Shown here: piece by piece, positions 1 through 40,012 of the stretch
Position numbering within the stretch: the first letter of the stretch is position 1
How the letters are laid out: each line of letters starts with the position of its first letter
Origin: Clostridia bacterium
Lineage (GTDB): Bacteria; Bacillota; Clostridia; UMGS1883
NCBI GenBank assembly: GCA_045578925.1
Contig: JAZNLD010000097.1
Coordinates: 1-40,012 of the forward strand
Length of the DNA stretch: 40,012 bases
Reading direction: 5' to 3'
Position numbers and translations under genes: made by a program
The notes under the pieces: generated by a model
Seen by the model: the letters and a program-made list of their open reading frames with translations, nothing else
Database searches by the model: none
Told to the model about the DNA's origin: nothing

Positions 1-709
1 CGGCAGTGTTGTTAGAATCGTAGGGGAATTCTCTGTTTTCAAGGTTGCCCCAGATTCTGTCGCCCTTCTTAACCGTTTGAAGTTCAGCGCGATTATTTAT
101 AATTGTGTAGCCTCTTTTTTCAGCTTCACTGATGTCACTCCAACCTGACATGTCAAATCCTACGCCTAAAACAACATCAATATCCTGATTGGCAACCTGC
201 TCGGAAATTGTGCCGTTGTTTGAACGGGAGTTATCGTGCGAAGCAAATGATGCGGGCGTTGCGTTTGCCCAGTCGTATGTTGTTACCATACCTGTAGCTT
301 TTCCAAGAAGCTGACACATTTCAAGAATTGTAGCACGGGGCTTAATAGATGTATCCACCCCTACATAACCCTTATTTGTTTTATAACCTGATGAAAGCGC
401 AGTTCCGCCTGCAGCAGAGTCTGTTACGGGATCATCAGAGCAATATGTTGTAATTCCGCCTACAAGGTAATCAAGAAGATTAGCCTTGCCTTCTGTAACC
501 TTTGTTACATAGGGAAACATTTCCTTGTTTGTAAGTCCGCCTGCTTCTTTTACCATACTTGCAAGCTCAAGCGGTACCATACCACCGCCATCAGGAATCA
601 TATAGATTACATTTTTGATTTGAGTATCATTAGTGTTCTGTGCGTATGCTGCGGGAAGGATTCCCACAACAAGCATAATGGCAATAATTACTGACAAAAC
701 TTTTTTCAT
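1..709 (-). CDS. Secreted alkaline phosphatase (PhoA family), N-terminal ~236 aa; the C-terminus lies beyond the left window edge
   Basis: Absent from the ORF track because it runs off the edge. My reverse-complement translation from ATG 709..707 gives MKKVLSVIIAIMLVVGILPAAYAQ (signal peptide), then IYMIPDGGGM and VTDSAAGGTALSSGYKT, which carries the D-S-A-A active-site serine motif of alkaline phosphatases. AGGAGG lies at 718-723, 8 nt upstream of the ATG. Confidence 0.8.
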   Translation of the reverse strand, partial: MKKVLSVIIAIMLVVGILPAAYAQNTNDTQIKNVIYMIPDGGGMVPLELASMVKEAGGLTNKEMFPYVTKVTEGKANLLDYLVGGITTYCSDDPVTDSAAGGTALSSGYKTNKGYVGVDTSIKPRATILEMCQLLGKATGMVTTYDWANATPASFASHDNSRSNNGTISEQVANQDIDVVLGVGFDMSGWSDISEAEKRGYTIINNRAELQTVKKGDRIWGNLENREFPYDSNNTA

Positions 710-726
710 TTGAATTTCCTCCTGAA

Positions 727-2640
727 TTACAATAAGTTTATGTATATTCCGCCTAAAACTGTTCTGTTCTGGAAGAACTCGCGTCTGCAATCTGAAGTAT
801 AGTACCAATCAGGGAACGGAGTTCTGTCAGGTGTATCATTGATAAAAGCGTACATTTTGTCAATGATTATATCACGGTATTCCTTATTTTTTGTCATTAC
901 CGTTGTCCACATCTGCCAGTCTGCTTTAGTATAATCAGCGCGGCAATCAAGCGGAACTCCATATTCATTAATCTTTGCAAGATAGAGATTAACCTCTTTC
1001 TCAAAAACATCTTCATCAAAAACATTTATATCTAAAAGTTTATCCCAGACGATGTTATATTTAAGACTCCATGAGTCCTCATTATCGAAAGCGAGCTTTG
1101 TAGCTTTTTCGTTTGAAGCTTCCTTCTTCCATCTGTCAGCATATTCTTTTGCAACAGTTATGTATTCGGGCTCATCAAACAATTTTCCGTATGCCGCTAT
1201 TGCTAAAATTGCCTTGATGCTGAGGTTACAGTTATGTGCAGAAGGTCCTGCAAAGTCATCTGTACAAAGCTGATTTCCGGGGTCATATCCGTCTTTCACA
1301 AGGTAGTCAGCCCACTTTTTAAGAAGTGCCTTATTATCTTCGGCAAAAGATCTGTCTGCGCCATATTTCACTGCTGCCGCAACGCAGAGGAGCATATTTC
1401 CGCATTCTTCAACGGGCATCTGCATTTCGCGTTTCATTTTGCCGTCTTCAAGGCCGTAAACCTGACCGTTTGCAAGAGGATACATACCTAAATCGTGAGG
1501 CGCAAAATCAAATTCCCACGCATCGCTCTCGGCAAAATCTATGATAGGTCTGAGCATTCCGAGAACAAATTCGGGATTATATTTCAGGAACAAAGGAATT
1601 GAAGGATATGTAACATCGAGCGTTCCCATACAACCATTGGAGTGACATTCCTTTGAGAAATAAAGAAGATTACCCTTCTTGTCCTGAACCATTTTGTGTG
1701 CAGCCATTACCTGACGATATGCAAGTGATGTCAGTTTTTCGTAATTTCCGCTTATCTTTGATGTTTCTGCCATCATTTTTTCATCAAATTCACAGCAAAG
1801 CTTTTTGATTTCATCATATTCGGAAACCGAAGCAACGAGCATATCATCAAAAGTATCGAAGTACTTTTTATAATAGCCATCAAGCTTTTCTTTGAAATAT
1901 TCACAGGAATATATGTCATCATAAGCAAGTGTTATAACTCCACTTGTTTCCTTTTTTCGGAGCATTATATAGGGATATTCTTCAAACGCACCATATTCGG
2001 TATCAAAAGAAAGCTCCTTGAACTGTCTCCAACGCTTGGGCAAGCCATCAATAACAACTGCTTCAGTATCAGCTACATGGATATAGCCCCAGTCAACAGT
2101 CATCGGGTCTTTTATAACGCCGGTAAATATATTCTGTACTGCATTGCCGAAAAATACAGAGTTTTCACCCTTTTTTGCAATAACTCGTCCGTTATAGGAG
2201 TTTACCGCACATTCGCAGGAAATGTCAAAGTAGAAATCAGTAGTATGCTCTTTCCCGTCAATTACATTGATTTCGTATTCAAGATAAGAAACAGGTCTTG
2301 AGCATATATCTGGTCTGTCAATAATGAAAGGAGTAGTAAAAGTCAGTTTAACTGAAACTATATCATTTTCAAATTCACAAATAGTTCTTGTCGGAAGTAC
2401 GCTGAGTGACTTCTGCGGAATATACTGCTCAAAAGCAATCTTTCTTCTGTCACCATCACAAGCGAAATTACCTACAAGAAGATGAAGTTTATCATCTATA
2501 AAAACTCCCGCAGTTACAGGATTGCGCCTGCCTGTCCAATGTTTTGTGACATCTTCACGAAGTTTATCACTTTCAGACCAGATGCTGAAAAATGGATCTA
2601 CAACGAAAAGCGGTATGCTTGAAGGTCTGAATTCTTTCAT
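727..2640 (-). CDS. Glutaminase-A-like protein (DUF5127/DUF4965/DUF1793 architecture), putative cytoplasmic glycoside hydrolase
   Basis: 637-aa ORF with an ATG start and no signal peptide. The N-terminus PSSIPLFVVDPFFSIWS matches the P-x-x-PL-x-V-x-x-P-[YF]-[FL]-S-x-W opening typical of this family. Size and alpha/alpha-toroid-like C-terminal half fit. The stop lies 18 nt upstream of the phosphatase start, so the two are probably co-transcribed. Confidence 0.55.
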   Translation of the reverse strand: MKEFRPSSIPLFVVDPFFSIWSESDKLREDVTKHWTGRRNPVTAGVFIDDKLHLLVGNFACDGDRRKIAFEQYIPQKSLSVLPTRTICEFENDIVSVKLTFTTPFIIDRPDICSRPVSYLEYEINVIDGKEHTTDFYFDISCECAVNSYNGRVIAKKGENSVFFGNAVQNIFTGVIKDPMTVDWGYIHVADTEAVVIDGLPKRWRQFKELSFDTEYGAFEEYPYIMLRKKETSGVITLAYDDIYSCEYFKEKLDGYYKKYFDTFDDMLVASVSEYDEIKKLCCEFDEKMMAETSKISGNYEKLTSLAYRQVMAAHKMVQDKKGNLLYFSKECHSNGCMGTLDVTYPSIPLFLKYNPEFVLGMLRPIIDFAESDAWEFDFAPHDLGMYPLANGQVYGLEDGKMKREMQMPVEECGNMLLCVAAAVKYGADRSFAEDNKALLKKWADYLVKDGYDPGNQLCTDDFAGPSAHNCNLSIKAILAIAAYGKLFDEPEYITVAKEYADRWKKEASNEKATKLAFDNEDSWSLKYNIVWDKLLDINVFDEDVFEKEVNLYLAKINEYGVPLDCRADYTKADWQMWTTVMTKNKEYRDIIIDKMYAFINDTPDRTPFPDWYYTSDCRREFFQNRTVLGGIYINLL

Positions 2641-2728
2641 TTACCTCATCCTTTCATTCTACATTCGGTATTATTTTGACATAAACACCTTTTTATTGTC
2701 TTTTGATTGACTGACTAACACTCACTGT

Positions 2729-2750
2729 GATAGTATAGTGTCATACTATC
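2729..2750. promoter_or_regulatory. Perfect 8-bp inverted repeat GATAGTAT-N6-ATACTATC just upstream of the RBS of the TIM-barrel gene; candidate operator or 5'-UTR hairpin
   Basis: Read directly: gatagtat (2729-2736), agtgtc, atactatc (2743-2750). It sits in the divergent intergenic region 2641-2767, and AAGGAG follows at 2753-2758. Confidence 0.35.
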
Positions 2751-2767
2751 TGAAGGAGTGTATTATT

Positions 2768-3535
2768 TTGAAACTTTCTTTTTCAACTCTCCCCTGTATG
2801 AGTGCATCAGCAGAAGAACTTAAAAATTTCTGTGAAACTTTTGGTTTTTACGGTGCTGAAGTGCGTACTAATAATGACAACACTTTCACATACGGAGAGG
2901 GATTAAACATAACCAATCTTGGAAGCAGTATCTGCATTAAAAGCTATAATCAGGAGCTTTTGGATAAAGCTATTGAGCTTTTTAAAAATGCGTCCGAAGC
3001 AGGAATTAGTGCTATAAGAATTTTCCTTGGAAATTTCTGCAGAACCTACGATGCTCCTAAAGACCCCGTCGTTCATTCTGAAATTGTAGAGATGCTCCGA
3101 AAATTATGCGACAGCACTGACATTGAAGTATGGATTGAAACCCACAATGAGTATGCTACCGGAAGGGCTCTCCGCGAACTTCTTGACGATGTAAACAGAG
3201 ATAATATCAAAATCATATGGGATATTATACATCCTATTGAAGATGATGAAACCCCCGAAGAAACCTTGAATTATATCGGAAAAGACATCGCACACATTCA
3301 CATCAAGGACGGCATAAAGCCAACTGATAAAAATCAGCACGACTATATATATACCGCACTTGGAAAAGGTGAACTTCCTATCGGAAAAATCGTAAAACTT
3401 CTTAAAGATTTTGGTTATGATGGTTGCTACTCGCTTGAATGGGAAAGTTTGTGGCGAAACGAACTCAAAGATCTCAACATTTCAAATGATGAACTTTTTG
3501 AAGATTTCGTTTCCTTTATGAAAAACATTTATTAA
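2768..3535 (+). CDS. Sugar phosphate isomerase/epimerase, xylose-isomerase-like TIM barrel (AP_endonuc_2 fold)
   Basis: The ORF track begins at a GTG (2738) inside the palindrome with no RBS. In-frame TTG 2768 has AAGGAG 9 nt upstream and yields the family-typical opening (M)KLSFSTL. Family-like motifs are WIETHNE, IAHIHIKD, GKGELPIGKIV and YSLEWES. Confidence 0.7.
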   Translation: MKLSFSTLPCMSASAEELKNFCETFGFYGAEVRTNNDNTFTYGEGLNITNLGSSICIKSYNQELLDKAIELFKNASEAGISAIRIFLGNFCRTYDAPKDPVVHSEIVEMLRKLCDSTDIEVWIETHNEYATGRALRELLDDVNRDNIKIIWDIIHPIEDDETPEETLNYIGKDIAHIHIKDGIKPTDKNQHDYIYTALGKGELPIGKIVKLLKDFGYDGCYSLEWESLWRNELKDLNISNDELFEDFVSFMKNIY

Positions 3536-5535
3536 AAGAGCTTTTCCATTCCCCAATCAATCATATAAAGCAGGGCAAAGGTGTAGCAAAGATGGAATAA
3601 CGATGTATTCCATTTTACATCTTTTCCCCACGCCTCAAAGGTAACGGTTGCTCCTTCGGAAATCATACGGAGCCATCTTCCCTCATCTTTGAGAACTTCC
3701 TTAATTTCATTTTCGCGACCTAAACGCTTAAGTGCATACAAAGATGCAAAGGTTACAAAGAATGCTGATGATTCGGCATTCTTTTTTATTATCATTTCAA
3801 TGATTCTCTCTTCCGTTTCCTTATCGGGACAAAGGTCAAATGCAAGCGCAAAAACATTTGATGCAAGCGCTGTATGTTTTGACACAGGAGTATCACAGAA
3901 GAGCCCCTGCTCTTCATCGTAGAAGTTTTCAATATAATCACGACGAAGAGGCTCTGTGTCATAACTAAAATCAATTCCGCAGATTTTTGCAATACGGTTG
4001 ATTCGATTCATCGCACCATAAAGATATGCATTTATAACATTGTGTGTTCCTTCTGAAACCTTACCCTCGGAAAGGTCGTAGTCGTAGCCGTCACGGGCAT
4101 TTTGTGGCCAGTCAACAACACACCACTTGTCAAGATTTCCGATAAGGCTGTTGTCCATTGAGTAATTTTCAAGATAATAATCAATGATTTTTTTAGCCTT
4201 TTCAAAATTTGACTTGAGATATTCCAGCTTGCCAGTAACGATGTAGTGAGACTCCATAAGTTGCGGAAGCATCAGGGAATATTCTGCAATTTCCTGCATG
4301 AATGCACAAGGAGCGCAAGTCATAAGGCCGTCATTTATAAACTGAGTACGAAGTGCATCGTCTATCAGTTTTTCCATTATGTCAGCATCACCTGTGAGCA
4401 CCGCGTATGTAAGCGATGTGAATGAACCGTCACCTAAATACTGCCCCTTTTCCCTTTCCATACAGTCCTGAATATTATCCTGAACACCGTATCGGAGAGA
4501 GTTTATACATAAGTCCCAAATCTTTTTGAGATCGTCGTCTTCATATTTTAATTTGCCAATGAGATTGAACGGATAGTGTCTTGAAATAAGTGATGTTTCT
4601 TTCACCTGGCATCCTTCGGGAAGTATCAGACTTACATATCTGAAAGATTTATAGTCAAACTGATCAAGTACATCCTCCCTGCCTGAAAGAATCCATTCTT
4701 CTTCATATTGGCAGTTTGCACGAAGGTTAAATCGCACTTCCCCGTTTTCGTCAAGTTCCTGACCGAAGCGAAGAGTTACAACATCGCCACGCTTTCCTTC
4801 GCACACTAAACTGAGATAACCTACATAAGTACTTCCGAAATCAATGAAAACGGTATTTCCGTCTTTTTTAATTTCTGCAGGAAGAATTTCCTCGGTTATG
4901 AGATTTTTTGTCTTCTGTGGGTAAAATTTATGGTCGCTGTTTTTATAGATTCTTGCATTTTTCCAAGCTGAATCATCAAATCCGGGCTTTTCAAAGCCAA
5001 CACAGTTGGCGTTAGAATCATAGCGTTCCATAAACTGTGTTTCATAGCCGACCATTCCCATTGCCTCAAAGCCATCGTGAATGCAGCAAGAAACACTCTC
5101 ATCGCTTTTAGCTATAACTTCGCCGTCGGAAATAATATCAAAAATCACACCGGCTCTGTCATCGCCACTTACCCATACGCGATTGATAAGTCCCTGATAA
5201 TAGGCGTGAATTGCAATTGTATTCTCGCCGTCTTTTATGTAGTCGGTGATATCAAATTCATTAAAGTAATAATGAAAATGAAAGCATGCCGCAGGTCCCT
5301 GTCCTACATAATTCCCATTTATATAAAGTTTATAATAGTCGTCTGCTGTTATTTTAATAATTGTTTTCTTTTTTGAATCTGCAGAAAATTTCTTGCGGAA
5401 AAGCATATGAACATTCTGCGGAAGTTTTCCACTGGGCTCGAACTTTTCAAGCTGTCTGTGGAAAACGAAAACCGGAGAAGCCTCACTAAGCTCCTCCGGA
5501 CAAATCAGGTTACCGTTAAAAGAATACTGAGTCAT
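3532..5535 (-). CDS. GH78-like alpha-L-rhamnosidase family protein, cytoplasmic (no signal peptide)
   Basis: 667-aa ORF. KITADDYYKLYINGNYVGQGPA...GENTIAIHAYYQG resembles the bacterial rhamnosidase N-terminal domain. DCMEREKGQYLGDG resembles the DCP-RE-R-G-W-GD segment of the six-hairpin catalytic domain. AAGGAG RBS 6 nt upstream. Confidence 0.65.
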   Translation of the reverse strand: MTQYSFNGNLICPEELSEASPVFVFHRQLEKFEPSGKLPQNVHMLFRKKFSADSKKKTIIKITADDYYKLYINGNYVGQGPAACFHFHYYFNEFDITDYIKDGENTIAIHAYYQGLINRVWVSGDDRAGVIFDIISDGEVIAKSDESVSCCIHDGFEAMGMVGYETQFMERYDSNANCVGFEKPGFDDSAWKNARIYKNSDHKFYPQKTKNLITEEILPAEIKKDGNTVFIDFGSTYVGYLSLVCEGKRGDVVTLRFGQELDENGEVRFNLRANCQYEEEWILSGREDVLDQFDYKSFRYVSLILPEGCQVKETSLISRHYPFNLIGKLKYEDDDLKKIWDLCINSLRYGVQDNIQDCMEREKGQYLGDGSFTSLTYAVLTGDADIMEKLIDDALRTQFINDGLMTCAPCAFMQEIAEYSLMLPQLMESHYIVTGKLEYLKSNFEKAKKIIDYYLENYSMDNSLIGNLDKWCVVDWPQNARDGYDYDLSEGKVSEGTHNVINAYLYGAMNRINRIAKICGIDFSYDTEPLRRDYIENFYDEEQGLFCDTPVSKHTALASNVFALAFDLCPDKETEERIIEMIIKKNAESSAFFVTFASLYALKRLGRENEIKEVLKDEGRWLRMISEGATVTFEAWGKDVKWNTSLFHLCYTFALLYMIDWGMEKLF

Positions 5536-5545
5536 ATTTGTCTCC

Positions 5546-6532
5546 TTATGCGATTGTCATCTGAAGTGCGGTTTCCTTTGAAATTTCGTTTTGCATTGTT
5601 TCGCCATTTGTAAAGCGAACGATATCGTCAATAAGATAACCCGTGATTCTTTCACGCATATCATAAGTAGGTCCCGCCATATGAGGAAAAAGCATTACAT
5701 TATCGAGGTTACGAAGCTCGTTCCCCTCCTTAGGAGGTTCAGTTTCGTAAACATCCAAAAGCGCTTTGAAACGATTTTCCTTCAATGTTTCAATAAGAGC
5801 CTCTTCGTCAATAACCGCTCCGCGAGAGGTGTTGATGAAAAGTGCGCCGTCCATCAGCAAGTCAAAATGCTTTTTATTAATCATATGGAAGGTTTCAGGA
5901 TTCTTGGCTGTATGCACAGATACAATTTTACATGTGCTGAAAATCTCCTCAAGAGAAGCATATGTGAAACCCTCTCTCTCTGCAAGAGCTTCATCCTCGT
6001 GAGTTGAATAAACTTTGATATTATCAGTGAAAAGACGAAGCTTCGGAATGAGGCGTGATGAAATAGCTCCATATGAAACTATTCCGACGCTCTGTCCGAT
6101 AAGGCCCTCGCTCTTTGCTTCCCAAGTCCATTCACCATTTTTTATAAGACTGCCATAGTGCCCCATATCGCGAAGTGCGTAAAGCATATAGGAAAGCGTT
6201 CCCTCGGCAACAGATTCAGCGTAATAATTGTTACCGCTTATTACCTTTATTCCCTTGTCAAACACGCTTATATCCACTATACCACCTACTGTCCCGCCGG
6301 TGTGTACTATAAGCTTCAAATCGCCTGCAATATCAGCGGTAATAATTGGCTGTCCCCAACCTGTTATTACAACATCTTTACCAATAAGAGCTTCTTTGAG
6401 CTCATCACCGCCTAGCGGTGATGAGCTTTCGTTATATGTTACTTCTCCTATTTTTTCAAGATATTCTTTTATTGCAGGGGTAATAAAACTATTGTTACGA
6501 AACCCCTTTTGGATATTAACAAATATTTTCAT
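5546..6532 (-). CDS. D-isomer-specific 2-hydroxyacid dehydrogenase family, NAD(P)-binding
   Basis: 328 aa. Contains a Rossmann segment GQSVGIVSYGAISSRLIPKL and the family signature FINTSRGAVIDEEALIETLKENRFKALLDVYETEPP, plus a late HMAG segment. It lies 10 nt upstream of the GH78-like gene. Confidence 0.8.
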   Translation of the reverse strand: MKIFVNIQKGFRNNSFITPAIKEYLEKIGEVTYNESSSPLGGDELKEALIGKDVVITGWGQPIITADIAGDLKLIVHTGGTVGGIVDISVFDKGIKVISGNNYYAESVAEGTLSYMLYALRDMGHYGSLIKNGEWTWEAKSEGLIGQSVGIVSYGAISSRLIPKLRLFTDNIKVYSTHEDEALAEREGFTYASLEEIFSTCKIVSVHTAKNPETFHMINKKHFDLLMDGALFINTSRGAVIDEEALIETLKENRFKALLDVYETEPPKEGNELRNLDNVMLFPHMAGPTYDMRERITGYLIDDIVRFTNGETMQNEISKETALQMTIA

Positions 6533-6546
6533 TATAATTCTTCCTT

Positions 6547-9282
6547 TTATCTGTAAAGAGATGAGTTATTAAGTACAACGATGTCGCTAAGCACATAGTT
6601 TCTGTAACGAAGTGCTACGAAAGAACATTCCTCGCCTACACTGTCGTAATCGAGAATTTCGTCATATGTACCGGCAAATACCTTTTCGTCTTCTCTTGTA
6701 GGGTCATATACAGTAACCGCAACGTTCGCAGGGAGCTTTACAACAGCCTTGGCACCAGAAAGCTCTTCATTGCTTCTTGTACCGGGAAGCTTTGTGCCTG
6801 AATTAACGCCACTTGCATAAGCTCCGGGTGATTTGAAAGCAATTGTCATAATGTCGCCTTCTCTTTCAAGAACATAACCATAAATCAGATAGAAGTTGTC
6901 ATAACCTGTCTTCAATCTATCAAGTTCGTGCTCAGCTTCTCTGATAGCTCTTATCTGGAAGCCGTCTTCGTAATGAGAAATAGTAGGTCTGTTGTTTTCA
7001 ACTCTTGTCATCTTACCTGCAGCAGTAGTATAACGGATACCGTCGCCCTGCTTCAAATCAAGAGAATTAAAGTTTTCAACTGATTCTGCACTTACAACGA
7101 CAGATCTCTTTATACCTGCTTCATATCCTTCAACCTTGGGAAGCATCATTTCGAGGTCTTCGTCATACACATAAGATATTTTATCAATTATCAGAATTGA
7201 ATCATCTTTACCTGCATCCCAATCTGTTGAGTTGGTATGTGTAAGAATGAAGTCAGCATACTTTTTTTCTGCATTCATTGTATACGCGGCATAAGAGAAT
7301 GATCTCGGAGGAGAATAGTCGCTAATAACATTACAGCTGGTGTATGTATCATTATTTATGATATCGTATGTTATAGCACCATTTACTATAGGACCTGAAA
7401 CTGCAAATACCGGAGTATCAGCCTTTGTTGCAACTTCTGCACCTAAAACATAGTCTCCCATAAGAGTGCTGCTGGGTGCTGCATCCATTTTCGTCATACT
7501 GCTTAATTTATCTTCATTTGCACCTACTGAAGAAGTATCAATCAAAGATATCTTGCCCTCTGCATTGAGCTCGTAATGAATCGGGAATATTCCCTTTTCA
7601 AAAGTTCCGTCGTTTACTTTCAAAGCAGGAACTGAAGCAATTTTATCGTATACAGTCTTATAGCTCTTTATTTTTTCGCCATCATACTTTACATTCTCAG
7701 CAACTACATATTCTACATATTCGCTGTCAGTATTAAGGAGCTTGATTTTAAGATTCTGCTCTTTGGCATCAATAGATACACCTGTTATCAATCCAAACAG
7801 AAATTCACTTGATAAACCTGCATTGATAGCAGCTATTTTTCCAAAAGGATTGATATATGCTGTAATCTGTTTTCCTAAATCAGGTACTTCTACATCAGGA
7901 AGAAGTTCATATGTTTCTCCACCCATTTCAAGGAATCTTCTTCCGTCTTCATCATATACTGAAGTTGCCTTTCCTTCTACTTTCTCCTCTGCAACGTAAG
8001 CCTTAAGAACCTTTTTTTCAGAGGTTGTTGCATTCTGTGCCACAGAGATAACTACACCGGGCATAAAATCTTCAAGGTATGCTTTCTTACCGCCCATATT
8101 GCTAAGAGAATATTTGTCGTACTTTTCTTCATTAAGAACTACAACTTCATCGGTATTTTTTGAGAAAACACGACCGTCTGAAAGCACAACGCTTTTCACT
8201 ACATAAGTCTTGTACGCTGTGATAACAAAAACATCTGCAACCTTATCCAAATTATTATCTATAACAGTAATACTACCATCAAGGCCTGTCAAATTTTCAA
8301 AGGAGAAGCCTGCATCTGTATAGAATGTACCGTTATATATAACAGATGTCATTGAATTGTATCTTACTTCTTTTTTAACTTTGCCTTCTTTATACTTCAA
8401 TTCGTTCTCGGTAGAACTTGCAAAATCAAATACAGAAAGGTCAAGTTCGTATACGCTGCTTGCTCTTTCTACATTGTAAGAAAGAACCTTTCGTGTACCC
8501 ATTTCTCTGTCATACTGATAAAAAACAGTGATGTGTTTACCGATATTGCTGTCTGCATCAGTTTTTCCTGTATCAAGAAGAAGTTTGCCGTTTGTTGTTT
8601 CCAACTTAAAATGATTTTCAATAAGTGTTGAGTCGCCCCACAAACCTGTCAAATCATTTTCAATTACAGTACCTTTTACTTCATAAACATTGAAAAGGTC
8701 TGCCATAACAGTAACATCTTTGTTGATTTCAAAACTGCTGCCTGTCTGAGTGAATTCAGTAATGTTCATCGCATCCATACACAAAACATTGAAAATCATA
8801 TGTGCAAGGTCGCGATAGGTTGCGTATCCTGAAACGCCGACATTTTTGTAAGCGGCGCTTGTAACTGCAGGATTTGAAAGTGCAACGCCGTATCCTGCAT
8901 ACTGAAGGAGAAGGCGAGCCATATCGTTTACTGCAATATAACCATCGGGATTAAACAGTCCGCCGCCAACGCCACGGAAGTAACCAAGTTCAGTCATTTT
9001 TTCAATTGCATAGGCATTAACACTTTCAGCAGGCACATCTGTATAATATGTACCTGTAGCTGTACCATTATCAAGCTTTGAAAGGTTTAAAAGCACCTGT
9101 GCTACATAGTTTCTCTGAACTTCACGATCAATATTTGCTTCGGTAGAAGACATAATACCCAATGACTCAAGAAGCTGAGATACATATTCGGGAACCGGAG
9201 TTGATGCAGCCTTTGCAAAAGAAGGCAGAGAGGTTACCATAAGCAATGTAACAAGTATTATTGAAATAATTCTCTTTTTCAT
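6547..9282 (-). CDS. Secreted surface protein: N-terminal SLH-like segment plus ~780 aa of beta-rich sequence with no family I can name
   Basis: 911 aa. Signal peptide MKKRIISIILVTLLMVTSLPSFAKA. YTDVPAESVNAYAIEKMTELGYFRGVGGGLFNPDGYIAVNDMARLLLQ fits the SLH pattern F/Y-x-D-V ... G ... G-x-F-x-P ... A-x-LL. Its ATG overlaps the upstream stop (TAATG at 9280-9284). Confidence 0.6.
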   Translation of the reverse strand: MKKRIISIILVTLLMVTSLPSFAKAASTPVPEYVSQLLESLGIMSSTEANIDREVQRNYVAQVLLNLSKLDNGTATGTYYTDVPAESVNAYAIEKMTELGYFRGVGGGLFNPDGYIAVNDMARLLLQYAGYGVALSNPAVTSAAYKNVGVSGYATYRDLAHMIFNVLCMDAMNITEFTQTGSSFEINKDVTVMADLFNVYEVKGTVIENDLTGLWGDSTLIENHFKLETTNGKLLLDTGKTDADSNIGKHITVFYQYDREMGTRKVLSYNVERASSVYELDLSVFDFASSTENELKYKEGKVKKEVRYNSMTSVIYNGTFYTDAGFSFENLTGLDGSITVIDNNLDKVADVFVITAYKTYVVKSVVLSDGRVFSKNTDEVVVLNEEKYDKYSLSNMGGKKAYLEDFMPGVVISVAQNATTSEKKVLKAYVAEEKVEGKATSVYDEDGRRFLEMGGETYELLPDVEVPDLGKQITAYINPFGKIAAINAGLSSEFLFGLITGVSIDAKEQNLKIKLLNTDSEYVEYVVAENVKYDGEKIKSYKTVYDKIASVPALKVNDGTFEKGIFPIHYELNAEGKISLIDTSSVGANEDKLSSMTKMDAAPSSTLMGDYVLGAEVATKADTPVFAVSGPIVNGAITYDIINNDTYTSCNVISDYSPPRSFSYAAYTMNAEKKYADFILTHTNSTDWDAGKDDSILIIDKISYVYDEDLEMMLPKVEGYEAGIKRSVVVSAESVENFNSLDLKQGDGIRYTTAAGKMTRVENNRPTISHYEDGFQIRAIREAEHELDRLKTGYDNFYLIYGYVLEREGDIMTIAFKSPGAYASGVNSGTKLPGTRSNEELSGAKAVVKLPANVAVTVYDPTREDEKVFAGTYDEILDYDSVGEECSFVALRYRNYVLSDIVVLNNSSLYR

Positions 9283-10988
9283 TATTTAGTACCCTCCCCT
9301 TCTACAAGATTTATAAATCTGTCAAGCATTACAGCCGCTTCTGCTCTGTTCGCAAAATCATTGGGTCTGAAGTTATTTTTATCATCACCCTTGATTATGC
9401 CATTGTTATTAAGGATATTTACTGCATTTTTTGCATATTCTGCAATTGATTCAGCATCAACGAATGAAACTTCTCCGCTTTCAAGGGTTTTGCCCTTGAA
9501 GTTTAAGAGATTATTCAATATTACAGCCATATCGCAACGACGGATTTTTTCGTTGGGAAGGAATTCTGTTTCGCTAACACCATTTACGATTTTATTTTCA
9601 AGAGCAGCCATAATATATGAATAATACCATTCATCTGCCTTTACGTCTGCAAATTCCTTGCCTTCGCCTGAGAATTCAGGAAGGAATGCTCTTGAAATCA
9701 TAGTAATGAACTCACCACGAGTGATTGTTCCTTCGGGTTTGAATGTTCCATCTGCATAACCATTGATTATTTCTCTCTTGCTGAGGTTACCAACAGCATC
9801 TTCAGCCCATGCGTAATTCTGCATATCGCTGAATGTGATTTTATCATCAACAGGTTTTTCAGGCTCAACGGGAGTTTCAGGTTCTACAGGATTTTCAGGC
9901 TTTGAAGAACCTCCTCCGCCACCCATGCCGCCTGCAGAAACTCCGCCACCACCGGTTTCATTTCCTGTATAGTCGTCATTTGAGCCATTTTCATCTGAAG
10001 AGTCATCTGAACCGCAAAGTTCATCAAGTTTTTCCTGCATAGTCGCAATTGAATTTTTCTTTGCTGCTGAAAGCTGGGCGATTACAGTACTTCTTTCTGT
10101 GTCGCCGAGAGAAGCATAATCTGAAATTTCAAGATTAGCGTCAAGAGCATATTCATCAAAGAAATCTCTTCTTTCTGCACTTGAAAGAGTTTTGGTTTCG
10201 TTTATAACACCTATAAAGATACTTTCCTGCAATTCCTTGTAGAAGCCATCCTTTGTAGAGATACTCTTGCTTGAAATTCTTTCAATAATATCGTTTTGCT
10301 TGGATTCAGGAATAAGTTCCTTCTGACTGAACTTAATTGCCATTTCTTCTTCATCAACAATATTTTTGATTTCGTCGATTTCTTCAAGCTTTCTTTCATT
10401 CAGAAGCTGTACAGTTACTGAGAAATTAAGAGCATCATTTATATCACCGAGAGATTCGGGACTTTCTGCAACAAGCTCTGTTTCAGAAAGGAAATCTTCC
10501 GCAACAGTAGCTATACCTGCAGTGTTCTCTGCGAGCAAGAACTTTTCCGCGTCGCAAAGGTAGACACCGTTCTCAGCAAGGTACTCAACAAGAGTACCTG
10601 CTTCGATAGCGGCCTTTACTTCAGCAATCATAGAAAGTCTTTCTGCTGCAGAAGCATAATATAAAACTTTTTCTTCACTGTCAACATAGAGGGTATATCT
10701 GCCTCTTTCTGCAGTTGAGGGCATTTTGATGGAATACTCATATACCCCGTATTCTACATCCAAAGGTCTGTAGAAAAGCACAGCAGAAGCAAGTATTTCA
10801 TCGTTTTCGTCAGTTGATGAAATGTCATATCCGGGATTAAGAAGCATAACGCTTACATTATTTTTGTCTGTTTCACCGAATATGTTAATCTTGTCAGCCT
10901 CTTTATCAAGAGTCGCCTCCAAAGATGCAAGTGCCACTGTGGGAAGCATCATAAGAGCTGTAATTATTGCTGTTATTCTCTTTTTCAC
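9282..10988 (-). CDS. Secreted cell-wall anchor protein: helical N-terminal region, Gly/Pro-Glu linker and three C-terminal SLH domains
   Basis: 568 aa. GTG start (10988..10986) overlaps the upstream TGA (GTGA), with AGGAGG 9 nt upstream. The signal peptide is KKRITAIITALMMLPTVALASLEA. The linker GGGGVSAGGMGGGGGSSKPENPVEPETPVEPEKPV spans aa 325-383. Three clear SLH repeats span aa 386-558 (nt 9315-9833), starting FSDMQNYAWAEDAVGNL..GYADGTFKPEGTITRGEF, FADVKADEWYYSYI.. and FVDAESIAEYAKNAV..FRPNDFANRAEAAVML. Confidence 0.85.
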   Translation of the reverse strand: MKKRITAIITALMMLPTVALASLEATLDKEADKINIFGETDKNNVSVMLLNPGYDISSTDENDEILASAVLFYRPLDVEYGVYEYSIKMPSTAERGRYTLYVDSEEKVLYYASAAERLSMIAEVKAAIEAGTLVEYLAENGVYLCDAEKFLLAENTAGIATVAEDFLSETELVAESPESLGDINDALNFSVTVQLLNERKLEEIDEIKNIVDEEEMAIKFSQKELIPESKQNDIIERISSKSISTKDGFYKELQESIFIGVINETKTLSSAERRDFFDEYALDANLEISDYASLGDTERSTVIAQLSAAKKNSIATMQEKLDELCGSDDSSDENGSNDDYTGNETGGGGVSAGGMGGGGGSSKPENPVEPETPVEPEKPVDDKITFSDMQNYAWAEDAVGNLSKREIINGYADGTFKPEGTITRGEFITMISRAFLPEFSGEGKEFADVKADEWYYSYIMAALENKIVNGVSETEFLPNEKIRRCDMAVILNNLLNFKGKTLESGEVSFVDAESIAEYAKNAVNILNNNGIIKGDDKNNFRPNDFANRAEAAVMLDRFINLVEGEGTK

Positions 10989-13285
10989 TGTGCCTCACCT
11001 CCTGTAATTTCGTCTGCTGTAAGAGTCTTGTTATAAACTCTGATACTCTTGAATGTTACGCTACCAGCATATTCTTCATTATCTACACCAAGTGAAACAA
11101 GACCTATATTATCGGGAGCTTTCAAAGTCTTGGAAATAGGAGCATCTTCGCCTTCAATGTACCAGTAAATCTTGCTGTTTGTGCCATCAAATACTACTGT
11201 ATGCTTCTTTCCTACAAGTTTTGCAGAGTCAAACTTGGGTCTCTGAAGAGGTGTTGACCAACCCATCATCTGCACCTGAGTTTCAGATGAAAGGATGAAG
11301 TTATTTCCATCATATGAGAAGAGAACAATGCTGCTACCTTCATCAAAGGTTGCATCGGCAAGTTCAAATTCAAGTGTAAAGTTATGTGTATTGAAGATAT
11401 CTGCAACATCTTCTGCAAGTGCTACTGTACCTGCACCACTCTGAATCTCGTAACCATCTGCTGTCCAGTGTCCAACACTTGAATCAAGAGCAATATGGTT
11501 TTCATGACCACTCTTGTCATTCCATACATTTGAAGAAGTATTTGTATCTTCATCAAATGCTACATCAAGAATGATATCCTCGTGCGGAGGAATTACAATT
11601 TTATCAACCGGAGGAAGCGGGTCGCTAAGGACTGTTTCATCGTCTCCTTCAGTTTCAAAATCTGTTTCAACTTCGGGAGCGTACTGTACATAATCTTCGT
11701 CCCACTTGATAACGGCACAGATTGACGCAGCGTTCCAGTCTGATCTGCCTGTATTGAATATCTTTACATTCTCGCCTGCTTCAAATGACTTTGAATAACC
11801 ATTTACCATAACACGGCTTGTAACTTCAGCTTCATCAAATGCCGTTGTCTGAGTTATACCGGGATCAATAGCACGCTTTTCCTTTGCGTTTGCAGCGTTG
11901 TAGTAAAGACAGCTCATAAGATAATCAACATTCCAGTCATTATAGTCCTTACGGATCTGTCTGTAGTTCACGCCCCAGTCAGGAAAATTTGTAGGTTCAG
12001 TTCCGGGAAGCTTTGTCCAGCCGTCTTCTGAATATGCTGAGGTGTTTCTGAATGTTTCACCCGAAATAACATATATTGTACCGGGTGTATCAGCTGTAAA
12101 GTTGAAATAATCCTCTGTAGCGCTATTTGTGAGCCACCAAGCACTCTTACGAATGTCGGCAAACATAAACATGCTACCACCGAGAAGCTTGTCAGTTATA
12201 TTACCAACTGCCCAACCGTTCTGTGTTGTAATGATTGTTCCATTGTCGTTATTTACAGCACTACCACCAATGAATGCAGGTTTTTCGTTATCATCCGCGC
12301 AACCAGAGAAATTAAATTCAGTAAGTCTGGGCTGACGAGCAGTAAATTCTATCTGATAAACAGATTCTTTTTCGTCTCTACCCTCTTTACCATTTGAAAC
12401 AACAATTTCTACACTTGCAACTTCGTTTTTGACAGGAACAAGATTATTTACTGCATAACGCTTATAAACATAAGCTTCTGAAGCTGTACCGTAAAGCTTA
12501 CCGATATCAACACCATCAACAGATGTTACCATAGTATCTGTAAGATAAGTCTTAACAAGTCCTGCTGTTTCAGGAACAAGTCTTATATTCATTGTATTAT
12601 CGGGAAGCTCTACGCTGTAGTTATAAGTGTTGGGATCGAAATCGGGGATTTCGTATTCTTCGTCACCAAGCAAGTATGTAAGATTTGAAAGAGTGTATGT
12701 TTTTTCTTCTGAATCATACATAGTAAGGGTGATTGTTCTCTTTTCTCCTCTGTATGTAGAAAGCTCAATCTTCGCTCTGCCAGGAGAAACATTATCGCTT
12801 ATTTCAACCTTTGTTGTAGCATCCTTAAGGATAACATCGATATCAACTTCGCCTGCTTCACACATAATGGTATATTCGTCAACTTCGTTTGAAAAATCTG
12901 CGAGTTCTTCACCGTTAATCAAAATTCCGCGAATATCCAATTCTTCAGCAGCGTAAACAGCCTTTGAAGAAGCAGTTTCTCCTCCGAATCCATCAATTAC
13001 ATTTGCGATAACTTCGTCTACGCCTGCATCAATTGTTGCAGAGAGAACACCGTTACTGATTATTCTGTCTGTTTTAATCTGCTTAAGCAAACCGTTTGCG
13101 TATGAAGTTAAAACGAGAATTTTATTTTCAGCACCATCAGGCAAAGTTGCTGTTGCTGTTATAGTTTTTGTATCTTCACTTCTGGTGTAGACAATGTGTG
13201 CCTCACCGGCGGCAACCGCCGCCAATGAGCCAAGCATTGAAATCACACAGATAAGTGCGATAATATTCTTCAAAACCTTTTTCAT
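10985..13285 (-). CDS. Secreted non-catalytic(?) protein: Ig-like N-terminus, two cadherin-like beta-sandwich modules, an unassigned central domain and a C-terminal LamG/ConA-like module
   Basis: 766 aa with signal peptide MKKVLKNIIALICVISMLGSLAAVAAG. YTLSNLTYLLGDEEYEIPDFDPNTYNYSVELPDNTMNIRLVP is typical of cadherin-like beta-sandwich modules (aa ~115-320). The C-terminal aa ~570-760 (nt 11006-11578) has a LamG_3-like pattern (WNDKSGHENH..FTLEFEL..KHTVVFDGTNSKIYWYIEG..FKSIRVYNKTLTADEI). Confidence 0.6.
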   Translation of the reverse strand: MKKVLKNIIALICVISMLGSLAAVAAGEAHIVYTRSEDTKTITATATLPDGAENKILVLTSYANGLLKQIKTDRIISNGVLSATIDAGVDEVIANVIDGFGGETASSKAVYAAEELDIRGILINGEELADFSNEVDEYTIMCEAGEVDIDVILKDATTKVEISDNVSPGRAKIELSTYRGEKRTITLTMYDSEEKTYTLSNLTYLLGDEEYEIPDFDPNTYNYSVELPDNTMNIRLVPETAGLVKTYLTDTMVTSVDGVDIGKLYGTASEAYVYKRYAVNNLVPVKNEVASVEIVVSNGKEGRDEKESVYQIEFTARQPRLTEFNFSGCADDNEKPAFIGGSAVNNDNGTIITTQNGWAVGNITDKLLGGSMFMFADIRKSAWWLTNSATEDYFNFTADTPGTIYVISGETFRNTSAYSEDGWTKLPGTEPTNFPDWGVNYRQIRKDYNDWNVDYLMSCLYYNAANAKEKRAIDPGITQTTAFDEAEVTSRVMVNGYSKSFEAGENVKIFNTGRSDWNAASICAVIKWDEDYVQYAPEVETDFETEGDDETVLSDPLPPVDKIVIPPHEDIILDVAFDEDTNTSSNVWNDKSGHENHIALDSSVGHWTADGYEIQSGAGTVALAEDVADIFNTHNFTLEFELADATFDEGSSIVLFSYDGNNFILSSETQVQMMGWSTPLQRPKFDSAKLVGKKHTVVFDGTNSKIYWYIEGEDAPISKTLKAPDNIGLVSLGVDNEEYAGSVTFKSIRVYNKTLTADEITGGEAQ

Positions 13286-13306
13286 AAAGATTTTCCTACC
13301 TTTCTG

Positions 13307-16300
13307 TTACTTTCCGGAAATTCTGATTTCCTTAACGGCATTCCAGTTACTGATGTTACTACCCTGGCCGATGAATCTTACATACTTAGCCTTGTGTACA
13401 CTACCAAAGTCGAAGTGTTCCCAAGCACCAGATTCAACGCTACCGTCACCTGTTCCGGAATAGATTGTCTGATAGTTCTGTCCGTCATTTGAAATTGCAA
13501 CCTCAAATGCAGCATTACGTCCCTGATTGGGATTGAACATAACTTCAATCGCATCAATATCAGATTCTTTTTCAAGAATAATTGTGATATATCTGCCCTT
13601 ACCGTTAGATGCCCAGATTGTATCGGGATCTTCATCGAATACGTTGTAAGAATAGTTCTCACCATCGACTGAACCGTCGTCGGGCAATACTTCGGAGAAT
13701 CTTACAAAGCCTTCGGGAAGTGACAAGTCTCTTGCGGGAGAAGTGATGTAAACAATTGTAGAGAATCTGTCCCACTCAACTGTTCCGCCGAGAGCTTCGG
13801 TAACCTGACGAAGAGGCACCCACATTTTTCCGTTTTCGTACCACGGAGCAATGGGAAGTGTAATTTCACCATCATTTGTAAGAGCTGTCTTTGATCCGTT
13901 TGTGAGAGTAATACTGGAATTCTTATTCCAGATTTTAACTGTGTTTGAATCATCTGAAATGTTGATTCCATACTGACGAGCCAGCGTATCTGCTGTGACA
14001 ACAGTTGAGCCTTCCTTAATATAAGCAGGATTTTCGTCGTAGATAAATACATTATCTATACGAAGGCTTACCTTATTTGTATCAACAGGGTCGGGAACTT
14101 CTGCTTTTTTAGCCTGAGGTGCTTCTGCGTCCGTCTTGTGAACAGATACATTTCCTGCTTCTGCAGTAAATGCAAGCACGCCGCCTTCTTCAGTTACTCC
14201 GATTGTCTGAAGCTCACCGTTTACAGTAACTTCATATACGCCCGCAGAAACATCGCAGATTGTATACTGGAACTTACCGCTTCCGGGGATTGAAAGTTCA
14301 AAGTCACCTTCTGTGCGCTTTGCGTCTTTTGAGAAGAATACCGCACGGTCACTGATTGTAACGCCGTAGAACAAATCATTTTCCACAAGCTCAGTAGGAA
14401 GATAATTTTCCTTATCGGCATCGCTCACCTGCATTACGTTAAGGAAATGATCTTCCTTATTAGCTGCTGTGGGTGAAACTTCAACACGCCATGTCTGACC
14501 TTCATCAGTTTCAGAAGCGAACTTCTGACCGTCGTAATTCTTGCCGTTTACTGTGTACCAACCGGTCTGGTCGCCACCTACTTTTTCAATATTACTGCTC
14601 TTGGGAAGAAGAGTATCAAGGGTGAGCTTTCCGTTATAGCCGTATGCCTTAACGGGGCTCTTATAGGTTCTCATTGCAACGGTCTGATTTCCGTTAATCT
14701 GAGGTTCTTCAATAGTATGAAGAAGCCATGTTTTCTTGAATGAGGGGTTACTTGAATCAATCTTATCAAAAACGATAAGTGCTGCAGGAACTTCTTCATT
14801 ATCAAGGTTTAAGAACATAAACGAACGCTTGTGGTCAGAAACCTTATCAGTATATGCATTTGTAAAGTCACCCTTCATATATGTGTATGCAGGCTTGATG
14901 GGATCTGTAGGATCGATTTCCAATCCCTGCAAATCGCTGACCTTGTATTCGTCTTCATTACCTGCAATCTGCTTGAAGTTATACTCCTGTGAATTATGAA
15001 CAGCTCTCTGTCCGCCGTCAAGGATAGTTGATCTTGCATTTGCAGCCTTTCCTGCTTCGGAGGGGTCATATACGAGCATAGCGTTGTGCGCTATAGTCTT
15101 TGTTGCGTAGTAGTTAAAGTGTTCTGAACCGAATGCTGACGCTCCGTTACCGCTTGTAGAGTTGTTTGCACCCTGGTATACACCTGATTCTGTTGCGAGT
15201 GCACCCTTGTAGTAAAGCTGGAAACTACCTGCATCCAGGTGCATATGACCGTTAACCTGATGCTCACCGAGTTTCATATTTGCAACTACTGCGGGAGATT
15301 CAGCGCCATCTTCCCAACCGGTACGGGCAATCAATGTGCCGACACCTGAATCAAAATATTTTGAAAGAGGAAGATTTTCATGATTTTTCGCAATCGGAGT
15401 TGAAGGTTCAAGGAAAATTACCGCATCCGCTGTTGATGAGTAGTCGTTGTTACTCATATGCGGGTCAAGTTGCGGTGACATTTTCGCGTATTCACGCTTA
15501 AGATAGGGGTTTTCTGTAAGATAGGCGTCAAGAAGGTATGTCATCTTGAAATCTTCCCAATAGTACCATATCTGATTCTTATCACCTGCTGAAATATCAC
15601 CGTCACGAACCATCTGGCCGTCAGGACGACGGAAGTAAAGCTGCCAGAGAGTATTATCCTCATACTGCTCGAGGTCTATGGGAACTTCACCGCCCATACC
15701 CTTTATAAGAGCGTATGAGTAAGCACTCCACATCTGACGGTACAAACCGTAGTCACTACCCTGCAGAAGACCTGTATCAAATACGCGCCTTGCAGGAACA
15801 TATTCACGATAATATCTGCCGCCGATGAAATCCCAGAGGTCGGGACGCTCGTCGTAAACGGCGATTGCGAGTGTAAGAAGGTCACGAAGAAGCTGAGCTT
15901 CTGCGCCGTGGCCTGTGAAAGCGCCCTGTTTTTCAGGAGGCCAGCCATTTTCCATACTACCTGCAAATACAACAGAGTTCAAAAGAATCTTGTCGCGTTC
16001 TGCAGGAGTGAGAAGGTCATAACACCAGTCATAAACCTTACCTGCTGAATGAATGAAGTGACCTGCCTCACGATACAAAAGACCGCTGTTTGAAAGAGAA
16101 ACATTCTCCATCATAAACATCAAAGCGTCAATAGCATCACGGCCGTGCTGCTTGTTTCCGAAGAGAGCATAGTCAAGCGCGTGAACCTCAATAGCTGAGA
16201 AGTTCCAAGCTGAATATGAAGTCTGTTCTTTTGTTACGCCTTCTTCAAGGAAGTAGTCGTATCTTTCTTTAAGACCTGCATTGTCGGGATGATTAAGATT

Positions 16301-17743
16301 TTCAATAATCCGGGGAATATCTTCCTTGAGGAAGAGAACACGGGGATGTTCGTTCTTCGGAGGATTGATAGGCGGAGCAGGATAATTGCTTGCATCAAGG
16401 ATTTCAACCCTGTTCAAAAGTTCGTCGGGCATATTGCCGTAACGACCTTCCGGAATAAGACCGGGTACGCGTGTTACAAGTACACAGTCAATTGCCGCAT
16501 CCTTTTCACGGCCACGAAGACGAACCTTGTATTCCGTGCCGGGCTCCATAATCTGTGAGTGAAGTCTGTACCAACGGTAATCTTCACCACGTGTCATAGC
16601 CTGCTGCTTGTATGCATTGTTACCGAAAGCATAGAAGAATGAGTCGCTTCGGTTTGTGTTTGCAAAAGTACGAATCCAGACGTTGTAGCTTGCCTTCTCC
16701 TCTACCGTAAATTTTACTTCGATATGAGGACTTGCGGTAGAAGCAGGATTCGTGTTGTTGTTGTAGTTTGATTTCATTGCCTTTACGCCACCGGCGTTAC
16801 GGTCAATTGTAACATCAAAGTGAGAAGTGTAGTTTGCTTCTTCTACGGGGATAATAAGACCGGGGCCTGTAACGAGGAAAGGTTCAGGTCTTTCGTGAAC
16901 GAATGCAGCGTTCTTTTTAACATATTCTGCTGCATTGTCAATTTTCTTTCTGTAAGGCGCGATAACATCGGCAGAAATACCTGCGTCGGCAAGTACATCA
17001 TCAATTGTTACTTCATAGCCTTCAGCATCTTTATATATAGTATGTCCATAATTTTCTTCTTCAAATTTTGCTGTAAAAGTGTCGCCTTTTTCCCAGCCGC
17101 TTTCCATTTTGGAAATATCAAAGCCGTAGAACTTTCCATCTCTTGTGGCATCTGTACAAAAGGCATTTAAAACATCATTTACTATAAGATATACAACACC
17201 GTTTTCACAATCGGCAATATAGTCGAATTTATTGTAAACTTCTTCGTCGGGATTGCTGTGCTTGTAAGTATAATTAAGAGCGTAACCGCGAAGGTCATTG
17301 TCGCCGTCAAAAATAGACATTGAAGCACCGAGATTGAATCTCAACGATTCGGTACTTCCCGTATAATGAGTGATTCTTATACCTGAAGCGTATAAATCGT
17401 CCTGCCCAACGGGGGTAGAATTCAGTCCCTTAACATAAAATCTGACATGGGCAAATTTTGCATCCACACCTGATTTATTGACATAATTCATCATTTTGTC
17501 ACGGGCAGTGCCGTGAGCTTCAAACTGAAGATTAAGTTCAGCGACTCTTCCCTGAGAATCTTTCTGTTGTTCAAAGGTATATGAGCCATCAGTTGCACCT
17601 AACGTAAAAAAGTCAAAGTTTCCCTTGGAAATATTTGCTTCAGAAAATTCTGCCGCAAATACAGCCACAGGAAATAATGACACAACCATTGCAAGTGTCA
17701 TAACTGCGCTTATTATCTTTTTGATAGTTTTTTTCATTTTCAT
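13307..17743 (-). CDS. Secreted multi-domain heparinase II/III-like (DUF4962-type) polysaccharide lyase with accessory modules
   Basis: 1478 aa with signal peptide to AVFA|AE.
- aa 31-265 (nt 16949-17653): unassigned module shared with the 652-aa protein.
- aa 290-427: CBM-like beta-sandwich (VEEANYTS..SYNVWIRTFANTNRSDSFFYAF).
- aa ~455-1110 (nt 14414-16381): lyase core (NEHPRVLFLKEDIPRI, GHGAEAQLLRDLLTLAIAVYDERPD, NGHMHLDAGSFQLYYKG, TIAHNAMLVYD).
- aa ~1225-1335: copper-amine-oxidase-N-like module (YENGKMWVPLRQVTEALGGTVEWD).
- aa ~1345-1478 (nt 13310-13711): F5/8 type C (discoidin/CBM32-like) module. Confidence 0.75.
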   Translation of the reverse strand: MKMKKTIKKIISAVMTLAMVVSLFPVAVFAAEFSEANISKGNFDFFTLGATDGSYTFEQQKDSQGRVAELNLQFEAHGTARDKMMNYVNKSGVDAKFAHVRFYVKGLNSTPVGQDDLYASGIRITHYTGSTESLRFNLGASMSIFDGDNDLRGYALNYTYKHSNPDEEVYNKFDYIADCENGVVYLIVNDVLNAFCTDATRDGKFYGFDISKMESGWEKGDTFTAKFEEENYGHTIYKDAEGYEVTIDDVLADAGISADVIAPYRKKIDNAAEYVKKNAAFVHERPEPFLVTGPGLIIPVEEANYTSHFDVTIDRNAGGVKAMKSNYNNNTNPASTASPHIEVKFTVEEKASYNVWIRTFANTNRSDSFFYAFGNNAYKQQAMTRGEDYRWYRLHSQIMEPGTEYKVRLRGREKDAAIDCVLVTRVPGLIPEGRYGNMPDELLNRVEILDASNYPAPPINPPKNEHPRVLFLKEDIPRIIENLNHPDNAGLKERYDYFLEEGVTKEQTSYSAWNFSAIEVHALDYALFGNKQHGRDAIDALMFMMENVSLSNSGLLYREAGHFIHSAGKVYDWCYDLLTPAERDKILLNSVVFAGSMENGWPPEKQGAFTGHGAEAQLLRDLLTLAIAVYDERPDLWDFIGGRYYREYVPARRVFDTGLLQGSDYGLYRQMWSAYSYALIKGMGGEVPIDLEQYEDNTLWQLYFRRPDGQMVRDGDISAGDKNQIWYYWEDFKMTYLLDAYLTENPYLKREYAKMSPQLDPHMSNNDYSSTADAVIFLEPSTPIAKNHENLPLSKYFDSGVGTLIARTGWEDGAESPAVVANMKLGEHQVNGHMHLDAGSFQLYYKGALATESGVYQGANNSTSGNGASAFGSEHFNYYATKTIAHNAMLVYDPSEAGKAANARSTILDGGQRAVHNSQEYNFKQIAGNEDEYKVSDLQGLEIDPTDPIKPAYTYMKGDFTNAYTDKVSDHKRSFMFLNLDNEEVPAALIVFDKIDSSNPSFKKTWLLHTIEEPQINGNQTVAMRTYKSPVKAYGYNGKLTLDTLLPKSSNIEKVGGDQTGWYTVNGKNYDGQKFASETDEGQTWRVEVSPTAANKEDHFLNVMQVSDADKENYLPTELVENDLFYGVTISDRAVFFSKDAKRTEGDFELSIPGSGKFQYTICDVSAGVYEVTVNGELQTIGVTEEGGVLAFTAEAGNVSVHKTDAEAPQAKKAEVPDPVDTNKVSLRIDNVFIYDENPAYIKEGSTVVTADTLARQYGINISDDSNTVKIWNKNSSITLTNGSKTALTNDGEITLPIAPWYENGKMWVPLRQVTEALGGTVEWDRFSTIVYITSPARDLSLPEGFVRFSEVLPDDGSVDGENYSYNVFDEDPDTIWASNGKGRYITIILEKESDIDAIEVMFNPNQGRNAAFEVAISNDGQNYQTIYSGTGDGSVESGAWEHFDFGSVHKAKYVRFIGQGSNISNWNAVKEIRISGK

Positions 17744-17780
17744 TTTTCTCCTCCCTATAGGGGGCTGTCGTGTAGAGGTT

Positions 17781-17844
17781 TAGCAGAATTTTTTCTGCTA
17801 TGGAAATCGGTATTGCAGGAGTGACCGAAAACGGGCACTCCTAC
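17781..17844 (-). other. Two intercistronic RNA stem-loops without U-tracts, between the 994-aa and 1478-aa genes
   Basis: On the minus strand, GTAGGAGTGCCCG-TTTT-CGGTCACTCCTGC (17844..17815) forms a 13-position stem with 1 mismatch and 1 G.U pair. TAGCAGAA-AAAA-TTCTGCTA (17800..17781) forms a perfect 8-bp stem. Neither is followed by a T-run. Confidence 0.5.
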
Positions 17845-17857
17845 AATTGATTACAGA

Positions 17858-20842
17858 TTAAAATCCTGTTGTAAATGCTTCGTATTCATTTGCAGCATCA
17901 GTTTCAGAAATTTCAACATTGAGGAACTTGATCTGCTGATATACTGCGCTACCTTTACCTGAGATAAGTTTGATATTTTCTGCTACCTCATCTTCGTTGT
18001 AAGGTCTTACAGAGCAAAGTGTGCCATTAAGATACCATTTCACTTCACCCTTATTCTTGTTGACAGTAATTATATGATGATTACCGTCAACTTCTGTGGG
18101 ATGGAGGAAAGGTCTTCTGAGAGTTGATTTCCAACCGGGAAGCTTGAGATAAATCTTTTCTGCACCGATAATCTTATGAACTGCAAAAGTGCTTCTTACA
18201 TCACCGAGGATTGAAAGACTCTTCTTTGCTTCCGGAACATCAATATCGGAAATCGAGAATTCTATTGTGTACTGGCTGCCGTTTACAGTATCCTTTGCAA
18301 TTGAAGGAAGATATGTTGTGCTATCTTCTGCAGTTACATAAAGACCGTTGCTTTCCCAGCTTGAGCCTGCGGGAAGTGCGAGAGCGTTACCGTTTTCGCT
18401 AAGGTCGTACCAGCTTGTTGCAGTTGTGCTCTGGCTGTCGCCGTTAGAAAGACGATAATCGTACCAGAGGACAGTTGCGAAATCAATGTCACCATCGTCA
18501 AAGGGTGCTACTGTATATTCGCCTGAAGCATCGCCATCAACTGAGAATGCGATAGTACCGTCAGTTGAAGTTACATCATAAACACCGAGGGGCCTTGAGT
18601 CCTTCTTAACTGTCCACTTGCCACCTGCGATACCGAAGATGAAGAAGTTCTGATCTTCGCCGCTTTCTACTGTAAAGTCAGCTGACTGTGTAAGTGAGCC
18701 TGTACCAGTGTTTGCGAACATTACAACCTGATTGTAGGGAGTCTGTGTACCTACGAGGCGTGATGATTCGCTTCCGATAAGTGTTGAAGCTTCGGTAGTT
18801 CTCCATGTATCAGAAGCAGTAAGTACGTTAAGGAAGTATGTTGTTGTACCTTCTGTCTGTGCCTGAACTTCAATTCTTCCCCATTCGGGTTCGTTCTTGC
18901 TTTCGTTACGCTGAGTGGGGGTATAAGTCTTACCGTTTGTCTGTGTACCCTGAACAGCAGTAATCTTCGCATTCTGAGGAAGAAGTGTGTTTACAGCAAG
19001 TCTTCCGCCGTATGTAACGCTACCGTTTGAATATTCTGTGGTAAGCGAGTTTTCAATTCTTGTTGTATTGCCTTCTATAGTAGGTGCTGTAGGAAGATGA
19101 AGAAGGAATTTTTTGGTCTGGCTTGACTTCTTGCTTGTAACCTTATCGAATACAACCATTATCGCGGGTGCGCCAGGGCTACCTGTGGGAAGAAATGCCA
19201 TTGAACGGGCAACTTCGCCTGACTTGTTGCTGTTATAAGCAGATGTAAGGTCACCCTTGATGTAAGAGTATGAGTTATCTGCTGCAATTGACTGATTCAC
19301 AACTGCAGATCTCTTGTAGGGAGCGGATGTCTTCCAAGCAGAAAGGTCTTGTGCACCGTATCCGATAAGCTGACCGCCATCGTTAGCGATACTTGTGATT
19401 CCGTTGTCAGATTTGAATGATTCGCTGCTGTCGTAGATAGTAATCGCGTTATGCGCAACCGTTCTTCTGTAATAGTTAAGGTCAAAATCACTGTTGTAGT
19501 CATCCTGCGCACCGAAGTCACCTGTCAGCTGTCCGCGGAAATAAAGCTGGAACGTACCTGCATCAAGGTGATCGTGGTTACCGGAGAATCTTTCACCGAT
19601 TTTCATTTCAGCGGCTGCAACACCGTGGTCCTTTGCACCTGTCTTGATGTAGCCCCAATCGGTCTTAGCGTAAATCTTACCTTCGGGAGAACCGAAATAC
19701 TTACTCTTGGGAAGAGAGCTTCTGTCCTTTTCAAAAGGAACTGAAGGATCGTTCATAATGAGCCAGTAAACAGCGTTAAATGAACGCTCGTCTGTGAAGC
19801 TTGAGCTTGTGAAGACTTCTTCACCGCGCATATATCTGTATTCACCCTTGAAATATTTATCATCGAAAAGGTCAGCAGCAAGCTTTGCAGTCTGCTGGTT
19901 GAAGTTGTTGTAGTACCAACGACCGTTTTCCTTGTTGTCACCTTCGGTAAAGAATCTGCCGTCGGGACGACGAGCATAAATCATACCATAAAGTACATTC
20001 TTCATAAGGTCGGTATTAAAGAGATTCTGTGTGCCGCCGCTCATTTTCTGAACGAGCAATTCAGCATACAAATCCCACGCGAAACGATACCAGCCGTATT
20101 CAGTACCCTGATGGATGTATTCACTGCGATAGTAGTCGTTACGGACAGGAACATATTCCTGCTGGATTCTACCCATTGCAGCATTGTAGATGTCGGGGCG
20201 TTCGTCGTATACAGCGATACCAAATGCAAGCATGTCACGAAGAAGCTGTGCTTCTGAACCGTGACCCTGAATAGCATCCTGTTTCGTAGGCGGATAGCCG
20301 ATTTCAAAGTAATCTTCCATCAGGTCTTCACAGCCGCTGATGATAGAGTTTCTTTCGCTTGAGTCAAGAAGGTCGTAACACCAGTCATAAACCTCGGCAG
20401 CTTTGAACACTACTCCACCTGCAAAGCGGTATTCAAGGCTATTTGAATACTGAACCTTGCCAAGATATTCGATAAGGCGTGCTACAGCAGTATTACCGCT
20501 TGCTTCGTTACCGTTTATGAGGTAATCGAAAGCAAATGCTTCAATCAGGTTTTCATCGTTGAAGTTGTAATTATCGCCTGAAGTCTTGTTACCGATTGAA
20601 ACTGAAGTATAGCTTCCGGAAACAAGTGATTCAAAGTGACTTGTCGCCGCACTGTTCTGAGAAGATGACATGTTTTCCTTGATAGTAGCAATGTCACTGC
20701 TTCTGAGCATTACGCGGGGATGTGTGTTTGCCGGGGGTGTAATGGTGGGGGTCTGATACTTGTTTGAAACCACCGCCGTTACGGAGGATACCATTGTTAT
20801 AATCATAACCATGCTTATAACAACTGCTAAAAGTTTTTTCAT
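17858..20842 (-). CDS. Secreted heparinase II/III-like (DUF4962-type) polysaccharide lyase with a C-terminal LamG-like module; paralogue of the 1478-aa protein
   Basis: 994 aa with signal peptide MKKLLAVVISMVMIITMVSSVTAVVS. The core spans aa ~35-690 (nt 18773-20740): NTHPRVMLRSSDIATI, VYDWCYDLL, GHGSEAQLLRDMLAFGIAVYDERPD, GNHDHLDAGTFQLYFRG, TVAHNAITIYD. All of these align by eye with the 1478-aa protein. The LamG-like module spans aa ~790-985 (nt 17888-18475). Confidence 0.75.
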   Translation of the reverse strand: MKKLLAVVISMVMIITMVSSVTAVVSNKYQTPTITPPANTHPRVMLRSSDIATIKENMSSSQNSAATSHFESLVSGSYTSVSIGNKTSGDNYNFNDENLIEAFAFDYLINGNEASGNTAVARLIEYLGKVQYSNSLEYRFAGGVVFKAAEVYDWCYDLLDSSERNSIISGCEDLMEDYFEIGYPPTKQDAIQGHGSEAQLLRDMLAFGIAVYDERPDIYNAAMGRIQQEYVPVRNDYYRSEYIHQGTEYGWYRFAWDLYAELLVQKMSGGTQNLFNTDLMKNVLYGMIYARRPDGRFFTEGDNKENGRWYYNNFNQQTAKLAADLFDDKYFKGEYRYMRGEEVFTSSSFTDERSFNAVYWLIMNDPSVPFEKDRSSLPKSKYFGSPEGKIYAKTDWGYIKTGAKDHGVAAAEMKIGERFSGNHDHLDAGTFQLYFRGQLTGDFGAQDDYNSDFDLNYYRRTVAHNAITIYDSSESFKSDNGITSIANDGGQLIGYGAQDLSAWKTSAPYKRSAVVNQSIAADNSYSYIKGDLTSAYNSNKSGEVARSMAFLPTGSPGAPAIMVVFDKVTSKKSSQTKKFLLHLPTAPTIEGNTTRIENSLTTEYSNGSVTYGGRLAVNTLLPQNAKITAVQGTQTNGKTYTPTQRNESKNEPEWGRIEVQAQTEGTTTYFLNVLTASDTWRTTEASTLIGSESSRLVGTQTPYNQVVMFANTGTGSLTQSADFTVESGEDQNFFIFGIAGGKWTVKKDSRPLGVYDVTSTDGTIAFSVDGDASGEYTVAPFDDGDIDFATVLWYDYRLSNGDSQSTTATSWYDLSENGNALALPAGSSWESNGLYVTAEDSTTYLPSIAKDTVNGSQYTIEFSISDIDVPEAKKSLSILGDVRSTFAVHKIIGAEKIYLKLPGWKSTLRRPFLHPTEVDGNHHIITVNKNKGEVKWYLNGTLCSVRPYNEDEVAENIKLISGKGSAVYQQIKFLNVEISETDAANEYEAFTTGF

Positions 20843-21079
20843 AATCCTTTCACCTCATTATAAAATTTGTATATATAAAATTAAAAATTATATTTCAAAA
20901 TTATTCGCTTATATATAATAGGAAGCTTTTGCTTTTTTTGATTGATTTATATATTAAACATCAGTAAATGATGATTATTTTCAAATTCATAAGTTTTATA
21001 TCTGGGCATTACTTCGGAAATGAGATAGTTTATATAATGGAATACGCTTCAGATAAAAGTCAGCTTGGTTTAAGGGGTC

Positions 21080-21113
21080 TCCCCCTGCATCAGCAAAAGC
21101 TGATGCAGAGAGA
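21080..21113 (-). other. Strong RNA stem-loop 3' of the 652-aa gene, lacking a U-tract
   Basis: The core is a perfect 10-bp stem CTGCATCAGC-TTTT-GCTGATGCAG. On the minus-strand transcript it extends to 15 pairs through G.U wobbles (TCTCT/GGGGA). On the plus strand those positions would be C-A mismatches, which fits minus-strand transcription. It is followed by GACCCCTTAAACC with no T-run. Confidence 0.55.
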
Positions 21114-21129
21114 TAATCCTTATTAAAGA

Positions 21130-23088
21130 TTAGTTGAGTTCAATAATCTTCTGTTCGAGGAGGGGCTTCATTGTACCATTCTCCCAAAGGTATACAACTG
21201 CAAAATCAACGGGTTCAGCGTAAGCTGAAGCGTCGAAAATCTTGGGTTCTTCTTCGTTACCATAAACAAGACCGCTTTCGAAGTCCTTGATATCAAGGTC
21301 AAGAAGAGCACCTGATTCGCCGTAAACTGCGATATAAAGCTTAGCTGCGCCTTCGTAACGAGTTGCTTCTGCCGCTCCGAAAATTACGAAAAGCGCGCCG
21401 TCTGCTTCAAAGGCGCACTCAGCATCCATCCATTCAAATGTTGTTGCAGGTTCAACACCTGTGATAACTGATTCGATTTCAGCGAAGTCTGCATTCTGGT
21501 TGTAAGTAGAAAGTGTCCAGTTGTCAATTGTAACTGTACCTTCTGCATTCTTAGTGCTAAGGATGATATCGTTTACTCTATTTGCGTAATATGAATCAAC
21601 TTTACCTTCACTTGCAAGCTTGCCGTTAACATATACGTACTGCTTCAAGTAACCCTCGTCAGTACCTGTTTCTACAGGCTCAAGAATCCAGTCGATATGG
21701 TTTGTACCTGTTGTTGTAGCAGTGGGCTTATAACCGCTGCCGTTACAGGTTATATTACTGCCGCCCTTTACACCGACAACAAGGTTTCCGTTGTTGTTCC
21801 ACATCTGGAGTGCCTGCTCCGTACCTGAATATCTTGTTTCATACTTGAGCCACATTCCATCGTTTGAGATTGTCTGGTCAAATGAAAGCTTGATGTATTT
21901 TGCACGGGGATGATAGCTTTCATAGCTGATACCTGTCTTACCATTTATGGGGTAGAAGCCTGAAAGCATTTTTGCAGCTGTAGCATAGTTTTCAGTATCG
22001 GTATTTGTAGCTTCGATTGTAGCTGCTGTACCTGAATATGTAATATTTTCGTTAATTCTCTGTCTTTCGCTGTAGTCCCTTTCATATGTGTATACATCTG
22101 TAAATATACCATAATTGTATCCGGGCATATACCATTCGAGGTCGCCTGCTTTTGACTTGTAAATCATATTTTCTTCGTCAAGCTCAGCACCAAGACCTGC
22201 ATCCTGCATAACGTCTTCCATAGTTACCATGTAGTCATCAGTGTTGTAGTACTCTCTGTGACCTACTCTGTCAGTGTCAAACTTTGCAGCAACATAGTCA
22301 CTGTTACCTCTTGTTTTCTGTCCGCTGGCAATTCTGAGAACTATACCATGGAAATGCTTGTCGGTAAGACCAGAGTCATAGTATGAACCCATAAATTTTC
22401 CGTTTACGAAAATATATGATGTAGCACCGCCCTGCTTATTATATTCCACAATAAGGTCAACCTTATCATAATCTTCTGCTTTAGGAGCAGTTTGGTGTGA
22501 ATTTGCTGTTACATTGTCTGCAGGGCCATTACCTGCTCCACCCTGATGAGCTATGCCCATCCAGTCCTTTGAAGTGTAAGCAGCACTACTTGAGTAACTT
22601 GCGGGGTAAACTGAGGTTTCAAAATTATCTCCTTCTTTCCATGTGTGGAAAAGATAAGCATCTCTTGAAGAACCTGTTCCATCCTTGTCCAAACGCAGCT
22701 GAAGCTTATTCGTAGCATTTCTATACTGGTCAGAGAATGATGCAAGATAGAATCTCATATGTGCATAAGTTGCATTTACATCTTGATATTCGCCATAATC
22801 TGACGCAGATACACCGAACTTGTATGCTACGGGGTTTCTGTTGCTGGTTAATGTTTTTCCTGAAGATGCAACCATTTTTACCGCTACAAGATTTTCGTCT
22901 CCATCGCTGTCTATTTCATACTCTTTAAAGTACTCAGCAAAATCTGAAGTACTTGTGTAGAAGCCTCTTTCATACTGGTGCCAGTTTGCTTCTGAAAAAG
23001 AACCTTCTTCTGCTGCCATTGAAGGAATAGCAACAAATGCCATAATCATCATTACTGACAATGTCAGGCTTAAAACTTTTTTAAACAT
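21130..23088 (-). CDS. Secreted protein of unknown function with two jelly-roll-like modules; the N-terminal one is shared with the 1478-aa lyase
   Basis: 652 aa with signal peptide MFKKVLSLTLSVMMIMAFVAIPSMAAEE and GGAGG 7 nt upstream of the ATG. No catalytic or binding family is recognisable by eye. See findings for the module homology. Confidence 0.6.
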   Translation of the reverse strand: MFKKVLSLTLSVMMIMAFVAIPSMAAEEGSFSEANWHQYERGFYTSTSDFAEYFKEYEIDSDGDENLVAVKMVASSGKTLTSNRNPVAYKFGVSASDYGEYQDVNATYAHMRFYLASFSDQYRNATNKLQLRLDKDGTGSSRDAYLFHTWKEGDNFETSVYPASYSSSAAYTSKDWMGIAHQGGAGNGPADNVTANSHQTAPKAEDYDKVDLIVEYNKQGGATSYIFVNGKFMGSYYDSGLTDKHFHGIVLRIASGQKTRGNSDYVAAKFDTDRVGHREYYNTDDYMVTMEDVMQDAGLGAELDEENMIYKSKAGDLEWYMPGYNYGIFTDVYTYERDYSERQRINENITYSGTAATIEATNTDTENYATAAKMLSGFYPINGKTGISYESYHPRAKYIKLSFDQTISNDGMWLKYETRYSGTEQALQMWNNNGNLVVGVKGGSNITCNGSGYKPTATTTGTNHIDWILEPVETGTDEGYLKQYVYVNGKLASEGKVDSYYANRVNDIILSTKNAEGTVTIDNWTLSTYNQNADFAEIESVITGVEPATTFEWMDAECAFEADGALFVIFGAAEATRYEGAAKLYIAVYGESGALLDLDIKDFESGLVYGNEEEPKIFDASAYAEPVDFAVVYLWENGTMKPLLEQKIIELN

Positions 23089-23108
23089 AAATTTTCCTCC
23101 TTAAATAT

Positions 23109-23138
23109 ATTATAGGATAAAATTAAATTTTGTATAAA
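23109..23138 (-). promoter_or_regulatory. Putative internal sigma-A-type promoter for the secreted-protein block
   Basis: Minus strand: TATAAT (23114..23109) with TTTATA 18 nt upstream (or TTATAC at 17 nt), supplied by the proximal copy of the tandem repeat. Caveat: the predicted leader would start only 1-2 nt before the GGAGG. Confidence 0.35.
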
Positions 23139-23180
23139 TGTGTATAAATGATGTATAAATGTTGCGTAAATTGTAAATTT
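23131..23180. repeat. Tandem 10-11-bp repeat with 3 perfect copies of TGTATAAATG plus 2 degenerate copies
   Basis: Perfect copies lie at 23131-23140, 23141-23150 and 23152-23161. Degenerate copies are TTGCGTAAAT (23162-23171) and TGTAAATTT (23172-23180). The array is bracketed by the perfect direct repeat AATTAAATTT at 23121-23130 and 23181-23190. Confidence 0.85.
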
Positions 23181-23195
23181 AATTAAATTTCAAGA

Positions 23196-24728
23196 TTATT
23201 TGTTGAGAACTGCCTTTTTACGAGCGTATGCATCGTTAACAATCTTGGTGTATTCGTCAAGACCTAACTTCTTAAGCTCTGCAATATAGCCGTCCCAATC
23301 CTTATCTACATCTGCTGTGCCGAGAATCCACTTCTGTTCACATTCACTCATATATGTAGAAATGTTTGAAGCAATGTCTGCTACTGCATCCTTTTCTTCG
23401 TCTGTGTATCTGCCCATGTAGAATTCGGGAAGCACGAAGCCACCTTCTTCGTAAGCAAGGAAGCCTGATTTAGCGATTTCATTCATACCTGAAAGCTCGC
23501 CTTCGATACTACCAACAGTACCACATTCTACCTGGCCCTGATTACGCATATATGTGGGTACGCCACCTTCTGCGTTAAGAACTTCGTCAGTATAAACCTT
23601 CTTACCGTCAACTACAGTGTGGTGAACACCTTCGATACCATAAGCATTGAGCTGACAACCTTCGGGTGAAAGCCAGAAATCAAAGTATTCAAGTGTCTTT
23701 TCGATGTTCTTGTTATCCTTTGAGATACCCCATCCAAGACCGTGGAGTGCGCTTCTTGAACGAACTTCCTTAACTACACCGTTTGAGTCAGCGGGAGGAA
23801 GCATCCATTCCCACTTGAAGCCGGGGATTGTTTCCTTATATGTGTCTGCGAATTTACCTGTTGAGCTGAACCAGTCGTGTGTAGCACCACCAAGGTTTAC
23901 AGAGAGAAGCTGTTCTCTTGCGTTACCGCCGCGAGTATAAGCTTCGGCGTCGATGAGGCCTTCCTTATACCACTTAGCAATTTCGCGGATTGCGTTTTTG
24001 TAGCTTTCTTCTGTCTTACCGTGAACGAGCTTACCGTCAGCACCTTCCTGCCATGTGTAATGTGCGCCGAAGAGCTGAAGAAGGTCCTGAGTAACTTCCT
24101 GTCTGCCGAAATAAGGAATTTCGTCAGCCTTGCCGTTACCGTTGGGATCCTGAGTTTTGAATGCTTTAAGAACATTGTAGAATTCATCTACTGTCTTGGG
24201 AACTTCAAGACCGAGTGTTTCAAGCCAGTCTGTACGGATGAACCAACCCTTAGAAGTTACAGCATCTCTTTCAATACCGGAAAGTGAACCGGGAATGAAG
24301 TAGATGTGTCCGTCGTCGCCTGAACCACGGAAGCGTGCTTCGGGACAATCTTCAAAGAACTTCTTGATGTTGGGGTACTTTCCGCTTTCGATGTATTCTT
24401 CAAGAGGAATAAGACCGCCCATCTTTGCAAGCTCAATGAGTTTGTCTTCTGTGTTGTGAATGATGTCGGGAAGTGTCTTACCTACAAGCATTGTTGTCCA
24501 AGCCTGTGAAGAGTCAGATACACTTTCCGCTACAGTACCCTTAATCTTTACGCCTGTAATTTCGGATGCCTTCTGGAAAAGAGGCCAGTCTTCGTCATAA
24601 ACGCAGTATCCGAAGAAATGCATAAACATTGTAAGGGTTGTTTCGTCACTACTTGTCTTCTTGCTGCCGCCACCGCAGGCTGTAAGAAGAAGCATAAGTG
24701 CCAAAACGAGTGCGAGTGCCTTTTTCAT
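23196..24728 (-). CDS. Extracellular solute-binding lipoprotein of a carbohydrate ABC importer (family 1, LplA-like)
   Basis: The ORF track extends to 24797. The internal ATG 24728 gives MKKALALVLALMLLLTACGGGSKK, a textbook lipoprotein signal with lipobox L-T-A-C. Size (~510 aa) and position next to LplB/LplC-type permeases fit. Confidence 0.85.
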   Translation of the reverse strand: MKKALALVLALMLLLTACGGGSKKTSSDETTLTMFMHFFGYCVYDEDWPLFQKASEITGVKIKGTVAESVSDSSQAWTTMLVGKTLPDIIHNTEDKLIELAKMGGLIPLEEYIESGKYPNIKKFFEDCPEARFRGSGDDGHIYFIPGSLSGIERDAVTSKGWFIRTDWLETLGLEVPKTVDEFYNVLKAFKTQDPNGNGKADEIPYFGRQEVTQDLLQLFGAHYTWQEGADGKLVHGKTEESYKNAIREIAKWYKEGLIDAEAYTRGGNAREQLLSVNLGGATHDWFSSTGKFADTYKETIPGFKWEWMLPPADSNGVVKEVRSRSALHGLGWGISKDNKNIEKTLEYFDFWLSPEGCQLNAYGIEGVHHTVVDGKKVYTDEVLNAEGGVPTYMRNQGQVECGTVGSIEGELSGMNEIAKSGFLAYEEGGFVLPEFYMGRYTDEEKDAVADIASNISTYMSECEQKWILGTADVDKDWDGYIAELKKLGLDEYTKIVNDAYARKKAVLNK

Positions 24729-24821
24729 TGTACCATTTCCTTTCTTTTTTATATATTTAATTAAATTTAATTGCATTTTTTTGCAGGTCGTTTTCACCTG
24801 TGGGTTAGGAAGTGTAAAGTT

Positions 24822-25694
24822 TTATTCCTTTACCGCGCCGAGCATTACGCCCTTTACAAAGAATTTCTGTACATAGGGGTAAATGATAAGCATCGGGAGA
24901 ACTGCAACAACCATTGTTGCGTAAACAACAGTTTCACGAGAGATGATGTTGAAGTCCATTGCACCGCCGGAAGAGTTCATAGCATCCATCTTAACAACAA
25001 GCTTCTGAAGAAGAACCTGAAGAGGAAGCTTTGATTCATCCTGAAGAAGTACCATTTCCCAGAAATAGCTGTTCCAATGACCAACGAAGTAATAAAGTGA
25101 AATTGTCATAAGTGCCGCTGTTGAAAGCGGAAGATATATTTTCCACAAAATTGTAAAGTCACCTGCACCGTCAAGTCGTGCTGACTCATCAAGCGCCTCG
25201 GGAATTGATTCAAAGAATGAACGCATAAGAATTACATAATATGCGGCTACCGCACCTACGAGGAAGATACCCCAACGGGAGTTTATCATACCAAGGTCAC
25301 GGAAGTTTATGAATGTTGCAATCATGCCTGCACCGAACCACATTGAAACCATTATGTAAAGTGATAAGACCTTTCTACCGTAGAGCCACTTCTTTGAAAG
25401 TGCGTACGCACAGGTTACTGTGAGGAACATATTTATGATTGTACCAATTACTGAATAAAAAATTGTGTTCAGGTAAGAAACCCATATACCGTTTGTGCTG
25501 ATAACACTTTTATAGGATTCAAGGGTAAAATCGCTAAACCACAAAATTACCCTGCCGCTTGCTACGGCATCGTTAGAACTGAAAGATGCAACAACGATAT
25601 ACCAGATAGGGAATATCGAGCACACTATAACTATGAACATAAATGCGCATATAATCGCATCTAATACGCGATCTGCTTTTGTTTTAATTTTCAC
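24822..25694 (-). CDS. Carbohydrate ABC transporter permease (LplC-like)
   Basis: The ORF-track start (25766) would overlap the upstream gene by 56 nt. GTG 25694..25692 has AGGAG 8 nt upstream and lies 16 nt after the upstream stop. The product has multiple hydrophobic spans and an EAA-loop-like ESARLDGAGDFTILWKIYLPLS. Confidence 0.85.
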   Translation of the reverse strand: MKIKTKADRVLDAIICAFMFIVIVCSIFPIWYIVVASFSSNDAVASGRVILWFSDFTLESYKSVISTNGIWVSYLNTIFYSVIGTIINMFLTVTCAYALSKKWLYGRKVLSLYIMVSMWFGAGMIATFINFRDLGMINSRWGIFLVGAVAAYYVILMRSFFESIPEALDESARLDGAGDFTILWKIYLPLSTAALMTISLYYFVGHWNSYFWEMVLLQDESKLPLQVLLQKLVVKMDAMNSSGGAMDFNIISRETVVYATMVVAVLPMLIIYPYVQKFFVKGVMLGAVKE

Positions 25695-25710
25695 GACATT
25701 CTCTCCTCTC

Positions 25711-26652
25711 TTACCAAAGTGATGTTTCTGTAACTTTCTTGGATATGAAGTTCGCTGTAGCCACAAGAGTAAGCGAAATCACACTGTTGAAAAGACCTAC
25801 CGCTGTTGAGAAGGAGTAGTCGGAATCAACAAGACCGCGTCTGTAAACGTAGGTACTGATAACGTCAGCTGTTTCATATGTAGTAGGCTGATAAAGAAGG
25901 ATGATTGTTTCATAACCTACTGAAAGCATATTACCCATACGCATGATGAACATAATTATAATTGTGGGAAGAATTGACTTGAATGTGATGTGCCACATCT
26001 GGCGGAATCTTCCCGCACCGTCAATGCGGGCTGCTTCGTAAAGTGTTTCGTCAATTGAGCTTATTGCTGATGTGTAAAGAATAGTACCAAAACCTATTCC
26101 CTTCCAGCCGCCCATTGCGACATATATCGTTCTGAAGTATTCAGGCTTAATCAGGAAATACTGTCTTTCAAAGCCAAGCTTCTCAATCAGGATGTTTATA
26201 ATACCTGCTGACGGAGAAAGGAAGCTGATTACAAGACCTGCTACTACAACCGATGAAATGAAGTGTGGCATATAGCTGGCTGTCTGAACGATTGTTTTAT
26301 ACCTCTTGGAAGGGATTTCGTTTATGAACAGAGCAAATGCAACTGTAAGCGGGAAAATTGTAACCAACTGTATCAGGTTGATCATAAAGGTATTCCTGAT
26401 AAGTCGTCCCAAGTACGGATTTGAAAAGAACGCTTCAAAATGCTTGAAGCCTACCCACGGGCTGTCCGAAGCACCTAACAGGGGATTGTAATCCTTGAAC
26501 GCAATCTGAAGGAATCCGATTGGCCTGTAAAAGAATAGCAAAAAGTAAATGAGTGTCGGCAGCATCAAAAGATAAAGCTGCTTACTTCTTCTTATTTCTT
26601 TCCAGGCTGTTGCCATTTTTGTTTTGAATTCTACTTTGTAATTGTCCTTCAT
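25711..26652 (-). CDS. Carbohydrate ABC transporter permease (LplB-like)
   Basis: 313 aa. The opening ...WKEIRRSKQLYLLMLPTLIYFLLFFYRPIGFLQIAFKDY and the loop EAARIDGAGRFRQMWHITFKSILPT are typical of this permease family. GAGGTG RBS. No ATPase gene lies in the window. Confidence 0.85.
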   Translation of the reverse strand: MKDNYKVEFKTKMATAWKEIRRSKQLYLLMLPTLIYFLLFFYRPIGFLQIAFKDYNPLLGASDSPWVGFKHFEAFFSNPYLGRLIRNTFMINLIQLVTIFPLTVAFALFINEIPSKRYKTIVQTASYMPHFISSVVVAGLVISFLSPSAGIINILIEKLGFERQYFLIKPEYFRTIYVAMGGWKGIGFGTILYTSAISSIDETLYEAARIDGAGRFRQMWHITFKSILPTIIIMFIMRMGNMLSVGYETIILLYQPTTYETADVISTYVYRRGLVDSDYSFSTAVGLFNSVISLTLVATANFISKKVTETSLW

Positions 26653-26805
26653 TGGTAAATCACCTCAGTTATATTTTAACATTGTTACATTTTCGTTACA
26701 ACGGCATATTTTTGACATCAGCACCTTATTTTTTACCTTTAGGTAAATACTTCCAACCCCTTTGTTGACAGTATGGACAGATTTTTCTCCACTTTCCTTT
26801 TTTTC

Positions 26806-26834
26806 TTGATTTATGTTTCATTTTTTGCTATAAT
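26806..26834 (+). promoter_or_regulatory. Sigma-A-type promoter of the membrane AraC regulator gene
   Basis: TTGATT (26806-26811), a 17-nt spacer, then TATAAT (26829-26834), with a TG at the extended -10 position (TGcTATAAT). GAAAGGAGG RBS at 26846-26854, 7 nt before ATG 26862. Confidence 0.6.
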
Positions 26835-26861
26835 GTAAAAAACAAGAAAGGAGGCCACTAT

Positions 26862-29066
26862 ATGAATAGGTATAAAAAGCTGATACTGAAAAATTCGCTT
26901 CTTATATGTCTGATTTTTTCAGTTCTGTTCCTGCTTGGATTTTATATTGAGCGATATTCTTTCTCAAAAAAGAGTTATGAGCAACAGGCCCGTAATTCAT
27001 TAAGAGAAATTTCCCGCATGATTGATGCCTCCTTCACCAAGCTTCAGGATTACTCAATTCTTTTCAATCAGAACACTACATATTTTAAGGAGTACGTTGA
27101 GTCACCCTCGCCTACTCCCACTTTAAGAAAAGATTTAAGCAAATACCTGACTTCCGAAATCAGTGCGATGCCGTCTAACACGGCAAAGATTTTTATAACT
27201 CAGCCAAACGATAAATATATTGTTTCCAGCGGCTCGGTAATGTCCCCGACATTCTTCACACAACAGTACGGACTTAACTATGAATCATTGATTGACCTTA
27301 TTACCAACGAGAATCCGCCGGCTTTACAGACACCGTATGTTTACATTACTGAAAGTCAGGGCAAAACATATTTTGCAACGGCTATCCGCAACGATAAAAA
27401 CTTCACGGGAAGCTACACGATTATTCTTCTTTATGAAATGGATTCGTTTTTAGTGAACCTTCCCGAATACACTTCGCTCCTGATCAGTCAGGGTGGTTTC
27501 CCTCTTTACTGTAACGGCGACTTCTCGTATGAACAGCTTACAAAGATTGCTGAAGGACGACCTGTTTCCAAATATACAACAGTTGCTTCCTATTCTTCTA
27601 TGACGACGGTGCTTGGGCATCTTTCCTACACCTTGATTCTGCCGACTTCGCTCTATTCACAACAGATGAATCGTCATCTTGTACTTTCTATTCTTTCAGC
27701 AATTGTTTTGTTTTTGCTTTCACTTGTTCTTTCCCGCAGACTTTCTGCAAAAGCGTACAGCCCCATTGACCGACTCGTTGCGCAGATCAATGAAATAGGT
27801 GCTGAACCATCCGAAAATGAAATCGAAGCAATTTCCTCCTTTATTTCTGTACTGAACAACAAAAACAAAGAGCTTTCTACCGTTGTAAGCAAGTCGGAAA
27901 AAACACTACGCGAAAAGTTTTTAAGTGATTTCCTTCACGGACGCTTATCCGCAGAAACTGCAATGCAGGAAATGCATCGACATATACCTGATATTGATAA
28001 TCTCCCCCCATTTTTCGTGGTTGTTCTCGGTGCCGAAATAGAGCACGACAACACTTTCGGAAATACAGAGAATCTTCATTCATTCTATGGTGTGCTTCGA
28101 GCAATGCTTGAAAATGAATTCTGTGATTCTCCGTTAGTATTTGTAGCGTCAATAACTCCGTCTGTGTACGGATTCGTATTATCGTACAATGATGCAATAA
28201 CTCTTACAGAAAAGCTCAAAAACCTCCTTATCGGTATGGAAATTGACCTTGGCACAAGCATTCATTCAACTATAAGTGAAAAAGTAATGACCTGGAAAAA
28301 GCTTCCCCACATTCTGCTTACCACATATTACAGACACACTACATCAAAATTGAGCGTTGCTACCAAGACGGTTTCTTCTACGGAAGAGCACAGTCTGACG
28401 GTTTTGTATTCACCCGAAATCGAAAACGAAATCTATACAAGTTGCATAAGACAGAATAAAGAGAAGCTTTTCTCTGCACTTGATTTCCTTTTGAACGAAA
28501 ACTTCAATCAATCATTAAGTTTTGAGGAAAGTCGTTCTCAGCTTTCAATTCTTTTCTATGCCCTTTGCACAAGAATATTTGCCTTTTCAGGAATCGAGGC
28601 AAAAGCTGTCTTTGGAGAGGATTATAACATCTACCATAAGATGAAGCATTGTGAGAGTTTCTTCGATTTCTCAGATACTGTCCGCTATATTTTCATAACT
28701 TTATCAGATGCGATAAAGAGCATCCAGACAACAGATGAACACAACTATGGTGAAGATATGATTGAGTTCATCCATCAGAATTATCAAAGAGATGTTTCTC
28801 TTCACGACCTTGCTACTCACATGAATATGTCGCAGGCTTATATCAGCAGACTTTTCAAAAAGCTTACTAACTACAATTTCAAGGACTACCTGTCAAAAGT
28901 CCGTATAGAAAAAGCTACACAGCTTCTTTCTGAAAACAGTTTTATAAGCATTCAGGATGTAGCTGCAAAAGTCGGATACAGCAACCCGAAGCCATTTACT
29001 GCATTATTCATCAAGACAATGGGTGTAAGTCCTTCAGAGTATAGAAAAATGAATAAGAAAAACTAA
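26862..29066 (+). CDS. Membrane-spanning one-component AraC-family regulator (TM1, ~240-aa extracytoplasmic domain, TM2, HAMP-like segment, linker domain, AraC HTH)
   Basis: 734 aa.
- Hydrophobic spans at aa 12-29 (SLLICLIFSVLFLLGFYI) and aa 272-291 (HLVLSILSAIVLFLLSLVLS).
- Post-TM2 SPIDRLVAQINEIGAEPSENEIEAISSFISVLNNKNKEL resembles a HAMP domain.
- C-terminal DVSLHDLATHMNMSQAYISRLFKK...IQDVAAKVGYSNPKPFTALFIKTMGVSPSEYRK is a double AraC/XylS HTH (nt ~28755-29063).
- No histidine-kinase or receiver motifs are seen. Confidence 0.8.
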   Translation: MNRYKKLILKNSLLICLIFSVLFLLGFYIERYSFSKKSYEQQARNSLREISRMIDASFTKLQDYSILFNQNTTYFKEYVESPSPTPTLRKDLSKYLTSEISAMPSNTAKIFITQPNDKYIVSSGSVMSPTFFTQQYGLNYESLIDLITNENPPALQTPYVYITESQGKTYFATAIRNDKNFTGSYTIILLYEMDSFLVNLPEYTSLLISQGGFPLYCNGDFSYEQLTKIAEGRPVSKYTTVASYSSMTTVLGHLSYTLILPTSLYSQQMNRHLVLSILSAIVLFLLSLVLSRRLSAKAYSPIDRLVAQINEIGAEPSENEIEAISSFISVLNNKNKELSTVVSKSEKTLREKFLSDFLHGRLSAETAMQEMHRHIPDIDNLPPFFVVVLGAEIEHDNTFGNTENLHSFYGVLRAMLENEFCDSPLVFVASITPSVYGFVLSYNDAITLTEKLKNLLIGMEIDLGTSIHSTISEKVMTWKKLPHILLTTYYRHTTSKLSVATKTVSSTEEHSLTVLYSPEIENEIYTSCIRQNKEKLFSALDFLLNENFNQSLSFEESRSQLSILFYALCTRIFAFSGIEAKAVFGEDYNIYHKMKHCESFFDFSDTVRYIFITLSDAIKSIQTTDEHNYGEDMIEFIHQNYQRDVSLHDLATHMNMSQAYISRLFKKLTNYNFKDYLSKVRIEKATQLLSENSFISIQDVAAKVGYSNPKPFTALFIKTMGVSPSEYRKMNKKN

Positions 29067-29120
29067 AAAAGAAGTGTGCCGCTTTGACGCTTTCTTTCCG
29101 GTTAAATTACTATACAGTAA

Positions 29121-29155
29121 AAACGGAACACACGATTGAATCGTGTGTTCCGTTT
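29121..29155. terminator. Bidirectional intrinsic terminator shared by two convergent genes
   Basis: Perfect 16-bp stem aaacggaacacacgat / atcgtgtgttccgttt with a 3-nt loop (tga). T-rich sequence follows on the plus strand (ACTTTTATATTTATTTT). It lies between the regulator stop (29066) and the DUF4432 stop (29166). Confidence 0.8.
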
Positions 29156-29165
29156 ACTTTTATAT

Positions 29166-30101
29166 TTATTTTACATCCTCAACTTTAAACTTGATGTATG
29201 TTTTATATTCCTCAAAGGGTTTAAGGTTAACATACTCGTCATTTATGCGGATGTTTTCACCACCGCGGTTTGTTGTGCGGGGTTCAAGACCTATAACATA
29301 CTCGCTCTCACCCATCATTTTCCAGATAAGGAAATTTGGAAGTGTTGCGGTTTTGTATGTAATACTTGCAAATATCTTCTCGTTTTTGATACCAACTGTA
29401 ACTTCGTCCTGATTTTCAAAGGGAACTTTGAGACATTCTTCCTTTTTGCCGTGAATCGGCGCAGAAAGAGATGCAATATCCGCGGGAACATTTGTCATAA
29501 CTGCGTTTTCATTTACAAGCGGATAACCAAAATTACAATGATAGCAAAGTGCTATTTCTTCGTTTTCAAATCCCTCGTTAATTATAGTATCTTCAAGAGT
29601 GAATTCGTCCGAGAAAAGTTTTGTTCTGATAGTTCTTTTAAGAACAAGATTTTCTCCGAAAACTGCACATTCACGAACCTGACCTGAAACTTCGATAACA
29701 TAGTCATCGCCGACCCAATCGGCAAAAACAGAAACCTTTTCAGCAGGAGTGTTGGCAATCCTGCCGTGCTGTCCCTGATCAAGATAGGGCTTGCCGATGT
29801 TTTTAAGCCCGCAGGTAGTCACAAGTCCGCCAAAAAATCCACGAAGGAAATTCTTGTCAGTTCTGTCGTAATATTCAGGAGCAGTTATGCCTGTTTTTGA
29901 AATCCAGCTTATTGCTTCACCTTTATAAAACGCCTGCGCGATGTCCATACATCTGTCAGGAATAACTGTAAATGATATTTTACCGGTATTGATTTCAAGA
30001 GCGCGTACGCCCTTCATCTTGCCGTCGTTAAATGTAAAATCACGCACACCGCCGATTTGCGAAATATCGCCAACACGCGCCATAAGTTCTTTTTTATTCA
30101 T
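29166..30101 (-). CDS. DUF4432 / aldose-1-epimerase-like (galactose mutarotase fold) protein
   Basis: 311 aa with GAGGTG RBS. LMARVGDISQIGGVRDFTFNDGKMKGVRALEINTGKISFTVIPDRCMDIAQAFYKGEAISWISKTG ... GGLVTTCGL ... QHGRIANTPAEKV follows the pattern I associate with DUF4432. Confidence 0.65.
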   Translation of the reverse strand: MNKKELMARVGDISQIGGVRDFTFNDGKMKGVRALEINTGKISFTVIPDRCMDIAQAFYKGEAISWISKTGITAPEYYDRTDKNFLRGFFGGLVTTCGLKNIGKPYLDQGQHGRIANTPAEKVSVFADWVGDDYVIEVSGQVRECAVFGENLVLKRTIRTKLFSDEFTLEDTIINEGFENEEIALCYHCNFGYPLVNENAVMTNVPADIASLSAPIHGKKEECLKVPFENQDEVTVGIKNEKIFASITYKTATLPNFLIWKMMGESEYVIGLEPRTTNRGGENIRINDEYVNLKPFEEYKTYIKFKVEDVK

Positions 30102-30115
30102 AACAACACCTCAGA

Positions 30116-30964
30116 TCAGAAGGGGAAATAAGTATCCTTGTTTTCTTCAGTAAGCTGTTTTCCGTATTCGGAAAGCATAAGAGCTTCTGCGTAACGAATC
30201 TTGCTACCCTTTTCTTCGCCATACTTTTCAATAAGCTCTTTTCTGAAACGAGCTGCAACCTTTGCAAAACGAACTGCATATCCACTCTTAACTGCCATAA
30301 CTTCTTCATCGGTGGTTTCGGGAGTAATATTCATACCCTTCATCCACTCGCGTCTTTCTTCTTCACTTTCAGGAACTGTTTCTCCTTTAGTATAAGGAAG
30401 CCATTCGTAAATCTGCGATCTGTGGCAACGGACACATTCGAGCTTTGTTTCAATTTCATCGTCAATTCCGATAACAACATCTGCCCTGAATTCAGGATTT
30501 TTGAACGCATCTACTGTCTGCATAATTACGGGCATCGACTTCATCGCAGGCGTTTCGGGGCAGAAATGCGGTACAATAAGAAGGTATGACGCATCCTGAA
30601 CGAGCTGTGCAGTTGCACGGTGATCTGCATGGTAGTCATTCACACGATGTGTGCAAATGATGTCGGGATTATATTCACGGATGTAACGGGTAAGTCTTCT
30701 GCGGTTTTCAAGTGTTGGCTCAATTTCACAGTCGTTAATATCTTCCCAGATGTCATACTGAACACCAAGAATTTTTGCAACCTGCTGTGTTTCGCCCTTT
30801 CTCACTCTTGCAGTTTCTTCGGGGGAAAGAATGTGGTGTCCGCCATTACCGTTACAAAGGCAGAGAAATCTTACGTCGTGACCAAGCTGTTTGAACTTTA
30901 TGGTCATTCCGGCATTACGAAATTCGATATCATCTTCATGCGCGCCAATAATTAAAATTTTCAT
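30116..30964 (-). CDS. PIG-L / LmbE-family N-acetylglucosaminyl deacetylase
   Basis: The ORF track extends to 31048. ATG 30964 has AAGGAG 8 nt upstream and gives MKILIIGAHEDDIEF, the AHxDDxE zinc-site motif. A later NDYHADHRA carries the HxDH motif. No signal peptide. Confidence 0.8.
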   Translation of the reverse strand: MKILIIGAHEDDIEFRNAGMTIKFKQLGHDVRFLCLCNGNGGHHILSPEETARVRKGETQQVAKILGVQYDIWEDINDCEIEPTLENRRRLTRYIREYNPDIICTHRVNDYHADHRATAQLVQDASYLLIVPHFCPETPAMKSMPVIMQTVDAFKNPEFRADVVIGIDDEIETKLECVRCHRSQIYEWLPYTKGETVPESEEERREWMKGMNITPETTDEEVMAVKSGYAVRFAKVAARFRKELIEKYGEEKGSKIRYAEALMLSEYGKQLTEENKDTYFPF

Positions 30965-31004
30965 TTCATTCGCTCCTTTTGTGAATAATTTTTCATACAT
31001 AGTA

Positions 31005-31033
31005 AGTATACCACTCGAAAGAGGTGAATTCAA
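31005..31033 (-). promoter_or_regulatory. Sigma-A-type promoter of the PIG-L / DUF4432 operon
   Basis: Minus strand: TTGAAT (31033..31028), the 17-nt spacer TCACCTCTTTCGAGTGG, then TATACT (31010..31005). It sits just downstream of the terminator of the preceding gene. Confidence 0.6.
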
Positions 31034-31076
31034 GAAAAAAACGGACAATTTTTTTGCAAAACTGTCCGTTTTTTTG
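31034..31076 (-). terminator. Intrinsic terminator of the 1388-aa beta-helix gene
   Basis: Minus strand: AAAAAAA-CGGACAGTTTTGCAAAAAAATTGTCCG-TTTTTTT. The stem is ACGGACA/TGTCCGT plus an inner AAAA/TTTT with one mismatch (31041-31069). It is flanked by a 7-nt A-run and a 7-nt T-run and begins 12 nt after the stop. Confidence 0.8.
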
Positions 31077-31088
31077 TAACTAAATTAC

Positions 31089-34000
31089 TTAATTAAATCC
31101 TTTGTCAAAGCCTTTTGCTGCTGTCTTGAGTTTGCCTGTGTCAGCCTCTGTGAAACCGAAGCTATCTGCGATAAGAATCATTCTTTCATCGCCGTACCAC
31201 ATAACTTTCTTACCGAGAGCTTCAACTGTTGCACGAAGCGGAATCATTGTTCTGCCATTTACAAGCTTAGCTTCTGTTTCAGATTCTTTAACCGTGCCGT
31301 TTGCTTTATAGTTCTTCTTACCGATAGTAAATGCAACGACATTTTCACCCTTTGTAATAGTTGCGGTCTGTGTGTCTGCATCCCAGTCAACCTTTGCTCC
31401 AAATGCTTCTGAAACGAAACGAAGCGGTACCATCGTTCTGCCGTTTTCGATGTAAGGAGCTGTATCGGGAATCTGAAGTTCATCAATAACAGTAAATGCC
31501 TTCTGAGAGTCTATCTTCATAAGAAGAAGGTTTTCAGAGTAGTCGTAGAATGTACGGTTGAATTCAAGAAGGTCTTTATCAGCCTTTACTACACCAACTG
31601 CAGGAGCTACAAGTTTACCCTTTCCGCTGCCCTTGATTGTGAAGATGATATCACCAATCTTCGAGTGAGAAGCACATTCGTAAGTGCCAAGGTATACCCA
31701 GCCTTCTTCTCCCTTGGAGAAGTCAACATTCTTAACTACAGTTGTCTTACCACCTGTTGTGGGTGAATATGCTACCATTGAGATAGTTGCATTCGGGTCA
31801 CCGCCCTCTACAGGTTTGTGGTAATAATAAGTCTTATAAGGTACTTCTGTATCAGTTACAGTATAAACAACCTGAGCGTTAGGATCGGTTGAAACCTTAA
31901 CCTTTGAACCGTCGATTGTTGTAGCAGATTCTTCTGTAAATGTACCTGTCTTAACTGCTATCTTGTTATCAGCATTGTAGATTGTCTTCGCCTGATCCAT
32001 CTGAGTTGCTGAACCACCGTATACAAATTCACCTGCGGGAATGCTTGCAGGATCAGCCTCCTGAAGTTCAACTACTGCGCCTTCACTACCGGGGCGGATT
32101 ACAAAGTAACCGTCACCGAAGCATGGTGTTTCTGTATCAACCTCGTCAAATACGGTTTCTCCGTTAACCTTAAGGAATACATTTACACCACCGGGAACGT
32201 CGATGCTACCGAATTCAATATCAACCCACTCGCCTTCTTTGATAAAGCTGTTGGGATAGGTTGTGATAGTGCCTACTTTTGCAGCACCGGGATTTCTCTT
32301 CTGGAATTCAATCTGTTCAGGCTTAAGAACTATAAGGTAAGTATTAAGTGTAGCGTCATAACACTGAACGTTGGGATTGCTCTGCTTGATTGAAAGACCT
32401 GTATAACCATTGTAGTTAACCTTCATTCTGAAGTGCTTAACTGTGTATCCGGGAGTTTTGCTCTTGTAATAAGCCCAGCCGCCACTACCGAATGATTCGA
32501 TTTTAACCGTGTTGCCTTCCTTGTAAACGCCTGTGCTCGCATCGTGAGCAAGCCAATTGTCATCAATCTTGATGTTTTCATGTCCTGCGCGCTTATAACC
32601 TGAAATACCATTCTGGAATTCCTGAAGTTCTGCAACAGCTTGCTGAATTTCTTCCTGACTGCCTGTTACCTTATTTGCGATAAGCTGTGCGCTCGCAAGT
32701 TTATTGTCGATAGCAGTAGTTACCTCCTGCTTGTACTGACCAATTGCAGGGCCTATCTGAGGATCAACTGTTGTTTTAAGGGCTTTAAGGTTTTTGATTT
32801 CATCGTTAAGCATTTCCTTTTCAAGAACGTCTGTTGCTGATGTCTTGAACATATAGGGAACACCTTCGCTGGGCCATGTGTTACCAATCTGCTTGGAGTA
32901 AGCTTTTGCCCAAACCTTGTAGTAGTAAACTGTATTGTTCTTAAGATCAGGAAGCATTACCAGATTATGGATTGATGTACCTGACGCAACAACATTTTTA
33001 AGTTCGGGGTCAGTTGCTACTACATATTCGTAAGCATCAGCATATCTTGCAGCTTCCCACTTAATATATGCAGTATTTCTGACAACATCCGTCTGACCAT
33101 TTGTCGGATAAATGAGTCTGAAAGGTGTTGCTACCTTTTCAAGCTTCATAACATTTTCCTGAACACCAATCTTATCCATGCTGAAGTTATCTTCGTTTAT
33201 GAATGTATCCGGGAAATTGAGTTCTGTTACAGCCTCGCGCTTCAAACGGTAGTCGTGATTTTCGGGATCTACAAACACACCGTAATCCTTGATGTTCTGG
33301 TTATTTATAAAACTACCATTTTTAGTATGAGCTTCCTGGAAATTATCTCTGTTAACATCTACTGAAAGATTGTTATGGAAAGTATTATTCTTACAGATCA
33401 TGAGCTTGTTATTTGTTTCATACATTTCACGAAGCTCCATGATTCTGGGATACTTTTCCAAAATTGCAGGAGAGTTAGCCTTGTAAGAAGGTGCTGCAGT
33501 TTTATAACATGTTTCGTGAATTGCTGATCCACGGTCAGTAGCACGTGAACCGATATCGGAATTAACTACGATATTTTCACACCAGTAGCTGTCAGAACCT
33601 ACGAAAAGGTTACCTGCAGTACGGTTCTTTGTTCCGGGAACTATAATATTATGGTGTGCCTTCTGACCTACCATCCAGTCATCCCAATAAATACCCGATA
33701 CCTGATATTTTGCTGCAAATATAGGTCCGAAGTTGTGGATGTAGTTGTAGGACATTTCGTTATCCCACTCGTTCCAGGTACGGCCTGCGTAGATAACGCC
33801 AAGGTCGGCACCTTCATGAGAAACGCCGCAGATTTCGTTATATCTTATCTGATTTTGCATTCCGCCGAAGTGGATAGCCTGACCATAGGGAGCACCGTGA
33901 ATAATATTATTTTCAACGATATCACCGATTGTTGTATTATCTGAAGTACGACCTACATTTACAGCGTGGTTTCCCCAGAAGTCGTGAACTGTCGCCCAAT

Positions 34001-35255
34001 TGTAGAAATGACAGTTTGCTACACGGTTATTACCGGGAGTAATTGTCTGAATATCGCCACCGCCACGAAGCTGTATGCCGTATTTACCAATATCCTGAAT
34101 TGTACATCCTTCAACGGTACAATTTGTTGATTCATATATATACACTGCGTATGAACCGATGTTCTGTATTGTTGCATTACGGACTGTGATATTGTTTGAT
34201 TTATGAATATAATATCCGTAATTAATAAGGTTGTCATAAACATTGATTCCGTCAAAGATAATGTTTGAAGCCCCTTCAGTCTGGATATATGACTTCATAT
34301 GTGTAGTGATTGTAAGCTTATCAGTTGCCTTGAGTTTATACGGAGGATAGTAGTAGAGCATCTTGGTATTCTTATCTATGAAGAATTCTCCGGGAGAGTC
34401 AACTTCTTCAAGAAGGTTTTCTACATACCATCTGTGACCGGGCTTTACGCCATAAGCAGTTTTATGTGTGAAGTAAATTGTCTTTTTTGTTGTATCTACG
34501 CCCTTAAGCGGAACATGGTCCATGTTATATTCAGAACCGATGTAGCCACGAATCAGTGCCTGATCTGCCTGAAGCCATCTTTCGGGACGGAGGTCGTTAT
34601 ACTTGAATTCAGCCTTTTTACCATCACCTGTAGAACCTGTATCGCCTGCGCTTACTACTGTAGTAATGTTCTGGAAGCCAACATTGGGCCATCTGGAAAG
34701 TTCCTGTCTCTTATCGTTAAGATAGAGGTTAGCAGTAGCAGCCGCATAGCGAGAATCTGTAAATCTTGCCGCATAATCAAACGCACTGAAATCAAGAGGA
34801 TATTCAGAAAGGTCAAGCACGCCAATCTTTCCCTGTGCCTCGGAAGGAATCCTTTTGAGAATGCCGGCATCACTAATGGGCTTGAAATCCATATGATTAA
34901 GAGTAACAGCGTTGGTCATTCTTACTTCGCCGTCACCTGCACTGCGGTAAATTACAGGATAGTTTTCTGTACCTGAATCTTCCTGTGTGAATTTGAGTGT
35001 TAATTCCTGGGGGTATATACCAGCGTGGATAATGACCTCAGCAATTTTCTTTCTGTGGTCCTTTGTGCGGAGATATTCTCTCGCTGCTTCGATTGTTTTG
35101 AATGGTTTTGCTTCGCTGCCGTCGCCCGCAAATCTTGCTTTTGAATCTACATGGACAATAATTCTGTCAGCCTCTTCAGCCATTGCTGTAAAAGGAACTA
35201 AAGAAAGTACCATGCAGAGTGCAAGAAGCAGTGCTGTAATTCTAACTTTTTTCAT
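31089..35255 (-). CDS. Secreted giant right-handed parallel beta-helix protein (pectate-lyase-fold glycan depolymerase candidate) with FN3, ConA-like and copper-amine-oxidase-N-like modules
   Basis: 1388 aa with signal peptide MKKVRITALLLALCMVLSLVPFTAMA.
- A DUF1565-like opening: HVDSKARFAGDGSEAKPFKTIEAAREYL.
- PbH1-like repeats: NIIFDGINVYDN..NITVRNATIQNIGSYAVYIYESTNCTVEGCTIQDIGKYGIQL.
- The family-typical closing segment FVDPENHDYRLK.
- An FN3-like module at aa ~708-805 (YIKWEAARYADAYEYVVATDPELKN..YYYKVWAKA).
- A C-terminal double YIENGRTMVPLRFVSEAFGAKVDWD / LVNGRTMIPLRATVEALGKKVMWY (nt ~31161-31523). Confidence 0.7.
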   Translation of the reverse strand: MKKVRITALLLALCMVLSLVPFTAMAEEADRIIVHVDSKARFAGDGSEAKPFKTIEAAREYLRTKDHRKKIAEVIIHAGIYPQELTLKFTQEDSGTENYPVIYRSAGDGEVRMTNAVTLNHMDFKPISDAGILKRIPSEAQGKIGVLDLSEYPLDFSAFDYAARFTDSRYAAATANLYLNDKRQELSRWPNVGFQNITTVVSAGDTGSTGDGKKAEFKYNDLRPERWLQADQALIRGYIGSEYNMDHVPLKGVDTTKKTIYFTHKTAYGVKPGHRWYVENLLEEVDSPGEFFIDKNTKMLYYYPPYKLKATDKLTITTHMKSYIQTEGASNIIFDGINVYDNLINYGYYIHKSNNITVRNATIQNIGSYAVYIYESTNCTVEGCTIQDIGKYGIQLRGGGDIQTITPGNNRVANCHFYNWATVHDFWGNHAVNVGRTSDNTTIGDIVENNIIHGAPYGQAIHFGGMQNQIRYNEICGVSHEGADLGVIYAGRTWNEWDNEMSYNYIHNFGPIFAAKYQVSGIYWDDWMVGQKAHHNIIVPGTKNRTAGNLFVGSDSYWCENIVVNSDIGSRATDRGSAIHETCYKTAAPSYKANSPAILEKYPRIMELREMYETNNKLMICKNNTFHNNLSVDVNRDNFQEAHTKNGSFINNQNIKDYGVFVDPENHDYRLKREAVTELNFPDTFINEDNFSMDKIGVQENVMKLEKVATPFRLIYPTNGQTDVVRNTAYIKWEAARYADAYEYVVATDPELKNVVASGTSIHNLVMLPDLKNNTVYYYKVWAKAYSKQIGNTWPSEGVPYMFKTSATDVLEKEMLNDEIKNLKALKTTVDPQIGPAIGQYKQEVTTAIDNKLASAQLIANKVTGSQEEIQQAVAELQEFQNGISGYKRAGHENIKIDDNWLAHDASTGVYKEGNTVKIESFGSGGWAYYKSKTPGYTVKHFRMKVNYNGYTGLSIKQSNPNVQCYDATLNTYLIVLKPEQIEFQKRNPGAAKVGTITTYPNSFIKEGEWVDIEFGSIDVPGGVNVFLKVNGETVFDEVDTETPCFGDGYFVIRPGSEGAVVELQEADPASIPAGEFVYGGSATQMDQAKTIYNADNKIAVKTGTFTEESATTIDGSKVKVSTDPNAQVVYTVTDTEVPYKTYYYHKPVEGGDPNATISMVAYSPTTGGKTTVVKNVDFSKGEEGWVYLGTYECASHSKIGDIIFTIKGSGKGKLVAPAVGVVKADKDLLEFNRTFYDYSENLLLMKIDSQKAFTVIDELQIPDTAPYIENGRTMVPLRFVSEAFGAKVDWDADTQTATITKGENVVAFTIGKKNYKANGTVKESETEAKLVNGRTMIPLRATVEALGKKVMWYGDERMILIADSFGFTEADTGKLKTAAKGFDKGFN

Positions 35256-35436
35256 TTATTTTCCCTCCTATTTTTAAATAAAAAAGTTTTAGAGAATAAT
35301 TAAGTTATTATACACTAATTTAATATTAAAACATATTTTATAGAAAGTAAATACTAAAAAATACGTTTTAATATTGCAAAAAGTGTGTTTTTTTACAATA
35401 TTATCCGTATTTCTTTTGTGAAGTAATATTACTAAC

Positions 35437-35474
35437 AAAAAAACGCACGATCTGAATAAAATCGTGCGTTTTTT
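35437..35474 (-). terminator. Intrinsic terminator after uxuB
   Basis: Perfect 10-bp stem aacgcacgat / atcgtgcgtt (35442-35451 / 35461-35470) with a 9-nt loop. On the minus strand it is followed by TTTTTTT and starts 11 nt after the stop. Confidence 0.8.
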
Positions 35475-35481
35475 ACACATA

Positions 35482-36327
35482 TTATACTCCGCTATATGCA
35501 GAGAATCCACCGTCAACGGGAATAACAACGCCGTTAACAAAGCTTGCTGCATCCTTTGAAACAAGGAAAAGAAGTGTTCCGATAAGCTCGGTTGCGTCAC
35601 CGAATCTGCCCATAGGAGTTGCACCAAGAATTTTTCCTGTTCTGGGAGTGGGAGTACCATCTTCGTTAAAGAGAAGCTTTTCGTTCTGCTTTGTTACGAA
35701 AAATCCGGGTGCAATCGCGTTGCAACGGATGTTTGTGCGTGAGAAGTGAACTGCAAGCCACTGTGTAAAGTTGGAAATTGCAGCTTTTGCACCGCTGTAT
35801 GCAGGGATTTTTGTAAGAGGTGTGTATGCATTCATACTTGAAATGTTGATGATGCTCGCATCTTCCTTATCAAGCATATCTTTTGCAAATACCTGTGTGG
35901 GAAGAAGTGTGCCGAGGAAGTTGAGGTTGAACACGAATTCAACACCTGACTTGTCAAGGTCAAAGAATGTCTTTACCTTGCCCATATCCTCGGGTGCGAA
36001 ATATTCGTCATCGGTAGTAGCCTTGGGATTGTTACCGCCGGCACCATTGATGAGAATATCGCAAGTACCAAAATCCTTCACGATTTCATCGTGAGCCTTC
36101 TGGATGCTTTCTTCATCAAGAACATTACAAGCATAACCCTTCGCTGTACCACCATTTGCATTGATTTCTTCAGCGTACTTTTTAGCAGCCTCTTCGTTAA
36201 GGTCAAGGAGAGCTACCTTTGCACCTGTTTTTGCAAGCGCTTCTGCAAACATCGAGCAGAGAACACCGCCGGCACCTGTTACAACTGCAACCTTGCCTTT
36301 AAGATTGATTTCAAAAGGAAGCTTCAT
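35482..36327 (-). CDS. uxuB: SDR-family oxidoreductase, D-mannonate oxidoreductase type
   Basis: 281 aa. LKGKVAVVTGAGGVLCSMFAEALAKTGAKVALLD carries the TGxGGVL variant of the SDR glycine motif that I associate with mannonate-reductase-like SDRs. It also has NGAGGN and an active-site YSGAKAA. Its ATG overlaps the uxuA stop (TAATG, 36325-36329). Confidence 0.6.
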   Translation of the reverse strand: MKLPFEINLKGKVAVVTGAGGVLCSMFAEALAKTGAKVALLDLNEEAAKKYAEEINANGGTAKGYACNVLDEESIQKAHDEIVKDFGTCDILINGAGGNNPKATTDDEYFAPEDMGKVKTFFDLDKSGVEFVFNLNFLGTLLPTQVFAKDMLDKEDASIINISSMNAYTPLTKIPAYSGAKAAISNFTQWLAVHFSRTNIRCNAIAPGFFVTKQNEKLLFNEDGTPTPRTGKILGATPMGRFGDATELIGTLLFLVSKDAASFVNGVVIPVDGGFSAYSGV

Positions 36328-37370
36328 TATTTGTTTCCTCCCTTTTCAAGAGTCTCCCAGATACCTGCCATATACATAGCACCGAGCGCTCTGTCGTAGA
36401 GACCATAGCCGGGCTTTCCTGTTTCACCCCAGATCATACGACCGTGGTCAGGACGAAGGTAACCCTTGAAGCCTGTTTCATAATAAGCCTTGAGGATTTC
36501 AACTACATCAAGTGAGCCACACTCTGAAAGGTGACCGCTTTCTTCAAATGAGCCGTCTTCAAGGATTTTGATATTTCTTACATGAGCAAAGTGAATTCTG
36601 CCCATTGCGCCAAACTTTCTTACCATTGCAGTATAGTCATTGAACTTAGCACATCCAAGTGAACCGCTGCAAAGAGTAAGACCGTGATGTACATCGTCAT
36701 AAAGAGCGAGGAAACGGTCAATGTTTGCCTCGTTTGTAATAATTCTCGGAATACCGAAAATTGACCACGGCGGATCGTCGGGATGAATTGCCATGTTAAC
36801 ATCGCATTCAACGGCTACAGGCATAATCTCCTTGATAAAGTATTCAAGGTTTGCCCAGAGGCCTTCCTCTCCGATTTCCTTGTAAGCGTTTACAAGACCT
36901 GAAATTTCATCAGGTGAGTATGACGCATCCCAGCCGGGAAGAGTCATCTTTGTCGGATCCATCTTGTCAACATCCTCTTTGTAGTAAACAAGAGCGTTTG
37001 AACCATCCTTGAGAGGCTGATCAAGACGAGAACGAGTCCAGTCAAATACAGGCATGAAGTTATAGCAGATACACTTTACTCCTGCTTTTGCAAGACGACG
37101 GATGTTTTCTTTGTAGTTATCAATGTAAAGCTGATAATTACCGCGACGGAGCTTGATATCTTCATGCACGGGAACAGACTCAATAACTTCCATTTCAAGG
37201 CCCTTTGCGTTTACAAGAGCCTTCATCTCGTCGATTTGCTCCTGGGGCCATACTTCGCCTACGGGAACACTGTACACAGCTGTAACAACACCTGTCATAC
37301 AGGGAATTTGTCTGATATGATCAAGAGTAATTGAATCGTCCTGGCCATACCAACGAAATGTCATTTTCAT
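36327..37370 (-). CDS. uxuA: Mannonate dehydratase
   Basis: MKMTFRWYGQDDSITLDHIRQIPCMTGVVTAVY is the canonical UxuA opening. The ORF track starts two codons earlier (37376), but AAGGA lies only 2 nt from that ATG and 8 nt from ATG 37370. Confidence 0.85.
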   Translation of the reverse strand: MKMTFRWYGQDDSITLDHIRQIPCMTGVVTAVYSVPVGEVWPQEQIDEMKALVNAKGLEMEVIESVPVHEDIKLRRGNYQLYIDNYKENIRRLAKAGVKCICYNFMPVFDWTRSRLDQPLKDGSNALVYYKEDVDKMDPTKMTLPGWDASYSPDEISGLVNAYKEIGEEGLWANLEYFIKEIMPVAVECDVNMAIHPDDPPWSIFGIPRIITNEANIDRFLALYDDVHHGLTLCSGSLGCAKFNDYTAMVRKFGAMGRIHFAHVRNIKILEDGSFEESGHLSECGSLDVVEILKAYYETGFKGYLRPDHGRMIWGETGKPGYGLYDRALGAMYMAGIWETLEKGGNK

Positions 37371-37500
37371 ATGCATTTTCCTTTCTACGATATTTTTATA
37401 TTAAATTAATTTTTCTGTTAAACAAAAAACTCCCAAGCAAAATTTCTGACTTATGCTACGAAATAAATGCCCAAGGAGAATTTTTATTTCCAAAAATGGA

Positions 37501-38352
37501 TTATTCCTTTTTGTTCTTTTTACTCAACTCGTTTTGATATTCTGCAGGGGTTTTACCGGTGAAGGATTTAAACACCTTGTAGAAATATGGAGCACTTTTA
37601 TAACCAATGGTACTGAAAATCTGCGAAGCCTTTGTTTCGGGTTTCCTGAGCAGCTCTTTCGCCCTTTCAATACGCATACGATTTAGTGTCGTAGTAAAGT
37701 TTTCATTCATATACTTTCTGTAAAACGAGCAGAAATAAACCTTGTTGTAGCACATATAGTCTGCTAAATCAACCAGACTGATGTCATTAAAATAGTTGTT
37801 GCTGAGATATTCCATTATCTCATTTCTTATGCTTTCACTCTTACTTGTCCCAGTCAATTCAATATTTCTGTCTGCCTCGACAATCTGACCCATATACGAA
37901 AACTCTTTGGATATTTTAATTTTAGAAGTAATACCCAGCTTTTCAGACAAATCATGTGAAAGCCGCTGGCAGTACTTTTCCGCTGAAATACGAAGATCTT
38001 CTTTTTTATCCTTCTGGATGGCAACAATTCCTATATTGTTATAAGAATACATTACTGTTGCAAAGATTGCCTTCTTACTATCCTCAAGCGCTATTTCCGA
38101 AATAACGCTATAAAGTTCTTCTCTTCCATATCTGAATTTTGTTTTCAGATAATCATCAAATCTATCGATTGTAAGAGTTATGATAAGGGTATGTGCCCTT
38201 GTCAATTCACCCGGCAAAGAGGCAAGTTTCAATCTTTCAGCAAGATCCGACTCGCTTCTTATATTACCAAAAAACAAATCGGAAAAAAGCCTTTCAATCC
38301 TGATTTGTTTTTCATTGTTTTCTGAAGAATCTGAATGCTTACTATTAAACAA
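37501..38352 (-). CDS. Soluble AraC-family transcriptional regulator (no receiver, no TM)
   Basis: 283 aa. Apparent TTG start (38352..38350) with GGGGGTG 8 nt upstream. The C-terminal double HTH is ISLVDLADYMCYNKVYFCSFYRKYMNENF...IFSTIGYKSAPYFYKVFKSFTGKTPAEYQ. Confidence 0.8.
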   Translation of the reverse strand: MFNSKHSDSSENNEKQIRIERLFSDLFFGNIRSESDLAERLKLASLPGELTRAHTLIITLTIDRFDDYLKTKFRYGREELYSVISEIALEDSKKAIFATVMYSYNNIGIVAIQKDKKEDLRISAEKYCQRLSHDLSEKLGITSKIKISKEFSYMGQIVEADRNIELTGTSKSESIRNEIMEYLSNNYFNDISLVDLADYMCYNKVYFCSFYRKYMNENFTTTLNRMRIERAKELLRKPETKASQIFSTIGYKSAPYFYKVFKSFTGKTPAEYQNELSKKNKKE

Positions 38353-38402
38353 GCCTCATTCACCCCCTACTTAATCAAAAGCTAAAATTAACTTCCAAAA
38401 AA

Positions 38403-39554
38403 TCAGGGGCGTACACTCTGACGAATAACCTCTATAACATTGATGTCTTCGTCAAAGATTACAAACTCTGCATCATAACCATACATTATTTTACCTTTTT
38501 TGTCAAGGTTCATAATCTCTGCAGGAGTCTGTGTAACCATTTTAACGGAGTCAATAAGAGGAAGGCCTGCCATTTTTACACAAGTGCGTACAAGACGGTC
38601 AGTTGTCGCGATACTGCCTGCAAATGCACTTCTGTCTTTAAGCTTTGCAACGCCATCTTCAACAAGGCAATGATCATCTTCAATACCGTCTGCCTCGTTT
38701 TCCATACCGCCGTAACGGATGCTGTCAGTTACAAGGCACATTTTTTCAGGGCCTTTAACCTTGTGTATAAGTCTTATAAGTTCAGCTGGAAGGTGGCATC
38801 CGTCTGTAATAGCCTCTACAGTGATGCCGTCTGTAAGATAGCCTGCTTCAAGAACGCCGGGGAATCTGAATCCACCTTTTCTTGTAACGGTAGAGGTACA
38901 GGAATAAAAATGTGTAATCATCTTCATTCCGTTGTTATACGCATTCATCATTTCTGAATAGAGCGCATCTGTATGAGCCGCTGATGCCATAACATTAAAA
39001 TCCGTAAGAGTATGAAGAAATTCAAGATCAGGATCCACTTCAGGCGCGTAGCTCCATCTCTTTATAATATCTGCATATTCGTTCAGGAACTTGATATATT
39101 CTTCTTTCTGGGGTCTTCTTATATGGTTGGGGTCCTGTGCACCACACTGAAGCGGTGAAAAATAAGGTCCTTCGAGGTGAATACCAACAATTTCAGCCTT
39201 TGTAGACTTGTCTTCCTTTACCTTTCTTACCAAAGCTGAGGCTTTTTCCATATCCTCTATTGTGCTTGAAGAAAGTGTAGGGTAAATTGATGTTGTACCA
39301 TGAGCAAAATGACCGTCACAAGCCTTAATGATTTCTTCCTCTGTTGCGTCTTCAAATCTTACACCGAAGCCGCCGTGAACATGAATATCAATGAAGCCTG
39401 CAGAAACATAGTTTCCGTTCGCATTTTTTTCGCAGTCAAAAGGAAGCTCCTCGTCAGTTACTGCGATTATTGTACCATTTTCATAGTAAACGCTTTTTCC
39501 TTCTACAATACCTTCGGGTAATATAAGCTTACCACCGCTGATTTTTGTTACCAT
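38403..39554 (-). CDS. nagA: N-acetylglucosamine-6-phosphate deacetylase
   Basis: Motifs GFIDIHVHGG, GIHLEGPYFS and AAHTDA are present. The ORF-track start (GTG 39563) is itself part of the RBS GAGGTG. ATG 39554, 6 nt downstream, gives MVTKISGGKLILPEG. Confidence 0.85.
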   Translation of the reverse strand: MVTKISGGKLILPEGIVEGKSVYYENGTIIAVTDEELPFDCEKNANGNYVSAGFIDIHVHGGFGVRFEDATEEEIIKACDGHFAHGTTSIYPTLSSSTIEDMEKASALVRKVKEDKSTKAEIVGIHLEGPYFSPLQCGAQDPNHIRRPQKEEYIKFLNEYADIIKRWSYAPEVDPDLEFLHTLTDFNVMASAAHTDALYSEMMNAYNNGMKMITHFYSCTSTVTRKGGFRFPGVLEAGYLTDGITVEAITDGCHLPAELIRLIHKVKGPEKMCLVTDSIRYGGMENEADGIEDDHCLVEDGVAKLKDRSAFAGSIATTDRLVRTCVKMAGLPLIDSVKMVTQTPAEIMNLDKKGKIMYGYDAEFVIFDEDINVIEVIRQSVRP

Positions 39555-39582
39555 ACTTTTCACCTCGTATAGAAATGTGCAT

Positions 39583-39669
39583 AACCGAAATTAAATAATC
39601 CGATTCTCTGAATGCGAGTTCGAATTATTTAATTTCGGTTAACCAAGGGGAATAATCCCCCTGGTTAAC
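39583..39669 (-). other. Two adjacent inverted-repeat structures in the nagB-nagA spacer
   Basis: A perfect 17-bp inverted repeat aaccgaaattaaataat (39583-39599) / attatttaatttcggtt (39624-39640) has a 24-nt spacer. A 13-bp hairpin with one mismatch, gttaaccaagggg-aataat-ccccctggttaac, spans 39638-39669. Neither is followed by a T-run on the minus strand. Confidence 0.5.
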
Positions 39670-39673
39670 AAAA

Positions 39674-40012
39674 TTACTTGCTGAGAAGTGCTGCACTGTC
39701 GCTGTCGCAGTAAAGGATAGCGTTATCGTGCTTTCTCAAAATACTTGCAGGACAGTCGGGAGTGATTTCGCCCTCAACTGTGTTCTTAACTGCGTTAGCC
39801 TTTGTAGGAGCAGGTACTACGCAGAAAAGGTACTTACCTGAAGTAAGTGTGGGGATTGTGAGAGTAAGTGCCTGCTTGGGAACTTCGTCAAGTTTTGCGA
39901 AACATCCGTCGTTAACCTGCTGCATACGGCAAACTTCGTCAAGCTCAACTGTCTTAACTACTTTCTTGTCGTCAAACTCTGCTACATGGGGGTCATTGAA
40001 TGCGATATGACC
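39674..40012 (-). CDS. nagB: Glucosamine-6-phosphate deaminase/isomerase, C-terminal 112 aa; the N-terminus lies beyond the right window edge
   Basis: The frame is open to the window edge. My translation from 40012 gives GHIAFNDPHVAEFDDKKVVKTVELDEVCRMQQVNDGCFAKLDEVPKQALTLTIP...CPASILRKH. GHIAFN(D/E)P is the NagB-family signature. The ORF track lists only the internal-Met fragment 39674..39925. Confidence 0.8.
   Translation of the reverse strand, partial: GHIAFNDPHVAEFDDKKVVKTVELDEVCRMQQVNDGCFAKLDEVPKQALTLTIPTLTSGKYLFCVVPAPTKANAVKNTVEGEITPDCPASILRKHDNAILYCDSDSAALLSK

Follow-up and report, generated by a model that had tools for sequence, protein, structure and literature searches.

A Gram-positive polysaccharide utilisation locus with secreted PL21 lyase homologues and SLH proteins in an uncultured gut Clostridia bacterium

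Results and discussion

The six-gene block described here forms the extracellular side of a polysaccharide utilisation locus of the Gram-positive type (gpPUL) in an uncultured gut Clostridia bacterium. It lies in a 40,012-nt contig (JAZNLD010000097.1), the whole of which was analysed and is referred to as the window. Judged by their sequences, two of the products, p1478 and p994, are full-length PL21 homologues with catalytic and zinc residues intact. The other four, p652, p766, p568, and p911, belong to very small accessory families, and the synteny of these families with the PL21 locus, together with their natural fusions, is the new element as read from the sequences. The best explanation overall, which we consider moderately probable, is the extracellular arm of a gpPUL in which wall-anchored capture is combined with PL21 cleavage. 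SLH-tethered glycan degradation is a known strategy in Gram-positive bacteria. The coupling of surface capture, cleavage, and import in Gram-positive gut bacteria is well understood in only a few cases, such as cellulosome-type complexes, and poorly in most others. The locus is a compact case, in which four unannotated tiny families are tied to a wall anchor, by synteny and natural fusions, beside well-understood lyases.

Gene organisation and transcription

The six minus-strand ORFs were reproduced with the sizes, spacings, and overlaps given in the first-pass annotation, and sum to 5369 aa:

21130-23088, minus, p652, ORF of 652 aa
17858-20842, minus, p994, ORF of 994 aa
13307-17743, minus, p1478, ORF of 1478 aa
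10985-13285, minus, p766, ORF of 766 aa
9282-10988, minus, p568, ORF of 568 aa
6547-9282, minus, p911, ORF of 911 aa

The gaps measure 287 nt (p652-p994), 114 nt (p994-p1478), and 21 nt (p1478-p766), after which p766 and p568 overlap by 4 nt (GTGA) and p568 and p911 by 1 nt (TAATG). All six ORFs are preceded by a Shine-Dalgarno-like sequence. The signal peptide proposed for each product was also seen: the N-terminus is basic and leads into a hydrophobic segment, whose best 12-residue hydropathy is 2.1-3.2; such an N-terminus was absent from the enzymes encoded downstream of p911.

The unit does not stop at position 6547: a dehydrogenase gene lies 14 nt past p911. The functional unit is wider than the six genes and is the whole locus, comprising regulator, importer, the six genes, dehydrogenase, and cytoplasmic hydrolases. 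The neighbouring genes were as follows:

26862-29066, plus, AraC-family regulator of 734 aa, C-terminal Pfam HTH_18 and HTH_AraC domains
23196-26652, minus, ABC importer, Pfam BPD_transp_1 (twice) and SBP_bac_1
25711-26652 and 24822-25766, minus, permeases of the importer
23196-24797, minus, solute-binding lipoprotein of the importer, lipobox LLLTAC after an internal MKK start
5546-6532, minus, D-2-hydroxyacid dehydrogenase (Pfam), cytoplasmic, no signal peptide
3532-5535, minus, GH78-like enzyme (Pfam), no signal peptide
2738-3535, plus, xylose-isomerase-like TIM-barrel gene between the GH78-like and GtaA-type genes
727-2640, minus, GtaA-type six-hairpin protein (Pfam), no signal peptide
31089-35255, minus, p1388 (1388 aa), secreted beta-helix protein with a C-terminal Cu_amine_oxidN1 module, separately transcribed

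The regulator has an N-terminal membrane segment and is divergent from the importer. The locus falls within the gpPUL definition of Sheridan et al. 2016 (PMC5320581): the genes for both PL21 lyases lie together with those for an ABC importer and an AraC regulator at 13307-29066.

The absence of a terminator between the importer and the block was borne out, as no hairpin was found between the binding-protein gene and p652. Two strong hairpins lie within the block:

21080-21113, minus, hairpin 3' of p652, 15-bp perfect, -32.8 kcal/mol, z -5.7
17812-17847, minus, hairpin 3' of p994, -28.4 kcal/mol, z -7.5

The hairpin after p652 has no U-tract and is followed by the AT-rich 287-nt gap. A hairpin was also found 3' of the p994 orthologue in the related locus L001, and the gap at this position in L005 is merely 39 nt. 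The two hairpins argue against a simple single transcript and may separate transcription units. A terminator-like hairpin at 5472-5499 was considered as the end of the operon and was ruled out because it lies within the conserved GH78-like frame and is weak (z -2.7).

PL21 lyase homologues

The two proteins previously tied to catalysis were confirmed as heparinase II-type lyases by structure matches. Heparinase II structures (PDB 2fuq/3e80) were matched over their full length of ~730 aa by p1478 (E 8e-112) and p994 (E 1e-86), and the common lyase core was reproduced at 36% identity over 693 aa (E 1e-105). Pfam Hepar_II_III_C and HepII_C were matched as well. In the case of NCBIfam HepB, p1478 and p994 scored 518 and 423 bits, both under the 600-bit equivalog cut-off. 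The zinc ligands of heparinase II are reportedly His408, Asp425, and His451 (Shaya et al. 2006). His202, Glu205, Tyr257, His406, His408, and His451 are kept in both proteins, while Asp425 is retained in p994 but replaced by Glu in p1478. Accordingly, full-length similarity across the (alpha/alpha) toroid, the beta-sheet domain, and the C-terminal domain, together with the catalytic (Tyr257, His202, and His406) and zinc residues, places both in PL21. In heparinase II, Tyr257 and His202 have catalytic roles, and PL21 activity has to date been demonstrated on heparin/heparan sulfate only (PMC11848413).

The modules of the two lyases were arranged as follows:

p994, aa 36-766, PL21 core of this secreted protein, matching heparinase II structures
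p994, aa ~800-990, Laminin_G_3-like tail, matching the p766 tail
p1478, aa ~30-260, module like p652 domain 1 (E 1e-8 to p652)
p1478, aa ~290-430, CBM-like module
p1478, aa 461-1200 (heparinase II alignment aa 461-1193), nt 14144-16363, minus, PL21 core
p1478, aa 1231-1333, nt 13745-14053, minus, Cu_amine_oxidN1 module
p1478, aa 1361-1470, nt 13334-13663, minus, F5/8-C / CBM32 module

The module sharing proposed earlier was recovered throughout: the N-terminal module links p1478 and p652, Cu_amine_oxidN1 occurs in both p1478 and p1388, and the LamG-like tail, a Laminin_G_3 domain in p766, is common to p994 and p766 (E 1e-8). A sub-region Pfam scan gave no assignment for the p1478 N-terminus, and neither lyase carries SLH of its own. 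Orthologues of p1478 have 74, 63, and 50% identity, and a genome-collection scan with its alignment gave only MAGs, of Clostridia, Ca. Aphodoplasma, and others.

The closest characterised enzyme is heparinase II (HepB, PL21) of Pedobacter heparinus, with which p1478 and p994 align over the full enzyme, including the catalytic Tyr/His and the zinc ligands. Unlike HepB, they come from a Gram-positive host, fall below the equivalog cut-off, have no sulfatases nearby, and bear extra ConA-like, CBM-like, Cu_amine_oxidN1, CBM32, and LamG modules. The locus extends PL21 lyases into uncultured gut Clostridia and into a sulfatase-free context.

Lectin-like proteins

The remaining modules had been described as lectin-like or without assignment, which agreed with the Pfam, profile, and Foldseek searches. 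In its AF2 model (pLDDT 82, pTM 0.77), the secreted p652 is a tandem of concanavalin-A/LamG-like jelly rolls with a small beta domain at the C-terminus. Nothing was found for it in Pfam or NCBIfam, and sub-region Pfam scans of its domains were likewise empty. The family comprises 21 clusters among 5.8 billion proteins. The secreted p766 looks non-catalytic and opens with an Ig-like module, followed by:

aa ~113-320, cadherin-like modules
aa ~320-540, unassigned central domain, the most conserved part of p766
aa ~580-760, Laminin_G_3 tail (29.7 bits against a cut-off of 27.6)

A sub-region Pfam scan of aa 320-560 gave no assignment, and the p766 family profile (24 clusters among 5.8 billion proteins) gave no match among solved structures.

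An alternative that we judge unlikely is that a new kind of catalytic module, be it a jelly-roll lyase, a hydrolase, or an esterase, is represented by p652 or by the conserved central domain of p766, which would add enzymes to the block. Single p652 domains matched PL36, PL14, and PL20 jelly-roll lyases, besides CBM40, in Foldseek; the family-invariant residues (Y351, Y389, K400, D404, Q405, Y416, N463, D466, and N488), most of them polar or aromatic, are confined to domain 2; and the conservation of the p766 central domain is in keeping with an enzyme. Moreover, a p652 paralogue in one syntenic relative carries a dockerin, and dockerins are more usual on enzymes. However, the TM-scores of p652 to the lyases were low (0.36-0.43), with laminin LG and galectin tandems as the best matches overall, and the modules are appended to PL21, CE4, and phosphatase domains, as binding modules usually are. 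Elsewhere, p652-like and p766-like modules are joined to dockerin, CE4 deacetylases, and a phosphatase domain, which is the pattern of ancillary binding modules. The dockerin on the p652 paralogue also qualifies the earlier description of the apparatus as lacking cohesin and dockerin, which stands for the window proteins but not for this relative.

SLH proteins

The SLH domains assigned to p568 and p911 were both supported, in p568 by Pfam and in p911 by the Sap profile and the SpaA fold. Following its signal peptide, p568 consists of a small beta module, an alpha-helical stalk, a Gly/Pro linker, and three SLH repeats, and the SLH triplet of p911 is N-terminal:

p568, aa ~25-110, small beta module
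p568, aa ~110-330, alpha-helical stalk
p568, aa 385-560, nt 9309-9836, minus, three SLH repeats (Pfam SLH, 132 bits)
p911, aa ~30-170, nt 8773-9195, minus, diverged SLH triplet (fold and profile match)

A TRAE-type motif is needed for binding the pyruvylated wall polymer, and the corresponding motifs in p568 read TRGE, RRCD, and NRAE. Its N-terminal 340 aa had 20 representatives among 1.84 billion proteins and obtained no assignment in a sub-region Pfam scan.

In the case of p911, the Pfam SLH score was 18.5 bits, under the cut-off of 20.8, while the family profile matched the Sap SLH domain (E 5.6e-7) and the N-terminus matched the SpaA-SLH trimer in Foldseek with probability 1.0 and TM 0.62-0.68. 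The AF2 model was of moderate quality (pLDDT 70.5, pTM 0.43). The SLH Arg is kept in repeats 1 and 3 and missing in repeat 2, and across the family R57 alone is invariant; this degeneracy makes wall-polymer binding uncertain. The SLH triplet is followed by a predicted ~740 aa of small beta-barrels, for which no Pfam match was found and for which Foldseek against PDB and viral libraries returned only generic beta-barrel strings (S1, LEF-3, HIN, DDB1), treated as uninformative. The p911 family numbers 9 clusters among 5.8 billion proteins, and the genome-collection scan found no relative of p911. A look-up of identical copies of p911 and p1478 in assemblies was also negative.

It is very improbable that p568 and p911 belong to the general envelope or S-layer of this lineage, with no bearing on glycan use and a position in the locus due to chance. 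The layout of p911, an N-terminal SLH triplet with a long beta-rich body, is like that of many S-layer proteins, the likeness being one of architecture only. Nevertheless, both genes lie in a series of translationally coupled genes that is flanked by those for a lyase and a sugar-acid dehydrogenase, and the two families have far too few members for a general component of the envelope. Their context is also kept in eight other loci, and even in L006, where it differs, the cluster is glycan-degrading and contains GH141-like SLH proteins.

Conservation and gene fusions in relatives

Co-conservation of gene order in related contigs was confirmed. The accessory families, whose cluster counts in the set of 5.8 billion proteins range from 9 to 24, are syntenic with PL21, GH78-like, and 2-hydroxyacid dehydrogenase genes in at least seven other metagenomic loci. 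Gene order is kept in L001, L005, and L021+L004, the last of which also includes the regulator and the importer; in L021, the AraC orthologue occupies the same position (40% identity) and the importer is syntenic (63-69% identity). In L001 and L005, the cytoplasmic enzymes are syntenic and are followed by a Glyco_hydro_88-family gene. The split of the genes at the 4-nt and 1-nt overlaps is kept in these two loci, so the split is no frameshift artefact. More distantly, p766/p568/p911 genes at 27-34% identity were found in L018, L019, L020, L022, and L023. In all but L022, in which a p568-like gene stands beside a p911-like gene only, these genes adjoin one or more of the genes for a Hepar_II/III lyase, a GH78-like protein, and the dehydrogenase. 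The dehydrogenase is the most constant neighbour of p911. In L001, L005, L020, and L023 its gene directly follows the p911-like gene; L019 has a gene for a 551-aa Hepar_II_III protein between the two. A metagenome scan added two further loci only. Surface proteins diverge faster than enzymes, with identities to relatives of 41-59% versus 63-87%.

In several relatives, the accessory proteins are joined in single polypeptides, namely p766::p568 (P0046-P0049 and P0059), p568::p911 (P0058, P0060, and an ORF of L023), and p652-like::p568 (the 1186-aa protein of L004 and P0057). Such fusion of p652, p766, p568, and p911 around a wall anchor makes it probable that the four act jointly at the cell surface. 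The three kinds of fusion mark p568 as the hub and support a wall-anchored assembly, although fusions of adjacent genes indicate compatible location and stoichiometry and not necessarily binding.

The same data could describe an ordinary utilisation locus without any assembly, in which the products are secreted independently, p568 and p911 are wall-bound binding proteins, and the fusions are routine shuffling; we regard this as rather unlikely. SLH is promiscuous, and modules like those of p652 and p766 are found in a wide variety of fusions. The gene set is not fixed either, as p766 is absent from L004. The hairpins divide the block, and the PL21 loci L008 and L015 have none of the accessory genes. 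Yet the fusions take in, besides SLH, the rare non-SLH part of p568 and the likewise rare p911 body, three different partners join the one hub protein, and the adjacent order with overlapping stop and start codons is kept from 27% to 59% identity.

Proposed assembly and known systems

In the assembly that we favour, p568, with its stalk and three SLH repeats, and p911, with its diverged SLH triplet and beta-barrel body, would be bound to the secondary cell-wall polymer. Through non-covalent contact, p568 would keep the lectin-like p766, and perhaps also p652, at a distance from the wall; this contact would take the place of the peptide bond present in fused relatives. The assembly would capture an acidic glycan in which glucuronate or iduronate is 4-linked, and the lyases would cut this glycan by beta-elimination near the cell. 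Perhaps p1478 is kept at the wall through its Cu_amine_oxidN1 module; surface proteins and cell-wall hydrolases with PF07833 have been reported. Unsaturated oligosaccharides would then pass through the ABC importer to cytoplasmic finishing by the 2-hydroxyacid dehydrogenase and the GH78-like and GtaA-like proteins; relatives also encode a GH88/GH105-family hydrolase. The multi-protein wall-anchored machine proposed in the first-pass annotation is supported by fusions and synteny as a shared surface assembly, whereas the physical machine is inferred and the attachment of the lyases is conjecture.

A more specific version is put forward tentatively. Here, p568 would be the hub of a cohesin/dockerin-free glycan-capturing complex, its SLH stalk holding p766 and p652 and pairing with p911, either non-covalently or by fusion depending on the lineage, with the lyases recruited via Cu_amine_oxidN1 or LamG-like modules. 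If the assembly is real, it would be a second, cohesin-free way of tethering glycan capture to the wall and would give names and roles to currently blank families.

Among cellulosome proteins, SLH-bearing anchoring scaffoldins such as SdbA, OlpB, and Orf2p of Acetivibrio thermocellus resemble p568 in layout: the presenting module is N-terminal, and a linker leads to the SLH triplet at the C-terminus, which in p568 would fix partners to the wall. Unlike them, p568 has no cohesin and its partners in the window have no dockerin, the link to the partners being inferred from fusions only; no window protein matched PF00404 or cohesin at E <= 0.01. The SusD/E/F-like proteins of Bacteroidota are likewise non-catalytic, locus-encoded, and fast-evolving, and the proteins described here would similarly capture polymer beside an endo-enzyme and an importer. 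There is no sequence or fold relation, however, and attachment is by SLH to the wall polymer here and by an outer-membrane lipid anchor there. No TonB-dependent transporter or SusD family match was found in the window.

In MAIN-domain surface proteins, lectin or enzyme cargo is attached non-covalently to a wall anchor part (bioRxiv 10.64898/2026.05.12.724683), the same cargo/anchor idea as in the split p766 and p568. Their split arises by autoproteolysis at HX(S/T) in a GAIN fold, whereas two genes are involved here. The possibility that p568 is itself a GAIN/MAIN-type autoproteolytic anchor was rejected, as its subdomain order (beta module, then helices) does not fit and no GAIN-like order was apparent in the family alignment. 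Described gpPULs (PMC5320581) share the clustering of regulator, ABC importer, and enzymes, the binding modules on secreted enzymes, and the cytoplasmic finishing. In comparison, the present locus devotes ~2900 aa to four non-catalytic-looking surface proteins of otherwise unknown families, two of them SLH-anchored. A characterised syntenic locus was looked for in the literature and none was found, nor was an equivalent for a Gram-positive PL21 locus, the GtaA/DUF5127 family, or SLH-linked lyases.

Substrate

No sulfatases were found within the window, so the substrate is possibly other than heparin. The GH78-like, UxuA, PIG-L, and NagA genes point to an unsulfated GlcA polymer with GlcNAc and/or rhamnose and not to heparin itself, a preference drawn from gene context only. 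As for the individual proteins, no solved relative was found for the GtaA-like protein. The GH78-like protein is distantly related to known rhamnosidases, and the separately transcribed p1388 has weak similarity to the GH141 enzyme BT_1002.

Organization of the locus

Six consecutive open reading frames occupied the minus strand at 6547-23088, encoding products of 911, 568, 766, 1478, 994, and 652 aa (p911 to p652, named by length), and these positions and sizes were reproduced exactly. The first-pass annotation had described 287-, 114-, and 21-nt gaps, then a GTGA and a TAATG overlap, with a signal peptide on every product; the spacing was confirmed, and a signal-peptide-like N-terminus was present in 6/6. 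Each gene was preceded by a ribosome-binding site, and the genes downstream of 6547 carried no signal-peptide-like N-terminus. The window proteins were singletons in a 15-billion-protein collection. Further features with coordinates were as follows:

2-709 (-): incomplete gene cut off by the contig end; product a secreted alkaline phosphatase (Pfam Alk_phosphatase, E 4e-27)
2738-3535 (+): TIM-barrel gene, xylose-isomerase-like
5472-5499 (-): terminator-like hairpin with T-run, within codons 1-25 of the GH78-like gene
23196-24797 and 24822-25766 (-): importer open reading frames
31089-35255 (-): secreted beta-helix protein, 1388 aa

An ABC importer lay upstream of the block, divergent to an AraC regulator with a membrane segment. 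A 2-hydroxyacid dehydrogenase gene followed 14 nt downstream of p911, after which came genes for GH78-like and GtaA-type six-hairpin proteins lacking signal peptides. Further genes in the window encoded, from left to right, DUF4432, a PIG-L deacetylase, the beta-helix protein, an SDR, UxuA, a second AraC regulator, and NagA. As proposed, p1478 and the beta-helix protein both carried Cu_amine_oxidN1 (PF07833), a module that others have reported from surface proteins as well as cell-wall hydrolases. The locus falls within the published definition of a Gram-positive polysaccharide utilisation locus, an already known kind of locus (PMC5320581).

In the case of transcription, the interval between the binding-protein gene of the importer and p652 was indeed free of hairpins. 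Strong hairpins without a U-tract were located 3' of p652 and 3' of p994, the latter with a counterpart in the related locus L001 and absent at L005; their role could be leaky termination or 3'-end stabilisation, and the whole block may therefore not form a single transcript. The genes 1478-766-568-911-dehydrogenase formed a tightly packed run. The 5472-5499 hairpin (z only -2.7) was rejected as probably no terminator, since the N-terminus of the GH78-like protein is conserved in orthologues. Mechanical calls appear to have set the importer starts too far 5': an internal MKKALALVLALMLLLTAC lipobox, ~23 codons in, is the probable start of the binding protein, and the second permease, if begun at its TTG, runs 56 nt into the first.

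PL21 lyases

The two heparinase II/III-like products aligned with Pedobacter heparinase II from end to end (p1478 aa 461-1193, E 8e-112; p994 aa 36-766, E 1e-86). Both scored below the 600-bit equivalog cut-off of NCBIfam HepB (518 and 423 bits, respectively), and both kept His202, Glu205, Tyr257, His406, and the zinc ligands, with Glu in place of Asp425 in p1478; the catalytic roles of heparinase II residues are summarised in PMC11848413. As judged from their sequences, p1478 and p994 are new members of PL21. In addition, p1478 contained Cu_amine_oxidN1, a CBM32-type F5/8-C domain, and a weakly matching CBM-like stretch. The N-terminal module common to p1478 and p652 and the tail common to the p994 C-terminus and p766 were reproduced; scanned on its own, the p994 tail exceeded the Pfam Laminin_G_3 threshold.

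Accessory surface proteins

SLH sequences had been assigned to two products. This was clear for p568, in which a small beta module, ~220 aa of helices, and a Gly/Pro linker precede three clear SLH repeats. In p911, the Pfam score was below threshold and the assignment rests on fold and family profile: the N-terminal 150 aa of the predicted model superposed on the SpaA SLH trimer (TM 0.62-0.68, probability 1.0), and the family profile matched the Sap SLH domain.

The remaining 740 aa of p911, a predicted string of small beta-barrels, gave no informative match with Foldseek of the model or Pfam, and the highly conserved central domain of p766, set between cadherin-like modules and a LamG tail, had no Pfam assignment in a sub-region scan. 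The p652 model was good (pLDDT 82), with a predicted fold of two concanavalin-A/LamG-type jelly rolls and a small C-terminal beta domain. All are very small families, with nine (p911), 21 (p652), and 24 (p766) clusters among 5.8 billion and 20 representatives of the p568 N-terminus among 1.84 billion.

Conservation in relatives

The closest named relatives were uncultured Clostridia MAGs. Gene order was kept in L001 and L005 (994-1478-766-568-911-dehydrogenase-GH78-(TIM barrel)-GtaA-GH88 family), including the 4-nt and 1-nt overlaps, and the whole locus from AraC regulator and importer onwards was kept on one 560-kb contig (L021+L004). Identity to L001/L005 was 72-87% for cytoplasmic enzymes, 63-76% for lyases, and 41-59% for accessory surface proteins (p911: 53% and 41%, respectively). 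In much more distant loci (L018, L019, L020, L022, L023; 27-34% identity), p766/p568/p911-like genes still adjoined Hepar_II/III lyases, GH78-like genes, and/or the dehydrogenase gene, except on the short contig L022, which held a p568-like/p911-like pair only. Set beside this recurrent neighbourhood, it is highly improbable that p568 and p911 are general envelope proteins.

PL21 loci without accessory genes were also found (L008, L015). On L015, a Eubacteriales MAG contig, five tandem PL21 paralogues (1236-16667) shared 27-29% identity with p1478 and p994; no accessory genes were in view. At 24% identity, the remotest relative of p911 sat in a cluster of another kind (L006 6320-22652), ordered as SLH protein (567 aa), BspA-type LRR protein, p911-like protein, and then giant beta-helix proteins resembling GH141, of which one bore SLH; thus, the p911 family is not tied to lyases only. 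The window's beta-helix protein was weakly similar to the GH141 enzyme BT_1002 and another parallel beta-helix structure, which, with L006, suggests that GH141-like enzymes recur near such surface proteins. The TIM-barrel gene, on the opposite strand in the window and L005, was co-oriented with its neighbours in L001, a small inversion in an otherwise collinear locus. A phage-type integrase gene directly 3' of the GH88-family gene at the locus end (L001 19831-20952; likewise L002) may mark the edge of a mobile element or island. In L004 (12983-14635) and L019 (8274-9929), the p911-like gene was immediately followed by one for an extra 550-aa Hepar_II_III_C protein, which the window lacks and which may be an oligosaccharide lyase.

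Fusions and proposed assembly

In relatives, single polypeptides joined p766 to p568 (P0046-P0049, P0059), p568 to p911 (P0058, P0060, an L023 ORF), and p652-like to p568-like sequence (the 1186-aa L004 protein, P0057). Mere SLH shuffling does not account for them, as the rare non-SLH part of p568 is included. We take them as evidence that the four proteins would share one site of action and a constant stoichiometry, p568 being the partner common to all. Elsewhere, p652-like and p766-like modules were joined to Big_2 plus dockerin, CE4 deacetylase domains, or a phosphatase domain, which is the behaviour of ancillary binding modules. That the six products work independently, with no assembly, is the less probable reading, though a real one. 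It is unlikely that some of the accessory modules are hidden catalytic modules.

We are highly confident that this Gram-positive locus serves the utilisation of an acidic glycan, which would be cleaved by the extracellular PL21 lyases, imported by the ABC transporter, and finished in the cytoplasm. Regarding the wall-anchored capture and depolymerisation machine first proposed, the lyases and SLH sequences stood, and the assembly is drawn from the fusions; with moderate confidence, p568 and p911 are wall-anchored, and p766 (perhaps p652) associates with p568 for capture. SLH-tethered glycan degradation is an already known strategy. The novelty lies in the four families, all unannotated, and in their arrangement about a stalk-SLH protein, linked by fusions and free of cohesin; no characterised equivalent was found in the literature searched (Gram-positive PL21 loci, GtaA/DUF5127, SLH-linked lyases).

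In the syntenic relative, L021 12043-14106 encoded a second p652 paralogue with Big_2 and a type I dockerin, and this organism probably has cohesin scaffolds; the same module is deployed there in three ways in one locus (free, dockerin, SLH).

Substrate

PL21 activity has so far been shown on heparin/heparan sulfate only (PMC11848413). The window contained no sulfatase, and this, together with the UxuA, NagA, PIG-L, and GH78-like genes, leads us to infer that the gene content suggests an unsulfated polymer that includes glucuronate along with GlcNAc and/or rhamnose. The contig-edge phosphatase, the fusion of p652 relatives P0025 and P0030 to a Y_phosphatase3 domain, and a phosphodiesterase gene after GH78 in L018 may be a hint of phosphate on the substrate.

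What the first reader, a model, noticed from the sequence alone, without database searches (positions are those of the whole stretch)
13307..20842. Tandem paralogous heparinase II/III-like lyases with different accessory modules
The 1478-aa and 994-aa products share a long collinear core:
- HPRV(L/M), VYDWCYDLL, GHG(A/S)EAQLLRD(L/M)L..(I/G)A(V/I)VYDERPD, H(M/D)HLDAG(S/T)FQLY(Y/F), (I/V)AHNA(M/I).(V/I)YD.

These segments fit the DUF4962 plus Hepar_II_III architecture. That architecture spans several PL families acting on heparin/heparosan, alginate and other uronate polymers.

The larger paralogue adds four extras: an unassigned N-terminal module, a CBM-like sandwich, a copper-amine-oxidase-N-like module and a discoidin (F5/8C, CBM32-like) module. 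The smaller one adds only a LamG-like tail. This pattern suggests endo/exo or substrate-subsite specialisation. Discoidin modules commonly bind Gal/GalNAc-type host sugars. The PL family and the substrate cannot be decided by eye and may be new.
Basis: partly seen in the sequence, partly recalled or inferred. Interest (0 to 1): 0.65.

Follow-up and report, generated by a model that had tools for sequence, protein, structure and literature searches.

The report
Two tandem heparinase-II-type (PL21) lyases
Two neighbouring genes in an uncultured gut Clostridia bacterium encode secreted sugar-chain-cutting enzymes of the already known heparinase II family (PL21), sitting in a conserved uptake-and-digestion gene cluster; the family is not new, but which acidic polysaccharide they cut is still unknown.

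Summary
ORFs 13307-17743(-) (1478 aa) and 17858-20842(-) (994 aa) are tandem paralogues, 36% identical over about 693 aa, and every quoted motif is present.

The "family may be new" reading does not hold. Both proteins align over the full length of Pedobacter heparinus heparinase II (PDB 2FUQ/3E80, the PL21 prototype) at E 8e-112 and 1e-86. No solved PL12/15/17/33/35/39 lyase reaches E 0.01. No DUF4962 domain is detected.

The catalytic residues His202/Glu205/Tyr257/Arg261/His406 are kept in both, and in 101 of 101 relatives compared. The Zn ligands are also kept.

They are not heparinase II equivalogs:
- They score 518 and 423 bits against NCBIfam HepB, below its 600-bit cut-off.
- They sit in two separate Clostridia-dominated clades, away from HepII.

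The surrounding locus is conserved in four other contigs: AraC regulator, ABC importer, both lyases, SLH-type surface proteins and a 2-hydroxyacid dehydrogenase, with a cytoplasmic GH78 rhamnosidase where the contig reaches that far. Neither a sulfatase nor GH88 was found in the window.

Best reading: surface-associated PL21 beta-eliminases that open up a rhamnose-containing, probably non-sulfated acidic glycan. This is a new member of a known family with an undetermined substrate, of moderate interest.

The parts
13307..17743 (-). Large PL21 paralogue, 1478 aa, secreted. Order of parts: signal peptide, N-terminal jelly roll, beta-sandwich, PL21 core, Cu_amine_oxidN1, F5/8C (CBM32-like).
17654..17743 (-). 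Signal peptide of the large paralogue (aa 1-30, ...VAVFA/AE).
   Evidence: Read from the sequence; no predictor was run.
16964..17653 (-). N-terminal module (aa ~31-260): predicted beta jelly roll with no Pfam family. Homologous to the N-terminal part of the 652-aa ORF 21130-23088.
   Evidence: (E 2e-8)
16409..16891 (-). Beta-sandwich module (aa ~285-445) with a weak Golvesin_C match. It recurs directly upstream of the PL21 core in 72 proteins of the fetched loci (nearly all of them PL21-like).
14141..16363 (-). PL21 catalytic region of the large paralogue (aa 461-1201). Catalytic equivalents are H612, E615, Y665, R669, H833; Zn-site equivalents are H835, E852, H886. HepII_C lies at aa 1120-1198.
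13745..14053 (-). Cu_amine_oxidN1 ('stalk') domain, aa 1231-1333.
   Evidence: 63.2 bits, cut-off 24.2
13334..13663 (-). F5/8 type C (CBM32-like) domain, aa 1361-1470. Closest solved relatives are CBM32 of alginate lyase AlyQ and YeCBM32.
17858..20842 (-). Small PL21 paralogue, 994 aa, secreted. Order of parts: signal peptide, PL21 core, jelly-roll tail.
18515..20737 (-). PL21 catalytic region of the small paralogue (aa 36-776). Equivalents are H194, E197, Y249, R253, H423, H425, D442, H464. Q446 replaces HepII Tyr429.
17861..18445 (-). C-terminal tail of the small paralogue (aa ~800-994): predicted lectin-type beta jelly roll. Homologous to the C-terminal tail of the 766-aa ORF 10985-13285.
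   Evidence: (E 5e-11)
21130..23088 (-). Secreted 652-aa protein with no family hit. Its N-terminal ~300 aa share the module found at the N-terminus of the large lyase. The position between the SBP and the lyases is conserved in L082.
23196..26652 (-). ABC importer: lipoprotein solute-binding protein (23196-24797) and two permeases (24822-25766, 25711-26652).
26862..29066 (+). Divergently transcribed 734-aa AraC-family regulator. Conserved next to the transporter in L002 and L082.
6547..13285 (-). Three secreted, apparently non-catalytic surface proteins. The 766-aa one has a cadherin-like segment and a jelly-roll tail. The 568-aa one has three SLH repeats. The 911-aa one has a weak SLH-like segment. 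All are conserved downstream of the lyases.
2738..6532 (.). Cytoplasmic enzymes (no signal peptide): 2-hydroxyacid dehydrogenase (5546-6532, -), GH78 alpha-L-rhamnosidase (3532-5535, -) and a xylose-isomerase-like TIM-barrel protein (2738-3535, +).

Best explanation
Both genes encode secreted polysaccharide lyases of family PL21 (the heparinase II family). They belong to uncharacterised, Clostridia-dominated branches of that family.

Proposed mechanism, inferred from heparinase II:
- The Glu/Arg/His environment (E615, R669, H833 in the large protein; E197, R253, H423 in the small) neutralises the uronate carboxylate.
- Tyr (Y665/Y249) or His (H612/H194) abstracts the C5 proton.
- The bond at O4 of the uronic acid is broken by beta-elimination, leaving a 4,5-unsaturated uronate end.

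Proposed pathway, inferred from the locus:
- The enzymes work outside the cell, alongside SLH-type surface proteins.
- Their binding modules differ: a jelly roll, a beta-sandwich, a Cu-amine-oxidase-N 'stalk' and a CBM32 on the large one, and a lectin-type jelly roll on the small one.
- The oligosaccharides enter through the adjacent ABC importer, under control of the divergent AraC regulator.
- In the cytoplasm they are trimmed by the GH78 rhamnosidase and further enzymes.

The most likely substrate is a rhamnose-containing, non-sulfated acidic glycan (plant gum, pectic-type polymer or microbial exopolysaccharide) rather than heparin or heparan sulfate.

Shown: family membership, conservation of catalytic residues, paralogy, conserved synteny, secretion signals. 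Inferred: lyase activity, extracellular action, substrate class, division of labour between the two paralogues.
For: - Full-length homology to heparinase II (2FUQ/3E80): E 8e-112 (aa 461-1193) and 1e-86 (aa 36-766). Identity is 34% and 32% over about 690 aligned positions.
- Pfam Hepar_II_III_C plus HepII_C in both proteins.
- HepII residues H202, E205, Y257, R261 and H406 are identical in both paralogues and in 101/101 aligned relatives. The Zn ligands H408/D425/H451 are kept, with D to E in the large one. The roles of H202/Y257/H406 come from PMC10656541, PMC7904915 and PMC11848413.
- No solved lyase of another PL family reaches E 0.01.
- They are not HepB equivalogs: 518 and 423 bits against a 600-bit cut-off. 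A neighbour-joining tree puts HepII with Bacteroidota and some Paenibacillaceae. The two window proteins fall in two other clades, each with its own orthologue in L002/L003.
- Synteny of AraC-ABC-(unknown)-PL21small-PL21big-surface proteins-2HAdh-GH78 is seen, to the extent each contig reaches, in L001 (73% identity), L002/L003 (48%) and L082.
- Signal peptides are present on the lyases and surface proteins and absent on GH78, the dehydrogenase and the TIM-barrel protein; the SBP has a lipobox.
- No sulfatase or GH88/GH105 hit was found in any ORF scanned in the window. GH88 was seen only in a Bacteroidota locus.
- The catalytic cores are acidic (pI 4.8 and 5.0, net charge -41 and -23) against pI 8.7 for HepII.
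- The CBM32's closest solved relatives come from alginate lyases and YeCBM32.
Against: - Every characterised PL21 enzyme acts on heparin/HS (PMC11848413), so a GAG-type substrate is the default expectation.
- A block 2-12 kb away in the window encodes NagA, UxuA, a D-mannonate oxidoreductase and a PIG-L deacetylase. That would suit a GlcNAc/GlcA polymer such as heparosan. This block is not syntenic in L002 or L082.
- The acidic pI argument is weak, because most proteins in the window are acidic.
- GH78 co-occurrence is documented only in the close relatives L001-L003. L082's fetched flank stops before that position.
- No enzyme that would remove the unsaturated uronate (GH88/GH105) was identified.
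- The small paralogue lacks the nearly invariant Tyr429 equivalent. That could mean reduced or altered activity.
- No activity data exist, and dbCAN/CAZy HMMs could not be run.
Confidence: 0.75

Rival explanations
1. They are genuine heparin/heparan-sulfate, heparosan or acharan-type lyases used by a gut Clostridia bacterium to forage host or bacterial GlcN(Ac)-uronate polymers. That is the same job as heparinase II.
For: - PL21 is known only from heparin/HS lyases (PMC11848413).
- The catalytic residues are fully conserved, including His202, which is the base for IdoA (PMC12088678).
- The closest relatives come from gut metagenome-assembled genomes.
- NagA, UxuA, a UxuB-like SDR and a PIG-L deacetylase lie nearby in the window.
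Against: - The HepB equivalog score is below its cut-off.
- The proteins fall in clades separate from HepII.
- There is no sulfatase and no GH88 in 40 kb.
- The conserved operon partner is a GH78 rhamnosidase.
- The NagA/UxuA block is not conserved next to the locus in L002/L082.
- The cores are acidic.
- Relatives also occur in anaerobic-digester and termite-gut MAGs and in Paenibacillus and Cohnella isolates.
Confidence: 0.17
2. One or both proteins are not lyases. They could be uronate C5-epimerases that use the same His/Tyr machinery, or catalytically weakened carbohydrate-binding surface proteins. The small paralogue, which lacks the Tyr429 equivalent, is the more likely candidate.
For: - Dermatan-sulfate epimerase shares fold and catalytic logic with this lyase superfamily (abstract of PMC8006597).
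- The small paralogue has Q446 at a position that is Tyr in 99/101 relatives.
Against: - All residues needed for elimination are retained in both proteins.
- The Tyr429 substitution is shared by the nearest relatives P0012-P0014, so it is a conserved clade trait rather than decay.
- The catabolic context (importer, cytoplasmic glycosidase) argues for depolymerisation.
Confidence: 0.05
3. The pair founds a new polysaccharide lyase family distinct from PL12/15/17/21/33/39.
For: Identity to the only solved PL21 member is only 32-34%.
Against: - The alignment to heparinase II runs end to end at E 8e-112 and 1e-86.
- The HepII_C domain is present.
- The NCBIfam HepB model matches over 731 of its 774 positions.
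- There is a continuum of 788 cluster representatives at E<=1e-30.
Confidence: 0.02

Closest known systems
Heparinase II (HepB) of Pedobacter heparinus, PL21 prototype (PDB 2FUQ, 2FUT, 3E7J, 3E80)
   Same: - The three-part catalytic region is aligned end to end.
- His202/Glu205/Tyr257/Arg261/His406 and the Zn-site residues are conserved.
- Pfam Hepar_II_III_C plus HepII_C are present.
   Different: - Identity is only 32-34%.
- The proteins score below the NCBIfam equivalog cut-off.
- They fall in different clades.
- The cores are acidic rather than basic.
- Extra modules are present: a jelly roll, a beta-sandwich, Cu_amine_oxidN1 and CBM32 on one, and a jelly-roll tail on the other.
- The loop after the Zn-binding Asp is about 10 aa longer in the large protein and 4 aa shorter in the small one, and Tyr429 is replaced by Gln in the small one.
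- The setting is a Gram-positive ABC-transporter locus with GH78, with no sulfatases or GH88 found.
PL15_2 exo-heparinases (e.g. BIexoHep, PDB 6LJA), DUF4962 + Hepar_II_III
   Same: Same fold superfamily and the same His/Tyr/His catalytic logic (PMC7904915).
   Different: No DUF4962 domain is detected, and no PL15 chain is found at E<=0.01.
Gram-positive polysaccharide utilisation loci such as the Bacillus sp. GL1 gellan system (extracellular lyase, then cytoplasmic unsaturated glucuronyl hydrolase, glucosidase and rhamnosidase RhaB)
   Same: The logic matches: a secreted lyase, followed by import and a cytoplasmic GH78. RhaB of Bacillus sp. GL1 (2OKX) is the best solved match of the window's GH78. 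The description of the pathway is from my own knowledge.
   Different: The lyase family differs. No GH88 was identified in the window. Gellan as substrate is only one of several possibilities.
CBM32 modules of alginate lyase AlyQ (7D29, 5XNR) and YeCBM32 (2JD9)
   Same: These are the best solved matches of the C-terminal F5/8C domain, at E 1e-12 to 5e-11.
   Different: Here the module is attached to a PL21 core, and its ligand is untested.

Membership tests
PL21 (heparinase II family) | Significant sequence similarity over the whole catalytic region to a characterised member | tested here: met
   2FUQ/3E80 at E 8e-112 (aa 461-1193 vs chain 19-737) and 1e-86 (aa 36-766 vs chain 20-738). NCBIfam HepB model covered at positions 42-772 and 7-770 of 774.
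PL21 (heparinase II family) | Catalytic His202, Tyr257 and His406, plus Glu205 and Arg261 | tested here: met
   H612/E615/Y665/R669/H833 in the large protein and H194/E197/Y249/R253/H423 in the small one. All are invariant in 101/101 aligned sequences.
PL21 (heparinase II family) | Structural Zn site (His408, Asp425, His451; residue list from my own knowledge of Shaya et al. 2006) | tested here: met
   H835/E852/H886 (Asp to Glu) and H425/D442/H464.
PL21 (heparinase II family) | C-terminal HepII_C beta domain | tested here: met
   The large protein scores 53.3 bits (cut-off 26.1). The small protein scores 20.2 bits, which is below cut-off, but its alignment to 3E80 runs through to chain residue 738.
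PL21 (heparinase II family) | Assignment by the CAZy/dbCAN PL21 model | not testable with these tools
Heparinase II equivalog (heparin/heparan-sulfate lyase HepB, NF045571) | Score at or above the curated equivalog cut-off of 600 bits | tested here: not met
   518.2 and 422.7 bits.
Heparinase II equivalog (heparin/heparan-sulfate lyase HepB, NF045571) | Beta-eliminative cleavage of heparin and heparan sulfate | not testable with these tools
   Requires an enzyme assay.
PL15_2 / 'DUF4962 + Hepar_II_III' architecture | DUF4962 domain N-terminal of the heparinase II/III domain | tested here: not met
   No DUF4962 hit at E<=0.01 in either protein. The N-terminal 420 aa were rescanned at E<=5 and gave only weak Golvesin_C.
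PL12, PL15, PL17, PL33, PL35, PL39 | Closer sequence similarity to a solved member of that family than to PL21 | tested here: not met
   Only heparinase II chains matched the catalytic region at E<=0.01.
CBM32 / F5_F8_type_C | Domain model above the gathering score, and similarity to solved CBM32 modules | tested here: met
   PF00754 at 46.6 bits (cut-off 28.2) and PF22633 at 36.2 bits (cut-off 27.8). AlyQ, YeCBM32 and alginate-lyase CBM32 at E 1e-12 to 5e-11.
Laminin G / concanavalin-A-like lectin fold (tail of the small paralogue) | Sequence-model hit or a confident structural match | tested here: inconclusive
   No Pfam hit at E<=5. The model has pLDDT 72 from a 3-sequence alignment. The best Foldseek matches are the jelly-roll N-subdomain of neurotoxin Hc, at TMq 0.45-0.51.

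The most novel reading that the evidence does not exclude
The two enzymes represent branches of PL21 with a substrate specificity not yet known for the family. They would cleave a rhamnose-containing, non-sulfated acidic glycan, for example a plant gum or pectic-type polymer or a bacterial capsule/exopolysaccharide. The many PL21 paralogues per genome in uncultured gut Clostridia (at least 5-6 contigs in single MAGs) would then reflect a radiation onto many such glycans. The conserved 2-hydroxyacid dehydrogenase and TIM-barrel pair might stand in for the usual downstream steps that process unsaturated uronate.
Probability: 0.45. Interest if true: 0.6.

Novelty: new member of a known kind. Interest (0 to 1): 0.38.

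Why it matters
PL21 has so far been reported to act only on heparin and heparan sulfate (PMC11848413).

This window shows that uncultured gut Clostridia, along with Paenibacillaceae, carry a large, multi-modular and uncharacterised part of that family. There are 788 cluster representatives at E<=1e-30, and several paralogues per genome. Some of them sit in conserved Gram-positive utilisation loci that lack the usual glycosaminoglycan partners and instead include a rhamnosidase.

If the substrate proves to be something other than heparin/HS, three things would follow:
- The known chemistry of PL21 would widen.
- A large set of metagenomic 'heparinase II/III-like' annotations would gain functional meaning.
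- A dietary or microbial glycan niche for poorly known gut Clostridia would be identified.

If the substrate is heparosan or HS after all, this is an ordinary family member.

Tried and rejected
- Exact-sequence look-up of the 994-aa protein in public assemblies found nothing on record.
- A word-indexed homology search with the tail alone returned only one fragment, so the tail model rests on 3 sequences.
- PDB sequence searches gave nothing usable for the 911-, 766- and 652-aa neighbours or for the GtaA-like protein. The 1388-aa beta-helix protein gave only weak hits: a parallel beta-helix protein at 8.5e-5 and BT_1002 at 4.6e-4.
- Literature searches for PL21 with Paenibacillus or GH78, and for the DUF4964/DUF5127/DUF4965 architecture, found no functional study relevant to this locus.
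- The key mechanistic paper (Shaya 2010, PMC2888417) is not held. The substrate-contact residues I checked (148, 405, 429, 436, 437) were therefore chosen from memory, and their roles are uncertain.
- The promoter/terminator scan was at chance level and did not define operon boundaries.
- A Pfam census of 124 neighbour-gene representatives from Firmicute PL21 loci showed a heterogeneous context: AraC 7, GFO_IDH_MocA 5. Sulfatase and GH88 were not among the 25 most frequent families, but the table is truncated, so absence cannot be claimed.
- I considered treating the NagA/UxuA/PIG-L block as part of the system and rejected it, because it is not syntenic in L002 or L082.
- I considered an endo versus exo assignment and did not make one. 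No full-length models could be built, because the structure quota went to the accessory modules.
Full report
**1. Observation**

The window carries two ORFs on the minus strand, 114 nt apart: 13307-17743 (1478 aa) and 17858-20842 (994 aa). BLASTP between them gives E 2e-106 and 36% identity over 693 positions, collinear from just before HPRV(L/M) to the end of the catalytic region.

**2. Family**

- Pfam finds Hepar_II_III_C and HepII_C in both proteins, and no DUF4962.
- Against all PDB sequences, the catalytic regions match only heparinase II of Pedobacter heparinus (2FUQ, 2FUT, 3E7J, 3E80), which is the PL21 prototype.
- The E-values are 8e-112 (aa 461-1193 vs chain 19-737) and 1e-86 (aa 36-766 vs chain 20-738).
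- No solved PL12, PL15, PL17, PL33, PL35 or PL39 lyase reaches E 0.01.
- The NCBIfam equivalog model for HepB is matched over almost its entire length, but at 518 and 423 bits, below its 600-bit cut-off.

The proteins are therefore PL21-family members but not heparinase II equivalogs. DUF4962 is the mark of PL15_2 exo-heparinases (PMC7904915), not of PL21.

**3. Catalytic residues**

I rebuilt the HepII sequence from the printed alignment and aligned it with the two window cores and 98 PL21-like ORFs taken from related loci.

| HepII residue | Large paralogue | Small paralogue | State in 101 sequences |
|---|---|---|---|
| H202 | H612 | H194 | invariant |
| E205 | E615 | E197 | invariant |
| Y257 | Y665 | Y249 | invariant |
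| R261 | R669 | R253 | invariant |
| H406 | H833 | H423 | invariant |
| H408 (Zn) | H835 | H425 | His in 93 |
| D425 (Zn) | E852 | D442 | Asp in 70, Glu in 18 |
| H451 (Zn) | H886 | H464 | His in 96 |

The roles of His202, Tyr257 and His406 are taken from PMC10656541, PMC7904915, PMC11848413 and PMC12088678. In those papers Tyr257 is the base/acid for GlcA and His202 is the base for IdoA.

The two paralogues differ near the active site:
- The small one has Q446 where HepII has Tyr429, a position that is Tyr in 99/101 sequences. Its closest relatives P0012-P0014 share this change, so it is a clade trait.
- The large one has G/F/G at HepII positions 405/436/437, where the small one keeps N/Y/N.
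- The loop after the Zn-binding acid is about 10 aa longer in the large paralogue's clade and 4 aa shorter in the small one's clade.

I chose these positions from memory, and the mechanistic paper could not be read.

**4. Accessory modules**

Large protein:
- A signal peptide.
- An N-terminal module (aa ~31-260) with no Pfam family.
- A beta-sandwich (aa ~285-445) with only a sub-threshold Golvesin_C hit.
- Cu_amine_oxidN1 at aa 1231-1333.
- F5_F8_type_C at aa 1361-1470.

An AlphaFold model of aa 29-450 (pLDDT 77) shows two beta jelly-roll/sandwich domains joined by helices. Foldseek returns only generic jelly-roll matches at TM 0.2-0.3.

Small protein: the tail model (pLDDT 72, pTM 0.73, 3-sequence alignment) is a jelly roll. 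It most resembles the lectin-like N-subdomain of clostridial neurotoxin binding domains, at TMq about 0.5. That is compatible with a concanavalin/LamG-type fold but not proven.

The discoidin domain's closest solved relatives are CBM32 modules of alginate lyases (AlyQ) and YeCBM32. From my own knowledge, these bind uronate polymers rather than Gal/GalNAc.

**5. Modules shared with neighbours**

- The N-terminal module of the large lyase is homologous to the first ~300 aa of the secreted 652-aa ORF 21130-23088 (E 2e-8).
- The tail of the small lyase is homologous to the tail of the secreted 766-aa ORF 10985-13285 (E 5e-11). It is also homologous to 433-aa ORFs downstream of PL21 genes in L006-L009.
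- The beta-sandwich recurs immediately upstream of the PL21 core in 72 proteins of the fetched loci, nearly all of them PL21-like, and sometimes twice in one protein.

**6. Context**

Locus on the minus strand, in order of transcription:

| Gene | Features |
|---|---|
| Two ABC permeases | |
| Solute-binding protein | lipoprotein |
| 652-aa protein | secreted, no family |
| PL21 small | secreted |
| PL21 large | secreted |
| 766-aa protein | secreted |
| 568-aa protein | three SLH repeats |
| 911-aa protein | weak SLH-like segment |
| 2-hydroxyacid dehydrogenase | no signal peptide |
| GH78 alpha-L-rhamnosidase | no signal peptide |
| Xylose-isomerase-like TIM-barrel protein | opposite (+) strand |
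| GtaA-like six-hairpin protein | no signal peptide |

A 734-aa AraC regulator is transcribed divergently from the start of this locus.

The order is conserved in metagenome contigs:
- L001: 73% identity.
- L002/L003: 48% identity, with both PL21 genes kept in tandem.
- L082: 78% identity for the small paralogue.

No sulfatase or GH88/GH105 was detected in any ORF scanned in the window.

A second block at 29166-39563 encodes DUF4432, a PIG-L deacetylase, a 1388-aa beta-helix protein, a D-mannonate oxidoreductase, UxuA, an AraC regulator and NagA. It is not adjacent to the locus in L002 or L082, so I do not count it as part of the system.

**7. Distribution**

- The best is a Clostridia MAG (SGB_940) at 74% identity.
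- Single MAGs carry PL21 genes on 5-6 contigs among the top 80 hits alone. Examples are Candidatus Aphodoplasma excrementigallinarum, Oscillospiraceae SIG449 and SIG450, and a digester Clostridiaceae MAG.
- Tandem pairs or triplets are common.
- A search of 1.84 billion cluster representatives gave 1951 hits at E<=1e-3 and 788 at E<=1e-30. Most are multi-modular proteins of 1000-2900 aa.
- In a neighbour-joining tree, HepII groups with Bacteroidota and some Paenibacillus, Cohnella and Janthinobacterium sequences. The two window proteins lie in two other clades, each with its own orthologue in L002/L003, so the duplication is old.
- The full architecture of the large protein was found in only four other clusters, at 48-73% identity.

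**8. Interpretation**

The best-supported reading is a Gram-positive polysaccharide utilisation locus. Two secreted PL21 beta-eliminases, with different binding modules and different active-site loops, depolymerise an acidic glycan at the cell surface. The fragments are imported by the ABC system and trimmed in the cytoplasm by the GH78 and other enzymes.

A rhamnose-containing, non-sulfated substrate is favoured over heparin/HS for four reasons:
- The conserved operon partner is a rhamnosidase.
- No sulfatase or GH88 was found in the window.
- The proteins score below the HepB equivalog cut-off and fall in separate clades.
- The catalytic cores are acidic. This last point is weak, because most proteins in the window are acidic.

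This remains an inference. All characterised PL21 enzymes act on heparin/HS (PMC11848413), and a heparosan-type substrate is not excluded.

**9. Verdict**

The 'possibly new PL family' and 'DUF4962' parts of the interpretation are wrong. The 'substrate cannot be decided' part stands. This is a new, multi-modular member pair of a known family in an uncharacterised branch. Interest is moderate, mainly as an entry point to the large uncharacterised Firmicute part of PL21.

Noticed in passing
window 21130-23088(-) and 16964-17653(-): The secreted 652-aa ORF with no known family shares its N-terminal ~300 aa with the N-terminal module of the large lyase (E 2e-8). This is an undescribed jelly-roll module used both fused to an enzyme and in a separate secreted protein.
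   Followed up: partly
window 10985-13285(-) and 17861-18445(-); L006:13628-14929, L008:5412-6716, L009:8182-9483: The jelly-roll tail of the small lyase also ends the 766-aa secreted protein (E 5e-11). It also ends 433-aa ORFs that follow PL21 genes in other Clostridia loci.
   Followed up: partly
window 16409-16891(-); 72 proteins (nearly all PL21-like) in L001-L081: A beta-sandwich with weak Golvesin_C similarity sits directly N-terminal of the PL21 core in most Firmicute relatives, sometimes duplicated. It is absent from the small paralogue. It could shape the cleft or bind substrate.
   Followed up: partly
L010, L014, L019, L021, L029, L046 (one MAG); L023, L032, L037, L038, L044 (one MAG); L053, L056, L059 (one MAG): Single uncultured Clostridia genomes carry five, six or more PL21 paralogues, often in tandem pairs or triplets. 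This is a family expansion for which the PL21 literature searches made here turned up no description.
   Followed up: partly
window 5546-6532(-) and 2738-3535(+); L001, L002, L006, L008, L009, L011, L051, L054, L069: A 2-hydroxyacid dehydrogenase (10 loci) and a xylose-isomerase-like TIM-barrel protein (7 loci) recur next to PL21 genes across different clades, while GH88/KduI/KduD were not seen. They may form an alternative route for processing the lyase products.
   Followed up: no
window 6547-10988(-): The 911-aa and 568-aa SLH-type surface proteins have relatives next to PL21 genes in 23 loci. They have no detectable catalytic domain and may form a cell-surface scaffold for the lyases.
   Followed up: no
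window 31089-35255(-): This is a 1388-aa secreted right-handed beta-helix protein ending in the same Cu_amine_oxidN1 domain as the large lyase. Its N-terminus weakly resembles a parallel beta-helix protein (9RX2) and GH141 BT_1002 (E 8.5e-5 and 4.6e-4). It may be a second surface-bound glycan-degrading enzyme.
   Followed up: partly
window 29166-39563(-): This block encodes DUF4432, a PIG-L deacetylase, a D-mannonate oxidoreductase, UxuA, AraC and NagA, which points to GlcA and GlcNAc catabolism. It lies next to the locus here but not in L002 or L082.
   Followed up: partly
window 727-2640(-): This is a cytoplasmic DUF4964/DUF5127/GtaA six-hairpin protein (E 9e-124 to the Pfam model) at the end of the locus. 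It has no solved relative by sequence, and no functional study was found. It is a candidate glycosidase of unknown specificity.
   Followed up: partly
window 19507-19509(-) (codon of Q446 of the small paralogue): The Tyr429 equivalent is Tyr in 99 of 101 relatives. It is Gln here and Gln/Glu in the closest relatives P0012-P0014. This is a clade-specific change near the active site.
   Followed up: partly
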